Part shown: positions 1 through 64,000 of the stretch, piece after piece | Numbering within the stretch: position 1 is the stretch's first letter | Layout: each line of letters begins with the position of its first letter | NCBI GenBank assembly: GCA_035263125.1 | Contig: DATFRP010000196.1 | Span: 22,551 to 86,550 of the forward strand | DNA: 64,000 bases | Source: Vicinamibacterales bacterium | GTDB taxonomy: Bacteria > Acidobacteriota > Vicinamibacteria > Vicinamibacterales > UBA2999 | Direction of reading: 5' to 3' | Notes under the pieces: generated by a model | What the model was told of the DNA's origin: nothing | What the model saw: only the letters and a program-made list of their open reading frames with translations | Database searches by the model: none | Program-made: the position numbers and the translations under genes

Positions 1-2
1 TC

Positions 3-338
3 ATCGGGCACGCCTGCTGGAGCATCGCGCAGGAGGCGTCACGCATTCTGGGCGATCAGATCGTGATCGCCGAAAACGACGTCCGCGCCGTCGTGCAGTC
101 GGTGCCCGAAGTCGTCGGATGCGAAAAGATCCGCACGAGAGGATCGGCCGATTACGCGTTTCTCGATCTGCACCTGTGGCTGCCTGGAGAGACCCCGCTC
201 GAACAGGCGCACGCCACGTCGCACGTAGTGAAGGATCGATTGATGGCGAAGTTCCCACAGCTCGCCGATGTAGTGATCCACATCGAACCGCGACGAGCAG
301 GCCCCGGGCCTCAGGGCCCAGGCCCCAGACTCACCTGA
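3..338 (+). CDS. Cation diffusion facilitator (CDF) family metal transporter, C-terminal cytoplasmic domain only (5' end outside window)
   Basis: The frame is open from the window edge. The segment ...VVGCEKIRTRGSADYAFLDLHLWLPGETPLEQAHATSHVVKDRLMAKFPQLADVVIHIEP looks like a CDF C-terminal domain. The last codons (GPGPQGPGPRLT) are read out of the heptamer repeat at 307-362. Confidence 0.7.
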   Translation: MGHACWSIAQEASRILGDQIVIAENDVRAVVQSVPEVVGCEKIRTRGSADYAFLDLHLWLPGETPLEQAHATSHVVKDRLMAKFPQLADVVIHIEPRRAGPGPQGPGPRLT

Positions 339-362
339 GGCCTGAGGCCAGGGCCCTGAGCC
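307..362. repeat. Heptad-phased imperfect palindrome: 4 heptamers, then 4 heptamers that are approximately their reverse complements
   Basis: Read directly: GGCCTCA GGGCCCA GGCCCCA GACTCAC | CTGAGGC CTGAGGC CAGGGCC CTGAGCC. It sits between the convergent stops at 338 (+) and 369 (-) and overlaps the CDF gene 3' end. Confidence 0.8.
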
Positions 363-368
363 CTCGTC

Positions 369-1763
369 CTAGAGGGCCATCTCGTGCGGGCGATACGTCG
401 TGCGCGCGGATTCGCCGTACGGAACGGGACCGACGGTCACACGGACTTCGGTCTGCGTGTGGCGTTCGACCGTCGTCTTCTTCGTGCCGCCACCTTCCTC
501 ACCCCACACTAGCGTCAACTGATCGCCGACCTTGACGTCAGGATCGACGATGCCGAGCGAGAGCATCGACTGCTCGTTGAAGCTGATGCCGGAAAACATC
601 GAGAGACCAACGATCTTGCCGCCCTTGAGCACCTTGTCGTACGAAGAGGAGCCGTAGTTCGAGAGCGGCACGTCGATGTACTTGTAGCGCTCCGCGCCCG
701 GCGTGAACTGCGACGCGAAGATTCGGGCGACGTCCTCGCCGTGCCACACGAACGTCACCTTGCGGCGATGCGGCTCTTTTGACTTCTTCTCGAGCGGCTC
801 GCGCCCGATGAAGTCGTGATCGAACTTGACGAACGACCCGTAACCGAGCTCGTACGGCGTCTGGTAGTAGTCCTCGATGTTGCTCGACACGAAACTGCCG
901 GCGATCGAGCCGGTCGCTTCGTATCCGTTCGCGGGCAGCCACTCGCGGTACTTCTTCATCTTCTCGCCCGAGTAGACCGCAGGGAGCGGCGAGGGAATCC
1001 AGCCTGACTCCAGCGTGTTGGTCGCGTAGGCACGGGCGCCCACCTGCACCAGACCGAAATCCTTGCCCGCCTCGATGATCGCGTCGCGGATCTCCTCGCG
1101 CTCGTTGTACGGTCCCCAGAGCTCGAGACCCGGCGCACCGGCCATGCCGTGACGCAGCGCGCGAACCTTGCGGCCCTTGACGTTGATGAAATCGAGGAAG
1201 AAGAACTTCACGTCAGGGATAGGGCCGCCGTTCAGACGGTCGAGGATCTGCTTGGCGTTGGGACCCTGGACCTGATAGCGATAGTGATTGCGCACCACCG
1301 CGTTCCCCTTCGGGTTCGACGGCGACCGATCATCGCGGCGGACCTGCACGTCGAAGCCGCCCGTCTCGGCCTGGAACTGCACCCAGTTGATGGTCGGCGC
1401 CCGGCCAACGAGATTGAACTCGTTTTCGGCGGTGTAGAACAGGATGACGTCGCCGATGACGTAGCCGTCATGGCTGCACGGCGCGAACTGCTTTGCGCGG
1501 CCCGGCTTGTAGCCCGAAAAACTGTTGGTGGCCAGATACGAGAGCATCTTGAACGCGTCAGGGCCCGTGACGAGCAGCTCGGCCATGTGATGCGACTGAT
1601 CGAAGAGCACTGCCGTCTCGCGCCACGCTCTCTGCTCGTCGCGCCAGTTGGTGTATTCGGACGGCACGACCGGATAGACATAGGCGCCAATCTGCGAGTT
1701 CCGCAGCATCTCGACCGGATTCTTGGCGGCTTGAAGTACTTGCTCCAGGCTTTTCTGACTCAT
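369..1763 (-). CDS. ligM: Tetrahydrofolate-dependent aryl O-demethylase (vanillate/3-O-methylgallate O-demethylase-like, GcvT/aminomethyltransferase fold)
   Basis: The protein is alignable from memory along its length to Sphingobium LigM (LEQVL..VEMLRNSQIGAYVYPVV..NWR.EQ.AWR..AVLFDQ.HHM; RHGMAGAPGLE.WGPY; LESGWIPSPLPA.Y.G.K...YREWLPAN.YEA.G.I.GSFVSSNIEDYY..PYE.GYG.FVKFDHDFIGR). I chose the start at MSQKS (ATG 1763), preceded by GGAG. The ORF-track start at 1868 is probably too long. Confidence 0.8.
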   Translation of the reverse strand: MSQKSLEQVLQAAKNPVEMLRNSQIGAYVYPVVPSEYTNWRDEQRAWRETAVLFDQSHHMAELLVTGPDAFKMLSYLATNSFSGYKPGRAKQFAPCSHDGYVIGDVILFYTAENEFNLVGRAPTINWVQFQAETGGFDVQVRRDDRSPSNPKGNAVVRNHYRYQVQGPNAKQILDRLNGGPIPDVKFFFLDFINVKGRKVRALRHGMAGAPGLELWGPYNEREEIRDAIIEAGKDFGLVQVGARAYATNTLESGWIPSPLPAVYSGEKMKKYREWLPANGYEATGSIAGSFVSSNIEDYYQTPYELGYGSFVKFDHDFIGREPLEKKSKEPHRRKVTFVWHGEDVARIFASQFTPGAERYKYIDVPLSNYGSSSYDKVLKGGKIVGLSMFSGISFNEQSMLSLGIVDPDVKVGDQLTLVWGEEGGGTKKTTVERHTQTEVRVTVGPVPYGESARTTYRPHEMAL

Positions 1764-1798
1764 AGTTCTTCGTAACTCCTCTGCACGCGCTCGGCGCC

Positions 1799-2058
1799 GG
1801 CGCGCGAAGCGCGCCAAAAAGATACTGGTGAAGCTCTCCATTATGTCCGGCCGGCGGGCGGACGCCAAGATGGGCCCGTCCTGCGGACGGGTGGGGCTCG
1901 CGACTTCGTCGCGAGTGGGGCCGCCGCTGGCGCGTCGGTAGGGCAGCGCTTCGCGCTGTGGGGGAAATTCCGCACCGCGACGAAGTCGCGGCCCAACGGG
2001 CGCGAAGCGCCCGCCCCACGGCGTCCGAAGGACGCCGCCCGACGGCGACGAAGTCGCC
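1799..2058. repeat. Array of eight GC-rich mini-hairpins with GAA/TTC (one TGC) triloops in the MFS-ligM intergenic region
   Basis: Hairpins read directly: 1799-1815 ggcgcgc-gaa-gcgcgcc; 1875-1891 (cccgtcc-tgc-ggacggg); 1897-1915 ctcgcgac-ttc-gtcgcgag; 1944-1958 cagcgc-ttc-gcgctg; 1975-1991 ccgcgac-gaa-gtcgcgg; 1998-2012 gggcgc-gaa-gcgccc; 2020-2036 ggcgtcc-gaa-ggacgcc; 2044-2058 ggcgac-gaa-gtcgcc. Confidence 0.8.
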
Positions 2059-2061
2059 GCC

Positions 2062-3429
2062 CTAGTGCGTCGCTGCGCTAGCCCCTGCCGCAGTCAGCAA
2101 CGCACTCTTGGGCACGTGGCGGCCGATTACGGCAAGCGAGATGAACACGATCGCCATCAGGATCGCCCAGCTCTGGAAGTACCCAGTCGGCCCGCCGCGA
2201 TCGAACGCGAATCCTCCGACGTACACGGCCAATACGTTGCCGATGCGTCCGAAGGCCACTGCGGCGCCAACGCCCGTGCTGCGTATTTCAGTCGGATAGA
2301 CGTGCGCGGCGAGCGCATACATGGTCGTCTGCACGGCGTTCAGCAGCCCGCCGGTGACGAGGAACATCGCCATCAGTGCAAACGTGTCGGTTGGATCGAG
2401 CTTCATCCCCGACATGATCAGCGAGCAGATCACGGCAGCCACACACATGCCGAGCATCGTCAGCCTCGATCCGATGCGTTGAATGACGAGGGCACCGACG
2501 ACGGCGCCGATGACGCCACCTATGTTCACCCACTGCAAGCCTCCGGTCGCGGCCGCCGGCGTGAACTTGCCCGCGTCGCGCAACACCGAGGGCACGAGCT
2601 GAATCGCGACGTAGTTCACCATCAGACAGAAGAAGAACGAGCCGAAGAGTCCGATCGTGTCGCGACGGAAGACAGGGGCAAACAGATCGGCAATCGTCGC
2701 CTTGCTCGCCGAGGTCTGCGCGCCCGCGGCCGCCTCGACATACGCGACATCGTGTGGCACGTTGTGTCCCATGCGCCGCATGACATGCGTCAATTCCGGC
2801 CACCGCTCGCGCCGACCCGCCAGGTAGCGTGGAGACTCGGGGAGCGCTTTCCAGAGCACGATCGCCACCGCGACCGGGACGAGGCCACCGATGACGAACA
2901 GCGCACGCCAGCCATACGTGGGCGTGATGATCCCGGCCATCGTGCTGGCGACAAAACCCCCGAGTGGAATGCAGACGATCGTGAGCGTCACGGCAAAGGG
3001 ACGCTGGCGGCGCGGCACGTACTCAGAGGCCAGCGATGCGGCGTTGGGCATCGCACCACCGAGGCCGACACCGGCGATGAATCGCAGCAGACCGAGTAGA
3101 AAGACGGAGTTGACTGAAGCGATCGCGATCGTGAGCACCCCGAACGAGATGACGCTGCCAAGCAGCGCGGTTCGCCGGCCGTACCGGTCTCCGAGAATCC
3201 CGCCGGCCAGGCCGCCGATCATCATGCCGAAGGGCCCGGTGGCCAGGGCGTTGCGGAATGCGCTGTTCTGCAGGCCCCATTCCGGTGCGATGAACGGGAC
3301 CGCATTCGGGAGCAGCTGATTGTCGATGCCGTCGAGGATGATCGCGAGCGCGGTGCCGAGAATCAGGAGCTTCTGATACCCCGTCCAGCGACCTTCGTCG
3401 AGCACCGAGCCGATATCGACCGTTTTCAT
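2062..3429 (-). CDS. MFS transporter, aromatic acid:H+ symporter (AAHS, PcaK/VanK-like) family
   Basis: A 12-TM-like profile. The N-terminus MKTVDIGSVLDEGRWTGYQKLLILGTALAIILDGIDNQLL and the motif GDRYGRR are typical of AAHS-type MFS transporters. It lies directly upstream of ligM on the same strand. Start taken at MKTVD (ATG 3429). Confidence 0.75.
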   Translation of the reverse strand: MKTVDIGSVLDEGRWTGYQKLLILGTALAIILDGIDNQLLPNAVPFIAPEWGLQNSAFRNALATGPFGMMIGGLAGGILGDRYGRRTALLGSVISFGVLTIAIASVNSVFLLGLLRFIAGVGLGGAMPNAASLASEYVPRRQRPFAVTLTIVCIPLGGFVASTMAGIITPTYGWRALFVIGGLVPVAVAIVLWKALPESPRYLAGRRERWPELTHVMRRMGHNVPHDVAYVEAAAGAQTSASKATIADLFAPVFRRDTIGLFGSFFFCLMVNYVAIQLVPSVLRDAGKFTPAAATGGLQWVNIGGVIGAVVGALVIQRIGSRLTMLGMCVAAVICSLIMSGMKLDPTDTFALMAMFLVTGGLLNAVQTTMYALAAHVYPTEIRSTGVGAAVAFGRIGNVLAVYVGGFAFDRGGPTGYFQSWAILMAIVFISLAVIGRHVPKSALLTAAGASAATH

Positions 3430-3524
3430 TGGTTCGGTCCTTTTCCACCCGCGTGACATCTGCTCGCGTCACAGCGGCAGGCCAGGACGGGCCAGGCGGT
3501 CACGCAGTATATCAGCCACCGCAT

Positions 3525-4469
3525 ATGATGCTGTCCGACGTGACCGACGCCGCGCAGCTCCTCTTTTCCATCTTCATTTCAGACCTCTTCCCCGTATTTG
3601 CCATCGCCGGCGCTGGATTCCTTCTGGCGCGGACGCTCGGCGTCCAGGTGCAGACCGTGTCACGCGTGACGTTTTACGCGCTGGCGCCTGCGCTCGTCTT
3701 CAACGTTCTCGTCAGCTCGACGCTCGACGGACTACAGGCCGGACGGATGGTTCTCTTCTACGTGCTGGTCACGATCGCAGCGGGCCTCATGGCACGGCTT
3801 GCGGCCATCCCGCTCCGGCTGGATCGTCCCTCGCTGAGCGCGTTCCTTCTGGTCGTGGTTTCGTCCAACAGCGGAAACTATGGACTCCCGGTCGCGATGC
3901 TTGCGTTTGGTCGAGACGGGCTCGCGTTCGCGAGTATGTACTTCCTCGCGAGCTCGCTCTTCAGCTACACCGGTGGCATCCTGATCGCGGCGACCGGACG
4001 GCGCACGATTCGCGAGGCAATCGTCGGCATTACGCGCGTGCCTGCGGTATATGGAGCCGCCGCTGCCGGATTGAGCCTCCTGCTCCACTGGCCGCTCCCC
4101 GACGCGTTGATGCGTCCGGTCTCGATGCTGAGCGACGCCGCGTTGCCGATGATGATCATCGTGCTCGGCATGCAGCTCGAGCGAGCGACGCGTCCCGACC
4201 GTCCAGCGATGGTGGCCACCGCGGTCGTGCTGTCGATCGTGTTGATGCCGCTCGCGGCGATCGGCATCGCTCATCTCGTCGGACTGCACGGAGCGGCCTT
4301 TCAGGCCGGCGTCCTGCAGGCCTCGATGCCGACAGCGGTCATCACGACGATCCTCGCACTCGAATTCAACGTCGAGCCGAATTTCGTGACGAGCGTCGTC
4401 GCGCTGTCGACGCTCCTCAGCCCGCTGACAGTGACGGTGCTGATCGCGTTTCTCCAACGACATGCGTGA
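3525..4469 (+). CDS. AEC (auxin efflux carrier) family transporter
   Basis: A polytopic membrane protein. FPVFAIAGAGFLLAR...VTFYALAPALVFNVL... and the C-terminal half (PMMIIVLGMQL) fit the AEC/Mem_trans family. Start taken at MMLSD (ATG 3525). Confidence 0.7.
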   Translation: MMLSDVTDAAQLLFSIFISDLFPVFAIAGAGFLLARTLGVQVQTVSRVTFYALAPALVFNVLVSSTLDGLQAGRMVLFYVLVTIAAGLMARLAAIPLRLDRPSLSAFLLVVVSSNSGNYGLPVAMLAFGRDGLAFASMYFLASSLFSYTGGILIAATGRRTIREAIVGITRVPAVYGAAAAGLSLLLHWPLPDALMRPVSMLSDAALPMMIIVLGMQLERATRPDRPAMVATAVVLSIVLMPLAAIGIAHLVGLHGAAFQAGVLQASMPTAVITTILALEFNVEPNFVTSVVALSTLLSPLTVTVLIAFLQRHA

Positions 4470-5634
4470 GAAACGCCGTCACTCCGCAACCGGCAATCAC
4501 CGCAGCCAGCGGCACGGCGGTGCCGTTTGCGAAGGCACCAACCAGCGCTGCTGACGTCGTTCCCAGTACGAACTGCAGGGTGCCAAGCAGCGCCGATGCA
4601 CTTCCCGCAACACGCCCGTGAGGCGCCATCGCCAACGCCGTCGTGTTCGGCAGGACGAAGCCGTGCGAGGAAATGAAGCAGAAGAGCGGGATGAGAATGC
4701 CCGCGAAGCCGCCGAACCCGCTCCAGGCATTGACGAACATCAGCAGACCCGCCGACATCGCCACGACCAGCATGATGCGCAGGATACGGTGCGGGTCCAT
4801 CCGAGTGGACAGCCAGCGATTGATCTGTGAAGCGGCGATGATGCCGAACGCGTTGGTCCCGAAGTAGAAGCCGAACCGCTCGGGAGGCACGCGGAAGATC
4901 TCGATGAACACGAATGGCGACCCGGCGATGTACGCGAGAAGGCCTGCGAAAATCAGCGCGCCAGAGAGCGCGTATCCCATGTACACGCGATCACGGGCGA
5001 GCTGCGCGTAGGTTGAAAGCACCACGCCAATCGGCTGACGTTGACGACGTTCGCGCGGCAGGCTTTCGGGCAGGAAGATCGCGACCAGCGTGAGCCACGT
5101 GGCCGCATAGGTCGCCAGGACCCAGAACACCGATCGCCATCCGAAGTTGATGAGGAGCTGGCCGCCGATGAGCGGCGCGAGGATGGGTGCCAACCCGAAG
5201 ACCAACATCAGCAGGGACAACATCCGGACCGAGCCCTGCTGATCGAAATAGTCGCGCACCACCGCGCGCGGCACCACGATCGGAGCGCAGCCGCCGAGCG
5301 CCTGCAGGAATCGGAACGTCACCAGCGCCTGCACACCCGCCGCCCTCGCACACCCGATCGACGACAGCAGAAACACGCCGAGGCCCAGATACAGCGCAGG
5401 CTTGCGGCCGACGCGATCGGACAGCGGCCCATACAGCGCCTGGCCGATGGCAATGCCAATGTAGTACGCGGCCAGGCTCGCCTGTACCGCCGCCGCGGTC
5501 GTGCCGAACTCGCGCGCAATCGTCGGCAGCGACGGCAGATACATGTCGATCGCCAGCGGACCGATCGCGGTGAGCGCGCCCAGAATCAGGGCGAGACGGT
5601 AATAGTCGCGGCCTTCCGTACTGGAATGGGTCAC
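4417..5634 (-). CDS. MFS drug efflux transporter, Bcr/CflA family
   Basis: The N-terminus ...[66 protein letters not shown] is characteristic of Bcr/CflA. Its start overlaps the moaC stop by 4 nt. Confidence 0.8.
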
Positions 5635-6131
5635 GCGCGCCGCCGGTAGTGTCCGGATCGTCCACCTTTCTTTTCGACCAGGCAGATCTCACCTATCACC
5701 ATTTCCCGATCAACCGCCTTGACCATGTCGTAGATCGTCAGCGCCGCGACGGCCACGGCCGTGAGCGCTTCCATCTCGACGCCGGTCTGTCCAGACGTCC
5801 GCACGTGCGACTCGATGCGATAGCCGGTTCGGGTCGGAGTCAGATCGACGCTCACGTGCGTCAGCATGAGCGGGTGACACAACGGAATGAGCGACGAGGT
5901 CTGTTTGGCGGCCAGAATACCCGCGAGCCGGGCGGTCTGCAGCGGATCGCCTTTGGCCACAGCCCCTCGGCGAATCAGCGCGAGCGCCTGTGTGCTCATC
6001 GAGATCTCGCCGCGCGCGATCGCCTCGCGGCTGGTGACCGGTTTGTCGCCGACGTCGACCATCCGCGCCTTGCCGCGCGAGTCAACGTGCGACAGGGCAC
6101 GTGCACGCTTCGCACCTCCGCTCTTACTCAC
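5631..6131 (-). CDS. moaC: Cyclic pyranopterin monophosphate synthase MoaC
   Basis: [24 protein letters not shown]...[28 protein letters not shown]...[20 protein letters not shown] are MoaC signature regions. Confidence 0.9.
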
Positions 6132-6807
6132 TTTGATCGCCCTGCGCGAGGTAGAAGGACAGGCTTTCGAGCGAGACGGTCAGGTCCACGCTCTTCAGCT
6201 TCACGTCGGCCGGAACTTTCAACGCACCGGGCGAGAAGTTCAAGATGGCTTTCACACCCGCAGTCACCACCTGATCGACCACCGGCTGCGCGTGCTGTGC
6301 CGGCACGGCGATGACGGCGATGTCGAGTCGATCCCGGCGGACGACCCGCTTGAGCTCTTTGATGTCATGGATCGGCACGCCGCCGCGGGATTCGTGTCCG
6401 ATCTTCTCGTTGGCGGTATCGAAGAGCGCCGCGATCTCGAAGCCTTCCTGACGGAATCCCGGGTAGTCGGCAAGGGCAAGGCCGAGATTGCCGGCGCCCA
6501 TGATTGCCACCCGCAGGTGACGATCGAGCCCGAGGATCTGTCGCAGGTGGCGCCGCAGTTCCTTGACGTAGTAGCCAACCCCGCGTACACCGAACTCACC
6601 GAAGTAGGCAAGGTCTTTGCGAATCTGAGCGGCGTTGAGATGGAACCGTTCAGCGAGCGATTGCGACGAGATCGTCTGGACACCGCCGGCGTCAAGCTCG
6701 TTCAGGCATCGCAAGTACACCGAGAGACGATTGGTTGTGAGCTCGGAAACCTGTTCGGGTGCCTGTTTCCGCTTGTTCGGCCGATTCACAAGGTTCAATG
6801 CTACCAT
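6124..6807 (-). CDS. rex: Redox-sensing transcriptional repressor Rex
   Basis: A winged-helix N-terminus ([12 protein letters not shown]...[36 protein letters not shown]) is followed by a Rossmann motif ([14 protein letters not shown]). The start is uncertain: ATG 6807, or GTG about 18 nt downstream. Confidence 0.85.
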
Positions 6808-6815
6808 CACGCGCC

Positions 6816-8831
6816 ATGGCGCACATGACCACGACACAGCCCGAAACGCGTAGTGCGACGACGTTTCAACCCTACGTACCGGCCTCACAGTCGCCGGCCG
6901 AATTCACTCTCAAGACGATCATCCTGGGCGCCATCTTCGGGTTGATCTTCGGTGCGTCGACCGTATATCTCGGGCTGCGTGCCGGCCTCACCGTGAGCGC
7001 GTCGATTCCGATCGCGGTGCTCGCGATCTCGGTGCTCAAACGGTTCGGCGGCTCGACGATCCTCGAGAACAACATCGTGCAGACGATCGGCTCGGCAGGT
7101 GAGTCGATCGCTGGCGGCGTCGTCTTTACCATTCCGGCGTTGATCTTTCTGATGCCGAACGGACCGGCCTACTTCAACTACGTCCAGATCACGATGCTGA
7201 CGTTTGCCGGCGGCATCCTGGGCGTGCTGATGATGGTCCCGTTGCGCCGCGCGCTGATCGTCAAAGAGCACGGGGTCCTACCCTACCCGGAAGGCACGGC
7301 GTGCGCCGAAGTGCTCGTCGCAGGTGAACGCGGCGGTCGGCTCGCCTCGCTCGTGTTCGGTGGACTGGCGATTGGCGCGATCTGGAAATCGCTCTCGTGG
7401 ATCTTCAACCTCTTCCTGCAGGTGATCGGCTACTCGACGCCGCGCACCAGCCAGTTTCCCAACGCCACGATCAACGTCGACATCTCACCCGAATACCTCG
7501 GAGTCGGCTACGTGATCGGACCTCGTATCGCGGGAACGATGTTCGCCGGCGGGGTGCTCTCGTGGCTCGTGCTGCTGCCGCTGCTCTCGATCCTCGGCTC
7601 ATTCATCAACGAGCCGTTCCCGCCGATCCATCCCAATTACGCGAACAACCCCGCCACAGGGCGGCCGTTCCTGATTTCGGAGATGGCGCCCGCACAATTG
7701 TGGAGTGCGTACATCCGATACATCGGCGCCGGCGCGGTGCTCGCGTCGGGCCTGATCACACTCGGTCGCACGCTCCCGACCATCATTGCGTCGGCTCGTG
7801 GCAGCTTCAAGAATCTGTCAGCCGGCGCCGCGGCCGTGGCCCAGCTGCGCACCGAACGCGACATCCCGATGATCGTCGTCCTGGGCGGGTCGCTCGTCCT
7901 GGGTCTCTTCCTCGCGTTCGCCCCCGGGCTCCCGACCCAGGGCAACGTGCTGGCGGCGATTCTGATTCTCGTCTTCGGGTTCTTTTTCGCCACGGTGTCG
8001 TCGCGCATCACCGGGCTGATCGGCACGTCGTCGAATCCGATCTCCGGCATGACGATCGCCACGCTGATCCTCACGTGTCTCCTGTTCGTCGGGTTGGGAT
8101 GGACCGGCGACATGTACGCCCCGATCGCCCTGTGCGTGGGTGCGATCGTCTGTATCGCCGCTGCGAACGCCGGCAACACCTCACAGGACCTGAAGACCGG
8201 GTTCATCGTGGGGGCGACGCCGCTGTATCAGCAGATCGGACTCGTCATCGGCGTGGTCACGTCCGCATTCATCATCGGGCTTACCCTGCTTTACCTCCAC
8301 CAGAACCTCGGCGGCATCGGGTCGCAGTATCTCGCTGCGCCGCAAGCGACGCTGATGTCGACGATCATCCGCGGGCTGCTCAATCAGAACCTGCCGTGGG
8401 GCCTGGTGCTGGTCGGTGTCTTCGTCGCGATCACGCTCGAGTTGTGCGGCATCCGATCGCTGTCGTTTGCGGTCGGCTCGTATCTGCCGATCGCGACCAC
8501 CGCGCCGATTTTCGCCGGCGGGCTCGTCCGCTGGTGGGTCGAGCGGAAAACGGGCGTCGCTCAGGAATCGGACCTCAGCGCGGGAACGTTGTTCAGTTCG
8601 GGGTTGATCGCCGGTGGATCGATCGCCGGCATTCTGTTTGCGCTGCTCGTCGGCAGCAACGACTGGTCGAAGGCCAACCTGGGGTTCGGGTCGATCGATG
8701 CCCCGCAGAAGCTCGGGGAGTGGTTCCCCTACTTCCACGACAATTCGACGCTGGCCCAGATCGCCAGCCTCCTGCTCTTTCTCGCGCTTGCACTCGTGGT
8801 CGCACGGCAGGCAATGCGAAAAGTAGAATGA
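6816..8831 (+). CDS. OPT family oligopeptide transporter
   Basis: A ~670-aa polytopic protein. EFTLKTIILGAIFGLIFGASTVYLGLRAGLTVSASIPIAVLAISVLK...NNIVQTIGSAGESIAGGVVFTIPAL is typical of the OPT superfamily. Start taken at ATG 6816. Confidence 0.8.
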   Translation: MAHMTTTQPETRSATTFQPYVPASQSPAEFTLKTIILGAIFGLIFGASTVYLGLRAGLTVSASIPIAVLAISVLKRFGGSTILENNIVQTIGSAGESIAGGVVFTIPALIFLMPNGPAYFNYVQITMLTFAGGILGVLMMVPLRRALIVKEHGVLPYPEGTACAEVLVAGERGGRLASLVFGGLAIGAIWKSLSWIFNLFLQVIGYSTPRTSQFPNATINVDISPEYLGVGYVIGPRIAGTMFAGGVLSWLVLLPLLSILGSFINEPFPPIHPNYANNPATGRPFLISEMAPAQLWSAYIRYIGAGAVLASGLITLGRTLPTIIASARGSFKNLSAGAAAVAQLRTERDIPMIVVLGGSLVLGLFLAFAPGLPTQGNVLAAILILVFGFFFATVSSRITGLIGTSSNPISGMTIATLILTCLLFVGLGWTGDMYAPIALCVGAIVCIAAANAGNTSQDLKTGFIVGATPLYQQIGLVIGVVTSAFIIGLTLLYLHQNLGGIGSQYLAAPQATLMSTIIRGLLNQNLPWGLVLVGVFVAITLELCGIRSLSFAVGSYLPIATTAPIFAGGLVRWWVERKTGVAQESDLSAGTLFSSGLIAGGSIAGILFALLVGSNDWSKANLGFGSIDAPQKLGEWFPYFHDNSTLAQIASLLLFLALALVVARQAMRKVE

Positions 8832-8835
8832 TTGT

Positions 8836-9945
8836 GTGACGCGGCTCGCTCCCCGAGTCCTCCTGCTCGTCCTCATCGGCGTCTCCATCTCAGGCGCGCA
8901 ATCAGCGTCTCGCCGTTTCACGACCATCGATGCGCTCCGGCAGTACGCCGGGTTCTACCACCTGCAAAACGTCCTGCTCCGCGGTGAGCTCGTCGAGAAC
9001 GGCCAGCGGATGATGCTGCGCGCCGATGAGCAGGAGATGCGCGTGGTTCTCGGCGAAGGCGTCAGCAGCAAGCGCGGCCCGGTGGAGGTGCGAGGCGTTC
9101 TGTTCGATCTGGGGCGGCTCGACCCGACCGACCCTCGTGTGAGCGGCATGGCCGAGGGGCGCGATGCCGACCGTTGGCCTCGGCCGGGTGAGGAGCTGAT
9201 TCTGCGTGTGACCGGCATTGCCGAGGCCGCCGCTTCCTCGACTGCATCAGTTCGGGCGCTGACACTCGAGCCGTGGAAGTTCGACGGTCAGACGGTGACG
9301 GTCATCGGCAATTTCCGCGGGCGGAATCTGTTCGGAGACCTCGCCGGATCGCCCAACAAGAGCAAGTTCGACTTCGTCCTGCGCGGCACCGAGGGGGCGA
9401 TCTGGATCACGAGCCTGCGGCCGAAAATCGACAAGCTCGATCTCGACATCAATCGCCGGGTCGATACCGACCGGTGGCTCGAGGTCACCGGCAAGGTCGT
9501 CCGCGAGCACGGGCTCGTCAGCATCGAGGCCACCCATCTCAAGTTCACGAAAGCGCCGGAGGCGATCGTCGAACGCGACGAGCCGTCGGCTCCAGCCGTG
9601 CCGCTGGAACCGGTCCAGGTAGTGTTCAGTTCACCGACTGAAGGAGAGACCGACGTCAGCGCAGGCGCGCCAATTCGCATCCAGTTTTCACGCGGGCTGA
9701 ACGAAGCGTCGCTCGCCAACGACATCCGCGTCACGTATCTCGGCGCATCTGCCGGGGCAGGCACCGCTCCGGCGAGCCTGCCGTTCCAGGTGACATACGA
9801 CGCGGGAAGCCGATCGATTCAGATCAAGATGAAGCAGGCGTTCGAATCGTTCCGAACCGTGCGTGTGGAGCTGCTCGAAGGCTTGAAAGGATTCGACGGC
9901 GCGCCGGTCGCTCCGTGGATGGTGACCTTCACCGTTGGCAATTGA
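8836..9945 (+). CDS. Secreted hypothetical protein with C-terminal Ig-like (SbsA/Big_5-type) segment
   Basis: Signal peptide MTRLAPRVLLLVLIGVSISGAQS. The C-terminal block PVQVVFSSPTEGETDVSAGAPIRIQFSRGLNEASL resembles bacterial Ig-like surface-protein domains. GTG start lies 5 nt after the OPT stop. Function unknown. Confidence 0.6.
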   Translation: MTRLAPRVLLLVLIGVSISGAQSASRRFTTIDALRQYAGFYHLQNVLLRGELVENGQRMMLRADEQEMRVVLGEGVSSKRGPVEVRGVLFDLGRLDPTDPRVSGMAEGRDADRWPRPGEELILRVTGIAEAAASSTASVRALTLEPWKFDGQTVTVIGNFRGRNLFGDLAGSPNKSKFDFVLRGTEGAIWITSLRPKIDKLDLDINRRVDTDRWLEVTGKVVREHGLVSIEATHLKFTKAPEAIVERDEPSAPAVPLEPVQVVFSSPTEGETDVSAGAPIRIQFSRGLNEASLANDIRVTYLGASAGAGTAPASLPFQVTYDAGSRSIQIKMKQAFESFRTVRVELLEGLKGFDGAPVAPWMVTFTVGN

Positions 9946-9952
9946 GCAACGC

Positions 9953-11938
9953 TCACGGAACGACTCGAAAGCCGGTCACCTGCTTCGCGTCCCCCTGCGT
10001 CACTTCGACGGCGTAGTCCCCATTGGCAAACGGCGCGAGCAGCGCATCGACGACAATCCACGTGAACGTTGACGAGGGATCGGGACGCTCGCTGACCTGC
10101 GCAGGCACTGGCAGTGCGTTGCCATTCCGATCGAGCAGTCGCGCCGTGGCTTTTCCTGGCGACGTCGTCGCGAGTTCCAGACGCAGACGATCGGCGCGCT
10201 GGAATCGAGGGTCCGCCGTGCGCTGATACTGCGGGCCGGTCGAGGGCCCGCGACGCCAGAGGATCGCTTCACCGAGCGTCGTGCCTGCCTTGACCTCGAC
10301 CCGCGCGACATCGGTCAGCGCCAGGGCATCGTCGGCCTGCGAGCGCAGGTTGACCTTGACCGCGTATTCTCCTGGTTCCACGCCTCCCGTCTCAGGCACC
10401 TGCACCGCCAGAGGACCGTCTGCCGTGTTCATATCAACCGTCCGCGACAGCACCTCTGTGCCATCGGCAGCAAGCACGACGATGTCCGCCTGCGCGCCCG
10501 CCGTCCACGCCAGTTGGCGCCGAGTCTGATAATCCAGTTCGCCCACAACCCAGAACGAACCCCGCGGTGTTCCTGCGCCTGTCTCACGTACCCACGACGA
10601 GGCTCGAATCTTGAACGGTGCTCGCGGATTCGTATTCGCGACCGCGGCCACCGCGGACAGGCCTTCGTTCGTGTGTGAGCCGTTGGTCGCGCTGACGAGG
10701 TCGTCGGCCGTGCGGCCGCGATACCCGCGACGTGCACGGACTTTCGCGCCGTCGCGTTTCACCCGAACGGTGATGGCCCGGTATCGCCCATCGAGTTTCG
10801 TGTTCGATGAGGAGTACCCAATCAGGTAGTAGGAGCTCACGTCGTCGACGATCTTCGGGATCGACGCGTCGACGCTGCTCGCGCTCATCACAGCCAGTCC
10901 ATCGGTGTTCTCGGCCAGAAAGCGAAGGCTGTCCTGACGTGAGGCGAGGTTGGAATTGTCTCGACCCTTGCCTGACGCGTCGGATGCCACCGACGACGTG
11001 ACGAGACCGCGTGCGTAGATCGGATAGAAGGTGATGTTGTCGCGATTGGCTTCTTCAGTGAGCGAGCGCAGCGCCATGCTGTGATCGAGCGTCGACAGCC
11101 CGACCCGGTCCGATTCGCACTCGACGCGATTCACACCTTGGGGTCCGCCACTGCTCTTGCCATCGTCGGCCTTCTGTGGCGGGCGGCGAATGATTCGATC
11201 CACGAGCCCGGTGTCGGCCTGGCCGCGCCCTGACGACGCGAGCGCCTTGTCGGGCTTGAAGAGAACCCAGCCGTCCGAAACAGTGAGGACTGCGATGCGC
11301 TCCTCCCGTGTGCCCTCCAGATGCTCGAGCAGATCATCGAGCGCATCGAAGGTGAGCTTCTCGCGCCGCCGCATCTTCATGTCCGGCGCGGGACCCGCTG
11401 GCCCCTTCGGGCTGTCGGGATAGCACGCGTCATACAGTTCCTCTTTTGGATCCTTCCGATCGACGCGCCCCCTGCGCCCCCATGTCCAGTCGTTCTGCAT
11501 GATGTTGGAGATGACGATCCCCTTTTTTCCGAACGTCATCTCGGCGGCGCTCATCTCGGGGGTCATGACCGCAACCATGTCGTCGGGCCCGATGGCGCGA
11601 TCGAGGAAGCGAATCAGCGGAAGGCGCGCGCTCCGCGACTCCTCGATCTGTGTGTGATAGGTGTCGAGGAAGACGACGAATACTCGGGCTCGCGAGCCCT
11701 GGGTCCCTGCCGGTCCGACCTGCACGTGTTCGAACGAGTCGATCGTCTGCGAAACGCCGTCCTCGGACACCTCGACCTCGTCGCGCTTCAGGTCGTCGAT
11801 CGGCTCACCGTCGCGCGTTGCGTACATGTCGATGCGGACATAGGGCGGTCCCGTGTGAGAGGGCTGCTGGTCTTTCTGCGCCAGGACGGTGGCGAGCGCA
11901 ACGAGCGTCAGCAGTAGGGCAAGCGCAAATCGAACCAC
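9953..11938 (-). CDS. VWA domain-containing exoprotein (acidobacterial VWFA-related type), paralog 1
   Basis: The N-terminal block YVRIDMYATRDGEPIDDLKRDEVEVSEDGVSQTIDSFEHV followed by VFVVFLDTYHT is the pattern I know from the TIGR03436-type family. It is clearly paralogous to the next gene. Start is uncertain: a GTG at 11938 gives signal peptide VVRFALALLLTLVALATVLAQ, and the ORF-track ATG at 12106 is probably too long. Confidence 0.75.
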   Translation of the reverse strand: MVRFALALLLTLVALATVLAQKDQQPSHTGPPYVRIDMYATRDGEPIDDLKRDEVEVSEDGVSQTIDSFEHVQVGPAGTQGSRARVFVVFLDTYHTQIEESRSARLPLIRFLDRAIGPDDMVAVMTPEMSAAEMTFGKKGIVISNIMQNDWTWGRRGRVDRKDPKEELYDACYPDSPKGPAGPAPDMKMRRREKLTFDALDDLLEHLEGTREERIAVLTVSDGWVLFKPDKALASSGRGQADTGLVDRIIRRPPQKADDGKSSGGPQGVNRVECESDRVGLSTLDHSMALRSLTEEANRDNITFYPIYARGLVTSSVASDASGKGRDNSNLASRQDSLRFLAENTDGLAVMSASSVDASIPKIVDDVSSYYLIGYSSSNTKLDGRYRAITVRVKRDGAKVRARRGYRGRTADDLVSATNGSHTNEGLSAVAAVANTNPRAPFKIRASSWVRETGAGTPRGSFWVVGELDYQTRRQLAWTAGAQADIVVLAADGTEVLSRTVDMNTADGPLAVQVPETGGVEPGEYAVKVNLRSQADDALALTDVARVEVKAGTTLGEAILWRRGPSTGPQYQRTADPRFQRADRLRLELATTSPGKATARLLDRNGNALPVPAQVSERPDPSSTFTWIVVDALLAPFANGDYAVEVTQGDAKQVTGFRVVP

Positions 11939-12020
11939 TGGGACCCCGAGACAGGCTGGCCCAAGGAGTGTACTCCACTCACACTTTGGGGTAACGGAGG
12001 TTTTCGGAGGAACGGTTAAC

Positions 12021-14081
12021 CTAGGGAACGATTCGGAACGCCGTGAGCTGCTTTGCCTCGCCCTGAGACGCCTCGATTGCGTAGTCGCCTGGCGCAAAGG
12101 GCGCAAGGGTCACCTCGATCACGGCCCACGTGAACTGCCCCGATGAGTCGGGACGTACGCTGACCTGAGCCTGAATCGGCATGACCGTGCCGTTGCGATC
12201 GAGCAGTTGGGTCTTCACGGGCTCGGCTGCGTTTGTCGCGAGCTCGAGGCGGATGCGGTCGGTCCTCTGGAATCGTGGATCGGCGGTCCGCAGAAACACC
12301 GGTCCCGTAGTCGGGCCACGCCGGAACATCATGGCCTCGCCAAGAGGTGTGTGATCCTTCACCGCGACTCGCGCCGTGTCGCTCAGTCCGAGCTCGCCCT
12401 CGACGGGTGAACGCAGCCGGACGCGGATGGTGTATTCGCCTGCGGGCACACCTCCGGACTCGGGCAGTTGAACAGTGAACGCTTCGTTCGATTTCACCTC
12501 GATCTTTTGTGTCGCGACCTGTCGCCCGTCGGACGCGATGACCGCGACGTCGGCCTGAACGCCTCGGCTCCACGCGGGCAGCTTGCGTGTCTGCGAATCC
12601 AGCTCGCCCACCACCCAGACCGAGCCCTCGGTGGTTCCTGCTGACGACGTGCGTGCCCACGAGGAGGCGCGAATTCGAAACTGCGCCCGCGCGTTGAAGC
12701 TCACTACCGGCGTGAGCGCCGTGGTCACTGCATTCGCGGCAGCCGACGGGGACGTCGACGCGGCGGTGCCGCGCGCGAGCTCGGTCTCGGTGTATCCCCG
12801 GTACCCTTTTCGTGCTCGAACCGTGATGCCGGGGCGCCTGAGACGCACGCTGATCGATCGGAAGCGCCCATCGAGCTTCGTATTCGTCGTGTAGTACCCC
12901 AGCAGGTAGTACGACGAGAGGTCGTCGACGATCCGTTTCAACATCCCGTCGATGTTGTTGGTGTTGATGATCGCGGTGCCGTCGGTATCGTCCGCGAGCG
13001 CTCGAAGGCTGTTCTGCCGTGCCCTCAGGTTGGCTGCGTCCTCCCGAAGCCCGGGCGGAGGATCTGGACCGATTGGCGAGTCGAATGCCACCAGACCCCG
13101 CGCGTACACCGGATAGAACGTCACGTTGCCTCGATTGGCCAACTGCGTGAGCTGAGTGAGGCGCATCTCGTCGTCGAGGTTCGCCAGCGTCATGCGGTCG
13201 GCCTCGCACTGAATCCTTGGCGACCCTCCTACTTGCGTGGCATCGGATGGCCGCGGCACAGGCGGCCGGCCCAGCACGTCAGGAGGCAGGACTCGCGAGT
13301 CCGGGGAGTCCGAGACCAGCTTGGGGTTCCTCGTGTACAGGGGCCATCCCTCGGTAACGGCGAGAATGGCCTTGCGTTCCTCGCGGATCCCGGCGAGGTG
13401 AATCATGAGATCGTCGATCGCATCGAGCGCGAGTTTTTCGCGCCGGCGTGCCTTCATCTCCTTGTAAATGCCGCTCGTGGCGCCGTAACACGCCGCATAC
13501 AGCTGCTCTCTGTCATCGTCATCGGCCAATCGGCCACGACGCCCCCAGAACAGGTTCTTGTCGAACATGTTCGAGAGGACAGTGGTCTTGCGCGCGAACG
13601 TGATGTCGGACGCCGCCATCTCGGGCGTCATCACCGCCACCATGTCGTCAGGTCCCAGCACGCGGTTCAGGAAGTTCATCAGCGGCTGCCGCATGTTGGC
13701 AGAACCGTCGATCTGCGTGTTGTAGGTGTCGAGAAAAACCACGAACACACGTGCACGAGGATCGCCTGCCATCGTCCGGCTGTCCGTGATGGTGTTCGGC
13801 TCGCGCCGGGTTTCCTCGGGATTGAGCGTGCGGACCCTTACGTGCTCGAAGGCATCGATTTTCTGCAGGACTCCGTCTTCGAAGATATCGACTTCATCCT
13901 GCTTCAGATCTTCGATTGGCTTCCCGTCCCTGGACGCGTACATGTCCACGCGGACGTAGTTCGCGCCGGTACGAAACGTCGGCTGGTTCTGCGCCACGAC
14001 CACCTGTCTGTCCTGCGCAGAAGGCGAGGACGGAGACACGACGGCAATCGCGAGAATGACGACGAGTGAGAGTCGGGTCAC
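12021..14081 (-). CDS. VWA domain-containing exoprotein (acidobacterial VWFA-related type), paralog 2
   Basis: Signal peptide MTRLSLVVILAIAVVSPSSPSAQ, then YVRVDMYASRDGKPIEDLKQDEVDIFEDGVLQKIDAFEHV and VFVVFLDTYNT. It is collinear with paralog 1 to the C-terminus (both end ...TGFRVVP / ...TAFRIVP). Confidence 0.8.
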   Translation of the reverse strand: MTRLSLVVILAIAVVSPSSPSAQDRQVVVAQNQPTFRTGANYVRVDMYASRDGKPIEDLKQDEVDIFEDGVLQKIDAFEHVRVRTLNPEETRREPNTITDSRTMAGDPRARVFVVFLDTYNTQIDGSANMRQPLMNFLNRVLGPDDMVAVMTPEMAASDITFARKTTVLSNMFDKNLFWGRRGRLADDDDREQLYAACYGATSGIYKEMKARRREKLALDAIDDLMIHLAGIREERKAILAVTEGWPLYTRNPKLVSDSPDSRVLPPDVLGRPPVPRPSDATQVGGSPRIQCEADRMTLANLDDEMRLTQLTQLANRGNVTFYPVYARGLVAFDSPIGPDPPPGLREDAANLRARQNSLRALADDTDGTAIINTNNIDGMLKRIVDDLSSYYLLGYYTTNTKLDGRFRSISVRLRRPGITVRARKGYRGYTETELARGTAASTSPSAAANAVTTALTPVVSFNARAQFRIRASSWARTSSAGTTEGSVWVVGELDSQTRKLPAWSRGVQADVAVIASDGRQVATQKIEVKSNEAFTVQLPESGGVPAGEYTIRVRLRSPVEGELGLSDTARVAVKDHTPLGEAMMFRRGPTTGPVFLRTADPRFQRTDRIRLELATNAAEPVKTQLLDRNGTVMPIQAQVSVRPDSSGQFTWAVIEVTLAPFAPGDYAIEASQGEAKQLTAFRIVP

Positions 14082-14112
14082 GACACACTCCGAACAGGCT
14101 GGCGGAAAGAGT

Positions 14113-14844
14113 TTACGTCCAGAGTGGGCCAGCGTCGAGGAGTCGCTGCACTTCGCTCCTGACGCGTCGGATCAGGTCGTCTTTGTCGTTGAGCGTCAAC
14201 CCGGCCGTGGGAATGGGCTCACCGATCCGCACGCTGACCTTGACCGGGCGGACGATGGGGCTGCCTTTCCGCATCGAATCGCGTCCGCCCCGCACGGCGA
14301 CCGGGATGATCGGCACCTGGGCGTGGATGGCCATGATGAAGCCGCCTTTCTTGAAGGGCAGCAGCTCCCCGGTACGGCTTCGAGTCCCTTCCGGAAAAAT
14401 GAGGAACGAGTTTCCTGCTCGCAGAGAGCGCGCACCTGCCTCCACAGCTGCGAAGGCTTGATCACGGTTGGCACGGTCGACCGGCACGAATCCGCCGGCG
14501 TCGAGGATGCGCCCCATCAACGGAAAATTGTGGAGCTCCGCCTTATAGAGAATCCGCATGCGGCGATGAAGCACTTCGAACAAAACCGGCGGGTCGACGT
14601 TGCTCTCGTGATTGGAGCAGTACACCGCCGGCGATTTCTGCACATGCTCTCTCCCGCTCACACGATAGCGAATGCCCGCCAGCATCAGGGCCAGCCAGAT
14701 GCCGGCGTGCCCAAGGCGATACAGGAAGTCGATTGCTCCGAACAGGACGGCCGCCGCAAGTCCGATGGGCCCCGCTACGGCGATGTACAAGAGGATCACC
14801 ACATAGGTGATCAACGAGCGGACGGCTGCGATGATCGTGAACAT
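14113..14844 (-). CDS. plsC: 1-acyl-sn-glycerol-3-phosphate acyltransferase
   Basis: Carries the HX4D acyltransferase motif (CSNHESNVDPPVL), the later FPEGTRSRTGELLPFKKGG block, and an N-terminal membrane anchor. Start at MFTII (ATG 14844) or ATG 14865. The upstream part of the ORF-track ORF crosses a terminator and is not part of this gene. Confidence 0.85.
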   Translation of the reverse strand: MFTIIAAVRSLITYVVILLYIAVAGPIGLAAAVLFGAIDFLYRLGHAGIWLALMLAGIRYRVSGREHVQKSPAVYCSNHESNVDPPVLFEVLHRRMRILYKAELHNFPLMGRILDAGGFVPVDRANRDQAFAAVEAGARSLRAGNSFLIFPEGTRSRTGELLPFKKGGFIMAIHAQVPIIPVAVRGGRDSMRKGSPIVRPVKVSVRIGEPIPTAGLTLNDKDDLIRRVRSEVQRLLDAGPLWT

Positions 14845-14889
14845 GTTCTCGCGTGAGCCTGCCATCTGACTGCGACGAAGCCGACTCGT

Positions 14890-14970
14890 CCTGTCCCGAT
14901 CGAGTGCCCGCGAGACCGCTTCGATCAGTACCATCTCGTCAACGGGCTTCTCCAGGAAGTCCACCGCCCC
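14890..14970 (-). pseudogene. Relic of a response-regulator receiver domain C-terminus (about 27 codons, no start, no N-terminal part)
   Basis: GAVDFLEKPVDEMVLIEAVSRALDRDR matches the conserved alpha4-beta5-alpha5 end of CheY-like receiver domains (G-A-x-D-F-hydrophobic-x-K-P). It lies between the carD terminator and the plsC start. Confidence 0.4.
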
Positions 14971-14990
14971 GCAGGTCTGCGCATGGCTGC

Positions 14991-15023
14991 AAAAAAAACG
15001 CCCGGACCATACTGGTCCGGGCG
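14991..15023 (-). terminator. Rho-independent terminator downstream of carD
   Basis: On the minus strand there is a 10-bp GC stem (cgcccggacc / ggtccgggcg, 5-nt loop) at 14999-15023, immediately followed by a T8 run (14991-14998). It lies 31 nt after the carD stop. Confidence 0.85.
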
Positions 15024-15053
15024 GAAGAAAACGACTGGCAACTGACGACGTAA

Positions 15054-15647
15054 CTACGACGCGCGGGCGGTACGGCGCACCGGCGCCACGACGACTGGCG
15101 CCTTGACCGGTTTGGCCTTCGCGCGAGATGTCGCGCGCGCCAGGTTCCGCGCCCTGATCACGAAGCACTTCTCGAGTGCCGTATCGACCTTGGATTCGAC
15201 TTCTGGTGCCTTCTGGCGCATGACCTCGGAGACCTCCGAGATGATCAGCGCCTTGGCGCGATCGAGCATGCGCTTCTCACGGAACGAGAGACTCTTCGAC
15301 TTGCTCAAAAACGTCAGGCTCTTCAGGACGTCCGCCATGTCGTAGATCGAACCCGTACGCATCTTGTCGGAGTTGTCCTTGAAGCGACCTTTCCAGTTCT
15401 GGTGGTTGTCGATTCGTCCGTCACCGAGTTGATCGAAGAGGCGCTCGACTTCCTCATCGCTGATCGCTTTGCGCAGCCCGACGTTGTCGACGTTCGCAAC
15501 AGGCACGAGCACCGTCGTGTCGTTTGAGACTATTCGGAGATGAAAGAAACCACACGTGGTACCCAGAATAGTTTTCTCTTCGATACGTTCGACGATGCCG
15601 AGCCCATGATTCGGGTAGATGACCTTGTCACCGAGCTGGAATGTCAC
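15054..15647 (-). CDS. carD: CarD/CdnL family RNA polymerase-binding transcription regulator
   Basis: FQLGDKVIYPNHGLGIVERIEEKTILGTTCGFFHLRI...VLVPV.NV..VGLRK fits the CarD_CdnL_TRCF domain. No in-frame ATG is nearby; a GTG at 15647 is preceded by GGGGGAAAC. The basic Ala/Lys-rich C-terminal tail is unusual. Confidence 0.8.
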   Translation of the reverse strand: MTFQLGDKVIYPNHGLGIVERIEEKTILGTTCGFFHLRIVSNDTTVLVPVANVDNVGLRKAISDEEVERLFDQLGDGRIDNHQNWKGRFKDNSDKMRTGSIYDMADVLKSLTFLSKSKSLSFREKRMLDRAKALIISEVSEVMRQKAPEVESKVDTALEKCFVIRARNLARATSRAKAKPVKAPVVVAPVRRTARAS

Positions 15648-15915
15648 GTTTCCCCCGTCGCAGGTGTTGGTAGGACCGCTTTTTTGCTGGGAACAGCACC
15701 CATGAGTATATCGCACCGTTACGTCCCAATCAACGAAAAATGCCCGAAAATAGCTCGATTTGGGCACTTCACACCCGCGAGACGCCAGTTCAGTGCAACC
15801 CGCGCGGGTGGGCCCGGATAAGGGTCGCCACACTTGAGGCTCGCGTCTAACCTACACGGGCTCTGCAACTTGAGCAGGCTACCCCCGAACACCGCGCTGG
15901 ACCGATCCAGCTAGA

Positions 15916-16494
15916 ATGGCCGGGATGAAGGCGACATGGGTCACGCTCCTGGCGCTCGTCACCCTGGGTCAAGCAGCTCAGCCAGGTAGGGGCTCCGCCC
16001 TTGATGTCCAGGCCAGTCCAATCCGGCTCGCACCCTCGGCCGCCACTCCGCTCGATGTCGTCGATCGAATGCTGTCGCTCGCGAAGGTCGGACCAGGCGA
16101 TGTGGTGTACGACTTGGGCTGCGGCGACGGGCGCATCGTGATCGCCGCCGCACAGAAGTTCAGCGCGCGCGGTGTCGGCGTCGATATCGATGAAAAGCTG
16201 ATCGCGCAGGCGCAGGCGGCCGCGCGCGAGGCGGGCGTTGCCGATCGTGTGAAATTTCTCGTACAGGATGCGATGACCGTCGACGTGTCGCCGGCAACCG
16301 TCGTGACGCTGTACCTGTTATCCGCATCGAACGCGAAGCTGCGGCCGATACTCACCAGCCAGCTCCGACCGGGATCGAGGATCGTCTCTCACAACTATCC
16401 CATCGGCGACTGGGAGCCGGGCACGGTCGATACCTTCAAGGACGCGCGTGGCACGACGCGAACGCTGTTTCTCTGGACGATCGGTAGACCGTGA
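15916..16494 (+). CDS. Class I SAM-dependent methyltransferase with N-terminal signal-like sequence
   Basis: SAM-binding motif I VVYDLGCGDGRIVIAAA and a post-I acidic residue (GVDID). The N-terminus MKATWVTLLALVTLGQAAQ looks like a signal peptide. Confidence 0.75.
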   Translation: MAGMKATWVTLLALVTLGQAAQPGRGSALDVQASPIRLAPSAATPLDVVDRMLSLAKVGPGDVVYDLGCGDGRIVIAAAQKFSARGVGVDIDEKLIAQAQAAAREAGVADRVKFLVQDAMTVDVSPATVVTLYLLSASNAKLRPILTSQLRPGSRIVSHNYPIGDWEPGTVDTFKDARGTTRTLFLWTIGRP

Positions 16495-16520
16495 ACGAAC
16501 CCAGGGCTTCCCGGTTCTCC

Positions 16521-16548
16521 CTGCTTCCTGCTTCCTGATTCCTGCCGT
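16521..16548. repeat. Heptamer tandem repeat (CTGCTTC CTGCTTC CTGATTC CTGCCGT), the complement of the CAGGAAK unit
   Basis: Read directly. It sits between the convergent stops at 16494 (+) and 16548 (-). The same unit in the opposite orientation occurs at 53792-53826, with a degenerate copy at 46014-46037. Confidence 0.75.
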
Positions 16549-17570
16549 CAGGCCCTGGCCATCGCGAGCTCGACGATCTCTTCGACGAGTTGTGTGTAGT
16601 TGCGGCCCGACTTCCTGGCCGCCATCGCGAATTCGGCCTTCGAACTGAGCCAAGGGTTGGGGTTGACTTCGATGACCTGCACGCCACCATCGGGCTGCAG
16701 GCGCATGTCGACGCGGCCGTAGTCGCGCAGTTCGAGCGCTTGGTACGCACCAACCGCGGTCTTCTGCAGCGCGAGCACCGAGTCCTCCGGCAGGTCGGTC
16801 GCTATCGCGGACTTGGTCTCGCGAAACGCTTTCGTGCCCTTGCCCCACTTCACTTCCGCGGATGCGATCCGCGGCGTGCCGTTCGGCAGCTTCGAGAGAT
16901 CGAGCTCGACGACGGGCAGCGCCTCGGGTTTGTCATTGCCGATGACACCGACGTACAACTCCCGGCCTTCGATGTATTCCTCGATCAACACCGGCGAATC
17001 GAAGTTGGTGTGAAGCCAGTCCATACGCTCCATCAACTCTCGAATCGAGCTGACGACGGCGCTGAACTCGATGCCGATCGACCCGTCTTCGCGCGCCGGT
17101 TTGACGATGACCGGAAACTGCAGATCGTGTGAGAAGTCGAGCCGACCGCGAAACGACTTCGCAAAGACCGGCGTGTGCACGCCGTGGAACGAGAAAATCT
17201 TCTTGGCGATGGCTTTGTCCTGAGCCAGCAATAGACCATGCGTTCCCGACCCTGTGTACTTCTTGCCGATCAGCTCGAGGAACCCGGCGATCTTGAAATC
17301 GGCCGTGTCATCGTCGTTGAACGATTCGGCCAGGTTGAAGACCAGATCGCATTCGAGACGGGCCAGCGCGAGCAGGCTCTTCGGAGTGCCATCGAGCTCG
17401 TGCATCATCGGCTCATGTCCGACCTTGACGAGCGCCTCGGCAACTTCCTCCTCGACTTCCTTCTTGTCGAGCGTCCGTACGACCGGCGCTTTGTCGTTGG
17501 AAGCCGCCTGCTCCTCGGCGTCGTCGACGAGCACGCGGTCGTACAACACGATGATCTTGAGTCTGCCCAT
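16548..17570 (-). CDS. ATP-grasp enzyme, D-alanine--D-alanine ligase family
   Basis: The layout fits a Ddl-like ATP-grasp: ...LLAQDKAIAKKIFSFHGVHTPVF...FPVIVKPAREDGSIGI...LIEEYIEGRELYVGVIGN...RVDMRLQPDGGVQVIEVNPNP. The substrate cannot be inferred. Confidence 0.7.
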   Translation of the reverse strand: MGRLKIIVLYDRVLVDDAEEQAASNDKAPVVRTLDKKEVEEEVAEALVKVGHEPMMHELDGTPKSLLALARLECDLVFNLAESFNDDDTADFKIAGFLELIGKKYTGSGTHGLLLAQDKAIAKKIFSFHGVHTPVFAKSFRGRLDFSHDLQFPVIVKPAREDGSIGIEFSAVVSSIRELMERMDWLHTNFDSPVLIEEYIEGRELYVGVIGNDKPEALPVVELDLSKLPNGTPRIASAEVKWGKGTKAFRETKSAIATDLPEDSVLALQKTAVGAYQALELRDYGRVDMRLQPDGGVQVIEVNPNPWLSSKAEFAMAARKSGRNYTQLVEEIVELAMARA

Positions 17571-17671
17571 GCCGGAGCGCTACTTACGATATCGGTCGCT
17601 GGCCCAAATTTCCGGCGTCGAGACGCCTGGCCGATCGCCGAGCGGTTTGGTTGGACCCCTTGCGGCGATTA

Positions 17672-18076
17672 TCACCGCTTTTCACACATCAGCGCGAGCG
17701 TGTTGCCTTCGCCGTCGCCGAAGAACGCCATCCAGAGCTCATGGTCGGGCATCTTCGCGATGAGATGAGGCTTGTCGCGAAACTCTACCCCGCGTCCCTC
17801 GAGGTCGGCGTGCGACGCATCGATGTCGGAGACGTTGAAGTAGAGAATCGAGCCAGGATGATCGAATTCCTTATCGGGAGGCACTTCGATCATGAGCCGG
17901 ATACCATCGCAATCAAAGAAAGCGAGACCTGGCGGCACCTGAAACAAGAACGGAAGGCCCAACCGATCTCGATAGAACGCGACCGCACGAGGCAGATCCT
18001 TCACCGCCATCGCGATTTGTCCGATCGTTGACAGCTTCGTGGTCACGGTCGAGTTCACTCTACACTTAGTCGTCAA
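17672..18076 (-). CDS. VOC (glyoxalase/bleomycin resistance/dioxygenase) family protein
   Basis: A single VOC module: IGQIAMAVKDLPRAVAFYRDRLGLPFLF...ILYFNVSDIDASHADLEGRGVEF...LWMAFFGDGEGNTLALM. Confidence 0.75.
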   Translation of the reverse strand: MTTKCRVNSTVTTKLSTIGQIAMAVKDLPRAVAFYRDRLGLPFLFQVPPGLAFFDCDGIRLMIEVPPDKEFDHPGSILYFNVSDIDASHADLEGRGVEFRDKPHLIAKMPDHELWMAFFGDGEGNTLALMCEKR

Positions 18077-18111
18077 CTTTTCAACTCCTTACCTTCAGTT
18101 CTTCCGTCACC

Positions 18112-19350
18112 ATGCGCTTCCTCATGACCCCTGTCGGCTCGAGCGGTGATGTTCACCCATACATGGGCATCGGGCGGCGACTCCGCGAGCGAGGTCACAC
18201 CGTGGTGGTGATGACGGCGGGAAAATTCGAGGACGTAGTCGTGCGTGCCGGCCTCGAGTTCCGCGAGACGATCTCGGCGGAGGAATTCGATCGCGTGACG
18301 CGAGATCCTCAGCTGTGGCACCCGCGGAAGGGCCTTGTGTTGGTGATGAGCGAGGTGGCGCGCTGGCTGCGGACGGCCTACGACCTCGTGGCTGACGCGT
18401 ACGAACCTGGAACGGTTCTCGTCGGCCACGGTCTCAGCCTCGCGACGCGGCTGTTCGAAGAAAAGCATGGCGCGTCCGCTGCCACACTGCAGCTCGCGCC
18501 GTCGGTGTTCCGCTCTGACTACGGACAGCAGGCGTTGACGCCGGGCGGCGACATTTCCACGTGGCCGCGCTGGGTCAAAAGGATCTTGTGGTGGGCGGTC
18601 GATCGATTCTTCATCGATCCCACCATCGCACCCCAGCTCAACGCGCTCAGAGGCGAGTTGAAACTTCCCCCCGTCCATCGTGTGATGAACGAATGGGTCC
18701 ATTCTCCCAAACGAGTGATCGCTCTTTTTCCCGAGTGGTTTGCGCCACGACAACCGGACTGGCCAGCGGCACTTCGTCTCACAGGGTTCCCGCTGTATGA
18801 CGAATCGGATCACCAGACTGAGATGCCGGCGACGCTCGAACGCTTCCTCAATGAGGGTCCGCCGCCGATTCTGTTTACGCCGGGCTCAGCGAACCAGCTT
18901 GCTGAGTCGTTCTTCCGTGAATCGGTCGGCGCCGCGCAGGTGATGGGACGTCGTGCGCTGCTGCTCACGCGCTACTCCACACACCTTCCACCGTTGTCCG
19001 ATGGCATTCACTACGAAAGCTACGTCCCGTTCTCGGCTGTGCTGCCCCGCTGCGCCGCGATCGTGCATCACGGTGGAATCGGAACGCTCGCGCAGGGGCT
19101 TGCCGCTGGCATCCCGCAGCTGACGATGCCGCTCGGATTCGATCAACCTGACAACGCGACGCGGCTCGGGCGGCTCGGCGTCGGCCGCTGGGTCGTGCCA
19201 TCGGAGTTCAACCGACACACGGTGGCCGAGACGTTGTCTTCATTGCTGAACGATCCGCGCGTGGCGGAGTCGTGCGCGCGATGGAAGACACAATTGCGAC
19301 AGGAACACGCCATCGATCGCACTTGCGATCTGCTGGAGCAAGTAGCATAA
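18112..19350 (+). CDS. GT1-family (MGT/UDP-glycosyltransferase-like, GT-B fold) glycosyltransferase
   Basis: N-terminus MRFLMTPVGSSGDVHPYMGIGRRLRERGHTVVV and the C-terminal nucleotide-sugar block VHHGGIGTLAQGLAAGIPQLTMPLGFDQPDNA. Confidence 0.75.
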   Translation: MRFLMTPVGSSGDVHPYMGIGRRLRERGHTVVVMTAGKFEDVVVRAGLEFRETISAEEFDRVTRDPQLWHPRKGLVLVMSEVARWLRTAYDLVADAYEPGTVLVGHGLSLATRLFEEKHGASAATLQLAPSVFRSDYGQQALTPGGDISTWPRWVKRILWWAVDRFFIDPTIAPQLNALRGELKLPPVHRVMNEWVHSPKRVIALFPEWFAPRQPDWPAALRLTGFPLYDESDHQTEMPATLERFLNEGPPPILFTPGSANQLAESFFRESVGAAQVMGRRALLLTRYSTHLPPLSDGIHYESYVPFSAVLPRCAAIVHHGGIGTLAQGLAAGIPQLTMPLGFDQPDNATRLGRLGVGRWVVPSEFNRHTVAETLSSLLNDPRVAESCARWKTQLRQEHAIDRTCDLLEQVA

Positions 19351-19356
19351 GAGCAA

Positions 19357-19459
19357 GGCCTCAGGGCTCAGGCCTCAGGCCTCAGGGCTGGGCAAGGGAT
19401 CAGGTGAGCCCAGGACGGCACTGGTGGGCCACTGAGGCCTGGGCCCTGAGGCCTGGGCC
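19357..19459. repeat. Heptad-phased inverted repeat: 5 heptamers, spacer, then 4 heptamers that are approximate reverse complements of the left-arm units
   Basis: Left arm 19357-19391: GGCCTCA GGGCTCA GGCCTCA GGCCTCA GGGCTGG. Right arm 19432-19459: CTGAGGC CTGGGCC CTGAGGC CTGGGCC. Same unit family as 307-362, with a TCACCTGA/TCAGGTGA core in the opposite orientation. It fills the gap between the GT1 stop and the NTPase start. Confidence 0.8.
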
Positions 19460-19472
19460 CTTAAGAGCACAC

Positions 19473-21920
19473 ATGATGGCGGCGGATTACGAGAAGCTCG
19501 GCCTCTTCTACCTTGGCAGGCGCTACGACCTTGCCGCCGCCCCTTCGACGGGCTCAGGGCCGACCCGAGCGCAGTCGCGGGACGGCAAGCGGCTCGACGA
19601 GCTCGTGTTGTACGACTCGAAGGATCTACTCACGCACGCCGTCTGCGTGGGAATGACCGGCAGCGGCAAGACCGGCCTCGGGATCGGGTTGATCGAGGAG
19701 GCCGCGATCGACGGGATCCCGGTCCTCGCGATCGATCCCAAGGGCGATCTCCCAAACCTCCTGCTGACGTTTCCCAATCTCGCCCCTGCTGACTTCGCGC
19801 CATGGATCGATGCGGGCGAGGCCGAGCGTCAAGGTCTGACGAAAGATGCCTACGCCGCGAAAGTGGCGGCTCAATGGAAGGCCGGTCTCGCCGAATGGAA
19901 CGAAGACGGCGATCGCATCAGTCGACTGAGGAAGGCCGCCGACGTTCGCGTCTATACGCCCGGCAGTCGCGCAGCCACACCGTTGGCGCTGTTCGGCGCG
20001 CTCGGTCAACCTGCGTCAGGCGACCCCGAAGACGTTCAGGCCTCGATCGCCACGACGGCGTCGAGCCTGCTCGGCCTCGCCGGGTTGACCGACATCCAGC
20101 CGCACAGCCGCGAACAAGCGCTCCTCACCGCCATCCTGTCGACTGGAGCGCCGGAATCGGGTGCCGATCTCAGGTGGCTGGTGCAGCAGATTCAACGCCC
20201 GTCGTTTTCGCAGATCGGCGTGCTCGATCTCGAAACCTTCTACCCGGCACGCGATCGACAGGAGCTCGCACTCAGGTTCAACGGCCTGCTGGCCTCGCCA
20301 GGCTTCGACGCGTGGAACGCGGGTGAACCGCTCGACGTGGGATCGATGCTGTTCACGCCCGAAGGGCACCCGCGCATCGCGATCGTGTCGATCGCGCATC
20401 TTGGCGACGCCGAACGCATGCTGGTGGTCTCGATGCTGTTCAACTCGCTGCTCCAGTGGACGCGGCGTCAGGGCGGCACGGGATCGCTTCGGGCGCTCGT
20501 CTACATGGATGAAGTGCTCGGGTATCTGCCTCCCGTCGCGAACCCGCCATCGAAGCTCCCGCTGCTCACTCTGCTGAAGCAGGCCCGGGCCTTCGGCGTC
20601 GGCATCGTCCTCGCCACGCAGAATCCGGTCGACCTCGATTACAAGGCGCTGTCGAATACAGGCACATGGTTCCTCGGCAAGCTCCAGACCGAGCGCGACA
20701 AGGCTCGTGTGCTCGACGGGCTCGAGGGCGTCGCCGGGTCGCTGGATCGACAGTCGCTCGACAAGACGCTGTCTGCGCTGCGCGGCCGCGTGTTCCTGAT
20801 GCACAACGTGCACGAACACGAGCCGGTGACCTTCGAAACGCGATGGACGATGTCCTACCTGCGGGGGCCGATGGGGCGCGACGATTTGCGTCGTGCGGCT
20901 GGCATGTCTGCCGCTGCGGCGCCCGTCAGCACAGCGCCGGCCTCAGCGGCTGAGGCACCAGCCACACAACAGCCTCCGCCACCATCAGCTCGCGCAGCAT
21001 CGACAGCTTCAGGAAAACCGGTTCTGCCGGTCGGCCTTCAGGACTATTACCTTCCCGGCGACGGACGAGCGCCCGCGGAGTACTCGCCGGTGCTGTACGG
21101 GGCTGCGCGCGTACGCTACACGGACACCAAACGCGCCATCGACGTCGTCCGCACGTTGTACGCGATCGTGCCTCTTACGAGCAGCGCGGTGGTCGTCGAC
21201 TGGGACAAGGCCACACTGATCACGGACGCGCCTGACTCGCTGTCGCGACAGCCTGGAAACGCACAGGCACGATATGAGTCGCTGCCAGCGGCCGGCATGG
21301 ATCAGAAGAAGTACGCGGCATGGACGAAGGACTTCGGACAATGGGTCACGCGAGCGCAGGTGCTCACGATCTTCTCGGCGCCATCGCTCAAGCTCGTATC
21401 CACGGCAGACGAGAGCGAGCGCGATTTTCAGATCCGCATCCAGCACGCGACCCGCGAGACCCGAGACGCCGCCGTCGAAACGCTGCGGGCACAGTACGCC
21501 CCCAAGCTGGCCCGCCTCCAGGAGAAAGCGCGCAAGGCCGAGGACATCGTCGGTCGCGAGCAGCAGCAGGTCAGTCAACAGCGCCTGCAGGCTACGGTGT
21601 CGATCGGCGCGACGGTGCTGGGCGCGCTGATGGGACGGAGAGCAACGACGCTCTCGACCCTGGGACGCGCGACGACTGCGGCGCGTGGCATCGGGCGATC
21701 CGTGAAAGAGTCACAAGACGTCGCTTCGGCGCAGCAGCGGATGGACGAAGCCAAGCAGGAGGTCGCCGCGCTCGAGGCGGAGCTGCAGAAACAGGTCGAC
21801 GCCATGGGCGGCGGCGCCGCGTCGGCATCGGTGCCAATCGAAACAGTGGAGATCAAACCGAAGCGCGGCGGCGTGGAAGTGCAGATCGTCGCGCTGGCGT
21901 GGCAGCCTACTGAGTACTGA
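19473..21920 (+). CDS. HerA/FtsK-superfamily P-loop NTPase (YjgR/DUF853-like core) with long C-terminal extension
   Basis: Walker A VGMTGSGKTG; DPKGDL shortly after; Walker B-like LRALVYMDEV; ATQNPVDLD. The C-terminal ~300 aa are Ala/Gln/Glu-rich and coiled-coil-like. Start taken at MMAADYEKLG (ATG 19473). Confidence 0.7.
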   Translation: MMAADYEKLGLFYLGRRYDLAAAPSTGSGPTRAQSRDGKRLDELVLYDSKDLLTHAVCVGMTGSGKTGLGIGLIEEAAIDGIPVLAIDPKGDLPNLLLTFPNLAPADFAPWIDAGEAERQGLTKDAYAAKVAAQWKAGLAEWNEDGDRISRLRKAADVRVYTPGSRAATPLALFGALGQPASGDPEDVQASIATTASSLLGLAGLTDIQPHSREQALLTAILSTGAPESGADLRWLVQQIQRPSFSQIGVLDLETFYPARDRQELALRFNGLLASPGFDAWNAGEPLDVGSMLFTPEGHPRIAIVSIAHLGDAERMLVVSMLFNSLLQWTRRQGGTGSLRALVYMDEVLGYLPPVANPPSKLPLLTLLKQARAFGVGIVLATQNPVDLDYKALSNTGTWFLGKLQTERDKARVLDGLEGVAGSLDRQSLDKTLSALRGRVFLMHNVHEHEPVTFETRWTMSYLRGPMGRDDLRRAAGMSAAAAPVSTAPASAAEAPATQQPPPPSARAASTASGKPVLPVGLQDYYLPGDGRAPAEYSPVLYGAARVRYTDTKRAIDVVRTLYAIVPLTSSAVVVDWDKATLITDAPDSLSRQPGNAQARYESLPAAGMDQKKYAAWTKDFGQWVTRAQVLTIFSAPSLKLVSTADESERDFQIRIQHATRETRDAAVETLRAQYAPKLARLQEKARKAEDIVGREQQQVSQQRLQATVSIGATVLGALMGRRATTLSTLGRATTAARGIGRSVKESQDVASAQQRMDEAKQEVAALEAELQKQVDAMGGGAASASVPIETVEIKPKRGGVEVQIVALAWQPTEY

Positions 21921-23985
21921 AGGCAGGCGTATCGCGATTGAGCCAGGCCTGCCAGGCGTTGAAACTGAAAGGGCGTCCGAGGAATTGGCGTACGAGCTCG
22001 GCGGCAGGTTTCGAGCTTCCGGCCGCGAGGACCGTAGTCTCGTAGCGACGCGCGAGCCCGGGCTGAAGGAGATCCTTCCCGTCGAAGGCACTGAACAGGT
22101 CCTTCGCAATGACGAGCGCCCACATGTATGTGTAGTACGCGCTCGCATACCCCTCGTTGCCGAGATGTACGAAGACCGCCTGCCGATATGTGCCGTCAAC
22201 GTGGGGATACGGCATGTAGCGGTTGTGGATCTCCTTCCAGAGCGCCGTCGTATCGACTTTCGACGCGTCGCGATCGTGATATGACAGTGACGCTTTCGCG
22301 AAGACCATCTGGCCCCGCACCTCGAGACCCTGGCCGAACTCACTCGCGCGGCGCATCTGCATGACGAGGCGCGCCGGTATCGGCTCACCAGTCTGATAGT
22401 GCCTGGCGAAGCTTGCGAGCGTCACCGGATCGAAGAGCCACTCTTCGAGCATCTGCGAGGGCGCTTCCGTGAAGTCGCGTTCCAGTCCGAGGCTGCTGAG
22501 CCCCGCCCATTCACGGTGTCCGCCGACCAGGCGGTGCACGACGTGGCCGAATTCATGGAACAGCGTTCGTGCTTCGTCGTGCGTCATGAGGCCGGGATCA
22601 CCTGGCTGTCCGCCCGGGAGACTTGCGACCAGCACTGACTCCGGTACGTGACGACCTTCGACACCCTGTCGAACAGTACTCACCGACGCGGTCGTGGATG
22701 CTTTGTTCGCGCGCGGATGCAGATCGAGATACACGCGTCCGATCAGGCGACCACGGTCGAGTACTTCGTACACCCGAACCGAGGGATCCCAGACGTTGAC
22801 GTTCGACACGGGACGGAACGTCAGACCGAAGACGCGACTGGTGACGTCGAAGACGCCGGCGAGCACGCGGTCGAACGGGAAATAGGGACGCACCGTCTGC
22901 GAATCGAAGGCGTAGCTCGCACGACGCACCTGCTCGGCATAGTAGGCGCGGTCCCACACCTGCAGAGACGCACCCGGCAGATCGCGCTGCTTGAGCGCCA
23001 GGAGCTCTTTGGCTTCGCGAGCGGCCTTCGGTCCTGCCGCCGCCACGACGCGATCGATGAACATCGACACTGTCTTCACGTCGCCCGACATGCGCGACGC
23101 CATGTCATAGCTGGCCCAATTGGGGTATCCGAGCAGACGCGCGATCTCGCCGCGGAGCGCGAGCATGCGATCGAGCACCTCGATGTTCTTCGGATACGCC
23201 ACGGTGTACGACTCGATGTACATCCGTTTGCGCACGTCCTCGCTGGTGGCGTAGGTCAACACCGGGCGCGCGTCGACGTTGTCGGTGGTGAGGGTGATGG
23301 CGCCGGCGCTGTCTGGTGTGTGGCGGGCGACGAAATCCGCCGGCAGGCCGTCGAGATCTTTGGCGCCGACGGTCCAACGACGTTGACCCTCGCGGATGTT
23401 GCGCTGGAACTCCGCCATGACCGCCGCGAGCTGATCGCGCATCGTCTGCAGGCGTGCCCGCGTCGCCGCGGGGCGATCGACGCCTCGTCGCCTGAGGTTG
23501 CCGAGCTCTCGTGCGAGGTAGTAGCGCGTGTTCGCATCGAGACCATCGGAACGAATCGCGTTCAGCGCGTTGTAGACATCGCTCCGCAGTTGAATCTCGG
23601 AGGTGAGCGCCTGCACCCGGCGATCGAGCTCGTCACCCGTACGCCGCACGTTCTCGTCCGGGTGCACACCGGCCAGAAGTTCGGCCTCGGTGTCGGCCGT
23701 ATCGAGCTCGGCACGCATGTCGTCGTACGGGCGAAGCGTGTTCGCGGCAGTGCGAGGACCTTTGACTGCGAGGAGGTGATCGAGCGATTGACGGGCGCGC
23801 GCGAGACGGCCTTCGACGATCGTCCGCAGCGACGCGGCGTCGGTAAGACCTTCGGTAAAGGGCGCGTCCGGCGCTTCAGACGGCGGAACGGCTGCGGGCG
23901 CGGGTCCCTGCACTCGGGCCGGAACCACGCCCAGCAACACGATCGCCGCGATCGCGGCAGGCGTACGCAGCAGACGTGCAGGCAT
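21907..23985 (-). CDS. M3 family zinc metallopeptidase (oligopeptidase/dipeptidyl carboxypeptidase-like), secreted
   Basis: HEXXH zinc site in FHEFGHVVH, a downstream E in the ...FTEAPSQMLEEW context, and signal peptide MPARLLRTPAAIAAIVLLGVVPARVQG. Confidence 0.8.
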   Translation of the reverse strand: MPARLLRTPAAIAAIVLLGVVPARVQGPAPAAVPPSEAPDAPFTEGLTDAASLRTIVEGRLARARQSLDHLLAVKGPRTAANTLRPYDDMRAELDTADTEAELLAGVHPDENVRRTGDELDRRVQALTSEIQLRSDVYNALNAIRSDGLDANTRYYLARELGNLRRRGVDRPAATRARLQTMRDQLAAVMAEFQRNIREGQRRWTVGAKDLDGLPADFVARHTPDSAGAITLTTDNVDARPVLTYATSEDVRKRMYIESYTVAYPKNIEVLDRMLALRGEIARLLGYPNWASYDMASRMSGDVKTVSMFIDRVVAAAGPKAAREAKELLALKQRDLPGASLQVWDRAYYAEQVRRASYAFDSQTVRPYFPFDRVLAGVFDVTSRVFGLTFRPVSNVNVWDPSVRVYEVLDRGRLIGRVYLDLHPRANKASTTASVSTVRQGVEGRHVPESVLVASLPGGQPGDPGLMTHDEARTLFHEFGHVVHRLVGGHREWAGLSSLGLERDFTEAPSQMLEEWLFDPVTLASFARHYQTGEPIPARLVMQMRRASEFGQGLEVRGQMVFAKASLSYHDRDASKVDTTALWKEIHNRYMPYPHVDGTYRQAVFVHLGNEGYASAYYTYMWALVIAKDLFSAFDGKDLLQPGLARRYETTVLAAGSSKPAAELVRQFLGRPFSFNAWQAWLNRDTPAFSTQ

Positions 23986-24003
23986 CGACGCTTCCGATCC
24001 GAA

Positions 24004-25833
24004 CTACGCCGAGCACTCCCCGTCCATCACCTCAGGCGAGAACGCTTGGGTCTCTCCGAGGTCGACGAAATCATCATCGGTCGTCTCGTTGGGCAGCAAC
24101 TGCGCAAGATCCTTCAGCGCATCGGTTGCCGCCGCCGGCGGCAGACGCCGGAAGAAGGCCCCGAGCTCCTCATTGCCTTCGCGCCTGCTGCGATACAGAT
24201 CCAGGAGACGATCGAGCGCATCCGTCAGCCGATGCACGGGCACCTTCGAGACGACCTTGCCGAAGTGCGCGGTGCCCTCGTCCGAGCAGCCGCCGCCGAC
24301 GAGCACGAAGTACTGCGGCACGGCACGACCGGCCACTTTCCTCACGCTCCCCTGGAAGCCAATCGATCCGATGTGATGCTGGCCGCAGCCATTCGGACAC
24401 CCGCTGATCTTGATGTGCCCCGAGGGCACGAGGTCGACCAGTTCCGGGCGCGCGCTCAAGTGCTCGGTCAAGGTGCGGCCAAGACCACGCGACTGTGTGA
24501 CGGCGAGCCGGCAGCTTTCCGCGCCGGGGCAGCTGACGACGTCGCTCAATCGGCCCGCATCAGGCGCGCCGAGCCCCGCGGCCGCGAGCCGCTGGTAGAA
24601 CGGCTCGATCGACTCGGTCTTCACCCATCGATACAGCACGTTCTGGTCGACGGTGAGCCGCATCGTGCCGTCACCGTACGCTTCGGCGAGATCGGCGAGC
24701 ACTCGCATCTGGCCCGACGTGAAGTCACCGAGCGGAAGGCGAACGGTCACATGGCAGTACCCGGTCTGTCGCTGCCGGCTCACGTTGCTCCGCATCCATC
24801 GCACGTACGCATCGGGCAGCGGCTGCAGCCGGACGGTGCCTGGGAGAATGCCGGGCCCGTTGACCGGCGTGCTCGCGGCGGCAGCAACCGCCTGCAGCGT
24901 CGGCGCCTGTGAGGGACACCAGTTCGGCGCGGCTTCAGGCAGCACGGTGTCGGGATTGAATGGCAGCGCGGCGCCACCCTCCGCCTTGAACGCGGCCAGC
25001 TCTTCGTCGAACCGCTGACGGAATCCGTCCCATCCAAGCGTCTTGATGGTGAACTTCAGACGGTTGCGGGATTTGTGTTCGTAATCGCCGTATTTGTGGA
25101 ACACGCGGACCACTGCTTCCGCCACGTTGAACATCTCTTCAACCGGCAGGAATTCGTAGAGCACGTATCCCGACACAGGAAGGATCGACGTGCCACCTGC
25201 CACCGTCACACGGAACCCGCGCCTGCCGTCGACGATGCGCGCACGCCATCCGAGATCGTTGATCGAGGCGCAGGCGTGATCCTCAGAGCACCCCTCGAAC
25301 GCGATCTTGAACTTCCTGGGCAGCTTCGCCGACAACGGGTGTCGCAGGAAGTAGCGCGTCATCGCTTCGGCGTACGGGGTCACATCGAAGACTTCGGTCG
25401 CGGAGGTCCCTGCGTACTGACAGCCGGTGATGTTGCGCACGGAGTTGCCGCAGGCTTCGCGCGTGGTGAGTCCTTGAGCGGCAAGCTCGCGCATCACGTC
25501 CTCGACGACGCTGAGAAGGACGAAGTGATATTGGATGTTCTGTCGTGTGGTGATGTGACAGAAGCCACGCGAGTAGCGTGAGGCCACGCCGGCGAGCGTT
25601 CGCATCTGCGACGCCGTCAGGATGCCCTGCGGAATCTTGATGCGCAGCATCTGTACGTTGTCCTGGCGCTGCCCGTACGTCCCGCGCACGAGACGGAAAC
25701 GCCGCCAGTCGTCGGGACTGATCTCGCCGCGCTCGTACTTGCCCAGCACCTCGACGAACTCGTCGATGTCGTGCTCGCTGGCAAAGTCCAGGCGGGCCCG
25801 CCCAAGCGTCTTCTGATCGTCAACTGCGGCCAT
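24004..25833 (-). CDS. sir: Nitrite/sulfite reductase family hemoprotein (ferredoxin-type assimilatory sulfite reductase-like)
   Basis: Has the NIR_SIR ferredoxin-like halves and the siroheme/4Fe-4S cysteine cluster (SCPGAESCRLA...ISGCPNGCGQ). It sits next to siroheme biosynthesis genes. Confidence 0.8.
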   Translation of the reverse strand: MAAVDDQKTLGRARLDFASEHDIDEFVEVLGKYERGEISPDDWRRFRLVRGTYGQRQDNVQMLRIKIPQGILTASQMRTLAGVASRYSRGFCHITTRQNIQYHFVLLSVVEDVMRELAAQGLTTREACGNSVRNITGCQYAGTSATEVFDVTPYAEAMTRYFLRHPLSAKLPRKFKIAFEGCSEDHACASINDLGWRARIVDGRRGFRVTVAGGTSILPVSGYVLYEFLPVEEMFNVAEAVVRVFHKYGDYEHKSRNRLKFTIKTLGWDGFRQRFDEELAAFKAEGGAALPFNPDTVLPEAAPNWCPSQAPTLQAVAAAASTPVNGPGILPGTVRLQPLPDAYVRWMRSNVSRQRQTGYCHVTVRLPLGDFTSGQMRVLADLAEAYGDGTMRLTVDQNVLYRWVKTESIEPFYQRLAAAGLGAPDAGRLSDVVSCPGAESCRLAVTQSRGLGRTLTEHLSARPELVDLVPSGHIKISGCPNGCGQHHIGSIGFQGSVRKVAGRAVPQYFVLVGGGCSDEGTAHFGKVVSKVPVHRLTDALDRLLDLYRSRREGNEELGAFFRRLPPAAATDALKDLAQLLPNETTDDDFVDLGETQAFSPEVMDGECSA

Positions 25834-26605
25834 ACGTCACCTTATCGTGCGTCGTCACCTCGTCGTACGCAGAGTCCGGCTTTAGCCGGACCAAGGCGTC
25901 GCGCACGCGAATCACCTCTCCGATCACTAGCACACCGGGCACGCCCTCGGGGGGTCCCACCGATCCGAGCTCCGCAAGCCTGCCCGTCCATGTCCATTCA
26001 TCGGCGGTCGATGCCCCGCAGATCACGGCCGCCGGAATATCCCCGGACCAGCTGTGTTCGAGCAGCCGCGACGCGATCTCATGTCGCCCGGCCAGACCCA
26101 TCATCACGACGAGCGTGATGCTGTTCGGTCGTACCGCAGCGATGGTCGCATCGAGTGACTCGCCGGTCTGTCCTGCAATGACGAGAAACCCGGACGCCAC
26201 ACCACGATGCGTGACCGGAATGCCGGCGAGCTCGGGCGCCGCAACCGCAGTCGTGACGCCGGGAACCACTTCCACGGGAATCCCCGCAACCGACAACGCG
26301 AGCGCCTCTTCGGCTCCGCGCCCGAACACGAAGGGATCGCCGCCCTTCAACCGCACGACCCGTTTGCCCTGCCGCGCGGCCCTGACCATCAGCCGGTTGA
26401 TCGTGTCCTGCTTGACGCTCGCACGGCCGGCGCGCTTGCCGACGCAGAAGCACTGCCCGTTGGTAGCCGCCCGTACCGCATCCGCATCGACGAGGGCGTC
26501 GTACAGGACCAGATCTGCGTGTTCGACGCGCTGCCGGGCCCGGACGGTCCACAACTCTGGATCGCCAGGACCTGCACCGACCAACGAGACCAATCCGATC
26601 GTCAT
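25820..26605 (-). CDS. cobA: Uroporphyrinogen-III C-methyltransferase (SUMT)
   Basis: VSLVGAGPGDPELWTVRA...ADLVLYDALV...VVRLKGGDPFVFGRG.EE fits the TP_methylase family. Start taken at MTIGLV (ATG 26605). The C-terminal tail overlaps the sulfite reductase start and contains a palindromic repeat (25874-25891). Confidence 0.85.
   Translation of the reverse strand: MTIGLVSLVGAGPGDPELWTVRARQRVEHADLVLYDALVDADAVRAATNGQCFCVGKRAGRASVKQDTINRLMVRAARQGKRVVRLKGGDPFVFGRGAEEALALSVAGIPVEVVPGVTTAVAAPELAGIPVTHRGVASGFLVIAGQTGESLDATIAAVRPNSITLVVMMGLAGRHEIASRLLEHSWSGDIPAAVICGASTADEWTWTGRLAELGSVGPPEGVPGVLVIGEVIRVRDALVRLKPDSAYDEVTTHDKVTYGRS
25874..25891. repeat. Intragenic GC hairpin gtccggc-ttta-gccggac inside the cobA 3' tail
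   Basis: A perfect 7-bp stem with a 4-nt loop. It is read on the minus strand as V-R-L-K-P-D. The same unit occurs at 40254-40271. Confidence 0.7.
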
Positions 26606-26614
26606 GTCGCTTTC

Positions 26615-26649
26615 GCCGAGCCTCAAGAACAGGCCCGGCCTACACTGTC
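26615..26649. repeat. 35-nt hairpin-plus-tail repeat (third copy of the 33146-33279 unit)
   Basis: gccgagcct-caagaac-aggcccggc-ctacactgtc is identical at 31 of 35 positions to 33245-33279, with one compensatory stem change (T:A to C:G). It spans the sirC-like stop and the gap before cobA. Confidence 0.8.
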
Positions 26650-27201
26650 AATGCGGCGCTCATAAAGCTGGTTGAGCGCGTCGAGCAAAGAAGGTCGACG
26701 CGCCTCCATCGGTACGCCATCGCGTTTCCAGACCCGTCGCATTTCATCGGCCGTCGACATCCACTCGTCGAGATCCGACGGCAGCCACGCATCGAGCGCC
26801 TCACGCAGCAGCCCGGCCAGCGCGGGGGCACGGCCGTCGGTCGAAATCGCAAGCGTCACGCCGCTGCGCCGAACGACGCCGCCGGCGTACGCCGTCGCAT
26901 TCGAGGGATCATCGACGGCATTCACGAACACTCGCAGACGCTCCGCTGCCTCGAGTACTCGACGGTTCACTGGAGCAGGTGCGGCGGCAACGACGTACCA
27001 GGCCCCATCGAGATCACGCTCGACGAATTCGCGGCGCTCGAGCACGACGCCAGGCATATCGAGCTCGGATCGAATCTCGGGCGCCACGACAGTCACACGT
27101 GCGCCTTCCTCCAACAGACCGCGCAGCTTCCCTCCAGCCACACGTCCTCCCCCGACGAGGAGCACCTTCCGGCCGTGCAGTTTCAGAAACGCGGGATACA
27201 T
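26623..27201 (-). CDS. Precorrin-2 dehydrogenase / sirohydrochlorin ferrochelatase (siroheme synthase N-terminal domain type)
   Basis: MYPAFLKLHGRKVLLVGGGRVAGGKLRGLLEEGARVTVVAPE is the NAD-binding start of CysG-N/SirC/Met8-type enzymes. The last 8 codons (DSVGRACS) are supplied by the repeat at 26615-26649. Confidence 0.8.
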   Translation of the reverse strand: MYPAFLKLHGRKVLLVGGGRVAGGKLRGLLEEGARVTVVAPEIRSELDMPGVVLERREFVERDLDGAWYVVAAAPAPVNRRVLEAAERLRVFVNAVDDPSNATAYAGGVVRRSGVTLAISTDGRAPALAGLLREALDAWLPSDLDEWMSTADEMRRVWKRDGVPMEARRPSLLDALNQLYERRIDSVGRACS

Positions 27202-27205
27202 GACA

Positions 27206-28444
27206 TCACGCAGAGACCGCCTGCGGCCCGACGATCCGTTCGAAATCCGAGAGCTTGCGACCGATCGTGACCGGAGCCTCGACCCGGTCGCGCATCACTT
27301 CCGCCGTCTTGTATCCATTCCCCGTGATGCAGACCACGACCGACTCGTTCGGCTTGATCACGCCGCGCTTGACGAGCGCACGCGCCACCGCCAATGTGGT
27401 CCCGCCGGCCGGCTCGGTGAAGATGCCTTCAGTATTGGCCAGCAGGTTGATGGCATCGAGAATCTCGTCATCGCTCACCATCGCGCCGGTGCCGCCGGTC
27501 TCTTTCACGACCCTGACGACCTGGAAGCCATCAGCTGGATTGCCGATCGCCAGCGACTTGGCGATCGTGTTGGGCTTCACCGGTTCGGGGAAATCCAGTC
27601 CGGCTTCGAGTGCCTTCACCACGGGCGCCGATCCCGCCGGCTGCGCCGCATGAATCTTCGGGAGCGTGCCGCTGACGAGCCCGACTTCACGAAACTCGCG
27701 CAGGCCTTTGTAGATGCGCGGCAACAGCGTGCCCCCGGCCACCGGCGACACGATGTGATCGGGATAGCGCCATCCAAGCTGTTCGACGATCTCGAAGCCC
27801 ATCGACTTGGCGCCTTCGGCGTAATAGGCGCGCAGGTTGATGTTGGCAAACCCCCATCCGTACCGATCCGCAATCTCGGTGCACAGCCTGTTCACATCGT
27901 CGTAGTTGCCCTCGACGGCGACGACGTGCGGACGATAGATCGCGGCGCCCAGAATCTTGGCCGGCTCGAGATCGTGCGGGATGAAGACGTAGCATGGCAG
28001 CCCGAGGCGTGCCGCGTGCGCCGCCACGCTGCCGGCGAGATTGCCGGTGGACGCGCAACCGAAGACCGGGAAACCGAATTCAGCCGCCTTGGTGGCCGCG
28101 ACCGAGACGACACGATCCTTGTAGGAAAACGTCGGATGGTTGACCGAGTCGTCCTTGATGTACAGCTCGGCGAGTCCCAGTTCACGAGCCAGACGCGTGG
28201 CGCGGACGAGCGGAGTGAATCCCGAATGGAATCCCGTGCGAGGCTCCTGGACCGGAAGCAGTTCCTGATACCGCCAGATCGATCGGGACCGGGACTCGAC
28301 GACGTCACGAGTCATCACGTTGCGAATCGCCTCGTAGTCGTATGACACCTCGAGCGGACCGAAACACTCGCCGCACACGTAACTCGCCTTGGGTTCGTAT
28401 CGTGTGCCGCACTCGTGGCAGGTCAGTCCGACGACGAATCTCAT
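27206..28444 (-). CDS. thrC: Threonine synthase
   Basis: N-terminal zinc-ribbon-like CHECG...CGEC, and a PLP lysine context HPTFSYKDR, with the overall length of the long ThrC class. Confidence 0.85.
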   Translation of the reverse strand: MRFVVGLTCHECGTRYEPKASYVCGECFGPLEVSYDYEAIRNVMTRDVVESRSRSIWRYQELLPVQEPRTGFHSGFTPLVRATRLARELGLAELYIKDDSVNHPTFSYKDRVVSVAATKAAEFGFPVFGCASTGNLAGSVAAHAARLGLPCYVFIPHDLEPAKILGAAIYRPHVVAVEGNYDDVNRLCTEIADRYGWGFANINLRAYYAEGAKSMGFEIVEQLGWRYPDHIVSPVAGGTLLPRIYKGLREFREVGLVSGTLPKIHAAQPAGSAPVVKALEAGLDFPEPVKPNTIAKSLAIGNPADGFQVVRVVKETGGTGAMVSDDEILDAINLLANTEGIFTEPAGGTTLAVARALVKRGVIKPNESVVVCITGNGYKTAEVMRDRVEAPVTIGRKLSDFERIVGPQAVSA

Positions 28445-29445
28445 ACCGCTCTCCCTACGACGTCCTCTACGCCAACGCCGTGATGGACCTTCAGCGCTCG
28501 CACAGTCGCCTTCACACCACCGCGTTCGTACATCGAGGCGAGCATCTGCTCGACCCGCTCGACATCCTGCCGCGCAAGCACCGCGACCGATGGGCCGGCG
28601 CCCGACAGGAACGCCCCGAGCACGGCGGGATCGTCGATCGCCAGAACCTCAGCGAGCATCGGCACCATCGACGCACGCGCCGATTGATGCCAGCGATCCT
28701 TGACCGCCTCGCGGACGTGATGCCATTCGCTGTGCTGCAGCGCATGGACCAGCAGCAGCGCGCGCTGAAGATTGAAGATCGCGTCAGCGCGCGGTACCGC
28801 CGGAGGCAGTGCCGCTCGAGCCGTTGCCGTCGCGAGGCCGATCGCCGGCGTCGCCACGACCAGTCGCAGGTCCTCGGGCCACGACCATCGAATCGCGCGG
28901 GGATGCTCCCCATCCACCTGTACGACCGACGTCAATCCGCCAAACAACGCCGGCGCCGCGTTGTCGGCGTGTCCTTCCATCGCCGTCGCGACCGCGAGCA
29001 GCACCCCATCATCGAGCGCGCCATCATCGAGAGCGGCACCATCGCGCATCGCGCTCACTCGCTCGAACACGCGGAGGCCGGCCACCGTCGCCGCCGCGCT
29101 GCTGCCAAGACCCGCCGCCATCGGAATGTCGCTCGACACGTCGACGGACACGGTCGGCATTCGCGTCCCGGTGCGCTGGACCATCGCGTCAAACGCCCGC
29201 TCGAGTGCGTTCTGTCCTCGAACTGGCGGTGTGCTCTGAACGACGGTCAATCGACTACCGCCGTCATCGCGGACGTCGACGATCCGCGTCCGGAGGTACA
29301 CCTGGACGGCGACACCAATCGTGTCGAAACCACCGCCCAGATTTGCCACTGACCCGGGAACGACGACGTCCGAGATCTTCGTCGCGTCCATCGCCGGGGC
29401 TGCACCCGCCGGCTTGACCGGTTCGATCGCTGACAAACGAGTCAC
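28441..29445 (-). CDS. thrB: Homoserine kinase
   Basis: GHMP kinase motifs VPGSVANLGGGFD and IPMAAGLGSSAAATVAG. Start is ambiguous: GTG 29445 is preceded by GGGGAAAAC, and alternatives are TTG 29460 and ATG 29391. There is a 4-nt overlap with thrC. Confidence 0.85.
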   Translation of the reverse strand: MTRLSAIEPVKPAGAAPAMDATKISDVVVPGSVANLGGGFDTIGVAVQVYLRTRIVDVRDDGGSRLTVVQSTPPVRGQNALERAFDAMVQRTGTRMPTVSVDVSSDIPMAAGLGSSAAATVAGLRVFERVSAMRDGAALDDGALDDGVLLAVATAMEGHADNAAPALFGGLTSVVQVDGEHPRAIRWSWPEDLRLVVATPAIGLATATARAALPPAVPRADAIFNLQRALLLVHALQHSEWHHVREAVKDRWHQSARASMVPMLAEVLAIDDPAVLGAFLSGAGPSVAVLARQDVERVEQMLASMYERGGVKATVRALKVHHGVGVEDVVGRAV

Positions 29446-29499
29446 GTTTTCCCCGGTCAAGACGGCCCGCCCGCGCGGAGCACGGGCAAGAAATACTGC

Positions 29500-29576
29500 A
29501 ACCCTGGCGAGGCGGAGCCGAACCCCGACGCTCGAGGTCGGAAGCTTGCGGCCTGAGGCTCCGTCTCGCCAGGGTT
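29500..29576. other. Long imperfect hairpin (20-bp arms) with nested inner hairpin in the hom-thrB spacer
   Basis: aaccctggcgaggcggagcc (29500-29519) pairs with ggctccgtctcgccagggtt (29557-29576). There is one non-Watson-Crick position, G:T on the plus strand. An inner ccgac-gctcgag-gtcgg hairpin lies at 29525-29541. Confidence 0.7.
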
Positions 29577-29600
29577 AAGTGACACGAAACAAAAACGATA

Positions 29601-30869
29601 TCACGAATCAGCACCAACGAGCATCGGGAGCGCCAATGGGGCTTCGGCATGCCAGGTTGCACGCCCGATCTCGTCGAGGGCGGCCCCCAGCGCCACCTCT
29701 TCGCACGGCTCGACTGTGATGACAAATGGAAGCCGGTCTTTGGGATAGCCCGGTTCCTGCAGCAGCGCATCGACATTCACATCCTGCTTGGCCAGGGCCG
29801 CTGCAATCGTGGCGAGAATGCCGGAACGGTCGTGCACGATGAAGCGCAGGTAATAGGGCATCGCCGCGGGAGCGACGATCGTGCCCGGACGCCACTGCTC
29901 TGTCTCGCTTGGCGCCCCTCCGGCCGTGAGGGCCAGAAGGTCGGAGACAACCGCGACCGCAGTCGCAGGGCCACCGGCACCCGCGCCGCTGAAGCTGCTC
30001 TCCCCACCGTACTTTCCGAAGATGCTGACGATGTTGTTGGCGCCTTCGTTACGACCGAAGGCCGAATGCTGGGGCACGAGCACCGGCCCGACCTTGGCGT
30101 AGAACCCCGAATCACGCGTCTGCGCCTGCGAGACCTGTCGAATCGTGCAGCCCAGTCGACGCGCGTATTGAAAGTCGGCGCTCGAGATCGGTCGAATCGA
30201 TCGCGTCGGAATCTCAGAAGCCTTCAAATGCCGATGAAACGCGATGCCCGCCAGCACCACCAGCTTTGCCGCGGCGTCATGCCCGTCGACGTCGGCACTT
30301 GGATCGGCTTCGGCGTAACCGAGACGCTGCGCGTCGGCGAGCACGACATCCATCCCCTCGCCGGTCGACGACATGCGGCTCAGGATGTAGTTGCACGTTC
30401 CGTTGAGAATGCCGGCGACGCCGACCAGGCAGTCGCCCGATAGTCCTTCCCGTACTCCGTGAATCAGCGGCACACCGCCGCCGACGGCCGCCTCGAATCG
30501 CAACTGCACGCCGCGTCTCGCGGCCGCGAGCAGCAGCTCGGGCGCGTGCGCCGCGAGGAGCATCTTGTTCGCGCTGACGACTGACGCCCCCTGCTCGATG
30601 GCGCGCGTGACCCATTGACGCGCGGGTTCGACACCGCCGACGACTTCGACCACGACATCCGGTCGCGCAGTGAGCACCTCATCGAAGTCCTCGGTCCAGA
30701 CCACGTCGGGCGTGAGCCAGCTCGCGCGCTTGCGCGAGACGCCGCGATTGAACACGTGCGTGAGACGCAATCGATCGGCGAGCTCCGGCCGTTCGACCAG
30801 GATTCGAGCCACTGAGGACCCGACGGTGCCGAACCCGAGGAGCGCAACGGTGAGAGGCTGACGAGGCAT
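29601..30869 (-). CDS. hom: Homoserine dehydrogenase
   Basis: N-terminal Rossmann LTVALLGFGTVGSSVARIL, a central homoserine dehydrogenase catalytic region, and a C-terminal ACT-like domain (YYLRFIVHDRSGILATIAAALAKQDVNV). Confidence 0.9.
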   Translation of the reverse strand: MPRQPLTVALLGFGTVGSSVARILVERPELADRLRLTHVFNRGVSRKRASWLTPDVVWTEDFDEVLTARPDVVVEVVGGVEPARQWVTRAIEQGASVVSANKMLLAAHAPELLLAAARRGVQLRFEAAVGGGVPLIHGVREGLSGDCLVGVAGILNGTCNYILSRMSSTGEGMDVVLADAQRLGYAEADPSADVDGHDAAAKLVVLAGIAFHRHLKASEIPTRSIRPISSADFQYARRLGCTIRQVSQAQTRDSGFYAKVGPVLVPQHSAFGRNEGANNIVSIFGKYGGESSFSGAGAGGPATAVAVVSDLLALTAGGAPSETEQWRPGTIVAPAAMPYYLRFIVHDRSGILATIAAALAKQDVNVDALLQEPGYPKDRLPFVITVEPCEEVALGAALDEIGRATWHAEAPLALPMLVGADS

Positions 30870-30914
30870 GGGCTCTACAGTTTATAAGGTGCCGGGCTGT
30901 GGAAGAATGAAAGG

Positions 30915-31841
30915 GTGACAGAGACGCCGTTCACCATCGGCATCATTCAGGACCACGCGACGGACAACGTTCCCGAGAACGTCGAGCGGGCCGAACGGCT
31001 GATTCGCGACGCGGTGGGTCGCGGGGCGCAGATCGTGTGCCTGAAGGAGCTGTTCAACGGCCCGTATTTCTGCAAGTCGCAGCAGAGTGATCGTTTCGAC
31101 CTGTCCGAGCCGATTCCGGGGCCGACGACCGATGCCATGCAGCGCATTGCCCGCGAGCTCGAGATCGTCCTCGTGGTGCCGCTGTTCGAACGGCAGGCGC
31201 CCGGGGTGTATCGCAACTCCGCGGCCGTGATCGACGCCGACGGCTCGATCCTCGGCGTGTATCGGAAGATGCACATCCCGGACGATCCGCTGTTCTACGA
31301 GAAGTACTACTTCACGCCCGGAGAATCTGCCGCTGACGAACGCGCGACCGCGACCCGTCTGGATGCGGGCGGATTCACCGTGTGGAAGACGCGATACGCC
31401 ACGATCGGCGTCCTCATCTGCTGGGACCAGTGGTACCCCGAGGCCGCGCGGATTACGTCGCTGCTGGGCGCACAGGTGCTGTTCTATCCCACGGCGATCG
31501 GCTGGCATCCCGCGGAGAAGGACGAATGGGGTCAGGCGCAGGTCGATGCGTGGCGCACGATGCAGCGCGCACACGCCATCGCCAACGGCGTGTATGTCGC
31601 CTCGCCCAATCGCATTGGACACGAGCCCGAGCCGGGCACGAACGGTCTGACATTCTTCGGCCACTCGTTCATTGCGGATCCGTTCGGGCGGCTGGTGGCA
31701 GACGCAGGTGAATCGGAAGAAGTCCTCGTGGCTACGTGCGATCCTGCGTTGATCGAGAACGTGCGGCGCAACTGGCCGTTCCTGCGCGATCGTCGTGTCG
31801 ATGCGTACGGTCCGATTCTGAACCGGTATTTGGGTTCATAG
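30915..31841 (+). CDS. aguB: N-carbamoylputrescine amidase (nitrilase/CN-hydrolase superfamily)
   Basis: The CN-hydrolase E-K-C triad context (CLKELFNGPYF...; VYRKMHIPDDP; IGVLICWDQWYPE), and its pairing with agmatine deiminase downstream. GTG start at 30915. Confidence 0.8.
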   Translation: MTETPFTIGIIQDHATDNVPENVERAERLIRDAVGRGAQIVCLKELFNGPYFCKSQQSDRFDLSEPIPGPTTDAMQRIARELEIVLVVPLFERQAPGVYRNSAAVIDADGSILGVYRKMHIPDDPLFYEKYYFTPGESAADERATATRLDAGGFTVWKTRYATIGVLICWDQWYPEAARITSLLGAQVLFYPTAIGWHPAEKDEWGQAQVDAWRTMQRAHAIANGVYVASPNRIGHEPEPGTNGLTFFGHSFIADPFGRLVADAGESEEVLVATCDPALIENVRRNWPFLRDRRVDAYGPILNRYLGS

Positions 31842-32091
31842 AATCGTTCTCCGCTTGTGTTGTTCATCGTGAGTCATTTCTCGCGGGTCCTGTCGCCGGG
31901 TCTCCCCGCCCGTCCTCGGCGCCAAGGGCACTGTCACGGGTACGAAAAGACGGATCACGGAGAAGGCGCCTGCGCGGCGGGCGGGGATGCCCCACCCGGC
32001 GCCACCCGCTCGACGCGGCAACGAGCTTTTCAACCCACGCTCTCCAGACGAACGGATAAACACACTCTGTGCCTCCGTGCCGTGGTTCGTT

Positions 32092-33153
32092 GTGAGTGAC
32101 GAACCTTCGAACGCGCTTCGCATGCCCGCGGAGTGGGAGCGGCACCGCGCGACGTGGATTAGCTGGCCGCACCACGAGCCCGACTGGCCGGGCAAGCTTG
32201 GAGCGATCCCGTGGGTCTATGCCGAGATCGCGCGAGTGCTCGCTGACCACGAGCCGGTCGAGATTCTCTGTCACTCCAAGGACGTGCGCGCCTCGGCGCG
32301 TGCGGCGCTCGACGCCCACGGCGTGCGAGCGGATCGCATACGGCTGCACGTCGTGCCCACCGATCGGGTCTGGCTGCGCGATTCCGGGCCGATCGGTGTG
32401 ATCGACCTCGACGGTCGCGTTCAGCTGATTTCGTGGGCATTCAACGCGTGGGCGAAGTACGACAACTGGTCGCAGGATGCCGGTGTCGGCCGGGCAGTGG
32501 CAGCCATCACAGGGTTGCGCGTGATCGAGCCTCGCCGCGAAGACACCGACGAGCGCATCGTTCTCGAGGGTGGCGGGATCGAGGTCAATGGAGCCGGGTC
32601 GCTCCTGGTGACCGAAGAATGGCTCTTGAGCGGCACCCAGGTTCGCAATCCCGGAATGACGCGCGAGGACTACGAACGGATCTTCGCGCAGTGGCTCGGC
32701 GTCTCCCGAACGATCTGGCTCGGCGAGGGCTGTGTGGGCGACGACACACACGGCCACATCGACGACATCGCCCGTTTCGTCGACCGCGACACCATCGTTC
32801 TGGCGGTCGAACGCGATCCGCAGGATGACAATCACGCGCGATCAATGGACAACCTCCGACGACTCGAGCTGGCATCGTGTCAGCCCGGCCTCGCCCCGTT
32901 TCGCATCGTCACACTCCCCTTCCCGCGCGCGGTGATGATGAAGGGCGAACGCCTGCCAGCAAGCTACGCGAACTTCTATATCGCCAACGGGGTCGTGATC
33001 GTGCCGACCTTCAACGACGCCAACGATCGCATGGCGCTCAACACGATCGCCGAGCTGATGCCTTCACGTCGCGTGGTGGGAATTCATGCAGTCGACCTGG
33101 TCTGGGGATTGGGCACGCTGCACTGTTTAACGCAACAAGAACCCGCAGTGTAG
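32092..33153 (+). CDS. aguA: Agmatine deiminase
   Basis: RMPAEWERHRATWISWPH..., ...TEEWLL...NPGMTRED.E, GDDTHGHIDD.ARF and the C-terminal catalytic GTLHCLTQQEP are PAD_porph/agmatine deiminase signatures. The start is either GTG 32092 or ATG 32122. Confidence 0.85.
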   Translation: MSDEPSNALRMPAEWERHRATWISWPHHEPDWPGKLGAIPWVYAEIARVLADHEPVEILCHSKDVRASARAALDAHGVRADRIRLHVVPTDRVWLRDSGPIGVIDLDGRVQLISWAFNAWAKYDNWSQDAGVGRAVAAITGLRVIEPRREDTDERIVLEGGGIEVNGAGSLLVTEEWLLSGTQVRNPGMTREDYERIFAQWLGVSRTIWLGEGCVGDDTHGHIDDIARFVDRDTIVLAVERDPQDDNHARSMDNLRRLELASCQPGLAPFRIVTLPFPRAVMMKGERLPASYANFYIANGVVIVPTFNDANDRMALNTIAELMPSRRVVGIHAVDLVWGLGTLHCLTQQEPAV

Positions 33154-33279
33154 GCCGGGCTTGTTCTATAAGCCCGGCGTCCCGATCGCTACGCGCTATC
33201 TGGTTGCGACCTTGGAGGCGTCACAAACGCCCGAGTAGCTGAACGCCGGGCTTGAAGAACAAGCCCGGCCTACACTGTC
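33146..33279. repeat. Inverted pair of the 35-nt hairpin-plus-tail unit between convergent aguA and TonB-receptor stops
   Basis: The left copy at 33146-33180 (cagtgtaggccgggctt-gttctat-aagcccggcgt) is the reverse complement of the right copy at 33245-33279 (gccgggctt-gaagaac-aagcccggc-ctacactgtc). The aguA TAG stop (33151-33153) lies inside the left copy. Confidence 0.85.
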
Positions 33280-33281
33280 CG

Positions 33282-35090
33282 TTAGCGCGTACCAACGGCG
33301 AGCGAAATCGCGACCGCTGCACCAGGCATCGCGACGCCGGCGACCTCCTGATAGTCCGCATCGAGCAAGTTGGTTCCATCGACGCGCACCTCGAACGTTC
33401 GAGACAACTGTCTTGCGATACGCGTGTCGAGCAGCACGTAATCGAGCGTGCCGGCCGATCGCGAGCGGTACCGATATTCGACGCGCGGAGCGATGCGGAA
33501 CGCACCCGGCAGCGGCAGCGATGCCGCGGCCGTGAATGAGTGCGGCGCGTAGTCGAGCACGTACTTCGACAGCTGATCGACCGGCGCCGCATCGAGATTG
33601 AGCTCGGCGTACTCGGCCTGCACGAAGGCGCCTCCCGCAAAGCTTCTTCGCGCGCCAAATTCCACGCCGATCGTGTCGACGCGTCGGATGTTGTAGGTCA
33701 TCCAGCGATCGGCGACGGTCGGCCGCAGCCAGTCGATCACGTTGCGATCGGCGCGACCGAAGAGCGTGGTCTGAATCGTCCAACCACCCGGCGCGAGGAC
33801 ATCGACACCGCCTTCACCAGCCCACGCGGTTTCGGGGCCGACTTCAGGCCGCGCGAGATTCGCCGGATCCGAGTAGTAGCGCTCGGTGAACGTCGGCACC
33901 CGGAACGCCCTCCCGGCGCTCGCGCGCAGACGAACGCGTGGAGCGGCCCACCATCCCACGCCGAGTGACGGACTCCACGATGTGCCGAACTCGTTGTAGC
34001 GATCGACACGAAGCGTGGCATCCGCTTGTACGCGTCGACCGAGCTCGCCACGCCATTCGCCGAACGCGCTGACGCGCGTCATCGCGTGATCGCCCAGATT
34101 GGTCGAGCGAATCCAGTCGCCTCCGCCCTCGAGGCCGACGGTCACCGTACCGTTGCTGCCAGCACGATGCGCGCCGCTCGCCCCCGCGAGGACCGCATGC
34201 GTGCGATGCAGGTTGTCTGACAACGCGGGGTTGAGCTCGTTGAAGATGAAGTGGTCGCCGTGTGTGCGATACGACGAGGTTCCGGTGATGCTCCACCCTG
34301 CGACGTCGGCAAACCGGTGATCGGCGCTCACGAGTGTCTGATTCGTCCACTCACGCGAGGGGGCGTTGCCCCCGTAGAAATTGTTGGCGCCGAAACCTTT
34401 CCAGAGATACGAGACGGCCACACTCGATCGATCGCCGATCGACGTGCGCGATCGGACGATGCTCGTCTTGAAATCGCGATCGTCCATGAACCCGGACGAT
34501 CGATCCGCGGACACTGCCAGTGACTCGCGGAGCTGGCCGCGCTCGAAGCCGCCATCGGCGCGCCCGCTGACCAGACCGAAGCTGCCGCCCTGGACGACCA
34601 GCGACGGCTCCTGCGTGCGCCTGGTCACGATGTTGATCGTGCCGCCGAAGGCATCTGCGCCGAAGAGCGACGAGTCGGGACCATAGAGGATCTCGATCCG
34701 CTCGACCGCGTCGAGGGGCACGGGGATATCGCCATTGTGATGGCCCGACTGCGCATCGTTCAGTCGCACGCCGTCGACCAGCACCAGCATCTGTCCGAAC
34801 GTCGCGCCGCGGACGGCAAAGTCGCTCTGGACCCCGCGGACCCCGCGCGCCCGCACGTCCACGGAGGCAGCCAGCCGCAACGCGTCGGCGATCGACTCGA
34901 CCGGCAGGAGGGCGATCTGCTCACGCGTGATCACCGTCATCGTGCGCGTCACGCTCCCCAACTCCACGGGGCGCGCCGCCGCAGTCACGACGATCGTCTG
35001 GCGGAACCCCTCCTGCGCGCCCACCGGGGACGCCGCCAGGAGCAAGACCAGCACGCCCTGGATCAGCTCATGACTCCGAACCGTTCGCAT
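33282..35090 (-). CDS. TonB-dependent outer-membrane receptor (~600 aa, plug + 22-strand barrel class)
   Basis: Signal peptide; a TonB-box-like QTIVVTA; a plug region (VESIADALRLAASVDVRARG...VLVDGVRLND...ERIEILYGPDSSLFGADAFGGTINIVT). Start taken at MRTVRS (ATG 35090). Confidence 0.8.
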   Translation of the reverse strand: MRTVRSHELIQGVLVLLLAASPVGAQEGFRQTIVVTAAARPVELGSVTRTMTVITREQIALLPVESIADALRLAASVDVRARGVRGVQSDFAVRGATFGQMLVLVDGVRLNDAQSGHHNGDIPVPLDAVERIEILYGPDSSLFGADAFGGTINIVTRRTQEPSLVVQGGSFGLVSGRADGGFERGQLRESLAVSADRSSGFMDDRDFKTSIVRSRTSIGDRSSVAVSYLWKGFGANNFYGGNAPSREWTNQTLVSADHRFADVAGWSITGTSSYRTHGDHFIFNELNPALSDNLHRTHAVLAGASGAHRAGSNGTVTVGLEGGGDWIRSTNLGDHAMTRVSAFGEWRGELGRRVQADATLRVDRYNEFGTSWSPSLGVGWWAAPRVRLRASAGRAFRVPTFTERYYSDPANLARPEVGPETAWAGEGGVDVLAPGGWTIQTTLFGRADRNVIDWLRPTVADRWMTYNIRRVDTIGVEFGARRSFAGGAFVQAEYAELNLDAAPVDQLSKYVLDYAPHSFTAAASLPLPGAFRIAPRVEYRYRSRSAGTLDYVLLDTRIARQLSRTFEVRVDGTNLLDADYQEVAGVAMPGAAVAISLAVGTR

Positions 35091-35285
35091 CGACTCATGC
35101 CCTCCATTGATGCGCCTCGAGGTCTCTCCCGGAGGCCGCGCGCACAATTTTCCTTTTTTTTGACGGCTTCCGGCCGCGATATTGCGTGGGGAGGAGGCCC
35201 GAAAGCCCGTTGCGGAAAGGGCCGCCAGCGACTTATCATCCGCGGCGTCAGAGCGGGTCCGGCCAATTCTCTCAGGGAGGCAGGA

Positions 35286-38200
35286 ATGATGCGCGCACTA
35301 GCCAAAGGCGTGTTGACGTGTCTGTGTCTGGCCTTGTTGCCCGGCGCAGTCTACGCCCAGGCGACTATTCAGGGAGTCGTGAAGGATACGTCAGGCGCGG
35401 TATTGCCTGGCGTGACCGTTGAAGCATCGAGTCCGGTGCTCATTGAGAAAACGAGGTCGACCGTCACTGACGGTTCAGGCCAGTATCAGATCATCAACCT
35501 CCTGCCAGGGACCTACACCGTCACGTTCACGCTGAGCGGGTTCAACGTGTTCAAGCGTGACGGGATCGAACTGAACGGATCGTTCGTGGCGACGCTCAAC
35601 GCCGACATGAAGGTCGGCGCGATCGCTGAAACGATCACCGTCACCGGCCAGACACCGCTCGTCGATGTGCGCAGCGCTGCGGTGCAGAAGGTCGTCACGA
35701 AAGAGATCGTCGACACGGTGCCGACAGGTCGACTCGGCATCAACCTCGCCGCGCTGCAGCCGGGCATCATCCTCGGCGCTGGTGGCTCGGTCGGAGGCGC
35801 CAACACCAATTCGCTGACGTCTCAGGATGTGGGCGGCACTGCCGGCGACACGTTCACCGATCTCGCAATCCACGGCGGCAAGCCGGCGGAACAGCGGCAG
35901 ACGATCGGCGGCCTCTCTGCCGCGACCACAATTCGTTTCGGTGAATCACTGAGCAGCTCGCCCAGCTTCACCGCGATGCAGGAGATGTCGGTCAACACCT
36001 CCGGCGCTGACGCGTCGCTCGCGGGCGGAGGCGTTCAGATCAACTACGTGCCGCGCGACGGCGGCAACACGTTCAAAGGCCTGATGTTCTACTCGGGCGC
36101 CAGCGGCGCGATGCAGGGCACGAACTACACCACCGGCACGAGAGACGCGAGCGGCAATTGCACGCCGGCGGAGAGCATGTTCTGCCGCGGCCTGGTGACG
36201 CAACCCGGTGCGCTGAAAACGGTCTACGACATCAATCCGGGATTCGGCGGTCCGATCTTGAAGGACAAACTGTGGTGGTTCGCGACTGCACGATGGACCA
36301 AGGCCGAGAACTACGTCCCGAACAACTATCCGAACAGGAACTTCGTGGTCGGACAAACCAACCCGACGCTCCTCAACACCGCCACGATGTCCTACGTTCC
36401 CGAGCAGTCGCAGCCGCTCTACACGACACTCGGCGGCGGCGGCTACTTCTGGGAACAGACGGCGCGGCTCTCGTGGCAGATGGACCAGAAGAACAAGTTC
36501 GGCTTCTACTACAACAACAAGAAACGGGAGTACACGAACGCCCTCAACGGTACCGCTCATGAAGCGTTGAACACGACGTACTTCTTCCCGTTCTCCGACA
36601 ACCTGGTGCAGTGGTCGGCGCCACAGACCAACAGGCTCCTGCTCGAGGCCGGCTTCTGGCGTCACCAGGAAACGTGGGGAGGCCGCAGGGCTGCGACCGA
36701 TATCGCGGACCCACTGGCCGTTGGCGTCACCGACAACAACCCGCAGTCGACCGTACCTGGGTACACCCAGTTGATCAACAACTATCACGGCCGCGTCGGC
36801 GCAACCGATACACCGAGCCACAACCCGAACTACCGTGGCAACTTCGCGGCGTCGTACGTGACCGGCTCGCATTCGTTCAAGACCGGTATCGACTTGAACG
36901 GCGCGTTCCGATGGTCGAACAACTTGTCGGTGGTTCCATACAGCTACGTCGTGAGCACCTTGGCGAGCAATGGGGTCGGCGTCGGCATCCCCGTGCCGCA
37001 AAGCCTCTCGCTGCGCTCGGACGGCTGCACCGATCCGCTCGTGCGTCAGGTCAACGGCGGTCTCGTCGGAGGAGACACGACCATCCACGATTGCCCGACG
37101 CCTGCCCTCGGCTCGCCCAACAAGGTGACGAGCGAAGGCGGCATCTTCGCGCAGGACAAGTGGACGATCAATCGCCTGACGTTGAGCGGCGGCATCCGGA
37201 TGGACTGGTTCTTCTCGGAGAACCCGGCGTTCCATCTCGGGCCGTCGCTGCTGACGCCGCTTCGCAACTACGACGTGCCGAAGTTCAGCACGACGCGCTA
37301 CAAGGACTGGACGCCGAAGGCGGCGATGGCCTACGACCTGTTTGGTGACGGCAAGACCGCGCTCAAGGTCAACGTCGGCAAGTACGTGCTGGGGCAGGCG
37401 CTGGTGCTGGGTGGTCTCGCGAGCCAGGCGGGCTACAACATCCAGCTGACATCGTCGCGAACCTGGATCGACAACAACAACAACTTCATTCCTGACTGCG
37501 ATCTGACTCGTAACACCAACCAGGGGCCGGCACCAGGGCAGGAGCCGCAGATCGATACCTGTCTCGCGGCCGTTGGCCCGAACGCCAACTTCTACAGCAA
37601 CACGCTCTTCCCCAACCTCGCGGTGCAGGACGATGCTCGGTACGGATGGGGCAAGCGTCCGTACAGCTGGGAGTTGTCGACGAGCGCGCAGCACGAAATC
37701 GGCCGCGGCGTGTCGGTGAACGGCGGCGTGTTCTGGCGCTGGTTCGGCAACTTCCTCGTGACCGACAATACGTCGGCGACGGTCGAAAACTTCACTGAGT
37801 TCTCGGTCAACCCGTCGGTGATTCCTACTGCTCCGTCCCAGTCCGGCGGTCAGCAGCTGCCGAGCGACATCAACACGGCTCACTTCTACAACCTCAACCC
37901 GGGCGTCCCCGTCACCAACCTGCAGGGGTTGTCAAAGACGATGTTCCCCGGCAGCAACGTGTATGACCACTGGTTCGGATTCGACCTCGGTCTGAATGCG
38001 CGGCTGCCACAGGGCATCATCTTCCAGGGCGGTCTCAGCACCGGTCATCAGACGACCGACTACTGCGACGTCCAGGATCCGGCAAAGGCTGGCACCAAGG
38101 CGCTCGTCGAAATGCTCGGCGCCTCGTCGCTCAATACCTGTCACATGGATCAGAACTGGTTGCCGCAGGTGAAGTTCCTCGGCTCGTACACCGTGCCGAA

Positions 38201-38621
38201 GATCGACGTGCAGATCGGCGCGTCGTTCCAGAGCATTCCGGGCGTCGAGTACGCCGCGAACTACGCAGCGGCAAACTCAACGACTCCCGATCCGACCAAC
38301 GCGGCCAACATCGGTCTGTCGCGGCCGGTCTCACAAGGAGGTCTCGGTCGACTGCCATCGGGAGGCGCGGCAACCGGCACGACCACGCTCAGCCTGATTC
38401 AGCCAGGCTCGCTCTACGGTTCGCGCTTCAATCAGATCGACGCGCGCTTCGGAAAGGTCGTCCGATTCGCCCAGCGCCGGGCGGTGGTGAGTCTCGATCT
38501 GTTCAACGTGCTCAACGCCGACACGATCGCACTGGCAAGCAGCACCTATGCAACGTGGCTTGCACCTCAGGCCGTCGTTGCGCCTCGTCTGATGAAAGTC
38601 TCGTTGACGTTCGACTTCTAA
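35286..38621 (+). CDS. Large TonB-dependent receptor-like outer-membrane protein with N-terminal CarboxypepD_reg-like domain (receptor 1, 1111 aa)
   Basis: Signal peptide MMRALAKGVLTCLCLALLPGAVYAQA; GVVKDTSGAVLPGVTVEASSPVLIEKTRSTVTDGSGQYQIINLLPGTYTVTFTLSGF; C-terminal barrel signature ...KVSLTFDF. RBS GGGAGG lies before ATG 35286. The ORF-track start at 34737 is an artefactual extension. Confidence 0.8.
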   Translation: MMRALAKGVLTCLCLALLPGAVYAQATIQGVVKDTSGAVLPGVTVEASSPVLIEKTRSTVTDGSGQYQIINLLPGTYTVTFTLSGFNVFKRDGIELNGSFVATLNADMKVGAIAETITVTGQTPLVDVRSAAVQKVVTKEIVDTVPTGRLGINLAALQPGIILGAGGSVGGANTNSLTSQDVGGTAGDTFTDLAIHGGKPAEQRQTIGGLSAATTIRFGESLSSSPSFTAMQEMSVNTSGADASLAGGGVQINYVPRDGGNTFKGLMFYSGASGAMQGTNYTTGTRDASGNCTPAESMFCRGLVTQPGALKTVYDINPGFGGPILKDKLWWFATARWTKAENYVPNNYPNRNFVVGQTNPTLLNTATMSYVPEQSQPLYTTLGGGGYFWEQTARLSWQMDQKNKFGFYYNNKKREYTNALNGTAHEALNTTYFFPFSDNLVQWSAPQTNRLLLEAGFWRHQETWGGRRAATDIADPLAVGVTDNNPQSTVPGYTQLINNYHGRVGATDTPSHNPNYRGNFAASYVTGSHSFKTGIDLNGAFRWSNNLSVVPYSYVVSTLASNGVGVGIPVPQSLSLRSDGCTDPLVRQVNGGLVGGDTTIHDCPTPALGSPNKVTSEGGIFAQDKWTINRLTLSGGIRMDWFFSENPAFHLGPSLLTPLRNYDVPKFSTTRYKDWTPKAAMAYDLFGDGKTALKVNVGKYVLGQALVLGGLASQAGYNIQLTSSRTWIDNNNNFIPDCDLTRNTNQGPAPGQEPQIDTCLAAVGPNANFYSNTLFPNLAVQDDARYGWGKRPYSWELSTSAQHEIGRGVSVNGGVFWRWFGNFLVTDNTSATVENFTEFSVNPSVIPTAPSQSGGQQLPSDINTAHFYNLNPGVPVTNLQGLSKTMFPGSNVYDHWFGFDLGLNARLPQGIIFQGGLSTGHQTTDYCDVQDPAKAGTKALVEMLGASSLNTCHMDQNWLPQVKFLGSYTVPKIDVQIGASFQSIPGVEYAANYAAANSTTPDPTNAANIGLSRPVSQGGLGRLPSGGAATGTTTLSLIQPGSLYGSRFNQIDARFGKVVRFAQRRAVVSLDLFNVLNADTIALASSTYATWLAPQAVVAPRLMKVSLTFDF

Positions 38622-38678
38622 AGGTAGATAGGTCCGCCTTCGCCGTTTGGGCTTCGGCGAGACGCAGGGCAAGTGGGG

Positions 38679-38715
38679 GCGGGTAAGGCCGCAAGGTCTT
38701 ACCCGCTCTTTTTTT
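38679..38715 (+). terminator. Rho-independent terminator after receptor 1
   Basis: A 12-bp stem gcgggtaaggcc / ggtcttacccgc (one G:U) with a GCAA tetraloop, followed by tcttttttt. Confidence 0.8.
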
Positions 38716-38736
38716 GAGTAACATCCGATCGTCCAC

Positions 38737-40509
38737 GTGTCATTTCCCAGGTACTCCGTTCTTGCTGCCGCGCTGTGTGTCGCCTGCGCGGCGTGTGGAT
38801 CCACTCCCCCTCAGAGCCCCGCGCCCACACCGAAGGCGAACTCCGCGCTCGAGATCAAGGGAGACTGGTTCACGGAACGCGCCGAGGAGAGCGGGCTCGC
38901 CTTCACGCATGTCAACGGCATGTCGGGCAAGTTCCATTACGCCGAGATCATCGCGCCCGGCGCTGCGCTGTTCGACTACGACAACGACGGAGACCTGGAC
39001 GTCTACCTCGTGCAGGGCTCGGAATTCGGGAAGCCAGGTCCGGGCGGTCGTTTGTTTCGCAACGATCTCCTCGTCAATCCTGACGGCACGCGCACGCTTC
39101 ATTTCACTGACGTCACCGCCGCGAGCAGAATCGTTGCTCGCGGATATGGGATGGGTGCGGCGACCGGTGACATCAACAACGATGGCTGTCTCGATCTGTA
39201 TCTGACCAACCTCGGGGCCAATCAGCTGTTTCGCAACAACTGCGATGGCACGTTCACCGATGTCTCGAGGCAGAGCCGCACTGATAGTGCATCATGGAGC
39301 GTCTCGGCCTCGTACTTCGATTACGACCGTGACGGATGGCTCGATCTGTTCGTCGGCAATTATCTGAACTGGCGCGTCGAATCGAGCCAGCCGTGCTTCA
39401 GCGCGTCGGGGAGACCCGATTACTGTTCACCTAACGTGTACCAGCCGCAGCCGAGCCGCCTGTATCACAACAATCGCGACGGCACGTTCACCGATGTCAG
39501 CAACGCCTCGGGCATCCTGCACGAGTTCGGACCTGCGCTCGGCGTCTCGGCTGCCGACTTCAACGGCGACGGGTGGATAGACTTCTACGTGGCCAACGAT
39601 GGCCAGCCCAATCAGCTGTGGATCAATCAGCACGACGGCACGTTCAGGAACACCGGGCTGCTGTCGGGCACTGCGCTGAGCGCGCACGGGAAAGCCAAAG
39701 CGGGCATGGGGGTCGCCGCCGGCGACATCGACAACGACGGCGACGAAGATCTGTTCGTGACCAACCTGACTGGCGAGGGGAACGACCTGTACATCAACGA
39801 TGGCTCCGGTCTGTTCGAGGAACAGAGCGGGCGCTCCGGCCTGGGCGCCCCCAGCCGCGGGTACACCGGCTTCGGGACAGCATGGTTCGACATCGACAAC
39901 GACGGCTGGCTCGATACGCTCATCGTCAATGGCGCGGTGCAGACCATCGAGGCGCTCAGGCGAGTGAACGACCCCTTTCCGCTGCATCAGCGCAAGCTGC
40001 TGTTTCACAATCTGCGAAACGGTCGATTCGAAGATGTCAGCGCGCGCGGCGGTGCGGCGTTCGCGTTGTCAGAGGTCGGCCGCGGCGCGGCGTTCGGCGA
40101 TATCGACAACGATGGTGATGTCGACGTGCTCGTGGCCAACAACAACGGCAGGCCGCGGCTGCTCGTCAACAACATCGGCACTCGCAATCACTGGATCGGC
40201 CTCCGGCTGGTCGGGCAAGTCCGCCTGAAGGCGGACACTACATCCGATGTAGTGTCCGGCTCTAGCCGGACCCGCGACATGCTCGGAACGCGCGTTGGGG
40301 TCGTCCTCGACAACGGATCAACGCTGTGGCGACGGGCCCACTCGGACGGGAGCTATGCATCGGCCAGCGATCCTCGCGTGCTCGTCGGGCTCGGGCAGTC
40401 GACGAGTGCTCCTCGCGTGCGGGTCGTGTGGCCTGACGGCAAGACCGAAGAATGGACGACGGTCGCCATCGATCGGTACACCACGCTCGCAGAAGGCACC
40501 GGCAAATGA
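38737..40509 (+). CDS. CRTAC1-family lipoprotein: 7-bladed FG-GAP/VCBS beta-propeller + ASPIC/UnbV C-terminal domain (pair 1)
   Basis: Lipobox-like N-terminus MSFPRYSVLAAALCVACAACGS. Seven Ca-binding-type blades (DYDNDGDLDVYLV, GDINNDGCLDLYL, FDYDRDGWLDLFV, ADFNGDGWIDFYV, GDIDNDGDEDLFV, FDIDNDGWLDTLIV, GDIDNDGDVDVLV). UnbV-like end (NHWIGLRLVG...GSYASASDPRVLVGLG). GTG start. Confidence 0.8.
   Translation: MSFPRYSVLAAALCVACAACGSTPPQSPAPTPKANSALEIKGDWFTERAEESGLAFTHVNGMSGKFHYAEIIAPGAALFDYDNDGDLDVYLVQGSEFGKPGPGGRLFRNDLLVNPDGTRTLHFTDVTAASRIVARGYGMGAATGDINNDGCLDLYLTNLGANQLFRNNCDGTFTDVSRQSRTDSASWSVSASYFDYDRDGWLDLFVGNYLNWRVESSQPCFSASGRPDYCSPNVYQPQPSRLYHNNRDGTFTDVSNASGILHEFGPALGVSAADFNGDGWIDFYVANDGQPNQLWINQHDGTFRNTGLLSGTALSAHGKAKAGMGVAAGDIDNDGDEDLFVTNLTGEGNDLYINDGSGLFEEQSGRSGLGAPSRGYTGFGTAWFDIDNDGWLDTLIVNGAVQTIEALRRVNDPFPLHQRKLLFHNLRNGRFEDVSARGGAAFALSEVGRGAAFGDIDNDGDVDVLVANNNGRPRLLVNNIGTRNHWIGLRLVGQVRLKADTTSDVVSGSSRTRDMLGTRVGVVLDNGSTLWRRAHSDGSYASASDPRVLVGLGQSTSAPRVRVVWPDGKTEEWTTVAIDRYTTLAEGTGK
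40219..40271. repeat. Three abutting perfect hairpins inserted in-frame in the CRTAC1 (pair 1) coding sequence
   Basis: gtccgcc-tgaa-ggcggac (40219-40236), acactacat-ccg-atgtagtgt (40235-40255) and gtccggc-tcta-gccggac (40254-40271). They encode VRLKADTTSDVVSGSSRT, a segment absent from the paralog at 47661-49352. Confidence 0.8.
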
Positions 40510-41855
40510 TGCGCACGGCGCGATGGGTCGCGACCACCCTCGTCCTCTCCCTGCTGACGGTCGCCTGCTCGTCGGGATCGAAGGACGCATCGACGACGCC
40601 TGAACAGACTGCGTCGACCGCCTCGCTGCCCGCTGTCTCACTGCCGGACCTTTCCCGCATGGAGCCGTCGGTTCAGAAGCAGATGACCGAACAGTCGAAG
40701 GTGTTGACCACGCTCGTCGCCGACCGGAAGACACCTCCGGCCGATCTCGCGAAGGCCTACGGAGCCGTCGGCAACCTGCTGATGGCGGCTGACTACAACG
40801 AAGCCGCGGAACCCTACTACCTCCACGCGCAGTCGCTCGCGCCCACCGTTGCGAAGTGGCCGTACTACCTCGGACACGTGTACATGGCGATGGCCCAACC
40901 GACGAAGTCGATCGCATCGTTCGAGCAAGCGCTCGCGTTGCAGCCGAACGACATCGCCACGCTGGTGTGGCTGGGCAGCGTCTATCTCGATCAGGGACAG
41001 CCCGAGCTGGCGGAGCCGCGCTTCGCGCAGGCGCTTGCGGTACAGCCTCAAACAGTAGCGGCGCGATTCGGTCTCGGTCGCGCAGCACTCGCTCGACGCG
41101 ACTACGCGCGGGCGGTCGAACAATTCGAGCAGGTGCTATCGGCCGATCCGCGTGCCTCGATCGCACACTATCCGCTCGCACAGGCCTATCGCGCTCTCGG
41201 GGACACCGCGAGGGCGGAGGCGCATCTGCGTCAGCAAGGCAGTGTGGAAGTGGGGCCGCCGGATCCGCTGATGGTGGAGCTGCGCGGTCTCCTGCACAGC
41301 TCGGTGGCCGAAGAGAATCGCGGCATGCGCGCGCTCGACAGCGGCGACTTCAAGGCCGCGGTCGAACACTTCCGCAAGGGCGTCGAGCTTGCGCCCGACA
41401 ATCCATCGCTTCGACACAAGCTGGGAACGGCGTTGTCGCTGATGGGCGATACCGCGGGCGCAGTCGAACAGTTTCGAGAGACGGTGCACCGATCGCCGGA
41501 CTTCGCGCAGGCGCACTACAGCCTCGGTGTACTGCTGGCCGCACACGGCCAGACGAAGGACGGAATCGAACAGCTGTCAGCCGCGGTACGGTACGACCCG
41601 AACTACGTCGACGCTCGTCTTCGATTGGGCGAAATGCTTGGACGCACCGGACAGTTCGAACAGGCGCTGGCGCAGTACAAGCAGGTGCTCGCGATCGATC
41701 CGCGCGTTGCCGATGCGCGGTTCGGATACGCAGGGGCGCTCGTCGGGCTGCGCCGCTATCAGGAAGCGCGCGCGATGCTCGCCGAGTCGTCGAAGCTCTA
41801 TCCCGATCAGCCCAGGTTTGCTGAAGCGTTGGCACGCATGCAGGGTGCGAAATGA
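40506..41855 (+). CDS. TPR-repeat lipoprotein (pair 1)
   Basis: Lipobox MMRTARWVATTLVLSLLTVAC|SS. There are multiple TPR units (e.g. AHYSLGVLLAAHGQTKDGIEQLSAAVRYDPNY). An ATGA start/stop overlap links it to the upstream CRTAC1 gene. It is paralogous to the TPR genes at 49369 and 46069. Confidence 0.8.
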   Translation: MMRTARWVATTLVLSLLTVACSSGSKDASTTPEQTASTASLPAVSLPDLSRMEPSVQKQMTEQSKVLTTLVADRKTPPADLAKAYGAVGNLLMAADYNEAAEPYYLHAQSLAPTVAKWPYYLGHVYMAMAQPTKSIASFEQALALQPNDIATLVWLGSVYLDQGQPELAEPRFAQALAVQPQTVAARFGLGRAALARRDYARAVEQFEQVLSADPRASIAHYPLAQAYRALGDTARAEAHLRQQGSVEVGPPDPLMVELRGLLHSSVAEENRGMRALDSGDFKAAVEHFRKGVELAPDNPSLRHKLGTALSLMGDTAGAVEQFRETVHRSPDFAQAHYSLGVLLAAHGQTKDGIEQLSAAVRYDPNYVDARLRLGEMLGRTGQFEQALAQYKQVLAIDPRVADARFGYAGALVGLRRYQEARAMLAESSKLYPDQPRFAEALARMQGAK

Positions 41856-41877
41856 GTAGTGTGGGCTCTGCCCCGCT

Positions 41878-42822
41878 CTAGGCCCTCAGCGCTGTCACTC
41901 CCCGGCTGACCGGCACACGTCTCGGCTGTGGATACTCGTGCCACACGCACTCGAGGAATTGACGCACCAGTCGTGACGCCTCGCCCCTGCGACTCGCGAC
42001 ACACACTTCGATCGTGGCGCCCGGATCGGCGACAGGCAGGACTGCCACACCGCTCGCCGGCTGAGGACTGGTGAGCGGAACACCGAGGCAGAGGTAGACG
42101 CCTTTCCCGGACGCAACGAGCATCAACCCGGCGTGATTGTATGGACCGGCACCAGGCGTCGGTGTCATCGTCGGGTTCACTCCTGCGCGTGCATAGAGAT
42201 CGAGGACGCGATCGTACAGCGCCGGCCCGATGTGGCGATCCCAGAGCAGCAGCGGCGTCTCGGCAAGGTCGCGGATCCGCACTTCTTCGAGCGCCGCGAA
42301 CGGACTGTCGTCACCGACGACTGCTTGAATGCGCTCGTGATAGATCGGCGCGACGTCGAGGATGGTCTGATCGAGCGGCGGACGCGCGAACACGACATCC
42401 AGCTGGGAGCTGCGCAGCTGCTCGTGCAGATCGTCGGCGCAATAGACGTCCCGTACTTCGAACGTGACGTCGGGTCGCTGCTTCGTGAACTCGACTCGAA
42501 GACGATTGACCACATCCCAGAGGCCCCACCCGATCCCGATGCGGATGCGATTCTCTTCGCCGCGCGCCATTTGACGCGCGGCCTCGCAGAAGTCGCTTCC
42601 AGCCGCGTCGAGCGCGCGCGCTTTCTCGAGCAGACGCTTGCCGTCCTCGGTGAGCGTGACCCCTTGCCGGTGCCGGAGAAACAGCGTCAATCCGAGCTCT
42701 TCCTCGAGCTGATGGATGTGACGGCTGAGTGGAGGCTGGGAGATGTGGAGACGCTCGGCGGCCTTCGTTACGCTCAGGGCGTCGGCAACAGCGATGAACG
42801 CTTTAATGTGCCGGAAGTCCAT
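41878..42822 (-). CDS. LysR-family transcriptional regulator
   Basis: N-terminal HTH MDFRHIKAFIAVADALSVTKAAERLHISQPPLSRHIHQLEEELGLTLF plus a LysR substrate-binding domain. It is divergent from receptor 2. Confidence 0.9.
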   Translation of the reverse strand: MDFRHIKAFIAVADALSVTKAAERLHISQPPLSRHIHQLEEELGLTLFLRHRQGVTLTEDGKRLLEKARALDAAGSDFCEAARQMARGEENRIRIGIGWGLWDVVNRLRVEFTKQRPDVTFEVRDVYCADDLHEQLRSSQLDVVFARPPLDQTILDVAPIYHERIQAVVGDDSPFAALEEVRIRDLAETPLLLWDRHIGPALYDRVLDLYARAGVNPTMTPTPGAGPYNHAGLMLVASGKGVYLCLGVPLTSPQPASGVAVLPVADPGATIEVCVASRRGEASRLVRQFLECVWHEYPQPRRVPVSRGVTALRA

Positions 42823-42836
42823 GGGGGCCGGATTCT

Positions 42837-42851
42837 ATACCAAATCCGTAT
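42837..42851. promoter_or_regulatory. Candidate LysR-type regulator binding site ATAC-N7-GTAT (T-N11-A class)
   Basis: ATACcaaatccGTAT lies 15 nt upstream of the LysR start in the 124-bp divergent region. A second dyad, ACAT-N6-ATGT, is at 42858-42871. ATAC-N7-GTAT is the known core for CatR/BenM-type LTTRs. Confidence 0.45.
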
Positions 42852-42946
42852 ACCTGCACATTGAAAGATGTATTGGACAGTTGCGGCCGAACGCGCGAGG
42901 GTATGCGCGTCAGAGTCACGGTGGTGCGGCTCAAGGAGAGGTGTGC

Positions 42947-45900
42947 ATGAGTCCCATGAAGCACTTGCTGTTGGCAATCACGATCGTATTGAGCGTGCCA
43001 CTCGCCGCCTCCGCCCAGGCCACACTGTCGGGCACGGTCAAGGACCCGTCCGGCGGAGTGCTCCCGGGAGTGACCGTCGAGGCATCGAGTCCGGTCCTGA
43101 TCGAGAAGGTCAGAACTGGCGTCACGGACGGCACCGGCCGCTACACTATCCCCGACCTTCGGCCCGGAACCTATCGAGTGACCTTTGCTCTCTCGGGGTT
43201 CAAGACGGTCGTTCGTGAGGGCGTCGTGCTCACCGGAACGGCGGTCTTCGACGCGAGCGCAGAGCTCGCCGTCGGGAACCTGCAGGAAACCATCACCGTC
43301 ACCGGCGAAACACCGGTCGTCAATCTGGAATCGACGACGCGTCAGGCCGTCATGGACCAGGCGATCGTCACCGCGATCCCGAGCTCGCGCACGCCCTTTA
43401 CGGTCGGTGTGCTGATCCCCGGTGTGCGGAAGGGCGCGTTCACTGGTCAGGACGTCGGCGGCTCGGTGGTGCAGGAAGTCGCCTCGCTCGAAGCCAACGG
43501 CGGCCGAACGTCTGACCAGCGCATGATGGTCAACGGCGTCGCGTTGAGCTCGATGATCGCCGGCGGCTGGGGCGGCGGCGCGGTGCCGAATGCGACCGGT
43601 ACCGCGGAGTTTGCGATCGACGTCTCGGCGGTCGATGCCCAGGCAGCGACCGGCGGCGTCCGCATCAACTTCATTCCGCGAGATGGCGGCAATCGATACA
43701 GCGGCGCCATCTTCGCCAGCTACGCGAACCAGGATTTCGCGAGCGACAACTTCACGGGAAGCGACGTCCAAAAAGCGGGCCTGGCAGTACCCGGCACGAT
43801 CAAGGCGAATGGCGACCTCAATCCTGGATTCGGCGGTCCCATCCAGAAGGACAAGCTCTGGTTCTTCCTGTCCGGCCGATCGCTCTTCGCTGACAACTAC
43901 GTCGCCAGCACGTTCTTCAACCAGAACGCGAACAACCCGAATCGGTACGACTACGTCCCGTCGACCAATCAGGCGATCCTCCATCAGGAACAGACGATCT
44001 ATCAGGCGCGACTGACCTGGCAGGCGGCGCCGAAGCACAAGATCGGACTGACCTACGACCAGGAGAACTTCTGCGCCTGCACAACGGGGATCGGTCCCGG
44101 GATCGGCGGCGCGATCACCTCGCCGGAGGCCGGCAACGATCGTCGTTTCCCGCTCCAGCGATTCGTGACGATGGACTGGAGCACGCCGGTGAGCAATCGA
44201 CTGCTGGTTGAAGCGAGCGCCATTCACCGCGTTGAACGCTGGGGCGGCATGGAGCCGCAGGTCGGCAAGCTGGGGAACATCGACCACCTCACACCAGGCA
44301 TGATCTCGGTAACCGACAGCCTCAACCCGGTGACCGGTGGAGGGCTGACGTATCGGGCGGCCACCAGTTACAACAACTCGTGGAACTGGAACATCCACTA
44401 CCGGGCGGCCGTGTCGTATATCACCGGGTCCAACCAGTTCAAAGTCGGTTTCAACAACGCCTACGGGCATCACGAGAACACGACCTACAGCTCTCCGGCA
44501 GCGCCGTACAGCTACGGATTCACGTCGATGGTGCCCACCTCGATCACCTACCAACTGGTTCCTCGAACCGTGGAGGTGAACGTCAATCGTGACATGGGAC
44601 TGTTCGCTCAGGACAAATGGACGACCGGTCGGTGGACGCTCGCGGGCGCCATCCGTTGGGATTCGTTTGCAAACAGTTTCCCGCCGCAGGGCATCTCGGG
44701 GACCTTCTTCGGCCGGAACGTCAACATTCAATACGACAAGATCGACAACCTCAGTTGGAACGACATCACGCCGCGACTTGGCGCGACCTATGACGTGTTC
44801 GGCAACGGGAAGACGGCTCTGAAGGTCACGCTGAACAAGTACCTCGAGGGGCTGGGCACCACCGGGTTCGGCCCTGCGCAGGTGACCGACGCGCCGAATC
44901 CGATTCTCAGCCTGTCGACCACGGCGGGGCGACCCTGGGCTGACGCCAACAGCAACTTCGTGCCCAACTGCGATCTGAACAACTTCGCGCTCAACGGCGA
45001 ATGCGGGGCCCTGGACAACCCGAACTTCGGGTCGCTCATCCCCACCAGGAGCTACGACCCGGACCTGATGAAGGGCTGGGGCAAGCGGTCCTTCAACTGG
45101 GAGTTCACGACGAGCGTCCAGCACGAGATCATCCCGCGCATGTCGATCGACGTGCAGTATGCGCGGCGGTGGTACGGGAACATCCGCATCATGGACGATC
45201 TCGCCGCCAAGGCGTCGGATTACACGCCGGTCACGGTCACCGCACCCAGTGACTCGCGCCTGCCGAACGGCGGCGGATATCCCTTGACCGTGATGAATCT
45301 GAGTCCGACGGTCGCGGCACAAAACTACTTCGTGACGCTGTCGAACAACTATGGGAAACAGACGGAACACTTCGACGGCGTGAACGTCACGCTCAATGCC
45401 CGCCTGCAGAACGGACTGCTTCTCCAGGGCGGCATGGGCACGGGCAGGCAGGTCACCAACGACTGCGCTGTGGTCGACCAGCTGCCGGAGATGCTCCACA
45501 CCTTCTTCGGCGATCCGACGCGGCTCTTCTTCTTTGCCGCGCGGCCGAAAGAGTTCTGCGAGCAGAACAACGGCTTCATGACCTCGATTCAGGGGCTCGC
45601 CGCCTACACGCTCCCGAAGATCGACGTGCAGATCAGCGGCTCGTTCCAGAACCTGCCCGGGGCGGTGGTCCAAGCCAATGCGAACTACACGGGTCTTCCT
45701 CCAGGGGCCATTCCGGGTTCGATCTCGGGCGCATATCCGTTCATTCCGTTCAAGGCGGTCCAGATCGTCGACCCGGGCCAGCTCTATATCGAGCGGCTGA
45801 ACCAGATCGACCTGCGCCTGTCGAAAATCTTCCGCATCAACAACACGCGGACGAACATCAACTTCGACTTCTACAACGTGACGAACTCCAACTCGATTAT

Positions 45901-46009
45901 CGGAGAGAACTTCGCATACACACCGCCAGGCGTCATCCCCGGCTGGACATCGCCGACGTCGATCCTGCTCCCACGTCTCTTCAAGATCAGCGCCCAGTTC
46001 GACTTCTAG
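42947..46009 (+). CDS. Large TonB-dependent receptor-like outer-membrane protein with N-terminal CarboxypepD_reg-like domain (receptor 2, 1020 aa)
   Basis: Signal peptide MSPMKHLLLAITIVLSVPLAASAQA; GTVKDPSGGVLPGVTVEASSPVLIEKVRTGVTDGTGRYTIPDLRPGTYRVTFALSGF, nearly identical to receptor 1 here; it ends ...KISAQFDF. RBS AAGGAGAG lies before ATG 42947. Confidence 0.8.
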   Translation: MSPMKHLLLAITIVLSVPLAASAQATLSGTVKDPSGGVLPGVTVEASSPVLIEKVRTGVTDGTGRYTIPDLRPGTYRVTFALSGFKTVVREGVVLTGTAVFDASAELAVGNLQETITVTGETPVVNLESTTRQAVMDQAIVTAIPSSRTPFTVGVLIPGVRKGAFTGQDVGGSVVQEVASLEANGGRTSDQRMMVNGVALSSMIAGGWGGGAVPNATGTAEFAIDVSAVDAQAATGGVRINFIPRDGGNRYSGAIFASYANQDFASDNFTGSDVQKAGLAVPGTIKANGDLNPGFGGPIQKDKLWFFLSGRSLFADNYVASTFFNQNANNPNRYDYVPSTNQAILHQEQTIYQARLTWQAAPKHKIGLTYDQENFCACTTGIGPGIGGAITSPEAGNDRRFPLQRFVTMDWSTPVSNRLLVEASAIHRVERWGGMEPQVGKLGNIDHLTPGMISVTDSLNPVTGGGLTYRAATSYNNSWNWNIHYRAAVSYITGSNQFKVGFNNAYGHHENTTYSSPAAPYSYGFTSMVPTSITYQLVPRTVEVNVNRDMGLFAQDKWTTGRWTLAGAIRWDSFANSFPPQGISGTFFGRNVNIQYDKIDNLSWNDITPRLGATYDVFGNGKTALKVTLNKYLEGLGTTGFGPAQVTDAPNPILSLSTTAGRPWADANSNFVPNCDLNNFALNGECGALDNPNFGSLIPTRSYDPDLMKGWGKRSFNWEFTTSVQHEIIPRMSIDVQYARRWYGNIRIMDDLAAKASDYTPVTVTAPSDSRLPNGGGYPLTVMNLSPTVAAQNYFVTLSNNYGKQTEHFDGVNVTLNARLQNGLLLQGGMGTGRQVTNDCAVVDQLPEMLHTFFGDPTRLFFFAARPKEFCEQNNGFMTSIQGLAAYTLPKIDVQISGSFQNLPGAVVQANANYTGLPPGAIPGSISGAYPFIPFKAVQIVDPGQLYIERLNQIDLRLSKIFRINNTRTNINFDFYNVTNSNSIIGENFAYTPPGVIPGWTSPTSILLPRLFKISAQFDF

Positions 46010-46013
46010 GAAT

Positions 46014-46037
46014 CAGGAGGCAGGAGGAATCAGGGAA
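46014..46037. repeat. Degenerate CAGGAxx heptamer repeat (CAGGAGG CAGGAGG aat CAGGGAA)
   Basis: Read directly, immediately after the receptor 2 stop and abutting the terminator hairpin. Confidence 0.55.
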
Positions 46038-46070
46038 GGCCGGTCCATTCGGACCGGCCTTTTCCTTTTC
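46036..46070 (+). terminator. Rho-independent terminator after receptor 2 (hairpin shared with the convergent TPR gene)
   Basis: An 11-bp stem aaggccggtcc / ggaccggcctt with loop attc, followed by ttccttttc on the plus strand. There is no T-run on the minus strand. Confidence 0.75.
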
Positions 46071-47649
46071 ATGGCCGGCACGAAGGGGATTCGTACTTCT
46101 TCGACTCGGCCTTCAGGCGCGCGGCCTCCTGTGAGTCTTTTGCGCGAGTGGCCTCGTTGACCGCGCGTTGCATCGTATCGCGCGCCTCCGCGCACCGACC
46201 CAACTCCGCAAGAGCGATCGCGATCGTCTCGGTGTGAACCGGCGACGGCTCTGCCTTGCTCACGGCAGTCGCCAGGTCGAGCGCCCGCCGACCATCACGG
46301 AGCGATGCGTCCGGTGATGAAGCGAGCAGCCGCGCGAGCGTCGTTGCCGTCGTCGTACGCTCGGGGAATGCCGCGTTCGCTTCGTCGAGCAGCGCGATTG
46401 CGTCGCGAAATCGTCCTCGATCAGCAAGCAGGATTGAGAGCGCCACCGTCGACGCCTCGTCATCGGGGCGTGATGACCGTGATGCCGTCAGCACGTCGAT
46501 CGCCTCGCCCGGCCGCTCGAGTCGCACGAGCACGCCGACCAGGGCCGCACCGACACCAGCTTCGTCAGGCGCTGCTTTGAACGCGGCTTGCAGGTGGGGC
46601 AACGCCTCCCGATCGCGACGCTGTCCGACCAGCAAGAGGCCAAGACCGGCGTGCGCGGTGGCATTGTCGGCGTCGCGGGCGAGCGCGGCCTCGAACTCGT
46701 CGATCGCGTCTCCGATCTTCCCCAACCTTGCGAGCGTCGATCCGAGATTGACGTGAGCGGTCACGCTCGACGGCGACGCCGCGAGCACCTTTCGAAACGC
46801 GTCGGCGGCTTCCTGAAACTGGCCGGCATCGTACAAACGTCTCCCCTGCATCACGAGGGCATGCTCACCGCGCAGCAGCGACGCGAGACTATCGACCACC
46901 GAATCGGCGACCCGGACATCGTTCGAGCCTCGGCGCTCGAGATGTGCGCGGGCGTCGTCCATGCGGCCCAATCCGCGATACGCCATCGCCAGCGAGTAAT
47001 GGACGCTCGTCGCCTGCGGCACGCGATCGAGCACCGCTCTGAAGAGATCGACGGCGTCGGAGAATCGGCCCTCGCGCAGCGCGACCTCGCCGAGCCCGCG
47101 ACGAGCGACGGCAGGGAACGTATCGATCACGCGCTGGTACTCGTCGCGCGCGTCGTGCAGACGATTCAGCCCGAGGTACACCTCGCCAAGACGCACGGTG
47201 ACCGTCGGATCGTCCGGACGGATCCGGCGCGTGGCGAGCAATGATGCAGTGGCTTCCTCGAGCCGACCGGTCTGCTGATACAGGTATCCAAGCAGGTGCG
47301 GCCATCGCGCATCGCTATCCGCAAGACGCGAGGCGTTGACGTACGCCGCTTCCGCCGAATCGAAGAACTCGTAGGCGTGATACACACGGGCCAGCGATCC
47401 GTAGGCGTCGGCGAGCGCTTTCGAAGACGCATTCTGGGTCGTGGCCTGAAGAACGACCTGTTGAGCCTCGCGAAGCTGATCGACAACGGAAGCGTCGAGG
47501 CCATCGAGTCGAGGGATCGGTACTGGCGCGAGATTCGCTCTCGCCGGCGCGATCGTCGACACATCGGGCGTCTGAGGCGCGGCGCGCACGGATCCGCCCC
47601 AGATCGCGCCTGCAAGCACCAACCCGGCGACCGATCGGAAGCGTGACAT
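46069..47649 (-). CDS. TPR-repeat secreted protein (pair 3)
   Basis: Signal peptide MSRFRSVAGLVLAGAIWGGSVRA|AP. It has TPR units throughout and shares an N-terminal non-TPR block with the other two TPR genes (...LADAYGSLARVY...RWPHLLGYLY). It starts 11 nt after the CRTAC1 stop at 47661. Confidence 0.8.
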   Translation of the reverse strand: MSRFRSVAGLVLAGAIWGGSVRAAPQTPDVSTIAPARANLAPVPIPRLDGLDASVVDQLREAQQVVLQATTQNASSKALADAYGSLARVYHAYEFFDSAEAAYVNASRLADSDARWPHLLGYLYQQTGRLEEATASLLATRRIRPDDPTVTVRLGEVYLGLNRLHDARDEYQRVIDTFPAVARRGLGEVALREGRFSDAVDLFRAVLDRVPQATSVHYSLAMAYRGLGRMDDARAHLERRGSNDVRVADSVVDSLASLLRGEHALVMQGRRLYDAGQFQEAADAFRKVLAASPSSVTAHVNLGSTLARLGKIGDAIDEFEAALARDADNATAHAGLGLLLVGQRRDREALPHLQAAFKAAPDEAGVGAALVGVLVRLERPGEAIDVLTASRSSRPDDEASTVALSILLADRGRFRDAIALLDEANAAFPERTTTATTLARLLASSPDASLRDGRRALDLATAVSKAEPSPVHTETIAIALAELGRCAEARDTMQRAVNEATRAKDSQEAARLKAESKKYESPSCRP

Positions 47650-47660
47650 GATGCGGTCGA

Positions 47661-49352
47661 CTAAGACGCCTTCGCGGCCTTGCCGCGTTCGAGGATCCAA
47701 TACCGATCGACGGCAAGGCCGCGGAATTCCTCGACGTCCCCCGGTCCCCATTGCACGCGAACCGTCTGCATCGATTGATCGTCGCCGAGCCCGAACATCA
47801 CTCGTGGATCGCTGGCGGTGCAGTAACTGCCGTCGACCTGAACACGACGCACGACGTTACGACCTCCGCGACCCGCAAGCTCGACACGCGACTGCAGCGC
47901 GTCGCGGTGATAGCGGGGATCGATCGCACGGACACCGAGCCAGTGGCCGCGCGCCCTGACCTCGTTCATCAGCACTCTCGCCGGACCACTGTTGTTGAAG
48001 ATGACGATGTCGATGGAGCCGTCGTTGTCGAGGTCGCCGGCCGCAATCCCGCGAGCGACCTGCATCGGTGCGAACGCGGGCCCGGCGGCGGCGCTGACAT
48101 CCACGAACGTCCCTCGCCGATCGTTGTGAAACAGCTGGCTCCGCTGCTTGAGTGGATAAGGGTCGCCCTTCTGCACCTGGGCGCTCAGATGCCTGACGGC
48201 ACCATTCGCGACGATCAGATCGAGCCAGCCATCGCTGTCGTAGTCGATGAAGCGCGTGCCGAAGCCGGTGAAGCCGAGTTTGAAGAGTCCGTGTTCGACC
48301 GTGCGATCTTCGAACAACCCCCGGCCGACGTTGACGTAGAGCGTGTTGGCCTCGTTGTCGAGATTGGTGACGAACAGATCCTCGTCCCCATCGCCGTCGA
48401 TGTCTCCAAGGTCGATACCCATGCTCCCCTGTGCCTGGCCTGCACGATTGAGCGCCACACCGGCCAGCAGCCCTTCGTCCTTGAACACGCCCGTGCCCTG
48501 CTGGTTGATCCAGAGGCGGTTGGGATCGCCGTCGTTGGCCACATAGATGTCGATCCATCCATCGCCGTTGATGTCCGACGCGAGCACGCCAAGCCCTCGT
48601 GCCGGTGACCGCGTGAGGCCCGCACGCGCCGAGACATCCGAGAACGTTCCGTTGCGATCGTTGTGCAGCAGTCGATCGGCGACCGGCGGATACACAACGG
48701 GATTGCAGTAGTCCCGCGCCGAGCCCGCCGAAAAACAGGTGCGCTTCATGTCCGCGCGGAAGTCGACGTAGTGCGCGACGTACAGATCGAGCCAGCCGTC
48801 GCGGTCGTAATCGAAGAACGTCGCGCTCGTACTCCAGCGCTGGTCGCCAGTGCCCGATTTCTCGGTGACATCGGTGAAGGTGCCGTTGCAGTTGTTGTGG
48901 AGCAGCTGATTGCCGCGTAGATGCGTCAGGTACAGATCGACGCACCCATCGTTGTCGAAGTCACCGGTGGCAGCACCCATGCCATAACCGCGCGCGACGA
49001 TGCCACTCGCTTCGGTGACGTCGGTGAAATGAAGCGATCGCGTCCCCGGAGTCACACGAAGATCGTTCCGAAACAAACGCCCCCCGCTCCCTGCCCCCTG
49101 CACGAGGTACACATCGAGATCGCCATCGTTGTCGTAATCGAACAGCGCACCGCCGGCACCGATGACTTCGGGAAGCCGCAACTCACCCGCCGCGCCGTTC
49201 ACGTGGGAGAAGTCGAGACCAGACTCTTTCGTCCTGTCAACGAGGATGGGAGCGTGCTCCTGCGCGGATCCGTCGAACACCGCCAGCGCCGCGAGGCATA
49301 CCACGACGCTCGATGTCAGCCCCGCACGAACGGCCACACACCGGCGCGTCAC
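47661..49352 (-). CDS. CRTAC1-family secreted protein: FG-GAP/VCBS beta-propeller + ASPIC/UnbV domain (pair 3)
   Basis: Same blade series as the other copies (DYDNDGDLDVYLV, GDFDNDGCVDLYL, FDYDRDGWLDLYV, SDINGDGWIDIYV, GDIDGDGDEDLFV, IDYDSDGWLDLIV, GDLDNDGSIDIVI). The UnbV end lacks the palindromic insertion (GHWLGVRAIDPRYHRDALQSRV). Confidence 0.8.
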   Translation of the reverse strand: MTRRCVAVRAGLTSSVVVCLAALAVFDGSAQEHAPILVDRTKESGLDFSHVNGAAGELRLPEVIGAGGALFDYDNDGDLDVYLVQGAGSGGRLFRNDLRVTPGTRSLHFTDVTEASGIVARGYGMGAATGDFDNDGCVDLYLTHLRGNQLLHNNCNGTFTDVTEKSGTGDQRWSTSATFFDYDRDGWLDLYVAHYVDFRADMKRTCFSAGSARDYCNPVVYPPVADRLLHNDRNGTFSDVSARAGLTRSPARGLGVLASDINGDGWIDIYVANDGDPNRLWINQQGTGVFKDEGLLAGVALNRAGQAQGSMGIDLGDIDGDGDEDLFVTNLDNEANTLYVNVGRGLFEDRTVEHGLFKLGFTGFGTRFIDYDSDGWLDLIVANGAVRHLSAQVQKGDPYPLKQRSQLFHNDRRGTFVDVSAAAGPAFAPMQVARGIAAGDLDNDGSIDIVIFNNSGPARVLMNEVRARGHWLGVRAIDPRYHRDALQSRVELAGRGGRNVVRRVQVDGSYCTASDPRVMFGLGDDQSMQTVRVQWGPGDVEEFRGLAVDRYWILERGKAAKAS

Positions 49353-49368
49353 GAGTGCATCTTACCGC

Positions 49369-50988
49369 TCACGCGCCAGGGCGAGGATGGTGCACCGGAT
49401 CGTCGTTGGTCCAGGGAACGCGGCAGGGTCGACCGGCTTCGTACTGCTTGAGTACCTCGGTGAGCCGCGAGACGATTGCTCCGCCGCCACTCTGCCGCGC
49501 CATTGCGATGGCGTCCCGCTGCCAGCGGATCGCTGCCTGAAAGCGTCCGAGCTCCGCCTGCGTCATCGCCATCGTCTCGGCCAGGGCGAGTGTCCGCTGG
49601 CTCTCGAGGAGCCGCGTCATGATCATCTCGGCGCGGGCGCCGTCGCGCACGCGATCGTCGGGCGCGGCCGCCAGCAGGCGCGCCAGCGCGTGCGCGAATC
49701 CCGGCTGATCGGGAAACGCTTTCATGCTGTCCTGCAGACGGTCGCGTGCTTCCTGATAGCGCGCGAGCCGGACGAGCCCGATCGCGTATCCGAAGCTCGC
49801 CTGCGAGACGGCGGGATTGATGCGGATGATCTCGGCGTAATGCGGAAGCGACTCCTGGACGCGGCCATTGCGACGAAGCGCGTTGGCGAGCGTGAAACGG
49901 GCTTCGAGATACGCGGGATCGCTCGCCACGGCCGTCGAGAACGCGGCGATCGCCTCGTCATCGCGGCCGCGCGATTCCATGATGACCCCGATCCCGAAAT
50001 GCGCGCGGGCGAGACCCGGAGACAACCGCACCGCCTCGCGATACTGTTCCAGCGCGCGGTCGGCGTTCCCCTGCATGTACAACGCGGTGCCCAGATTCAG
50101 CCGGGTGAACGCATTGCGCGGCGACAACTCGACGGCCTTCGACAGATTGTCGGCGGCATCGGCCCATTGACGTGCATCGAGCGCCCTGGTCCCGCGGGTT
50201 TCGTAGGCCGCGGCGTTCTGCAGCAGTCCCGCGAGATCGGCCATCAACGGATCCGCCTGCGGCGGATCGACGTCACCGCGCAGCTTCAAATGCGCGTCCG
50301 CTGCTCGCGCGTTGCCAATACCGCGGTAGGCGAGCGCGAGCGGATAGTGCACGCGCGTTGCAGCCGGCGCCACGCGCAACGCGTTCTCGAGAAAGGTCAC
50401 GGCTTGTGAGTACTGCTGCCTGGCCAACGCCACGCGGCCCAATCCAAACGACACTGCCCCCGACTCCGGCGCCAACGATTTCGCCGTCGTCAGCAGTCGC
50501 TCGGCCTCGTCGGTGCGGTTCGCCGCCAGATGCAACTCGGACAGCCACACCAGCGTCGGCACATCGGTCGGCTGCAGCATGAGCACGCGCTCGAATGCGG
50601 TGACCGCACGCGCGTCGTCGTGCTCGAGGCGAAAAACGTGTCCCAGGTAGTACGGCCACTTCATCTCGGAAGGAGCGAGCGTCTGCGCGTTGGTGAGACA
50701 GGCTTCAGCGGCATCATAGAATTCGGCCGCCATGAAGAGCTTCCCCATCTCGCCGTACGCATCCGCAAGTTCGCTCGACGCGACGCCGGGCTTGCCGATG
50801 GCGGCGGTCATCGACTCGTAACGCGCGCGCAGTTGCGTCTGGACCGATTCCGCCGCTGTCGACATGTCGGGCAGAGACACCGTCTTCAGCGACGGCGTCG
50901 CTGGTGCGGCCGGCGCTGATTCGCGGGCCGTATTGCACGCGGTCACGCCAAGAATGCTGGCGGTCGCGAGGGTAACGAGGTATCTCAC
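49369..50988 (-). CDS. TPR-repeat lipoprotein (pair 2)
   Basis: GTG start overlapping the upstream CRTAC1 stop (GTGA). Lipobox MRYLVTLATASILGVTAC|N. Conserved blocks ELADAYGEMGKLFMAAEFYDAAE and KWPYYLGHVF are shared with pair 1. Confidence 0.8.
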   Translation of the reverse strand: MRYLVTLATASILGVTACNTARESAPAAPATPSLKTVSLPDMSTAAESVQTQLRARYESMTAAIGKPGVASSELADAYGEMGKLFMAAEFYDAAEACLTNAQTLAPSEMKWPYYLGHVFRLEHDDARAVTAFERVLMLQPTDVPTLVWLSELHLAANRTDEAERLLTTAKSLAPESGAVSFGLGRVALARQQYSQAVTFLENALRVAPAATRVHYPLALAYRGIGNARAADAHLKLRGDVDPPQADPLMADLAGLLQNAAAYETRGTRALDARQWADAADNLSKAVELSPRNAFTRLNLGTALYMQGNADRALEQYREAVRLSPGLARAHFGIGVIMESRGRDDEAIAAFSTAVASDPAYLEARFTLANALRRNGRVQESLPHYAEIIRINPAVSQASFGYAIGLVRLARYQEARDRLQDSMKAFPDQPGFAHALARLLAAAPDDRVRDGARAEMIMTRLLESQRTLALAETMAMTQAELGRFQAAIRWQRDAIAMARQSGGGAIVSRLTEVLKQYEAGRPCRVPWTNDDPVHHPRPGA

Positions 50989-52769
50989 TTCCCTTCACCC
51001 TGTTTCAGAGTGATGTAGCGATCGACAGGCAGATCCTCCCACATCTCCATTCGCCCGTCGGGCCATCGCAGGCGCACCGCCACGGGGTCGGCCGACTCGC
51101 CCAGCCCGACGAGCACGCGCGGATCGTTGGCGGATGCGTAGCTGCCATCAGCGCGCGAGCGACGCCACAGCGAGCCTCCGCTCTTTCGAACGATCTCCAC
51201 ACGCGCGCCGAGCATGTCTCGCCCGACCTGGGCCGCCTTAAGGCGGCCCCCACGATCGTCGTAGGGGCCGCCCTTAGGCGGCCCAACGAGTCGAAGCCCC
51301 AACCAATGACGCCCTCTCGTGGCCTGATTGATCAGCAGCCGGGCAGGTCCGTTGTTGTTGGCGATCACCACGTCCACGTCGCCATCGTTGTCGATGTCGC
51401 CGAATGCCGCGCCGCGACCGATCTCCGACAACGCAAACGCCGCTCCTGCTTTCCCCGTCACATCCTCGAAACGCGTGCTTCCTCCATTGCGCAGCAACAG
51501 CTTCTTCTGGTGCAGGGGAAACGGATCGCGCGCCTGCCGCAGCGACTCGATGATCTGCACCGTGCCGTTGACGGCCAGCAGATCGAGACGGCCATCGGAA
51601 TCGAAGTCGAACAAGCCGGCACCGAATCCGGTCAGCGCCAGGCTCGCGGGCCCGACCATCGAGGGCGCGCTCGCATCGACGAACAGGCCGTGTCCGTCGT
51701 TCACATAGAGGTTGCTGCCCTCGCCCGTCAGCTCGGTCATCACCAGATCTTCATCGCCGTCATTATCGATGTCGCCCGCGTCGACACCCATGCTGCCTTC
51801 CGCCTTGCCGCTGACCGGAAGCGCGACCCCTGAAGCCAGCGCCACATTCTCGAACGTGCGGTCGTGGCGATTCAGCCAGAGCTGATTCTCCTTGCCATCG
51901 TTCGCGACGTAGATATCCATCCAGCCGTCGCCGTTGAAGTCCGCGGTCGAGACTCCGAGCGCCGGACCAAACTCGGTGGCCACATGAGACGAAGCGGTGA
52001 TGTCGGCAAACGTGCCGTTTCGTCGATTGAGATAGAGCCGATCGGGCAGCGGCGGAAAGCTGCTCGGCGTGCAGTAATCGGGCGCGCCGGTCGGGCTGAA
52101 GCAGGAGCCGTTGCCCGCGAGCGTGTAGCGCAGGTAGTTGCCGACGTAGAGATCCAGCCATCCGTCGCGATCGATGTCCACGAAGGCCGCGGACACGCTC
52201 CACGACTCCAACGCCGTCCCGGTTTCCTTCGCGACGTCCGTGAACGTGCCGTCGCCGTTGTTGCGAAGCATCTGGTTCGGCGCGTTGAACTTCGTCAGGT
52301 AGAGGTCCACCCATCCGTCGTTGTTGAAGTCACCGGCGGCGACACCCATGCCGTAGCCGCGCGCCTCGATCTTGCTCTCGCGGGTCACGTCAGTGAAGTG
52401 AATGGTGCGCGTGCCATCAGGGTTGATCCGCAGATCGTTCCGGAACAACCGATCGTTCTGTCCGGGTCCTCGGCTCCCGAACTGACCGCTTTGTACGAGG
52501 TAGACGTCCAGATCGCCATCGTTGTCGTAATCGAACAATGCGACACCCGGCCCCAGAATCTCCGGCATGTACAAATGGCCCGACATGCCGTTGATGTGCG
52601 TGAAATCGAGACCTGTCTGCGCGGCGCGGTCGACGAACCAGTCGGCTTCACCATCCGAACGCCTGTCGGTCGTCTCCGGACGGGTCGTCGCGGGCTGACT
52701 CCCCGAGCAGCCGGCGAGCAGGAGGAGAAGAACGAGCGGGGTCGGATCGCGTCTGTTGTGCGGCCGCAT
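50985..52769 (-). CDS. CRTAC1-family lipoprotein: FG-GAP/VCBS beta-propeller + ASPIC/UnbV domain (pair 2)
   Basis: Lipobox MRPHNRRDPTPLVLLLLLAGC|SGS (ATG 52769; the ORF-track start at 53066 overlaps the upstream gene). Same seven-blade series. The UnbV end carries an insertion (PPKGGPYDDRGGRLKAAQVG). Confidence 0.8.
   Translation of the reverse strand: MRPHNRRDPTPLVLLLLLAGCSGSQPATTRPETTDRRSDGEADWFVDRAAQTGLDFTHINGMSGHLYMPEILGPGVALFDYDNDGDLDVYLVQSGQFGSRGPGQNDRLFRNDLRINPDGTRTIHFTDVTRESKIEARGYGMGVAAGDFNNDGWVDLYLTKFNAPNQMLRNNGDGTFTDVAKETGTALESWSVSAAFVDIDRDGWLDLYVGNYLRYTLAGNGSCFSPTGAPDYCTPSSFPPLPDRLYLNRRNGTFADITASSHVATEFGPALGVSTADFNGDGWMDIYVANDGKENQLWLNRHDRTFENVALASGVALPVSGKAEGSMGVDAGDIDNDGDEDLVMTELTGEGSNLYVNDGHGLFVDASAPSMVGPASLALTGFGAGLFDFDSDGRLDLLAVNGTVQIIESLRQARDPFPLHQKKLLLRNGGSTRFEDVTGKAGAAFALSEIGRGAAFGDIDNDGDVDVVIANNNGPARLLINQATRGRHWLGLRLVGPPKGGPYDDRGGRLKAAQVGRDMLGARVEIVRKSGGSLWRRSRADGSYASANDPRVLVGLGESADPVAVRLRWPDGRMEMWEDLPVDRYITLKQGEGK
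51230..51284. repeat. Two copies of the gggccgcc-(c)tta(a)-ggcggccc hairpin inserted in-frame in the CRTAC1 (pair 2) coding sequence
   Basis: gggccgcc-ttaa-ggcggccc at 51230-51249 and gggccgcc-ctta-ggcggccc at 51265-51284, separated by a segment containing the palindrome acgatcgt. The same hairpin occurs intergenically at 55588-55607. Confidence 0.8.
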
Positions 52770-52816
52770 CAATCGAGATCGTACCCGCAGGCACGCATCA
52801 AGATCCGGCCCATCGA

Positions 52817-53227
52817 TCAGTGCAGCGTTTCGCGCGAGGGAGCGTCTTTGAGCACGCCGGTCACCGCGCGGTGCGCGAAGACAGCGTCGGGGACTTCCTG
52901 CAGGGCGGTGTAGTACCGCTGTTCGTACGGCGTGCCCTGTTCGTCGGGGGCGACCAGCCGTCGCGCCTGAGCCACGATCGCAGCGACATCCACGACCGTA
53001 TCCGGCTCCTCCGTATCGAGCGTCTGATCGATCCGCACGATGAGTTCGGAGATCGGACGCAGCCATGCAAACTGCGGATCCGAAACGATGACTCGCAAGA
53101 GCTCGCCTTTGGTCACACGGCCGTGCTTGCGTTCGTAGCCCTCACGCTCCCAGTCGAGGAGCGTCTTGTGCAGCGGCAGGAGCGCGCGCCGCAGCTCGCC
53201 GAGCAGTCGGCGATCGGAGTCTTTCAT
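52817..53227 (-). CDS. Hypothetical cytoplasmic protein (136 aa), first gene of the minus-strand CRTAC1/TPR string
   Basis: ORF with start at MKDSDRR (ATG 53227). It has no signal peptide and is predicted helical (LLGELRRALLPLHKTLLDWEREGYERKHG...). I recognise no family. Confidence 0.55.
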   Translation of the reverse strand: MKDSDRRLLGELRRALLPLHKTLLDWEREGYERKHGRVTKGELLRVIVSDPQFAWLRPISELIVRIDQTLDTEEPDTVVDVAAIVAQARRLVAPDEQGTPYEQRYYTALQEVPDAVFAHRAVTGVLKDAPSRETLH

Positions 53228-53250
53228 GACCAGCCCTGTAATTCTCAATT

Positions 53251-53331
53251 CAGAATGCAGAATGCGGACACTGAGTGTCGCCGTCGCGTTCTGACTGCAT
53301 TTTCATTCTGAATTCTTCATTCTGCATTCTG
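53251..53331. repeat. Heptamer inverted repeat: CAGAATG x2 pairs with CATTCTG copies (14-bp perfect stem potential)
   Basis: cagaatgcagaatg (53251-53264) is the exact reverse complement of cattctgcattctg (53318-53331). A further CATTCTG lies at 53304-53310, with a degenerate copy at 53332-53338. Confidence 0.8.
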
Positions 53332-53342
53332 CATTACACGAG

Positions 53343-53786
53343 CTATTTCCACCGTATCAGCGAGACTCCCAGCAAGAGCAGGACCACGCCGATGAGCCGT
53401 GTGGCCGACACCCGCACGATGGTGCCGCCAAACAGCCCGTAGTGATCGACGACAAGCGCCGCGCACAACTGCCCCACGATCATCATCGCCAGCGTGAGCG
53501 TGGCGCCGAGCTTCGGCGTCAGGATGATGTTGACGAGGATGAAGGTCGCGCCGATCAGGCCACCCGCCCAGATCCACCAGGGCGCTCGCGCGACGCCGCT
53601 CGTCACCGGCGCCGATTGCCGCGTCAGCAGCGCGACGAGCAGCAGGAACACCAAGCCGACAACGAACTGGCCCGCCGCAGCCCAGAACGGGCCATCGAGC
53701 AGCACACGCAGCCGCGCGTTGATCACCGACTGCACGGCGACGCCCGCACCGGTCACGAGCGCGAACAGCAGATAGAGGTTGTTCAC
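53343..53786 (-). CDS. DMT-superfamily small membrane protein (YdcZ/DUF606-like)
   Basis: 147 aa with about 5 TM segments. MNNLYLLFALVTGAGVAVQSVINARL...WWIWAGGLIGATFILVNIILTPKLGATLTLAMMIVGQL...DHYGLFG fits the YdcZ family pattern. GTG start. Confidence 0.7.
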   Translation of the reverse strand: MNNLYLLFALVTGAGVAVQSVINARLRVLLDGPFWAAAGQFVVGLVFLLLVALLTRQSAPVTSGVARAPWWIWAGGLIGATFILVNIILTPKLGATLTLAMMIVGQLCAALVVDHYGLFGGTIVRVSATRLIGVVLLLLGVSLIRWK

Positions 53787-53791
53787 AAGTA

Positions 53792-53826
53792 TCAGGAATC
53801 AGGAATCAGGAAGCAGGAAGCAGGAA
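53792..53826. repeat. Five tandem heptamers TCAGGAA x3, GCAGGAA x2
   Basis: Read directly. It lies just upstream of the DMT gene start and is followed by the small hairpin gaagcc-cgat-ggcttc (53823-53838). Confidence 0.85.
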
Positions 53827-54137
53827 GCCCGATGGCTTCATTGCCGGCCCACCCCGCCCGCCGGCACGGCCGAGACCGGGGCCACCCCTGCCTGCAGGGG
53901 GAGCGCCTGACCTTCCTGCGCGCGCATCGATGACTCGACCGCTGCGAGCGACGACGCCAGCACACCGGCAAACGCGGCACATGAAAGGGACTTCGTGAAG
54001 GCTCGATTCATACCGGTTTTCCTCACGGCAGCGTTATGAGGCTGGCCCGAGCATTGTAAGGGGGTCGGGAGTCATTCAGGCCTATAATTTCAGGGGTTGC
54101 ATTGAGTCTCGAACACCCTGCTGGAGAGGCATTGGCC

Positions 54138-55553
54138 ATGAGAACGTGCCTGATCGCGGTTGCGGGTTCATTGCTGTGTGCGTCGACGCTGGCCGCAGCG
54201 GATGCGCCGACCTTCTACAAAGACGTCCTGCCGATCCTGCAGGCCAACTGTCAGACGTGCCATCGCCCCGGAGAGGTCGCGCCGATGTCGCTCGTCACCT
54301 ACGAGCAGGCGAGACCATGGGCACGCGCGATCAAAACGGCAACTGCTGCGAGGCAGATGCCTCCGTGGTTCGCCGATCCCGGTTACGGCCATTTTGCGAA
54401 TCAGCGTCGACTGAGCGACGCCGAGATCGCGACGCTGGCGTCGTGGGCAGACGGCGGTGCGCCAGCAGGCGATCCCGGGACGGCTCCACCACCGCTGACA
54501 TTCGAGAGCGGCTGGAACATCAAGCCCGACGTGATCGTGGAGATGCCGAAGGCGTTCGAGCTGCCGGCACGCGGCACGATCAACTACAAGTACATCCTCG
54601 TGAAGACCAACTTCAAAGAGGACATGTGGGTGACCGCCGCTGAAATGCGGCCGGGCGATCCCGCGGTGCTGCACCACGGCAAGGTGTGGGTCCGTCCTCC
54701 TGGATCGACCTGGATGGAGAAGGCGATTCCGGGCGAAGCGTACGAGACCGAAACGCAGAGGGCGATCCTCGGCAAGAACGCGATCGAGGAAGGCAACGAC
54801 ATCCTCGGCAAGTTCAACCCCGGTCTCGGCGCGCAGCGCTTCGATCAGGAAGGCGCCGCGAAGTTCATTCCCAAAGGATCCGATCTCGTGTTCGAGCTGC
54901 ACTACACGACCTCGGGCAAGCCGACGAGCGACGTGTCGAAGGTCGGTTTCGTACTCGCGAAGAACCCGCCGCAGACGCGCTACTACTTCCACGCCGGGCC
55001 GACCGCGCTCAATCTGGCGATTCCGGCCAACGACGGCAAGGCCGAAGTCGTGAGCGAGATCACGTTCGGCGAGAACGCAAAGCTCGTCTACGCACAGCCG
55101 CACATGCATCTGCGCGGCAAGGATTTCGAGCTCCGCGTCGTGACGCCGAATGGAGAGAGCACGACGGTGCTGAAGGGCAACTGGAACTTCGAATGGCAGA
55201 TGGGCTATCAGTACGCCGAGCCGATCTCGCTGCCGAAGGGATCCAAGCTTCGTCTGATCAGCCACTTCGACAACTCGAAGGCCAACCGCTTCAATCCCGA
55301 TCCGGAGACGAAGGTCGTGTGGGGTCCACAGAACTGGGATGAGATGAGCAACTGCTTCATCGGCGTCCTGTTCGATCGCAGCACGTCACCGGACAAGGTG
55401 TTCCTGCGATCGGGGCCGAGCCTGCTGCCGCGCGGCGAGAACGGGCCGACGCTCAGCTCACTCGACAGCATTCGTCCGGACGCGGTCGAGCGTGCCGGCA
55501 ACGCCGGGCCGGGCGACTTCGAGGAGAAGCCGTCGCACAAAGGGGGCAACTGA
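54138..55553 (+). CDS. Secreted cytochrome c (CXXCH) domain fused to a PHM/DBH-like type II copper monooxygenase fold
   Basis: Signal peptide MRTCLIAVAGSLLCASTLAAADA. Heme c motif CQTCH with the downstream methionine context. The copper-ligand pattern is in the expected order: LHHG ... ELHY ... PHMHLRG ... WDEMSNCF (HH, H, HxH, M). Start ATG 54138 is preceded by GGAGAGG. Confidence 0.65.
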   Translation: MRTCLIAVAGSLLCASTLAAADAPTFYKDVLPILQANCQTCHRPGEVAPMSLVTYEQARPWARAIKTATAARQMPPWFADPGYGHFANQRRLSDAEIATLASWADGGAPAGDPGTAPPPLTFESGWNIKPDVIVEMPKAFELPARGTINYKYILVKTNFKEDMWVTAAEMRPGDPAVLHHGKVWVRPPGSTWMEKAIPGEAYETETQRAILGKNAIEEGNDILGKFNPGLGAQRFDQEGAAKFIPKGSDLVFELHYTTSGKPTSDVSKVGFVLAKNPPQTRYYFHAGPTALNLAIPANDGKAEVVSEITFGENAKLVYAQPHMHLRGKDFELRVVTPNGESTTVLKGNWNFEWQMGYQYAEPISLPKGSKLRLISHFDNSKANRFNPDPETKVVWGPQNWDEMSNCFIGVLFDRSTSPDKVFLRSGPSLLPRGENGPTLSSLDSIRPDAVERAGNAGPGDFEEKPSHKGGN

Positions 55554-55587
55554 TCACGCTCTCTTCGTGGGAGCCGCCTCTTTGTGG

Positions 55588-55607
55588 GGGCCGCCTTTAG
55601 GCGGCCC
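55588..55607. repeat. Intergenic copy of the gggccgcc-ttta-ggcggccc hairpin
   Basis: A perfect 8-bp stem, 35 nt after the stop at 55553. Same unit as the two intragenic copies at 51230-51284. Confidence 0.75.
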
Positions 55608-55673
55608 GTTCTTGGGTGTTCGTAAGGGCCGTCCGCCTGCGCTAAACGCCTCGGCGAGTCGGTCCATCGCTTT

Positions 55674-56195
55674 ATGTCCCTACAGGGATACTCGCTCTTC
55701 GACACGCCGATTGGTCGATGCGGCATCGCATGGACTGATCGTGGTGTGGCGGGCGTCCTTCTTCCCGACGCTACCGATGGGGCGCTGCGCGCGCACCTCG
55801 CACGCCGATTTCCTCAGGCGCACGAAGCCACGCCGACGAACGACATCAAGCAGGCCATCAACGCGATCGCAGCGCTGCTCTCGGGTGAGCCGGCCGACCT
55901 GTCGTTCGTGAGGCTCGACATGAATGGCGTCCCTGAATTCAACCAGCGCGTCTATCGAGCGGCGCGTTTGATTCGACCGGGGAGCACTGCGTCGTACGGA
56001 GACATCGCGCGTCAACTCGGCGTCCCTGGATCCGCACGCGCCGTCGGTCAGGCGCTCGGTCGCAATCCGTTTCCGATCATCGTCCCCTGTCATCGCGTGC
56101 TCGCCGCGGACGGGAAGACCGGCGGCTTCTCCGCTCCCGGCGGCACGGCAACGAAGCTTCGATTGCTGGCCGTGGAAGGCGCCCGTCTGCTGTGA
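55674..56195 (+). CDS. ogt: Methylated-DNA--protein-cysteine methyltransferase
   Basis: Active-site PCHRV, and a DNA-binding helix context SYGDIARQLGVPGSARAVGQALGRNPFPIIVPCHRVL. Confidence 0.9.
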   Translation: MSLQGYSLFDTPIGRCGIAWTDRGVAGVLLPDATDGALRAHLARRFPQAHEATPTNDIKQAINAIAALLSGEPADLSFVRLDMNGVPEFNQRVYRAARLIRPGSTASYGDIARQLGVPGSARAVGQALGRNPFPIIVPCHRVLAADGKTGGFSAPGGTATKLRLLAVEGARLL

Positions 56196-56228
56196 GAGCC
56201 TGGCTCAGACGCCAGGCCGCGCTCCTGA

Positions 56229-58976
56229 TCAGCGCGACGCCGCTTTCTTGAAGTCTCCACCTTTCATGAACGTCATCGTCGAGACGTCGAAGAACTTGCG
56301 CAGCGCCGCGGTGATCTGCTGCGACGTCAGCGACTGCACCTTCTTCTCCAGTTCGGCGTCCCAGGCCATCGTCCGGCCGTAGTGCGTTCGGGTGACCAGC
56401 AGGTTGGCCAGACCGCCGTTCTGATCCCGATTGAGCTGCTGCGCCTGCAGCCAGCTGGCCTTCCCTGCGGCGATCTCGGCGTCGCTGAATCCGTCCTTGA
56501 GCAGCGTGGTCATCTCATCTCGGAACGAGGCCTCGACCTTCGCGGCGTTCTCGGGAGCCGAGATCGCGTTCGTGATGAAGGTCGCGTTGTCTTCACCCGG
56601 AGTCACGCCCAGACTCGAGCTGATGCCGTAGCTCAACCCCTCCTTGCCGCGGATGCGCGCAAACAGCCGCGAGTTGATCCCCTGTCCGAGCAGGTAGTTC
56701 GCGAACATCAGCGAGGGGTAATCCGGATTGTCGTCGCTGATGTTGATGTGCATGCCTGCCAGGAAAAACGCGTTGGCCTTGTCCGGCGTCTCGAACTGCT
56801 GATTCACCGGATCGATCCTGCGGTACGGATTCTTGATCTGCGCGTACGCCTTCGGACTCTTCCAGCCGTTGAGCGCGGACGCCGCCTTCAGGATCGCTTC
56901 GGGATCGAAATCGCCGACGACGGCGAGCTCCGCGTTGGACGCGCCATAGAAGCCTGAATGGAACTGCTTGACCTGGTCGAGCGTCACGGCGCGCATGTCG
57001 GCCAGCTGCTCGTCGAACGTCGAGACATGCCGTACGTCGCCCTTCGGATACGGATTCAGATGCGATTGAAACGCCTGCATCGTGACGGAGGTGGGCTCCG
57101 ATTTCTGACTCTCGATGCCCGCGAGTGCCTGTTGCCGGAGCGTCTCGAGCTCCGCGGCCGGGAATGACGGCTCGCGCAGCACTTCGGTTGCGAGCTCGAG
57201 GACCGCAGGGAGATTTGCCGCAATCGTCTCGATCGTCACGGTGGCTCCGCCGGCGCCGCCGCCCACGAACATTCGAGCCTTCAGTCGATCGAGTTCGTCC
57301 TGGATCTGCTGCCGCGTGTGTTTCGTCGTGCCGCGCATCAGCAGCTGCCCGGTCATCTGCGCGACTGCTGACTGTCCGGCCAGCGATTTCTCGTCACCGA
57401 ACGACAGGCGCAGCACCGCCGACACCGTCTCACCGCGCGTCTTCTTGGGCAGGAGCATGGCCTTGGTTCCGCCCGGCAGCGTCACGCGGCGAAGGCGGCC
57501 CTCGATGTTCGCCGGCGACGAGTCGAAGACTTCACCCGCAGACACCGTCGCGCTCCCTTTGAAATCCTTGAAGGTCGCAACCAGGTCGGGGGCGCTGGGA
57601 ATCTCGGCGCGATCCGGCTGCGCAGCGGGCACGAACACGCCCAGCGTGCGATTGGCGGGCTTGAGGTAATAGGTCGCGACCCGCTGCACATCCGCCAGAG
57701 TCGTCTGCTTGATGCGATCGCGGTTGAGGAAGAACAGCCGCCAGTCGCCCATCGAGGCCCAGTTGCTCAATGACAGCGCCATCTGCTCGGAGTTGTTCAA
57801 CTGCAGATCGATCTGCGTGAGCAGCCGATTGCGGACGCGTTCGACTTCCTCACTCGTGAATGGTGTCGTCTTCACCGCGTCGATCGTGGTGAGCAGAGTC
57901 GTTCTCGCGTCATCGAGCGACGACTCTTTCCGTACTTCGGCCAGTACCATGATCATGCCGGCGTCGCGCAACTGCAATCCCTGGCCCGCGATCTGCGACG
58001 CTTTCTTGGTCTCGACGAGCGCCTTGTACAGGCGCCCTGATGGGTTGTCGGTCAGAATCTGCGAGGCCATCTGCAGTGCCTGGTAATCAGGATGTGAGCC
58101 GGCAGGCACGTGATAGCCGACGACGATGTTCTGCACGTCGCCGACGCGCTGGAGCGTGACGGTGCGCTCGCCGTCCTGCGTCGGTTCGGCGGTGTAGATC
58201 GTCGGGAGCGTTCGCTGCGGCTTCGGGATCGGTCCGAAGTACTTCGCAATGAGGCCGAGCGTCTTCGTCTCGTCGATCTTGCCGGCGACCACGAGCAGGG
58301 CGTTGTCGGGCTGATAGTGCCCGCGATAGAACGCCTGCAGCCGATCGATCGGGACGTTCTCGATATCGCTGCGCGATCCGATCGTCGACTTCCCGTAGTT
58401 GTGCCACAGATACGCGGTCGACAGCACCCGTTCATACAGCACGCGGAGCGGTGAGTTCTCCCCCTGTTCGAACTCGTTGCGCACCACGGTCATCTCACTG
58501 TCGAGATCCTTCTTGGCGATGAACGAGTTGACCATCCGGTCCGATTCCAGATCGAGCGCCCACTCGAGGTTGGCGTCGGTGGCTGAAAACGTCTCGAAGT
58601 AGTTCGTCCGCTCGTACGAGGTCGTGCCGTTCGGGCGCGAGCCGTGGTCCTGCAGCTCCTTCGGGATGTTCGTGTGTCTGGTCGATCCCTTGAACACCAT
58701 GTGCTCCAGCAGGTGCGCCATGCCGGTCTCGCCGTAGTTCTCATGCTTGGAACCGACGAGGTACGTGATGTTCACCGTGATCGTCGACTTCGATTGATCG
58801 GGAAACAGCAGCGTGCGGAGTCCGTTGGGCAGCTGGTATTCCGTGATGCCCTCAACGGACGTGATTCGCTGCACGCCCGCCGGCAGCGTCGGCGCTCCCG
58901 CTTGGCCCCACACCCGATTCGGGGACACGCTCACCAGAAGGGCCAGGACCAGCAACGGGAGTCGAAGGAGTTTCAT
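56229..58976 (-). CDS. M16-family (pitrilysin/insulinase-like) zinc peptidase, double-module, secreted
   Basis: Signal peptide MKLLRLPLLVLALLVSVSPNRVWG. Inverted zinc motif HXXEH in GMAHLLEHMVFKGS. At 915 aa it consists of two M16 active/inactive module pairs. Confidence 0.85.
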   Translation of the reverse strand: MKLLRLPLLVLALLVSVSPNRVWGQAGAPTLPAGVQRITSVEGITEYQLPNGLRTLLFPDQSKSTITVNITYLVGSKHENYGETGMAHLLEHMVFKGSTRHTNIPKELQDHGSRPNGTTSYERTNYFETFSATDANLEWALDLESDRMVNSFIAKKDLDSEMTVVRNEFEQGENSPLRVLYERVLSTAYLWHNYGKSTIGSRSDIENVPIDRLQAFYRGHYQPDNALLVVAGKIDETKTLGLIAKYFGPIPKPQRTLPTIYTAEPTQDGERTVTLQRVGDVQNIVVGYHVPAGSHPDYQALQMASQILTDNPSGRLYKALVETKKASQIAGQGLQLRDAGMIMVLAEVRKESSLDDARTTLLTTIDAVKTTPFTSEEVERVRNRLLTQIDLQLNNSEQMALSLSNWASMGDWRLFFLNRDRIKQTTLADVQRVATYYLKPANRTLGVFVPAAQPDRAEIPSAPDLVATFKDFKGSATVSAGEVFDSSPANIEGRLRRVTLPGGTKAMLLPKKTRGETVSAVLRLSFGDEKSLAGQSAVAQMTGQLLMRGTTKHTRQQIQDELDRLKARMFVGGGAGGATVTIETIAANLPAVLELATEVLREPSFPAAELETLRQQALAGIESQKSEPTSVTMQAFQSHLNPYPKGDVRHVSTFDEQLADMRAVTLDQVKQFHSGFYGASNAELAVVGDFDPEAILKAASALNGWKSPKAYAQIKNPYRRIDPVNQQFETPDKANAFFLAGMHINISDDNPDYPSLMFANYLLGQGINSRLFARIRGKEGLSYGISSSLGVTPGEDNATFITNAISAPENAAKVEASFRDEMTTLLKDGFSDAEIAAGKASWLQAQQLNRDQNGGLANLLVTRTHYGRTMAWDAELEKKVQSLTSQQITAALRKFFDVSTMTFMKGGDFKKAASR

Positions 58977-59119
58977 ATCAACCTCGAATCGGTTTCAAAA
59001 GAAATGCGCGAAGGCGCATGGCGTGTTATATACGCCCGCGCCTGGCAAGGGGTCAATCAGCCTCGATGTTGCAGCGATTCCGCGAAGGGGCCGTTTCAAC
59101 GTCGTCGCGATCTGCGCGC

Positions 59120-60493
59120 TCACCTCGCATTTTCGTCAGCGAGCGGCTCGGAGCTCGCGTCGGGGCACCGCGTCACGCGGCCGTCCTTCAGCGTGAAAGC
59201 GACCACCCGGGATTCGCCCGCCGTCGTGTGACAGTCACCGGCGCCCCGTCTCACATCGCCGGACCAATTGTCTCCCTTGATCAGGTGGACCGCCGCCGGA
59301 AAGAGCGTGTCGAACGCGCTTCCAAAGCCAAATCGCACCGACTCGTCGTCGAGGAGCACGATGCGTCCGCGTGGCCCCGTCGTTTCGGTGTGGACGGCCT
59401 TCACGACCGAGGCCGACACATCGGCGGGCACTACCCAGCGCTTGTTGCGCAACCAATGCAGCGGGACGAGCGTAAACGCGGCCACCAGCAATCCCGTCAC
59501 GGCGATACGAAACCGCGACGGGCTGGCGCGCATCGCACACGAAGCGAGCGCGGCCGCAGCGAAGGCGCAGCCGATCGAAGGCGCCAGCGCATACAGGTCT
59601 GAACGATTCGCGGCGAAGGTCGTGAGGGCTATGAATCCGATTGCCCAGAGCGCTCCGAACACGATCGCGCGCCGCTCGAACGGTACGAGGGGGGCGAACG
59701 GACGAGACGCGAAGGTGACGACGAGCCCGGCCACAGCGCTGAAGAGGCCGGCCCGTACCGCGTATTCGCGGGCGTTGTGGAAGAAGTCTCTGAACCCTGA
59801 AACCGCCGGATAGTGCGCAGGAAGATTCGTCGGACCGAAGGCGCCGCTGTTGAGGCGAAGCGGGATGTAAATCGCCAGAGCGGCCCAGAGCGGCCAGAGG
59901 GTAGCGACTGTGGATGCGAGCGTTGCCTCGCGTCGACGGTCCCATACAACAAATATCGTCAGCACCGCGGGCAGCAGCGCCGCCTCTTCCTTGCTGAGCA
60001 GCGCGAGCAGACACAGGACTCCGGCCGTCTTGTAGCGCCGGTGCAGCGCGCAGTCGGCACTCGCCAGCGCGAACACACACAGCATGAGCGCGGTGCGTCC
60101 GCTGATCCACAGCAGCGCCATGCGAGGCGCGTGGATGTCGAGCGCCCAGACGCCGACGGCGAAGAGCGCAGCGGCCGAGGGCAACGCCAGCGTTCGAGCG
60201 AGCCGGAACACCAGGCCTGCCGCAAGCACGAAGAGCGCGAGGTTCGTCAGCGCGTACTTGAACGAGTCCAGGTGCCAGAGCTCGTAGTCGGCGGCAAAGG
60301 TCAGCGAGACCAGCGGCCGATAGAAGCCAGGCTGCTGCGTGAACAGGCGGACCACATCCGACGACGATGCGATTCGACTGGTCACGATCCACGCGAAGTC
60401 GTCGCGGACGAAGCCGTGTCCGAGATCGGGACCGTAGATCGCAGCGAAGGCAGCCACTAGTGCCAGCAGTGCGAGTGGGAGTCGAGATGCCAC
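59120..60493 (-). CDS. Polytopic GT-C-like membrane protein (PMT_2/ArnT-like putative glycosyltransferase)
   Basis: More than 10 predicted TM segments. The first-loop acidic motif GHGFVRDDFAWI resembles the DD/DE loop motif of GT-C mannosyl/arabinosyltransferases. Function not established. Confidence 0.55.
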   Translation of the reverse strand: MASRLPLALLALVAAFAAIYGPDLGHGFVRDDFAWIVTSRIASSSDVVRLFTQQPGFYRPLVSLTFAADYELWHLDSFKYALTNLALFVLAAGLVFRLARTLALPSAAALFAVGVWALDIHAPRMALLWISGRTALMLCVFALASADCALHRRYKTAGVLCLLALLSKEEAALLPAVLTIFVVWDRRREATLASTVATLWPLWAALAIYIPLRLNSGAFGPTNLPAHYPAVSGFRDFFHNAREYAVRAGLFSAVAGLVVTFASRPFAPLVPFERRAIVFGALWAIGFIALTTFAANRSDLYALAPSIGCAFAAAALASCAMRASPSRFRIAVTGLLVAAFTLVPLHWLRNKRWVVPADVSASVVKAVHTETTGPRGRIVLLDDESVRFGFGSAFDTLFPAAVHLIKGDNWSGDVRRGAGDCHTTAGESRVVAFTLKDGRVTRCPDASSEPLADENAR

Positions 60494-60892
60494 GAGAGTC
60501 AGGGTAGATTATCGAGCAACTGCGTGTCGGGGGCGAGGCGAGCGTGACCCGCGAAGAAGCGTATCGCGAAAGAGCATCGATCAGTACTCACCCGAAGTGG
60601 CAGCGACTGGGCGCGCGGGTCTGAAGACACTGCGCATATATTCGCAAGCTGATGACGGGTCGTGAAGTTCTCCGCCGCGGACTGACGACCGGCCGCGGGA
60701 GCGTCGTGCTGAAGTCGAAGATCAAGTGGGGCCAGGTCCTCGTCTGCCAACCGAAGCTTGCGCACAAGCGACGCCCCTGCTTGCCCTTTTCGAGATCTTC
60801 GAGCCAGTAGAGCGATCGTCCATCTAGGACTACGGATAACGGATGGGAGCAAAGGCCCACCGCTTAGGTGCTAGACTGGAAGTTCGACTCGG

Positions 60893-60980
60893 GCCAGAGT
60901 GGCGAAACTGGCAGACGCGCGAGACTCAAAATCTCGTCCATCTCCGATGGGTGTGGGTTCGATTCCCTCCTCTGGCACCA
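60893..60980 (+). tRNA. tRNA-Leu (anticodon CAA), CCA encoded
   Basis: Hand-folded. Acceptor GCCAGAG/CTCTGGC; D arm GCG...CGC; anticodon stem CGAGA/TCTCG with loop CTCAAAA; long variable arm CCATC-tcc-GATGG; T arm GTGGG-TTCGATT-CCCTC (one U:U); discriminator A plus CCA. Confidence 0.9.
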
Positions 60981-60993
60981 ACAACTACGCCGC

Positions 60994-61233
60994 ATGACGT
61001 CAGGCTTCTCCGCGGTTCCACCAGATCGCGCACTGAAGTTCGAGGTCATCCGCCACGAGTTGGACGGCCTTCTGACTGTCTTCGGTAACAAGCTTGAACG
61101 GGAATGGCCGAAGCAGTGGGCTTTCATTGCCGAGTCCAATGGTCTACATGCGTGGCACGGTTCTCCTGACGGAGAACACTTTCAACTCGATTCGGTTTTT
61201 GGCCGCCGACACTCCACAAAACCCCAGCCGTAA
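60994..61233 (+). CDS. Small hypothetical ORF (79 aa) starting 14 nt after the tRNA; possibly the frame-shifted 5' part of the next gene
   Basis: ATG 60994. The first ~48 codons look protein-like (ALKFEVIRHELDGLLTVFGNKLEREWPKQWAFIAES). Beyond about 61140 the +1 frame looks like the coding one instead. Confidence 0.3.
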   Translation: MTSGFSAVPPDRALKFEVIRHELDGLLTVFGNKLEREWPKQWAFIAESNGLHAWHGSPDGEHFQLDSVFGRRHSTKPQP

Positions 61234-61888
61234 ACTTGAGTTCGGGATCAGCGTCCTACCACTGGCGCGAACGATTCTCGACTCCGTCTTCACTGTCGCG
61301 TTTCTGTTTGAAGATCTACCGACGCGTTGGTCGTGGTTCCTGAAGTCTGGTTGGCGTGAGCAGCGCAATGAATTGGAGCGTTACCGAACTGAATACGGGA
61401 CTGATTCGGACTGGACTGACTGGTTGCAGCAGAACCAAGAACTGTTGGATTGGCTGAAGACTGAGGCGCCCATCACGCCTGCGGAGGAAGCTGACGCGAC
61501 GAAGCTGATTCGCTGGTGGCCGAATCCTGGCAAGATGGCGAATCAGGTTACCGACACAAGGCTGCAAGCGGATCTGCGCTACCTGAACGACTGGTTTTAC
61601 AGAGAGATGTCAGCGGCATCTCATCTCTCTTGGACAGGATTCGCGAAGCAAGCAGGTCACTTGCTCAAGGTGCCAGACGCCGAACGCGATGACACTCTGA
61701 AGAAGTACCGTTCTGACGGATTTTTCACCGCTATCACGTTGGTTCTTGCGCTTCTGTCTGAGATCCAGATCGCGTGTCGATTCGAGGACGGGCTCGACGC
61801 ACGACTGAAGTACCTGTGGGGTATCGTCGCCGCCTACTGGGGAGACGCTGATGCGCTGTACAAACGGCGATATGCCGAACTGCTGTAA
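61139..61888 (+). CDS. Hypothetical protein (lower-GC islet cargo gene)
   Basis: A clean ORF (the track starts it at TTG 61094; ATG 61139 is more plausible). It is a helical, Trp-rich, non-membrane protein with visibly lower G+C than its surroundings. I recognise no family with confidence. Confidence 0.6.
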   Translation: MVYMRGTVLLTENTFNSIRFLAADTPQNPSRKLEFGISVLPLARTILDSVFTVAFLFEDLPTRWSWFLKSGWREQRNELERYRTEYGTDSDWTDWLQQNQELLDWLKTEAPITPAEEADATKLIRWWPNPGKMANQVTDTRLQADLRYLNDWFYREMSAASHLSWTGFAKQAGHLLKVPDAERDDTLKKYRSDGFFTAITLVLALLSEIQIACRFEDGLDARLKYLWGIVAAYWGDADALYKRRYAELL

Positions 61889-61906
61889 GAACGCGCGATC
61901 CCCTGC

Positions 61907-62262
61907 CTACAGCAACGCTTTCCGCTGACCGCTTTTCATGTAGAGGGTGCCAAGCATCGCTGCGCTCGTGCCCACGTTTCGCGCGAGCAGCACCAGATTC
62001 GCGTTCGGGTTCTTGAGCATCGTCAGCGTAAACCCCGTCGAGCGAAGTGCCTTGAGAGATTGAGCACCTCGCCGACGTTGTCGTGAGGCAGCTTTGCCGC
62101 TTCGAGTTCGCGCAACGAATAGTCATGACGTTTGATGAAGAACAGATCGTCAGCTTCCAGACCCTTCCGCTCGACGACTCTTCTCGATCTTGGACGTGTA
62201 TATGCGAACGCGGCTCCTACGATCGATACGGCGTGCGGCGCGGATCGACTGGCCCTCGGGTT
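61907..62262 (-). pseudogene. Decayed tyrosine recombinase (integrase) C-terminal fragment, interrupted by a frameshift
   Basis: Hand translation of the minus strand gives ...LEADDLFFIKRHDYSLRELEAAKLPHDNVGEVLNLSRHFARRGLR* (62262-62023). After a frame change it continues TLTMLKNPNANLVLLARNVGTSAAMLGTLYMKSGQRKALL* (62029-61907). The R-H..A ... G.S..M....Y spacing resembles box II and the catalytic Tyr of integrases. The N-terminal about two thirds is missing. Confidence 0.4.
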
Positions 62263-62581
62263 TCAGATCGTGACGTCTTTCACGGCGTCGTGCGGCCGCT
62301 TCGGGTCGTAGCACCAGACGTGACTGCAGCGGTCGCACAGCGGTAGTAGTGGACGCGGGCCCGCCCGCCGTCGCCGCGAGAGAGCTGCCGTCGTGAAAAC
62401 ACCCTGGGCACAGACCCCTTCGCAAGGTAAGGTGGGCAGCCTAACTCTGCGTGGGGACGCACTGTATCAGCGGCAGCCGAAACCGGACGCACCGGCCATC
62501 CGCAGTCCCCGTTCGCGACACCTCAGCGTGCGGAAGTATACTTCGCACACCCAGTCCCTCTTCCGTGACGAGAATGTCGAA

Positions 62582-63481
62582 ATGCGCCACGCTCATCGAG
62601 TGGAACGCGCTGCACTGTCGCTCGTCGTCCTGACCACGCTCGGGTCAGGCAGCGCGGCCGCGCAGATCGATCTCTCCGGCGAATGGGCCGCGCGACTCCA
62701 CGAAGAGGTGCTGCTGCGCAGGGACCCGCCTGGACCGAGCATTGGCGACTACACGGGCCTCCCCGTCAACGACGCTGCGCGCCTCAAAGCCGACAGCTGG
62801 GACGCATCGATCCTCTCGGTGCGCGAGCATCAGACGACGCCCTCGTCGGCGATCTACTGGGCACGATCGCTGGCGAACATGCGCATCACGCCGATCGTCG
62901 ACGAGAAGACACAGCAGATCATCGCATTGAGCATCTACCGCTCGCCCGGCACGGGCGCGGGCGGCACGACCCGCACGATCTGGATGGATGGACGTCCGCA
63001 TCCGCCCGACTTCGCCGCGCACACCTGGCTCGGATTCTCGACGGGACGATGGGAAGGCCCGACGCTCGTCGTGGACACGACGCACCTCAAGATGGGCGTG
63101 ATTCAGCGCAACGGGCTGCCGCACAGCGATCAGGCCACGATGACGGAGCGGTTCTATCGGCACGGCGACGTGCTGACCTATGTCAGCATCGCCGACGATC
63201 CGATCTACCTCGAAGAACCGCTCGTGCGCACGACCAACTGGGTCCTCGATCCCTCGCAGCAGCTCGAACCGATCCCCACCCGCATCGTCGACGAGATTGC
63301 CGGCCAGCCGAAGGGCTACGTGCCGCATCATCTGCCGGGATCGAACCCATATCTGCACGAATTCGCCGATCGCGTCCGGCTCCCGTACGAGGCCGTGCGG
63401 GGCGGGGCGAGAACCATGTATCCTGAATACCAACAACGATTGAAGGAGCTCACGCGAGTGGCTCCGATCCGGCGACCATGA
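62582..63481 (+). CDS. Secreted hypothetical protein
   Basis: Signal peptide MRHAHRVERAALSLVVLTTLGSGSAAAQ. It contains a conserved-looking block HTWLGFSTGRWEGPTLVVDTTHLK. Start ATG 62582; the track start at 62393 is too long. Confidence 0.65.
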   Translation: MRHAHRVERAALSLVVLTTLGSGSAAAQIDLSGEWAARLHEEVLLRRDPPGPSIGDYTGLPVNDAARLKADSWDASILSVREHQTTPSSAIYWARSLANMRITPIVDEKTQQIIALSIYRSPGTGAGGTTRTIWMDGRPHPPDFAAHTWLGFSTGRWEGPTLVVDTTHLKMGVIQRNGLPHSDQATMTERFYRHGDVLTYVSIADDPIYLEEPLVRTTNWVLDPSQQLEPIPTRIVDEIAGQPKGYVPHHLPGSNPYLHEFADRVRLPYEAVRGGARTMYPEYQQRLKELTRVAPIRRP

Positions 63482-63852
63482 CACACATCGGACGACACGT
63501 TGTCATCAACGGCGAGTTCACATCGGATGAAGACCTGCAGATGGACGGCACGATTACAGGCGACATGCAGATCCGCGACGCGACGCTGACCATCGGCGAG
63601 ACTGGCAAGGTCGAAGCCGACATCTACGGTGCGCGTGTCGTCGTGCACGGCATGGTGCGCGGATCGATCACCGCGAGCGCGCGCATCGAGCTGGGCCCTG
63701 CGGCGTCTGTCGAGGGCAACCTCAGCGCCGATCAAGTGGTCATCGCCGAGGGCGCGCGGTTCCAGGGACGCATCGACATGGCCCGACGCACGGTCGCGAT
63801 CAAGATGGCGCAGTACAAGGCCGATCAGGCCGCGGCGGGAGCATCCCGTTAG
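63478..63852 (+). CDS. Bactofilin-family polymer-forming cytoskeletal protein
   Basis: The beta-helical repeat pattern is typical of the bactofilin domain (VVINGEFTSDEDLQMDGTITGDM...TLTIGETGKVEADIYGARVVVHGMVRGSITASARIELGPAASVEGNLSADQVVIAEGARFQGRIDM). An ATGA overlap links it to the upstream gene. Confidence 0.8.
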   Translation: MTHIGRHVVINGEFTSDEDLQMDGTITGDMQIRDATLTIGETGKVEADIYGARVVVHGMVRGSITASARIELGPAASVEGNLSADQVVIAEGARFQGRIDMARRTVAIKMAQYKADQAAAGASR

Positions 63853-64000
63853 CCGTCTTGACCGTTACGATCAGTCACTCATGAGTCCATATTTCCCCGC
63901 TCAAGACGGCTCGCCCCGCGAAGCGGGGCAAGACGACAACGCGTCTAGCGAGGCGGAGCTCTATTACTCTCAGGCGGAGCCTCGCTAGACATGCACCCAC

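Follow-up and report, generated by a model that had tools for sequence, protein, structure and literature searches.

The window analysed here is a stretch of 64,000 nucleotides from a Vicinamibacterales MAG, a soil acidobacterium. Nine genes described by a sequence-only reading were all found at their stated positions, between 35286 and 52769. They encode two large outer-membrane barrels (R1, R2), one LysR-type regulator and three pairs, each made of a CRTAC1-like propeller protein (C) and a TPR protein (T). The flanking genes are housekeeping genes.

R1 (35286–38621, plus strand) encodes a 1,111-aa TonB-dependent-transporter-like barrel with a signal peptide. It is followed on the same strand by a terminator-like hairpin (38675–38710; 16-bp stem and T-run), the 3′ end of which lies 26 nt before the start codon of C1 (38737–40509, plus strand; 590-aa lipoprotein). 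T1 (40506–41855, plus strand; 449-aa lipoprotein) comes next and is convergent with the lysR gene (41878–42822, minus strand), which in turn diverges from R2 (42947–46009, plus strand; a 1,020-aa paralogue of R1). R2, too, is followed by a terminator-like hairpin (46033–46064; 14-bp stem), located between it and the convergent T2 (46069–47649; 526 aa). T2, C2 (47661–49352; 563 aa), T3 (49369–50988; 539-aa lipoprotein) and C3 (50985–52769; 594-aa lipoprotein) occupy the minus strand; the likeliest start of C3 is 52769, in an ORF that is open up to 53066. Within the window the C proteins share 50–59% identity, the T proteins 30–42%, and R1 and R2 33%. A conventional TonB-dependent receptor with Pfam Plug and TonB_dep_Rec_b-barrel matches (33282–35147, minus strand; 621 aa) diverges from R1; it is syntenic in the related locus L081, and its membership of the module is uncertain.

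As had been read from the sequence, every C gene lies directly 5′ of a T gene. The start codon of T1 overlaps the stop codon of C1 (ATGA, 40506–40509), T3 overlaps C3 in the same way (GTGA, 50985–50988), and an 11-nt gap (47650–47660) separates C2 from T2. Lipobox-like sites are present in C1, T1, C3 and T3 and ordinary signal peptides in C2 and T2, which bears out the earlier view that all six products are envelope proteins.

The C and T proteins and their conserved pairing

C1, C2 and C3 match Pfam FG-GAP_3/FG-GAP plus UnbV_ASPIC, a combination shared with vertebrate CRTAC1 (PDB 9etn) and bacterial ASPIC/UnbV proteins. On direct inspection every one of them shows the Dx[DN]xDG motif seven times, at equivalent positions in all three, in agreement with the seven shared blades claimed before. 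C also has a conserved Cys pair, which fits an envelope location. The AF2 model of C1 (mean pLDDT 83.4, pTM 0.86) has murine CRTAC1 (9etn_A) as its top Foldseek match, with E = 1.4e-30, TM scores of 0.68/0.73 and an alignment that spans the whole protein, and the similarity to vertebrate CRTAC1 is also seen by direct sequence comparison (E = 9e-15). Fungal GlcNAc lectins and integrins (integrin alpha heads) follow. Because the model matches CRTAC1 and then lectins and integrins, and in view of the seven motifs, the C1 propeller looks like a binder rather than an enzyme. The C proteins resemble vertebrate CRTAC1 in being exported and in their Ca2+ motifs, but in bacteria these proteins are either lipid-anchored or periplasmic, and each has a TPR partner of its own, whose gene lies downstream or is fused to that of C. 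Searchable literature describes no partner or function for bacterial CRTAC1-family proteins.

T1, T2 and T3 match TPR families in Pfam, and these matches are generic TPR only. The N-terminal block that had been described as non-TPR falls mostly within repeats that Pfam recognises as TPR. Conserved across 51 orthologues, it is a signature of the family rather than a non-TPR domain.

The claim that the pair is the conserved unit was borne out in 80 independently retrieved genome loci, which hold 74 strong C genes and 74 strong T-type matches. An adjacent T gene on the same strand accompanies 66/74 strong C genes, the exceptions being mostly C–C–T arrays, and a C gene adjoins 65 of the 74 T-type matches. 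The 4-nt start/stop overlap occurs at 27/51 C-to-T junctions, and both partners carry a lipobox-like site in 27/51 pairs. Distances among C proteins correlate with those among T proteins (r = 0.864), a value reached in 0/2000 Mantel permutations. For each pair of the window, the closest C and the closest T belong to one and the same foreign pair (L006_4 for C2/T2, L006_3 for C3/T3); locus L006 has the same C–T–C–T tandem as the C2/T2/C3/T3 region. Among the 150 best representatives of the family, 14 are C–T fusions in a single chain, in operon order and covering both profiles nearly in full; fused forms are spread over many lineages. There are additional C/T fusion clades in both orders, and a separate subfamily with T-to-C gene order in other acidobacterial orders. 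Contigs labelled Planctomycetota, Rhodothermales and Gammaproteobacteria carry such pairs as well. The pairing is thus far beyond chance and extends beyond this genome. Given the adjacency, the 4-nt overlaps, the co-variation of distances and the natural fusions, C and T most likely form one two-subunit, 1:1 envelope complex. The sequence-only reading knew of no assigned function for such a couple, and a literature search likewise found no publication giving one.

The receptors and the LysR regulator

Both receptors have the size and the C-terminal FDF ascribed to them earlier. A Pfam search detected the anticipated FG-GAP/UnbV_ASPIC, TPR, LysR (HTH_1 plus LysR_substrate) and CarboxypepD_reg domains at the locus; in R1 and R2, however, the N-terminal CarboxypepD_reg domain is the sole match and neither Plug nor TonB_dep_Rec was detected. 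The AF2 prediction for R1 has a mean pLDDT of 72 with a confident barrel, and all 50 PDB matches listed by Foldseek are TonB-dependent transporters, the best being FusA (4zgv, E = 3.5e-20). The model thus gives R1 the fold of a TonB-dependent transporter, with the plug unconfirmed; R1 is of the Oar subclass. The orthologue of R2 in the related locus L082 has a precomputed match to PF25183 (OMP_b-brl_4). R1 is 100% identical to a database protein (P0121, ‘Vicinamibacterales bacterium’). The near-identity of the R1 and R2 N-termini, noticed before, is real but not specific to the locus: it marks a subfamily and recurs in 15 of the 23 related receptors from other genomes.

A TonB-box-like motif, ETITVTG, is located at residues 115–121 of R1 and also occurs in R2; it resembles the TonB boxes of FhuA (DTITVTA) and BtuB (DTLVVTA). 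The CarboxypepD_reg extension, this motif, the barrel of ∼1,000–1,100 aa and the predicted fold of R1 are all reminiscent of Myxococcus xanthus Oar (PMC6434023). In contrast to R1 and R2, Oar has detectable Pfam Plug and TonB_dep_Rec domains.

The divergent lysR gene and the ATAC-N7-GTAT dyad (42837–42851) in the lysR/R2 intergenic region were both confirmed. The dyad, a LysR box of the T-N11-A type, is the only match in the window, where 0.09 would be expected by chance. The suggestion that the system has its own LysR regulator does not hold as a general feature: none of the 80 other loci has a LysR match, and only the close relatives L081 and L082, which keep the whole layout, carry lysR at the equivalent position; it is absent from the third relative checked.

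Possible roles of the C–T pair

We propose that the core of the locus is a two-gene operon, used three times, in which production of C and T is coupled. C would be a secreted, usually lipid-anchored, Ca2+-loaded, seven-bladed propeller of the CRTAC1 type and, by analogy with CRTAC1, fungal GlcNAc lectins and integrin alpha heads, the ligand-binding part. T would be its dedicated TPR solenoid and serve as the docking or scaffold part. Here the pairs stand beside two putative Oar-subclass transporters, one of them presumably under the LysR regulator, and in this genome the C–T complex would most likely serve these transporters as an accessory for capture or hand-over, a reading that we favour tentatively. 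That C and T bind each other, that C binds a ligand with the help of Ca2+, that the pair works together with the transporters and which way transport runs is what we infer; participation in uptake is plausible, though not proven.

Alternatively, C–T may be an autonomous envelope complex, such as a Ca2+-dependent adhesin or a module that binds the matrix or the cell wall and is scaffolded by TPRs, and the transporters may be functionally unrelated, their adjacency arising from the abundance and clustering of Oar-type barrels in acidobacterial genomes. This seems to us somewhat less likely than the accessory role. The proposed coupling of pairs to giant receptors survives in part: 19/170 neighbour slots, counted up to 1 kb from a pair, hold an Oar-like barrel, well above any plausible gene frequency (p = 2e-9 if barrel genes are assumed to have a frequency of 2%, p = 6e-5 at 4%), but none is present in the fetched flanks of 46/80 loci. 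Barrel coverage is just 1.6-fold higher at 0–4 kb than at 6–10 kb from a pair, where barrel genes still make up 6.6% of the DNA. The R–C–T order is preserved in 3/3 C1-orthologous contigs examined, the remaining flanks of which differ, and a distant Oar-like barrel is often near the T-to-C pairs of the separate subfamily; both observations argue against mere coincidence. Consistent with autonomy, strong terminator-like hairpins lie between receptor and pair (an equivalent of the R1–C1 hairpin is present in L081 and L082 and not in L083), pairs exist in phyla outside the Acidobacteriota, and the paralogue families analysed in Solibacter include ASPIC/UnbV proteins and TonB receptors alike (PMC3174227). 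Receptors that adjoin pairs in other genomes are not orthologous to R1 or R2. At 31–35% identity to these, against a mean identity of ∼55% among the C and ∼36% among the T proteins of the retrieved pairs, they indicate that the pair does not co-diversify with its receptor as SusD does with SusC. The link between barrels and pairs is, overall, statistically enriched, real but facultative.

The same data bear on the analogy with SusC/SusD-type loci drawn earlier. The locus resembles SusC/SusD and RagA/RagB of Bacteroidota in that a large TonB-dependent barrel stands beside helical-repeat and beta-rich lipoproteins. It differs in the facultative barrel, the hairpin between R1 and C1 and the canonical TPR solenoid of T, with no SusD-type family among the listed Pfam matches. 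Nor does any catabolic, carbohydrate-active (CAZyme) or peptidase gene family recur next to the surveyed pairs. Membership of that class is thus not supported. A likeness to the protein-import transporters FusA and YddB, the best structural matches of R1, may reflect barrel size only. At a distance of 3.5 kb the genome encodes a 915-aa M16 peptidase that shows similarity to PqqL (E = 1e-21), recalling their FusC/PqqL proteases, but it matches generic M16 enzymes better.

R1 and R2 could instead export C, with or without T, as periplasmic cargo to the surface or medium, with T as a periplasmic escort; TPR lipoproteins are frequent pilots or chaperones of envelope proteins. The receptors carry the CarboxypepD_reg extension that is the hallmark of the Oar subclass (PMC6434023), together with the TonB-box-like motif, and Oar itself transports the protease PopC outwards; the vertebrate homologue CRTAC1 is secreted and circulates in plasma (PMC10477339). 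We consider export improbable, however, as it is known for just one TonB-dependent transporter, no PopC-like protease or cargo gene is present at this locus, many pairs have no barrel nearby, and lipid anchoring of C and T needs no dedicated exporter.

More doubtful still is the idea that C and T help the giant barrels to assemble or stabilise them, as a specialised counterpart of BamB/BamD of the BAM complex or of TPR pilotins. Both arrangements combine a propeller lipoprotein and a TPR lipoprotein with outer-membrane barrels, and C is more strongly conserved than the receptors, as expected of a generic helper. Unlike BamB, however, C is a seven-bladed, Ca2+-binding, integrin-like FG-GAP propeller, and the Pfam matches include neither a BamB-type family (PQQ-like propeller) nor a BamD-type one. 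Many pairs lie away from barrels and, unlike BamB/BamD, C–T is present in several divergent copies in a single genome; the retention of three divergent, anciently separated paralogous pairs suggests different specificities.

That C is an enediyne-biosynthesis protein or another secondary-metabolite or redox enzyme is very hard to credit, and for enediyne biosynthesis the data already contradict it. Many homologues are named ‘enediyne biosynthesis protein E4’ by JGI (a KEGG-derived label), SCO1/SenC domains are found fused to distant paralogues and several loci have a di-haem cytochrome c-like gene upstream of C. But the label was transferred via the UnbV domain only, the fold matches binding proteins, housekeeping genes flank the locus, and an enediyne polyketide synthase, at roughly 1,900 aa, would not fit into the longest ORF of the window (1,294 codons, R1).

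The C–T pair is an uncharacterised, widespread module, often fused into one protein, which in this acidobacterium may assist the adjacent Oar-subclass transporters in capture or hand-over.

The CRTAC1–TPR pair as a conserved unit

ORF listing and start-site inspection gave nine genes in the locus, where a pair of genes for a CRTAC1-like propeller protein (C) and a TPR partner (T) is used three times beside two giant Oar-like outer-membrane barrels (R1, R2) and a LysR gene. R1 (35286–38621), C1 (38737–40509), T1 (40506–41855) and R2 (42947–46009) lie on the + strand; LysR (41878–42822), T2 (46069–47649), C2 (47661–49352), T3 (49369–50988) and C3 (50985–52769) lie on the − strand. R1 is 100% identical to a protein from a metagenome-assembled genome of a 'Vicinamibacterales bacterium', which makes the organism an acidobacterium. 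A Pfam HMM search confirmed the domains that a sequence-only reading had predicted for C (FG-GAP_3/FG-GAP and UnbV_ASPIC), T (many TPR families) and LysR (HTH_1 and LysR_substrate), and returned only CarboxypepD_reg for R1 and R2; no NCBIfam family covers R or C, and T shows only sub-threshold TPR similarities there. The same reading had correctly described the C–T junctions, two with a start/stop overlap (ATGA, GTGA) and one with a gap of 11 nt, as well as lipobox-like cleavage sites in C1, T1, C3 and T3, plain signal peptides in C2 and T2, and FDF as the C-terminal end of both R proteins. Paralogues within the window share 50–59% (C), 30–42% (T) and 33% (R1/R2) identity and, judged from their sequences, are old.

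Loci from other genomes were retrieved by peptide patterns taken from C alone, in a scan of one genome per GTDB species, so that adjacency of T is unbiased. The 80 loci obtained are mostly from Acidobacteriota, in several orders, with a few labelled Rhodothermales, Phycisphaerae, Schlesneria, Gammaproteobacteria or Anaerolineales; profiles based on the C, T, R and LysR proteins of the window were then run against them. A same-strand T-type gene adjoins 66 of the 74 strong C genes that have room on both sides. T usually lies downstream of C; in one subfamily it lies upstream and has a weaker T score. Among the eight C genes with no adjacent T, three are C–C–T arrays and two have a T-type gene 2–3 kb off. 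Conversely, 65/74 strong T-type matches lie beside a C gene, so the T profile is not merely catching generic TPR proteins. CRTAC1 and TPR genes are thus co-localised across these mostly acidobacterial loci, and the pair is the conserved unit it had been proposed to be. Three contigs binned as Bifidobacteriaceae, Acidimicrobiaceae and Anaerolineales (L031, L057 and L075) carry acidobacterial-type C–T(–R) with 48–58% identity to C1; they are probably mis-binned, which calls for caution on the phylum range of the pair.

C-to-T junctions show a 4-nt start/stop overlap in 27 of 51 cases and a 1-nt overlap in five more, a geometry that indicates translational coupling. Pairwise distances among C proteins correlate with those among T proteins (r = 0.864 between the matrices); shared species history inflates this value, which 0/2000 Mantel permutations reach. 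A test on the paralogues does not depend on species history: each of the three window pairs has its nearest C and its nearest T in one and the same foreign pair. C1T1 is closest to the pair of locus L002, and C3T3 and C2T2 to the two tandem pairs of locus L006. The three pairs are thus ancient lineages that were duplicated pairwise, and the C–T–C–T tandem, too, is conserved.

Single-chain C–T fusions of ~970–1,190 aa occur 14 times among the best 150 of 16,390 relatives. All 14 run in operon order, from a full-length C into a near full-length T that bears the T family signature. In a distant clade of at least 37 clusters, the CRTAC1 propeller is fused at its C-terminal side to a TPR module matching the C-terminal portion of T2 and T3, and other distant CRTAC1 paralogues have TPR at the N-terminus. 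Co-transcription, co-evolution and frequent single-chain fusion all argue for the C–TPR partnership, and the case that C and T would act as one physical complex is strong.

A different architecture is seen in the database protein P0386 (1,116 aa), in which a polytopic membrane domain of ~400 aa, similar by eye to TMTC/PMT-type glycosyltransferase-TPR proteins, precedes a TPR region and then a full CRTAC1 propeller.

Predicted structures of the propeller, TPR and barrel proteins

C1, C2 and C3 match FG-GAP_3 (E = 1e-46 to 1e-52) and UnbV_ASPIC (E = 4e-12 to 5e-15) in Pfam, FG-GAP-type repeats being followed by UnbV_ASPIC as in the CRTAC1/ASPIC-UnbV family. Each contains the seven Dx[DN]xDG motifs noticed earlier, at equivalent positions. 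Most of these putative Ca2+ loops are kept in ≥70% of 51 orthologues. The AF2 model of C1 (mean pLDDT 83.4, pTM 0.86) matches murine CRTAC1 (9etn_A) over its whole length in Foldseek (E = 1.4e-30, TM 0.68/0.73, 592 columns), followed by fungal GlcNAc-binding propeller lectins and integrin alpha-V heads. The structural relatives of the modelled C1 are binders, not enzymes. A Cys pair conserved in C (C220 and C230 of C1) would fit an oxidising compartment. The family is very large: a profile search of 1.84 billion representatives gave 16,390 clusters (50% identity) at E ≤ 1e-30.

The Pfam and NCBIfam matches listed for T1–T3 are all to TPR or other helical-repeat families, and a PDB sequence search with T gave consensus TPR and OGT TPR matches only, which are uninformative. 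The conserved T signature comprises the two blocks recognized in the sequence-only reading together with HY-LA-AYR and DPL...RG. That reading had placed the blocks in a non-TPR N-terminal region; according to Pfam, the signature sits within or between TPR repeats and there is no separate non-TPR domain.

R1 and R2 had been called TonB-dependent barrels, which the predicted fold of R1 supports and the Pfam matches do not. The AF2 model of R1 has a mean pLDDT of 72, with the barrel mostly >70 and residues 106–263 <50. All 50 PDB entries among the Foldseek matches listed for it are TonB-dependent transporters (TBDTs; E down to 3.5e-20), FusA and YddB being the best, so R1 is predicted to have, at fold level, the beta-barrel of TBDTs, a type with 22 strands. 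Pfam searches of R1 and R2 at E up to 10 found no Plug and no TonB_dep_Rec; PF25183 is recorded for homologues and for the R2 orthologue. Attempts to prove the assignment at sequence level, or to confirm the N-terminal plug that TBDTs carry inside the barrel, failed, and the fold was seen only by structure prediction with Foldseek: phmmer and profile searches of the PDB with R gave no TBDT, only a scaffoldin Ig-like match, and hhalign of R against the neighbouring classical TBDT was negative.

Directly after the N-terminal extension, R1 and R2 both carry ETITVTG, which we take to resemble the TonB boxes of FhuA and BtuB. In 49 homologues the residues of this motif are invariant or almost invariant (≥90%), and a motif of this type is present in 21/23 related receptors, making it a candidate TonB box at motif level. 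The extension itself matches CarboxypepD_reg (PF13620; E = 2e-15 for R1, 6e-15 for R2), the feature that defines the Oar subclass (PMC6434023). The near-identity of the two N-termini reported earlier is real but is a subfamily signature and not locus-specific, since E[AS]SSP[AV]LIE[KG] recurs in 15/23 related receptors elsewhere.

Both FusA and YddB are transporters with M16 proteases, FusC and PqqL, as working partners. The window encodes a 915-aa M16 peptidase (M16 and two M16_C; 56229–58976, −) 3.5 kb from C3, which matches PqqL with E = 1e-21 and generic half-size M16 enzymes better.

Pairs, barrels and their neighbours

The sequence-only reading coupled the pairs to giant receptors, and this coupling holds in part. 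In its favour, an Oar-like barrel is found ≤1 kb from the C–T block in 18/80 loci and anywhere in the flanks in 34/80, 19/170 neighbour slots contain one (p = 2e-9 if such barrels are assumed to make up 2% of genes, 6e-5 at 4%), and R lies directly upstream of C–T in 3/3 contigs with C1 orthologues (74–88% identity), two of which keep the whole R–C–T–LysR–R–T–C–T layout within flanks that otherwise differ. On the other side, receptors next to pairs elsewhere share no more than 31–35% identity with R1/R2, against a mean of ~55% (C) and 36% (T) across the retrieved pairs, and barrel coverage is only 1.6-fold higher at 0–4 kb than at 6–10 kb from the pair. The link of C–T to Oar-type barrels is real but facultative. 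The facultative pattern is what one would expect if the pair were an autonomous envelope complex and barrel adjacency reflected barrel abundance, a reading that the slot counts and the conserved R–C–T order speak against and that we regard as possible, if doubtful.

In contrast to a tight system, a terminator-like hairpin (38675–38710, 16-bp stem) in the R1/C1 interval parts R1 from C1. Because it ends just 26 nt before the C1 start codon, C1–T1 may be expressed by attenuated read-through. The feature is kept in two relatives: in L081 base changes keep the pairing, and L082 has a different hairpin instead. A second hairpin (46033–46064) follows R2; both are long and G+C-rich, have T-runs and stand directly after giant barrel genes. 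They could serve as attenuators or mRNA 3′-end stabilizers that set the barrel-to-accessory ratio.

The LysR protein has HTH_1 and LysR_substrate domains, and a T-N11-A dyad lies in the divergent promoter region. The ATAC-N7-GTAT element reported there (42837–42851) occurs once in the window against 0.09 expected, 15 nt upstream of lysR. R2 is the most likely candidate target. As a general feature, however, an own LysR regulator has to be abandoned: LysR is found in 0/80 loci, is absent from one of three close relatives and is, on the comparative evidence, a lineage-specific addition.

A Pfam census of 123 immediate neighbours and all-against-all clustering found no recurrent third partner; the groups are small and lineage-specific (di-haem cytochrome, outer-membrane barrels, methyltransferases). 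One cluster is a conserved protein of ~385–460 aa (L002:2-736, L009:8402-9781, L017:4199-5356, L058:8721-9890, L061:17605-18888), immediately upstream of C in the first four loci and several kb off on the other strand in L061. Every complete member has two CxxCH motifs; the L002 copy, at the locus with the closest relative of C1–T1, is truncated where its contig stops. Pfam CytoC_RC is matched by four neighbour proteins, which probably belong to this cluster. Elsewhere, C–T pairs adjoin distant CRTAC1-like paralogues (L016:13075-15759, −; L013:7763-10693, +) in which an N-terminal SCO1/SenC domain (copper-chaperone/thioredoxin-like) is fused to an FG-GAP propeller, with UnbV_ASPIC in the L016 protein. 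These fusions are a hint that part of the CRTAC1-like family has a redox- or metal-related theme.

The window flanks hold genes for amino-acid and polyamine metabolism, transporters and a peptidase. A polyamine-route block at 29601–33153 (homoserine dehydrogenase, an N-carbamoylputrescine-amidase-like CN_hydrolase, agmatine deiminase) is followed by a classical 621-aa TonB receptor (33282–35147), and both are syntenic in L081. This block shows the locus to lie among housekeeping genes and on no obvious island, and G+C (~64% in the window) is flat across the locus. Some 1.3 kb past C3, a 483-aa exported protein (54102–55553, +) has one CxxCH (ANCQTCH) and no Pfam match. An Rfam scan of the whole window found no riboswitch, its sole match being a tRNA gene (60893–60977, +).

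Comparison with known systems and proposed role

The likeness to SusC/SusD loci suggested earlier does not amount to membership. In those loci a SusD/RagB-family lipoprotein stands beside the barrel, whereas no SusD-type family is among the listed matches of T1–T3; they also contain degradative enzymes and a sensor-regulator, whereas here no CAZyme or peptidase recurs among the 123 neighbours, the flanks are housekeeping and LysR does not recur in the 80 loci. Export of C, with or without T, by an Oar-like route would make use of the adjoining barrels; Oar/PopC secretion has a cargo protein whose release depends on the barrel and on TonB, and no PopC-like subtilisin is present among the scanned flanking genes of the window, and we consider such export improbable. 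Still less probable is BamB/BamD-like help in assembling the barrels: a propeller and a TPR protein recall that pair, but BamB is a PQQ-like eight-bladed propeller and BamD a YfiO-type TPR protein, whereas C has FG-GAP and UnbV_ASPIC only and no BamD-type family is among the listed Pfam matches of T. An enzymatic, enediyne or redox role is scarcely credible. The enediyne label is contradicted at this locus, with the SCO1/SenC fusions and neighbouring cytochromes of relatives left unexplained.

Enediyne cassettes have an adjacent enediyne polyketide synthase, roughly 1,900 aa in size, and E3/E5/E10. The longest ORF of the window has 1,294 codons; with no synthase-size ORF and flanks of metabolism, transporter and peptidase genes, enediyne E4 function is rejected.

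By these comparisons the locus is neither a SusC/SusD system nor a BAM accessory pair nor an enediyne cassette, and all its parts are in known families: CRTAC1, TPR, Oar-subclass TBDT-like barrels and LysR. What appears to be new is the obligatory CRTAC1–TPR partnership and its recurrent, non-universal placement beside Oar-type barrels. In the literature searched, CRTAC1/ASPIC/UnbV combined with TonB, SusD or TPR brought up no paper on the pair, the sole relevant mention found being ASPIC/UnbV among the paralogue families analysed in Solibacter (PMC3174227).

The best-supported reading is that C–T would be a secreted, usually lipid-anchored, Ca2+-dependent binding complex, with the CRTAC1-type propeller as the ligand-binding part and the TPR protein as the docking partner, and that in this lineage it was recruited beside Oar-type TonB-dependent transporters. 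That this binding complex serves here as their capture or hand-over accessory is our tentative preference. We give less weight to a bolder and, for now, unlikely proposal, in which the CRTAC1-propeller/TPR heterodimer is a previously unrecognized class of accessory complex for Oar-type transporters, an independently evolved counterpart of Bacteroidota lipoproteins of the SusD and surface-glycan-binding kinds. A macromolecular ligand would then be captured by the Ca2+-loaded, integrin- or lectin-like propeller, and docking, either on the barrel or on the barrel's conserved periplasmic N-terminal extension, would be the task of the TPR arm.

In soil, Acidobacteriota rank among the most abundant bacteria, and giant Oar-type TonB transporters abound in their genomes. 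To our knowledge, the substrates and partners of these transporters are essentially unknown. The CRTAC1–TPR partnership offers a concrete handle, a two-protein complex open to expression, crystallization and ligand probing. It also bears on vertebrate CRTAC1, which belongs to the same family and whose molecular mechanism is likewise poorly understood. If the transporter link is true, the pair would represent, outside Bacteroidota, a new type of accessory for uptake (or export) at the outer membrane; if the heterodimer is indeed an accessory class of its own, it would account for part of the barrel expansion in soil Acidobacteriota.

Follow-up and report, generated by a model that had tools for sequence, protein, structure and literature searches.

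The locus analysed here raises the question of how a 53-nt stretch made entirely of perfect palindromes came to lie in frame inside a CRTAC1-family gene, and what keeps it there. The DNA studied, called the window from here on, is a stretch of 64,000 nt (64 kb) from a bacterium of the Vicinamibacterales. A preliminary description had presented the palindromes as three abutting hairpin units forming an element like the RPEs of Rickettsia, with no equivalent known for a genome of this kind. The answer reached here, held with good confidence, is that the element is a REPIN-like doublet of GTAG-type REP units, from a family dispersed in Vicinamibacterales, inserted in the CRTAC1-family gene. The features are collected in Table 1.

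Table 1. Position of the REP units, their host genes and related loci in the 64-kb window.
Feature	Position	Strand	Description
Host gene, CRTAC1-family protein	38737..40509	+	FG-GAP beta-propeller and UnbV/ASPIC domains
19-codon loop	40216..40272	+	QVRLKADTTSDVVSGSSRT, protein residues 495-513; 3-4 residues in relatives
REP doublet	40219..40271	.	Two GTAG-type REP units, head to head; from sequence and folding
Left REP unit, GCC subfamily	40219..40241	-	Minus-strand reading GTAGTGTCCGCCTTCAGGCGGAC; translated VRLKADTT
7-nt spacer	40242..40248	.	ATCCGAT, separates the two GTAG heads
Right REP unit, GGC subfamily	40249..40271	+	GTAGTGTCCGGC-TCTA-GCCGGAC; translated VVSGSSRT
Solo unit, same GTCCGSC family	25869..25891	+	Mutated head; CGTAC-GCAGA-GTCCGGC-TTTA-GCCGGAC-C
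CRTAC1 paralog with empty site	47661..49352	-	4-residue loop PRYH
Third CRTAC1 paralog	50985..53066	-	Host of the second doublet
Second REP doublet, different family	51231..51283	.	GT[AG]G-G-GGCCGCC-N4-GGCGGCC; head to head, 7-nt spacer
Extragenic GGCCGCC-family unit	55584..55606	+	GTGG head; 31 nt past the stop of ORF 54102-55553

The three palindromes are present as first described: GTCCGCC-TGAA-GGCGGAC (40219-40236), ACACTACAT-CCG-ATGTAGTGT (40235-40255) and GTCCGGC-TCTA-GCCGGAC (40254-40271) are all perfect, and neighbours overlap by 2 nt. Their division into three independent hairpin units was rejected, since the central palindrome is not repeated as a unit by itself. The anatomy is that of two units, and the middle palindrome consists of the facing GTAG heads plus the spacer. 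Both units carry GTAG-T at the 5' end and fit GTAG-T-GTCCGSC-N4-GSCGGAC with zero mismatches; each comprises 23 nt with a perfect 7-bp stem and a 4-nt loop, within the size of REPs (GC-rich palindromes of 20-40 nt). The left unit is identical to the third commonest variant of the family, and the loop of the right one, TCTA, deviates from the family TTYA. Taken whole, the element forms a 26+1+26 palindrome with 85% complementarity, and the window contains no longer close inverted repeat. It can fold into three small hairpins or into a long imperfect one; for RNA the latter is the minimum-energy structure (-41.5 kcal/mol, z = -6.15), and for DNA z is -5.8. The two units thus form one hairpin as an inverted doublet does, here in head to head orientation. 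An intrinsic terminator was considered and rejected: no T-run follows the element (CCGCGACATGCTC), which lies within the ORF, 238 nt ahead of the stop codon.

Membership of the host in the CRTAC1/ASPIC-UnbV family is indicated by Pfam domains PF13517, PF01839 and PF07593, identified on all close homologs and on the third paralog. Its N-terminus looks, from the residues, like a signal peptide or lipoprotein signal. The AF2 model of the protein (pLDDT 83.9, pTM 0.86) superposes on murine CRTAC1, 9etn (E 2e-30, TM 0.69-0.74). Close CRTAC1 homologs at E < 1e-30 number about 8000. The loop is read in the frame of ORF 38737-40509(+). It connects the last strand of the propeller (HWIGLRLVG) to the first UnbV/ASPIC strand (RDMLG..., here RDMLGTRV), and the net gain of the doublet is 45 nt or 15 codons. 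The model shows the insert as coil, at a pLDDT of about 50, flanked by strands 485-494 and 512-514, so that the 15 extra residues are predicted to be a disordered surface loop. In the REP unit four of the six reading frames are free of stops, reading VVSGFSRT, SVRLQPD, VRLKPDTT and GPAEAGHY. The insert would be tolerated because the gain is a multiple of three, because these four frames lack a stop codon and because the added residues make a loop of this kind. Almost certainly the host protein works despite the insert and not owing to it. An overlapping TPR gene lies downstream of the host gene, and the element is located about 240 nt before the CRTAC1 stop codon.

Units of the GTCCGSC family number only three in the window, all within ORFs, and the genome of the window itself looks poor in these repeats. 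The third is the solo unit, translated as VRLKPD in the C-terminal tail of cobA. Several particulars of the preliminary description stand: the recurrence of the third hairpin in the cobA tail (25874-25891, GTCCGGC-TTTA-GCCGGAC), the in-frame insertion of about 15 residues between the two conserved motifs, the four residues of the paralog with the empty site and the surface position of the loop expected from a structure prediction. The second doublet was absent from that description; it is in frame at the homologous loop of the third paralog (PPKGGPYDDRGGRLKAAQVG), whose true start is probably about 100 codons inside the ORF.

Repetition of the units elsewhere, on which the insertion reading had been made to depend, was found in many related genomes. 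The genome scan yielded at least 117 stretches with the unit, nearly all of them from Vicinamibacterales/Acidobacteriota MAGs. Several MAGs contain many loci, the densest with 11 units in 8 kb among the matches listed. The family consensus is cGTAC-GTAG-T-GTCCGGC-TTYA-GCCGGAC-C with an orientation-specific loop; GTAG-T starts at least 170 copies, with a T at position +4 in 92%. Of the 177 copies listed, 176 have a complementary stem, whether of the GGC or the GCC variant. Paired units are arranged tail to tail, head to head or in tandem; close pairs are more often tail to tail, and head to head with 7 nt between the heads is not the most frequent layout. The comparison of intragenic with extragenic copies proposed earlier gave about 9 of the 177 listed units (5%) deep inside ORFs with a coding signature and about 95% extragenic, the intragenic share being a rough lower estimate from a rough ORF/GC3 classifier and not from gene calls. 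The genes hosting intragenic units encode an S9 peptidase, a UvrD/AddA helicase (L049), GlmM and a DUF255 protein. By their sequence, the units at 40219-40271 belong to the GTAG-tagged REP superfamily.

The CRTAC1 loop has been occupied recurrently. Most orthologs have 3-4 residues at the site and not a non-palindromic loop of equal length; the closest one (P0001; identity 88% by BLASTP, 94% over aligned columns) has four, as does the syntenic closest relative (L001). An apparent REP footprint of the L001 type, CCGCCTGAAGG, was seen at the site and would predict that loss of the element is imprecise. Other orthologs bring the loop to at least five different arrangements with at least three hairpin types, of which two are demonstrated dispersed REP families and the third is GTAG-headed. 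REP-signature peptides in 121 orthologs were located at this site in 27 of 27 cases and never at other indel-tolerant sites; the metagenome ortholog scan recovered mostly distant paralogs (44-77% identity) and informs on the generality of the hot spot, not on dating. No target-site duplication was found at the boundaries, GGGCAA on the left and CCGCGAC on the right. Two candidate targets were judged too weak: the upstream host flank (cTCCGGCTG) and the downstream one (CGCGAC) resemble the REP arms only weakly, and the 4-bp GTCG/CGAC inverted repeat at the flanks is explained by Val-Gly and Arg-Asp codons.

The units are also preserved at the nucleotide level. In six orthologs with about 50% synonymous divergence the seven stem and head codons of the forward unit vary in 0 of 7 cases, against 177 of 201 (88%) invariant V/A/G/P/T/L/R/S columns varying synonymously gene-wide, and change in the unit is confined to the 4-nt loop (TTCA, TTTA, TTAA, TCTA). 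The doublet of the third paralog is kept in L133 at 74% amino-acid identity and 49% synonymous difference, where its stems differ only by one compensatory exchange of a G-C for an A-T pair. Conservation of the GTAG head extends to single units, in which the head is unpaired. Tentatively, and with doubt prevailing, the loop may be a genuine site-specific hot spot, with independent acquisitions from two dispersed families and a third GTAG-headed type followed by perfect nucleotide upkeep, head included, across about 50% synonymous divergence. If so, either the target specificity of REP integration could be read from the CRTAC1 site, or intragenic REPs would be selected or continuously converted as live nucleic-acid elements in coding sequence.

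The closest known systems are the GTAG REPs and the BIMEs/REPINs of proteobacteria (Di Nocera 2013, PMC3733652; Bertels & Rainey 2011, PMC3116915). Shared with them are the 23-nt unit with a 5' GTAG and then a GC-rich stem-loop, the large number of scattered copies, most of them outside genes and often directly 3' of one, the stem-compensated subfamilies and the inverted pairs able to form one long hairpin. Here, in contrast, the bearers are Vicinamibacterales (Acidobacteriota), the stem is GTCCGSC and the loop TTYA, this copy is head to head with the heads 7 nt apart, and a cognate RAYT was not seen in the window and 1.4 Mb of loci. In-frame dimers of GTAG REPs were reported in 2013 for Opitutus terrae, Thauera and others (Di Nocera 2013, PMC3733652). 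There, GTAG/CGTC REPs of Opitutus terrae, Thauera, Thioalkalivibrio and others lie in frame in known genes as single units and as dimers, the latter encoding 20-30 residues, and a UvrD/AddA-type helicase is decorated as it is here. The belief that no equivalent was known therefore holds for Vicinamibacterales, for which our literature search found no account of in-frame REP dimers, and fails for bacteria in general: such dimers are already known, and what is new is the phylum and the GTCCGSC/TTYA consensus. Two further aspects are not reported in PMC3733652: that several REP families have repeatedly occupied one homologous site across paralogs and orthologs, and that intragenic copies are preserved at the nucleotide level.

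Three other origins were weighed. The source sequence is metagenomic and assemblers can be misled by repeats, so that a repeat-induced chimera or an assembler-made palindrome had to be considered; it is hardly conceivable, as over 40121-40700 an independent Logan contig (5917 nt, depth 23) from soil-metagenome run X1 shows 0 differences from the window, the reading frame and homology run on at both sides and the same kind of insert is seen in many independent assemblies. In four soil metagenomes contig depth rises 5-10 fold or more across 40210-40277, and some contigs hold the units in other arrangements; no joint skipping 40216-40272, that is, no empty allele in the source population, was found in the four metagenomes examined. 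The loop length does vary among homologs, as an ordinary variable loop with coincidental palindromy would, yet a chance origin is excluded: GTCCGSC-N4-GSCGGAC has three matches in the window against 0.29 expected, a count reached by 0 of 100 shuffles, the central palindrome has an expected count of 0, the fold z-score is about -6 and the units are identical to a repeat found in more than 100 other places. Very improbable too is a member of the Rickettsia RPE families or a MITE of the classical type, having both terminal inverted repeats and a target-site duplication. MITEs usually have such duplications, and none is present here. Bacterial MITEs (Nezha, Correia/NEMIS, RUP, ERIC) are likewise short, non-autonomous, structured and found in or beside genes, but PMC3733652 gives them a length of 70-300 bp and terminal inverted repeats of IS type, whereas this element is 53 nt made wholly of two REP units without IS-like ends. 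With Rickettsia RPE-1 to RPE-8 it shares the RPE hallmark, palindromic repeats that have entered genes in frame and are carried on surface loops of working proteins, and to this extent the likeness drawn at the outset is a sound functional analogy. Kinship was not found: PMC3733652 places the short RPE-4 and RPE-6 in the CGTC class, unlike the GTAG head of the present units, and describes RPE-1 as a longer palindromic insertion, and the host is an acidobacterium and not an obligate intracellular alphaproteobacterium, the sequence families being judged unrelated by head class and host.

A fourth explanation would add to the REP origin without replacing it, namely that the doublet is kept at the site for a nucleic-acid role, either as an intra-operon hairpin of mRNA stability or processing ahead of the stop and the TPR gene or as a protein-binding DNA site. 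Selection would then account for the repeated gain of such elements as well as for their perfect stems; the constant stem and head codons, the doublet retained in L133 with its compensatory change, the variety of hairpins and arrangements in one loop and the concentration of signature peptides there all speak for it. Judged from these comparisons it is nevertheless unlikely. Many orthologs and one paralog fare well with an empty 4-residue loop, the Rfam search of the element with its surroundings (39500-41000, E <= 1) gave no match, no RNA-seq run was listed as containing the stretch, and recent re-insertion or conversion from other copies would yield the same pattern. That the GTAG head is conserved in single units as well, in which it has no pairing partner, points towards gene conversion or recognition specific to REPs and not to a generic hairpin function. 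A passive passenger, on the other hand, should decay, and the invariant stems and head across orthologs count against a purely passive reading. Under the preferred origin, the REP doublet would have landed in the loop between the last propeller strand and the UnbV/ASPIC domain, probably mobilised, by analogy with proteobacterial REP/RAYT systems, by a tyrosine (HUH) transposase of the RAYT type that would use the single-stranded hairpin DNA as substrate, and preservation of the units may reflect their continued recognition or conversion as live REPs. We can only infer the mobilising enzyme, because no RAYT or other Y1 transposase was found among ORFs of at least 70 aa in the window and 1.4 Mb of loci by motif regex and by phmmer, the latter with E. 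coli RayT (from NC_000913) and three Y1-transposase consensus probes as queries. Pfam hits in the REP-dense locus L076 were limited to genes for two-component systems and dioxygenases.

REPs and REPINs rank with the commonest repeats of bacteria, and their mode of insertion and the cause of their intactness are unsettled. Research on them has dealt mostly with proteobacteria, and Vicinamibacterales are abundant, rarely cultured soil Acidobacteriota. The present family adds a well-defined GTAG REP to this order, whose members tolerate REP-coded peptides within real enzymes. For annotation, VVSGFSRT, VRLKPDTT, SVRLQPD and GP[PA]E[GA]GHY can serve as flags of such inserts in Acidobacteriota proteins. 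The CRTAC1 site is a natural experiment in which REP units of different families have repeatedly entered one codon boundary of a multi-copy gene family, and filled sites, empty sites and one apparent footprint can be compared side by side. Comparative genomics, and work in cultured Luteitalea or Vicinamibacter, can thereby test how targets are chosen, how units are excised and how REP structure is maintained.

The 53-nt element at 40219-40271 (GTCCGCCTGAAGGCGGACACTACATCCGATGTAGTGTCCGGCTCTAGCCGGAC) contains the three perfect hairpins of the preliminary description and is also a single 26+1+26 palindrome of 85% complementarity, the longest close inverted repeat of the entire window. The observed pattern counts of its hairpin units were reached by no shuffle. 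Together with a few flanking bases it folds as RNA into one long hairpin (-41.5 kcal/mol, z = -6.15), and the DNA fold of the stretch is -23.4 kcal/mol (z = -5.8). Although the hairpins are real, the independent units are two and not three. Both are REP (repetitive extragenic palindrome) units of pattern GTAG-T-GTCCGSC-N4-GSCGGAC, and the middle hairpin is formed by their GTAG heads facing one another. An assembly artefact is ruled out because an independent Logan contig from the soil-metagenome run X1 spans 40121-40700 with no differences from the window.

The element lies in frame, as had been described, within ORF 38737-40509(+), a Vicinamibacterales CRTAC1-family gene with FG-GAP propeller and UnbV/ASPIC domains. 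It encodes the loop QVRLKADTTSDVVSGSSRT, preceded by HWIGLRLVG and followed by RDMLGTRV; in the paralog at 47661-49352(-) the corresponding residues are PRYH. The AlphaFold model of the host protein (pLDDT 83.9, pTM 0.86) can be superposed on the structure 9etn of murine CRTAC1 (E 2e-30). Insert residues 495-513 are predicted as coil (pLDDT ~50) flanked by strands 485-494 and 512-514, matching the surface loop that had been expected. A group formed by a CarboxypepD_reg-like large protein, CRTAC1 and a TPR protein occurs three times on both strands of 34737-53066, with a LysR-type regulator between groups; these groups are syntenic with L001, a locus from a related genome.

REP units and arrangements in the window and in loci of related genomes (L-numbers)
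Feature	Location	Strand	Description
Left REP unit	40219-40241	minus	
Spacer			ATCCGAT, 7 bases, separates the two GTAG heads
Right REP unit	40249-40271	plus	
Solo GTCCGSC-family unit	25869-25891		mutated head, CGTAC-GCAGA-GTCCGGC-TTTA-GCCGGAC-C
Extragenic GGCCGCC-family unit	55584-55606		GTGG head, 31 nt past stop of ORF 54102-55553
CRTAC1 loop	ORF 38737-40509, L200		GTCCGSC doublets, head-to-head
CRTAC1 loop	L203-L206		single units, forward
CRTAC1 loop	L201, L131		doublets, tail-to-tail
CRTAC1 loop	L202		GTAG-headed GCGGCCC hairpins, head-to-head doublet
CRTAC1 loop	51231-51283, L133		GGCCGCC doublets, head-to-head
In-frame units, S9 peptidase	L024		three in tandem: VVSGASRT, VVSDSSRT, VVSGFSRT
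In-frame REP, UvrD/AddA helicase	L049		
In-frame REP, GlmM	L062		head-to-head doublet within domain I-II linker
In-frame REP, DUF255 protein			

The unit is repeated elsewhere, as the preliminary description had proposed: when 185,579 species genomes were scanned with GTAGTGTCCGSCNNNNGSCGGAC, at least 117 REP-unit stretches were identified, the matches listed coming almost all from Vicinamibacterales or other Acidobacteriota MAGs. Among these matches, 170 copies gave the consensus cGTAC-GTAG-T-GTCCGGC-TTYA-GCCGGAC-C, with an orientation-specific loop. The stem subfamilies are GGC (~70%) and GCC (~30%), and complementarity across both in 176 of 177 copies gives the stem direct covariation support. 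Adjacent units are placed tail to tail with gaps of 5-9 nt, head to head with gaps of 7-44 nt, or in tandem, and one locus has up to 11 units in 8 kb. The family thus shows the features by which GTAG-tagged REPs and REP doublets are defined (PMC3733652, PMC3116915). Contig depth climbs sharply across 40210-40277 in four soil metagenomes, and in some of their contigs the GTCCGSC units are arranged differently, as would be expected of a dispersed repeat. In L076 (1195-6690) eleven REP units were identified in 8 kb, between convergent response-regulator and histidine-kinase genes, along with a 198-nt tandem duplication itself containing REP units; no transposase was found near this cluster.

A rough classifier based on ORFs and GC3 puts about 9 of the 177 units (5%) among the matches listed deep inside coding sequence. 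Most of the family is extragenic and a minority is tolerated in frame, as with the REPs of other phyla, whose in-frame dimers encode 20-30 residues (Di Nocera et al. 2013, PMC3733652). Translation of the unit is uninterrupted in four frames out of six (VVSGFSRT, SVRLQPD, VRLKPDTT and GPAEAGHY). The solo unit of the window is translated as VRLKPD in the 48-residue cobA tail past the TP_methylase domain, 41 nt upstream of the next ORF's start (25833), and this tail may be a REP-created extension. A literature search found no paper on in-frame REPs of Vicinamibacterales.

Most of the best 120 CRTAC1 homologs present, instead of a homologous loop of equal length, 3-4 residues at the site, typically [KR]Q[AT][AP]. 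The closest homolog, P0001 (88% identity by BLASTP, 94% over aligned columns), is encoded in L001, a contig syntenic with the window, and has PPEG there. The site DNA (L001 11528-11539, GGGCCGCCTGAAGGGCGAGAC, also given as CCGCCTGAAGGG) has 11 bases, CCGCCTGAAGG, in common with the left REP unit of the window, and looks like the footprint of a former, imprecisely lost unit. The homolog P0045 (L200) presents the head-to-head doublet with identical outer boundaries, but its left unit is GGC-type, its spacer is 16 nt and the right-unit loop contains an additional nested palindromic element of 38 nt. CRTAC1 genes also carry structured inserts of another family, located around residues 99, 185 and 495 and encoding words such as SPKLGTSEGG and GEGSPKPRAKAAT; one 69-nt copy (L001 10535-10603) is missing from the window gene and another (L200 3262-3300) is nested in the REP-unit loop. 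L205 contains at 1567-1623 a 21-nt direct duplication (SRTRDDASRTRD) that extends over the right REP arm and into the Arg-Asp codons of the host, which suggests replication slippage at the boundary of the element.

At least six extra residues occur at this loop in 57 of 121 orthologs. All 27 peptide signatures of the GTCCGSC family fall here and none at the other indel-tolerant sites of these orthologs (about residues 99, 185 and 429), which are occupied by other repeat-derived peptides. The DNA arrangements at the loop are at least five. Since short loops have 4 residues in nearly all relatives and paralogs, the empty loop is probably ancestral and REPs appear to have entered the site several times. 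A second doublet in the window, not mentioned in the preliminary description, is in frame in the homologous loop of the third CRTAC1 paralog (ORF 50985-53066, minus strand), with pattern GT[AG]G-G-GGCCGCC-N4-GGCGGCC and a spacer of 7 nt. GGCCGCC units form a dispersed family in their own right; a partial copy, GTGGGAGCCGCC, lies before the extragenic one of the window. L133 keeps the doublet of this paralog at 74% amino-acid identity and 49% synonymous difference, the sole stem change being compensatory (G-C to A-T pair). One further copy of the GCGGCCC type was seen, in L019, and this type may also be dispersed.

Preservation at nucleotide level was evaluated in the six orthologs with a forward GTCCGSC unit. 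Counted over conserved residues, their pairwise synonymous difference is 34-58% (~50% in nearly all pairs), and gene-wide the codon varies in 177 of 201 invariant V/A/G/P/T/L/R/S columns. All 7 codons that cover the GTAG head and the two arms of the stem are identical in the six, for which the probability at the gene-wide rate is ~0.12^7 = 4e-7; variation is confined to the 4-nt loop (TTCA, TTTA, TTAA, TCTA). Such preservation may come from selection, from gene conversion by other copies or from repeated re-insertion. Rare loop variants argue for resident copies and not fresh insertions. The GTAG head is invariant in single units despite pairing with nothing there, which points to REP-specific recognition or conversion over a generic hairpin function.

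The in-frame insertion of a palindromic repeat is thus supported, its anatomy being that of a GTAG REP doublet. In the best-supported account such a doublet inserted into a tolerant CRTAC1 loop and survived because both frame and fold were kept. Family resemblance suggests mobilisation by a Y1 transposase of the RAYT type. Neither the window nor 1.4 Mb of related loci, which are fragments of many genomes, yielded a RAYT-type gene; RAYTs are usually single-copy. The element has no target-site duplication, and its region no Rfam match. This kind of element is already known, and the family and the phylum are new. Two results go beyond the published descriptions found and merit follow-up: several REP families have repeatedly used a single loop, and intragenic copies are preserved at nucleotide level.

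Follow-up and report, generated by a model that had tools for sequence, protein, structure and literature searches.

Inverted GTAG-type REP hairpins in a surface loop of CRTAC1-like proteins from a Vicinamibacterales bacterium: a site probably remodelled in place

Two CRTAC1-like genes in the genome of a soil bacterium of the Vicinamibacterales (7.54 Mb, 383 contigs, 64% G+C) carry different palindromic inserts at the same position of the encoded protein, which raises the question of what these inserts are and whether they were inherited from one event or reached the same loop repeatedly. Both genes lie in a stretch of 64,000 nucleotides, the whole of which was analysed and is called the window; the gene at 38737..40509 is termed pair-1 and the gene at 50985..52769 pair-2. 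The 55-bp segment in the pair-2 gene is most probably an inverted doublet of GTAG-type REPs, a dispersed repeat, in a CRTAC1-like loop at which the REP content has been remodelled. The nearest named relatives of the source genome are Vicinamibacterales and Luteitalea MAGs. The features on which the argument rests are as follows.

40219..40271, plus strand: pair-1 insert in the matching loop of gene 38737..40509 (plus strand), a heads-inward doublet of two sister REP families
47661..49352, minus strand: third CRTAC1-like paralog, with the short native loop RAIDP-RYH-RDALQSRV, an internal empty-site control
50985..52769, minus strand: host gene of the pair-2 insert; its product is a CRTAC1-like lipoprotein whose FG-GAP/VCBS beta-propeller repeats are followed by a C-terminal UnbV_ASPIC domain
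51230..51254, minus strand: REP unit A, the hairpin 51230-51249 plus its head; on the coding strand CGTGG-hairpin, with the GTGG variant of the GTAG head
51255..51259, no strand: spacer ATCGT, 5 nt separating the inward-facing heads and forming with head bases the palindrome ACGATCGT
51260..51284, plus strand: REP unit B, the head CGTAG at 51260-51264 and the hairpin 51265-51284
55584..55607, plus strand: intergenic REP of the GGGCCGCC family, the head GTGG plus GGGCCGCC-TTTA-GGCGGCCC

A re-reading of the window bears out every coordinate, sequence and translation that the first-pass annotation had given for 51230-51284 and 55588-55607. Positions 51230-51249 form the perfect hairpin GGGCCGCC-TTAA-GGCGGCCC and positions 51265-51284 the perfect hairpin GGGCCGCC-CTTA-GGCGGCCC, separated by CCACG-ATCGT-CGTAG, in which the 8-nt palindrome is embedded. 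With 8-bp stems and 4-nt loops, they are short GC-rich palindromes of the GTAG-type REP kind. Together they constitute a 55-bp inverted heads-inward doublet, hairpin-CCAC(G) facing (C)GTAG-hairpin, which with its flanks folds as a single long hairpin (-64.2 kcal/mol, z = -8.8). The third copy, at 55588-55607, is located 35 nt downstream of the stop codon of the ORF 54102..55553, and the orthologous spacer of the sister genome G012 contains a REP of the same family at another position together with a REP of a different family. A search of the window for GGGCCGCC-N4-GGCGGCCC gives three matches, compared with 0.00 expected from 100 shuffles. The ORF 50985..53066 on the minus strand reads ...HWLGLRLVG-PPKGGPYDDRGGRLKAAQVG-RDMLGARV..., where unit A is predicted to encode R-G-G-R-L-K-A-A-Q and unit B, on the coding strand, G-P-P-K-G-G-P-Y. 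The doublet brings a net gain of 17 codons and leaves the frame open; although both loop variants (TAAG and TTAA) depart from the consensus loops, the encoded residues in this frame stay the same.

Across the genome, 95 exact GGGCCGCC-N3-5-GGCGGCCC hairpins are present, most of them intergenic, with loops that are chiefly TGAA/TTCA (62), then TAAA/TTTA (15). Because CTACG(T) follows nearly all copies, or (A)CGTAG precedes them on the other strand, the unit is identified as a GTAG-tagged REP. The proposal that the hairpin is a dispersed repeat and not a protein-driven sequence is thus upheld by the number, the mostly intergenic position and the conserved head of the copies. With sister stem families included (GTCCGGC, 123; GTCCGCC, 39; GGGCCGGC, 15; AGGCCGCC, 11; GGGCCACC, 8), the census rises to 294 perfect hairpins in 259 clusters, and a GT[AG]G head lies at most 1 nt from the stem in 237 of them (~80%). 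Like GTAG-type REPs, they are high-copy, dispersed and mainly intergenic, with only about 16 clusters in coding frames. Doublets number 35 genome-wide, comprising 10 heads-in, 8 heads-out, 7 tandem and 10 with one unrecognised head, with spacers ranging from 1 to 48 nt, and mixed GTCCGCC+GTCCGGC pairs, as in the pair-1 insert, recur among them. The genome holds no second full-length match to the 55-bp pair-2 or 53-bp pair-1 doublet, and only single units of 27-33 nt recur; the repeated unit is therefore the single REP, and the doublet gives no sign of replicating in the manner of a REPIN. A master REPIN copy of the pair-2 doublet was likewise sought through the genome, and none was found. Among related genomes, the GGGCCGCC family counts 92 copies in the source genome (G000) by the search used for this comparison, 93 in G012, 53 in G017 and 50 in G019, and at most 13 in the remaining members of the genus. 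Genomes from other families of the order have 0-2 such hairpins, and the loops of these are unrelated; the repeat family is restricted to one lineage.

The pair-2 host gene is intact and under purifying selection. Its probable start, MRPHNRR..LLLLLAGC, lies at 52769 and includes the lipobox LAGC, a lipoprotein signal, and the open frame extends upstream to 53066. From this start the frame is open for 594 codons and all domains are preserved; the Pfam matches PF13517 (FG-GAP_3, 6.2e-50) and PF07593 (UnbV_ASPIC, 1.1e-13) place the protein in the CRTAC1-like family. An AlphaFold2 model built with 28 homologs reaches a mean pLDDT of 89.3 and a pTM of 0.89, and among PDB structures it is closest to murine CRTAC1 (9etn_A, E = 4.5e-30, TM 0.67/0.72), in keeping with the CRTAC1 fold. 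The pair-2 insert corresponds to mature residues 497-516. In the model, residues 501-513 fall below a pLDDT of 50 and are situated between the well-predicted strands 488-496 and 523-527, so that the extra residues are predicted to form a disordered surface loop of a beta-hairpin at the start of the UnbV/ASPIC domain. Compared with its syntenic G012 ortholog (92% nucleotide identity), the gene has dS = 0.19 and dN/dS = 0.23, the swapped insert counted, and the pair-1 paralog compared with its own G012 ortholog has a dN/dS of 0.058.

REPs in reading frames are found in other genes of this genome as well. A codon-usage test identifies 20 REP clusters in open frames with coding-like flanks on both sides, and about 14 other genes carry in-frame REPs that are spanned or bracketed by Pfam domains. 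These hosts include PrmA, MoeA_C, AMP-binding and Ald_Xan_dh_C proteins; two Pkinase domains, with one REP in a kinase linker, and the r2-r4 linker of an ECF sigma factor; and three PSD/DUF1592 cytochromes, the NuoL C-terminus, an ankyrin protein and a VWA_CoxE protein. The same predicted peptides recur among them (GPP[EK]GGPY, VGAAFRRP, VGAGFSRP, VRLKPDTT, VSGFSRT, SPA[KE]AGHY and GRLKAA), and on their DNA sequence these are stop-free frames of REP hairpins. Three further candidates were set aside: the hairpins within MacB/FtsX genes (C165:5394 and C183:366) have atypical loops, lack heads and are attributed to chance, and the ORF around C37:24410 is spurious and antisense.

In the pair-1 paralog, which contains the same FG-GAP_3 repeats and C-terminal UnbV_ASPIC domain, the protein reads RLVG-QVRLKADTTSDVVSGSSRT-RDMLG at the matching loop. 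Its insert consists of GTCCGCC-TGAA-GGCGGAC-ACTAC facing GTAGT-GTCCGGC-TCTA-GCCGGAC and adds 16 net codons. The pair-1 and pair-2 proteins are only ~59% identical, yet the hairpins of both are perfect. As had been noted at first reading, the tripeptide RLK sits at opposite ends of the two inserts, at the start in the pair-1 paralog and near the end in the pair-2 gene. RLK is just one open frame of the hairpin core CGCCT(G/T)AAGGCG. Paralogs of the same genome without an insert retain a native turn of 3-4 residues (RVVG-RNR-RD, RAIDP-RYH-RD and G-TKSN-RDG). Outside the genus the turn is of 3-4 residues in 78 of 82 homologs, with a maximum excess of 6 residues.

Within the genus, a tree of the gene family built without the loop columns places the pair-1 gene as sister to the pair-2 clade (support 100), which divides into subclades A and B. 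Subclade A has short loops, VGG in G011 and G003, ANG in G005 and GNG in G014, and in subclade B (support 97) all members are altered at the loop. The source genome, in subclade B, carries GGGCCGCC twice with heads in. Outside the loop, the G012 ortholog agrees with the source protein at 95% identity, but in the loop it contains a heads-out doublet of two GTCCGGC hairpins, exactly as long as the G000 insert. In the case of G017, a related doublet shares the GTGG head with the G000 insert, and the second hairpin has an expanded loop of 55 nt that matches, at 89% identity, a composite REP type found in G000 as well. One GPPAGGP hairpin is left in the G004 ortholog, and the G023 ortholog has lost the loop together with seven flanking residues. 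On the pair-1 side, the G012 ortholog keeps only the remnant GGGCCGCCTGAAGG, read VGPPEGRD. Elsewhere on the tree, the matching loop of G023b contains the hairpins GTAG-GGCGCGTCC and GCCGGTCC; G012b and the C100 paralog of the source genome contain three hairpins (CCGGGCTC, CCGCGCCC and GCGGACCC) with a P/K/S-rich reading; and G003b and G017b have a common RPST.GRP..VEG insert. Further short-loop clades are represented by G007 and by C26 of the source genome. The states seen at this one codon position thus comprise empty, doublet, swapped doublet, singlet, remnant and deleted.

Insert-free lineages with a matching VGG loop fall between and around the pair-1 and pair-2 genes on the tree, and since separate clades share an identical VGG loop, the simplest reading makes VGG ancestral. 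At least five separate clades carry different hairpin inserts at the loop, which on this reading has been colonised at least five times. These comparisons support the view that the loop is a probable recurrent hotspot in paralogs and sister species, whether through DNA targeting or through protein tolerance. The presumed ancestral DNA of this loop, CTN-GTN-GGN-GTN-GGN-GGN, resembles a REP head with the start of the stem, GTAGGG.

How such sites change over a short time was followed by comparing 1.19 Mb of the sister genome G012 against G000. G000 has 24 REP sites with alignable flanks in this comparison, and in G012 every one of them is likewise occupied, by a REP or by what remains of one. 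About 8 of these 24 are conserved, about 5 are a singlet in one genome and a doublet in the other, 3 have a small element of 34-37 nt inside the REP tetraloop (nested elements overall span 34-55 nt), and 2-3 show a family swap, one of them intragenic (C91:18104). Only one clean gain or loss, C169:22749, was seen in this 1.19-Mb comparison, so that no target motif for first insertions could be derived from it. The REP sites are inherited, and the REP content is remodelled in place, which fits the swap in the pair-2 loop between G000 and G012. The occupancy of both the pair-1 and the pair-2 loops is older than the split from G012, and their REP content changed afterwards. This pattern suggests that REP heads and loops serve as targets for further REP events.

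The alternatives to a remodelled doublet of dispersed REPs differ in what they make of this evidence. Chance GC-rich hairpins, or look-alike intrinsic terminators, might be expected in a genome of 64% G+C, the more so as the intergenic copy stands just past a stop codon; the genome census refutes this, with three copies in the window where none is expected and 95 genome-wide that bear a conserved head. The terminator scan flagged neither the pair-2 nor the intergenic hairpins, and no T-tract follows them, leaving the probability of this explanation practically negligible. It is also very improbable that the host gene is a decaying pseudogene with the insert as the mark of its inactivation. REP insertions usually disrupt genes, but the 594-codon open frame, the intact domains, the confidently predicted fold, the 95% protein identity of the ortholog outside the loop and a dN/dS of 0.23 that includes the swapped insert all argue for a functional protein, and the possibility raised at first reading that the gene is a pseudogene is not borne out. 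If one ancient insertion preceded the split of the paralogs, passed to both and diverged later, no hotspot would be needed. This view accords with two heads-inward doublets at exactly the same loop with net gains of 17 and 16 codons, and different stem families alone do not prove separate insertions, because the content of a site can be swapped in place. However, it must contend with the short loops of subclade A (G011, G003, G005 and G014), G007 and C26, and the repeated restoration of an identical VGG by precise deletions is unlikely. Empty-loop pair-2 orthologs exist in genomes that branch after the duplication, and pair-1 yielded a remnant-bearing ortholog only; furthermore, the hairpins are perfect in paralogs of ~59% identity, and the REP family is limited to a small number of genomes within the genus. 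One inherited insertion is decidedly unlikely on these grounds. The first-pass annotation had favoured a permissive hotspot, entered by independent or rearranged insertion, over simple inheritance: the former gains support from the different REP stem families, the intervening insert-free lineages and the five or more colonised clades, and the latter stands in part, given that inheritance has a role in the occupancy that predates the G012 split.

The recurrence at this loop could also reflect selection, if the hairpin has been co-opted as an mRNA stabiliser, as a pause site where the propeller gives way to the C-terminal domain, as a processing site, or as a selected variable surface loop of the protein. 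The very stable fold, the hairpins that remain perfect despite their apparent age, the related insert of the G017 ortholog with its GTGG head, and the loop variants TAAG and TTAA that are synonymous in frame would all fit, and REPs have been reported to act as RNA elements (PMC3733652). Against this, the loop in relatives may be empty, hold one hairpin, be deleted or carry hairpins of unrelated families, all of which are tolerated, and the occurrence of identical REP peptides in unrelated proteins argues against a specific function. In the G000-G012 comparison, REP stems diverge by 4.2% and flanks by 9.0%, a difference that is not significant (p = 0.09) and carries an ascertainment bias from the choice of sites. 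An Rfam search of the region gave no matches, and no terminator match was obtained. Co-option is thus an unlikely explanation, and a REP doublet inserted in the loop and remodelled there remains the preferred reading.

In terms of mechanism, the REP units would move as single-stranded hairpins, through a Y1 (RAYT-type) transposase or through replication-linked copying. Intragenic insertions would persist only if their length is divisible by three, they are read without a stop and they form a loop that the protein tolerates. A site once occupied may attract more REP-related events, since REP heads and loops would themselves be targets, and later events may include a swap to another family, the reduction of a doublet to one unit and the nesting of an element in a tetraloop. 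Such repeated events at an occupied site would account for the differing hairpin pairs in the pair-2 gene, its G012 ortholog and the pair-1 paralog.

The sole Y1/RAYT-like gene of the genome lies on contig C313 between purN and purM (PF01797, 53 bits) and scores 77.7-79.1 bits with NF047646, for which the cut-off is 80. On either side of it lies another inverted repeat, AATGGGGTCGGGAGTCATTCTC (151 copies of the core), and not a GTAG REP, an arrangement that in terms of Di Nocera et al. 2013 (PMC3733652) is a TIR-flanked tyrosine transposase. An NF047646 search at E <= 1 for a second transposase returned the C313 gene alone, and no cognate RAYT flanked by these REPs, as a REPIN-RAYT system would have, was found in the genome. 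A second transposase could be missing because the genome is a 383-contig draft.

The GTAG REPs of Di Nocera et al. 2013 (PMC3733652) share with those described here a 20-bp GC-rich palindrome with GTAG at one end, a high copy number, a mostly intergenic position 3' of genes, pairs in opposite orientation, and a minority of copies in frame inside genes; in several species, such intragenic dimers encode about 20-30 aa. There are differences, in that the host here is an acidobacterium of the Vicinamibacterales, the stem families are others, the REP pair at one codon position differs between paralogs and between orthologs of 95% identity, and no REP-flanked transposase gene (REPtron) was found in the genome. 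In the REPIN-RAYT system (Bertels and Rainey 2011, PMC3116915), as in this genome, an inverted REP pair forms a long hairpin, sister genomes share REP sites by vertical descent and the RAYT-like gene is single-copy. Unlike that system, the doublet here is not repeated as a unit, the spacers vary and the RAYT-like gene is flanked by other repeats. The likeness to Rickettsia palindromic elements (RPEs) is functional only; those are of other sequence families and come from intracellular bacteria with reduced genomes, and the units here are of 25 nt. RPEs measure about 100-150 bp, and we know of none among them for which one loop was colonised repeatedly, by more than one family; BIMEs, for their part, are extragenic and bind IHF and gyrase. 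As related in PMC3733652, the RPEs of Ogata et al. 2000 are in-frame palindromic repeats that add a surface peptide to genes that stay functional. E. coli BIMEs are composites of two REP variants in alternating orientation (PMC2817692), and the mixed GTCCGCC+GTCCGGC pairs of this genome resemble Y/Z REP pairs. Intragenic GTAG REPs are therefore already known; what is new here is the phylum, the recurrent hotspot with its full series of states, the in-place swap of families between near-identical orthologs and the small element nested in REP loops.

The in-frame REP "decoration" of proteins now extends to the Acidobacteriota, and the well-resolved series of states at one codon position provides rare material on how REPs are inserted into, replaced in and absorbed by proteins. 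For annotation, the Gly/Pro/Arg-rich loop peptides GPP[EK]GGPY, VGAAFRRP, VRLKPDTT and GRLKAA should be regarded as repeat-derived in this genome. A family of ~300 copies in a genome with no obvious cognate RAYT also bears on how REPs are mobilised. It is doubtful, with a small chance of being right, that the ancestral loop DNA is a true preferred target of the REP machinery and that the gain, swap and decay of REPs generate diversity of length and sequence in the exposed loop, beyond mere tolerance. If this were the case, the locus would represent a transposon-driven hypervariable loop in secreted CRTAC1-like proteins linked to TonB-receptor loci.

The only Y1/RAYT-like transposase gene in the source genome (G000) lies between purN and purM on contig C313, and its flanks carry AATGGGGTCGGGAGTCATTCTC copies in inverted orientation rather than the GTAG-headed hairpin repeats (REPs). 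The core of this flanking repeat, GGGGTCGGGAGTCATT, occurs in 151 copies across the G000 genome; hence, it constitutes a second palindromic family, unrelated to the GTAG REPs.

Features in G000 (C, contig; L, extracted stretch)
C313:3874-4290 (L001:1474-2202, + strand): Y1/RAYT-like transposase gene
C240:1544, C272:26340, C335:231, C6:48653, C70:21400, C50:11903, C22:7414, C323:8867, C173:54413, C57:3194, C91:18104, C203:73801, C113:7910, C275:6405: in-frame REPs
C84:2846-2897, C103:2940-3010, C31:1658-1725, C46:2599-2649, and about 25 more: tetraloop element
C169:11102-11410, C302:11368-11720, C322:17789-18091, and others: tandem-repeat arrays at synteny breaks

REP hairpins are situated in frame in about 14 further G000 genes, encoding PrmA, MoeA, three Ser/Thr kinases, an acyl-CoA synthetase, an ECF sigma factor, a xanthine-dehydrogenase-type Mo subunit, three DUF1592 cytochromes, NuoL, an ankyrin protein, and a CoxE-VWA protein. 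The in-frame REP of the Mo subunit gene is kept in the sister genome, G012, and that at C91:18104 differs in family between the two genomes. Another CRTAC1 paralog (G000 C100:40998-41648; L030 in G012) carries, in the loop that holds the insert of the host gene, a P/K/S-rich insert of 46 residues formed by three hairpins with other stems, CCGGGCTC, CCGCGCCC, and GCGGACCC, and its length is unequal between G000 and G012.

The tetraloops of REP hairpins house a small element of approximately 37 nt (T-GCCGCCTTCGCGC-N4-GCGCTACGGCGGC-CAGGGAA) or approximately 55 nt, also located in the loop of the ortholog (L004) in G017, another member of the genus. Its presence differs between G000 and G012 at the orthologous REPs C103:1513, C184:17188, and C2:48372. 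It looks like either a secondary element targeting REP loops or a REP subtype with an expanded loop.

The intergenic spacer at window 55554-55660 and its G012 ortholog (C129:129053-129179) each contain one GGGCCGCC REP, at opposite spacer ends, and the G012 spacer holds an extra REP of another family, GTAG-AGCGGGGGC-TTCA-GCCC.GC. Many G000/G012 synteny breaks consist of arrays, made up of short tandem repeats, around a unique core, with units such as the CACGGAGAT and GGAGAAACGGAG types and strongly variable length between the genomes; these arrays have no relation to REPs.

The open frame of the CRTAC1-like host gene extends 99 codons 5' of the likely lipoprotein start (window 52770-53066, - strand). 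The translation of this stretch is rich in Arg/Ala and it looks non-coding; automatic ORF calls would place the start of the host gene too far upstream.
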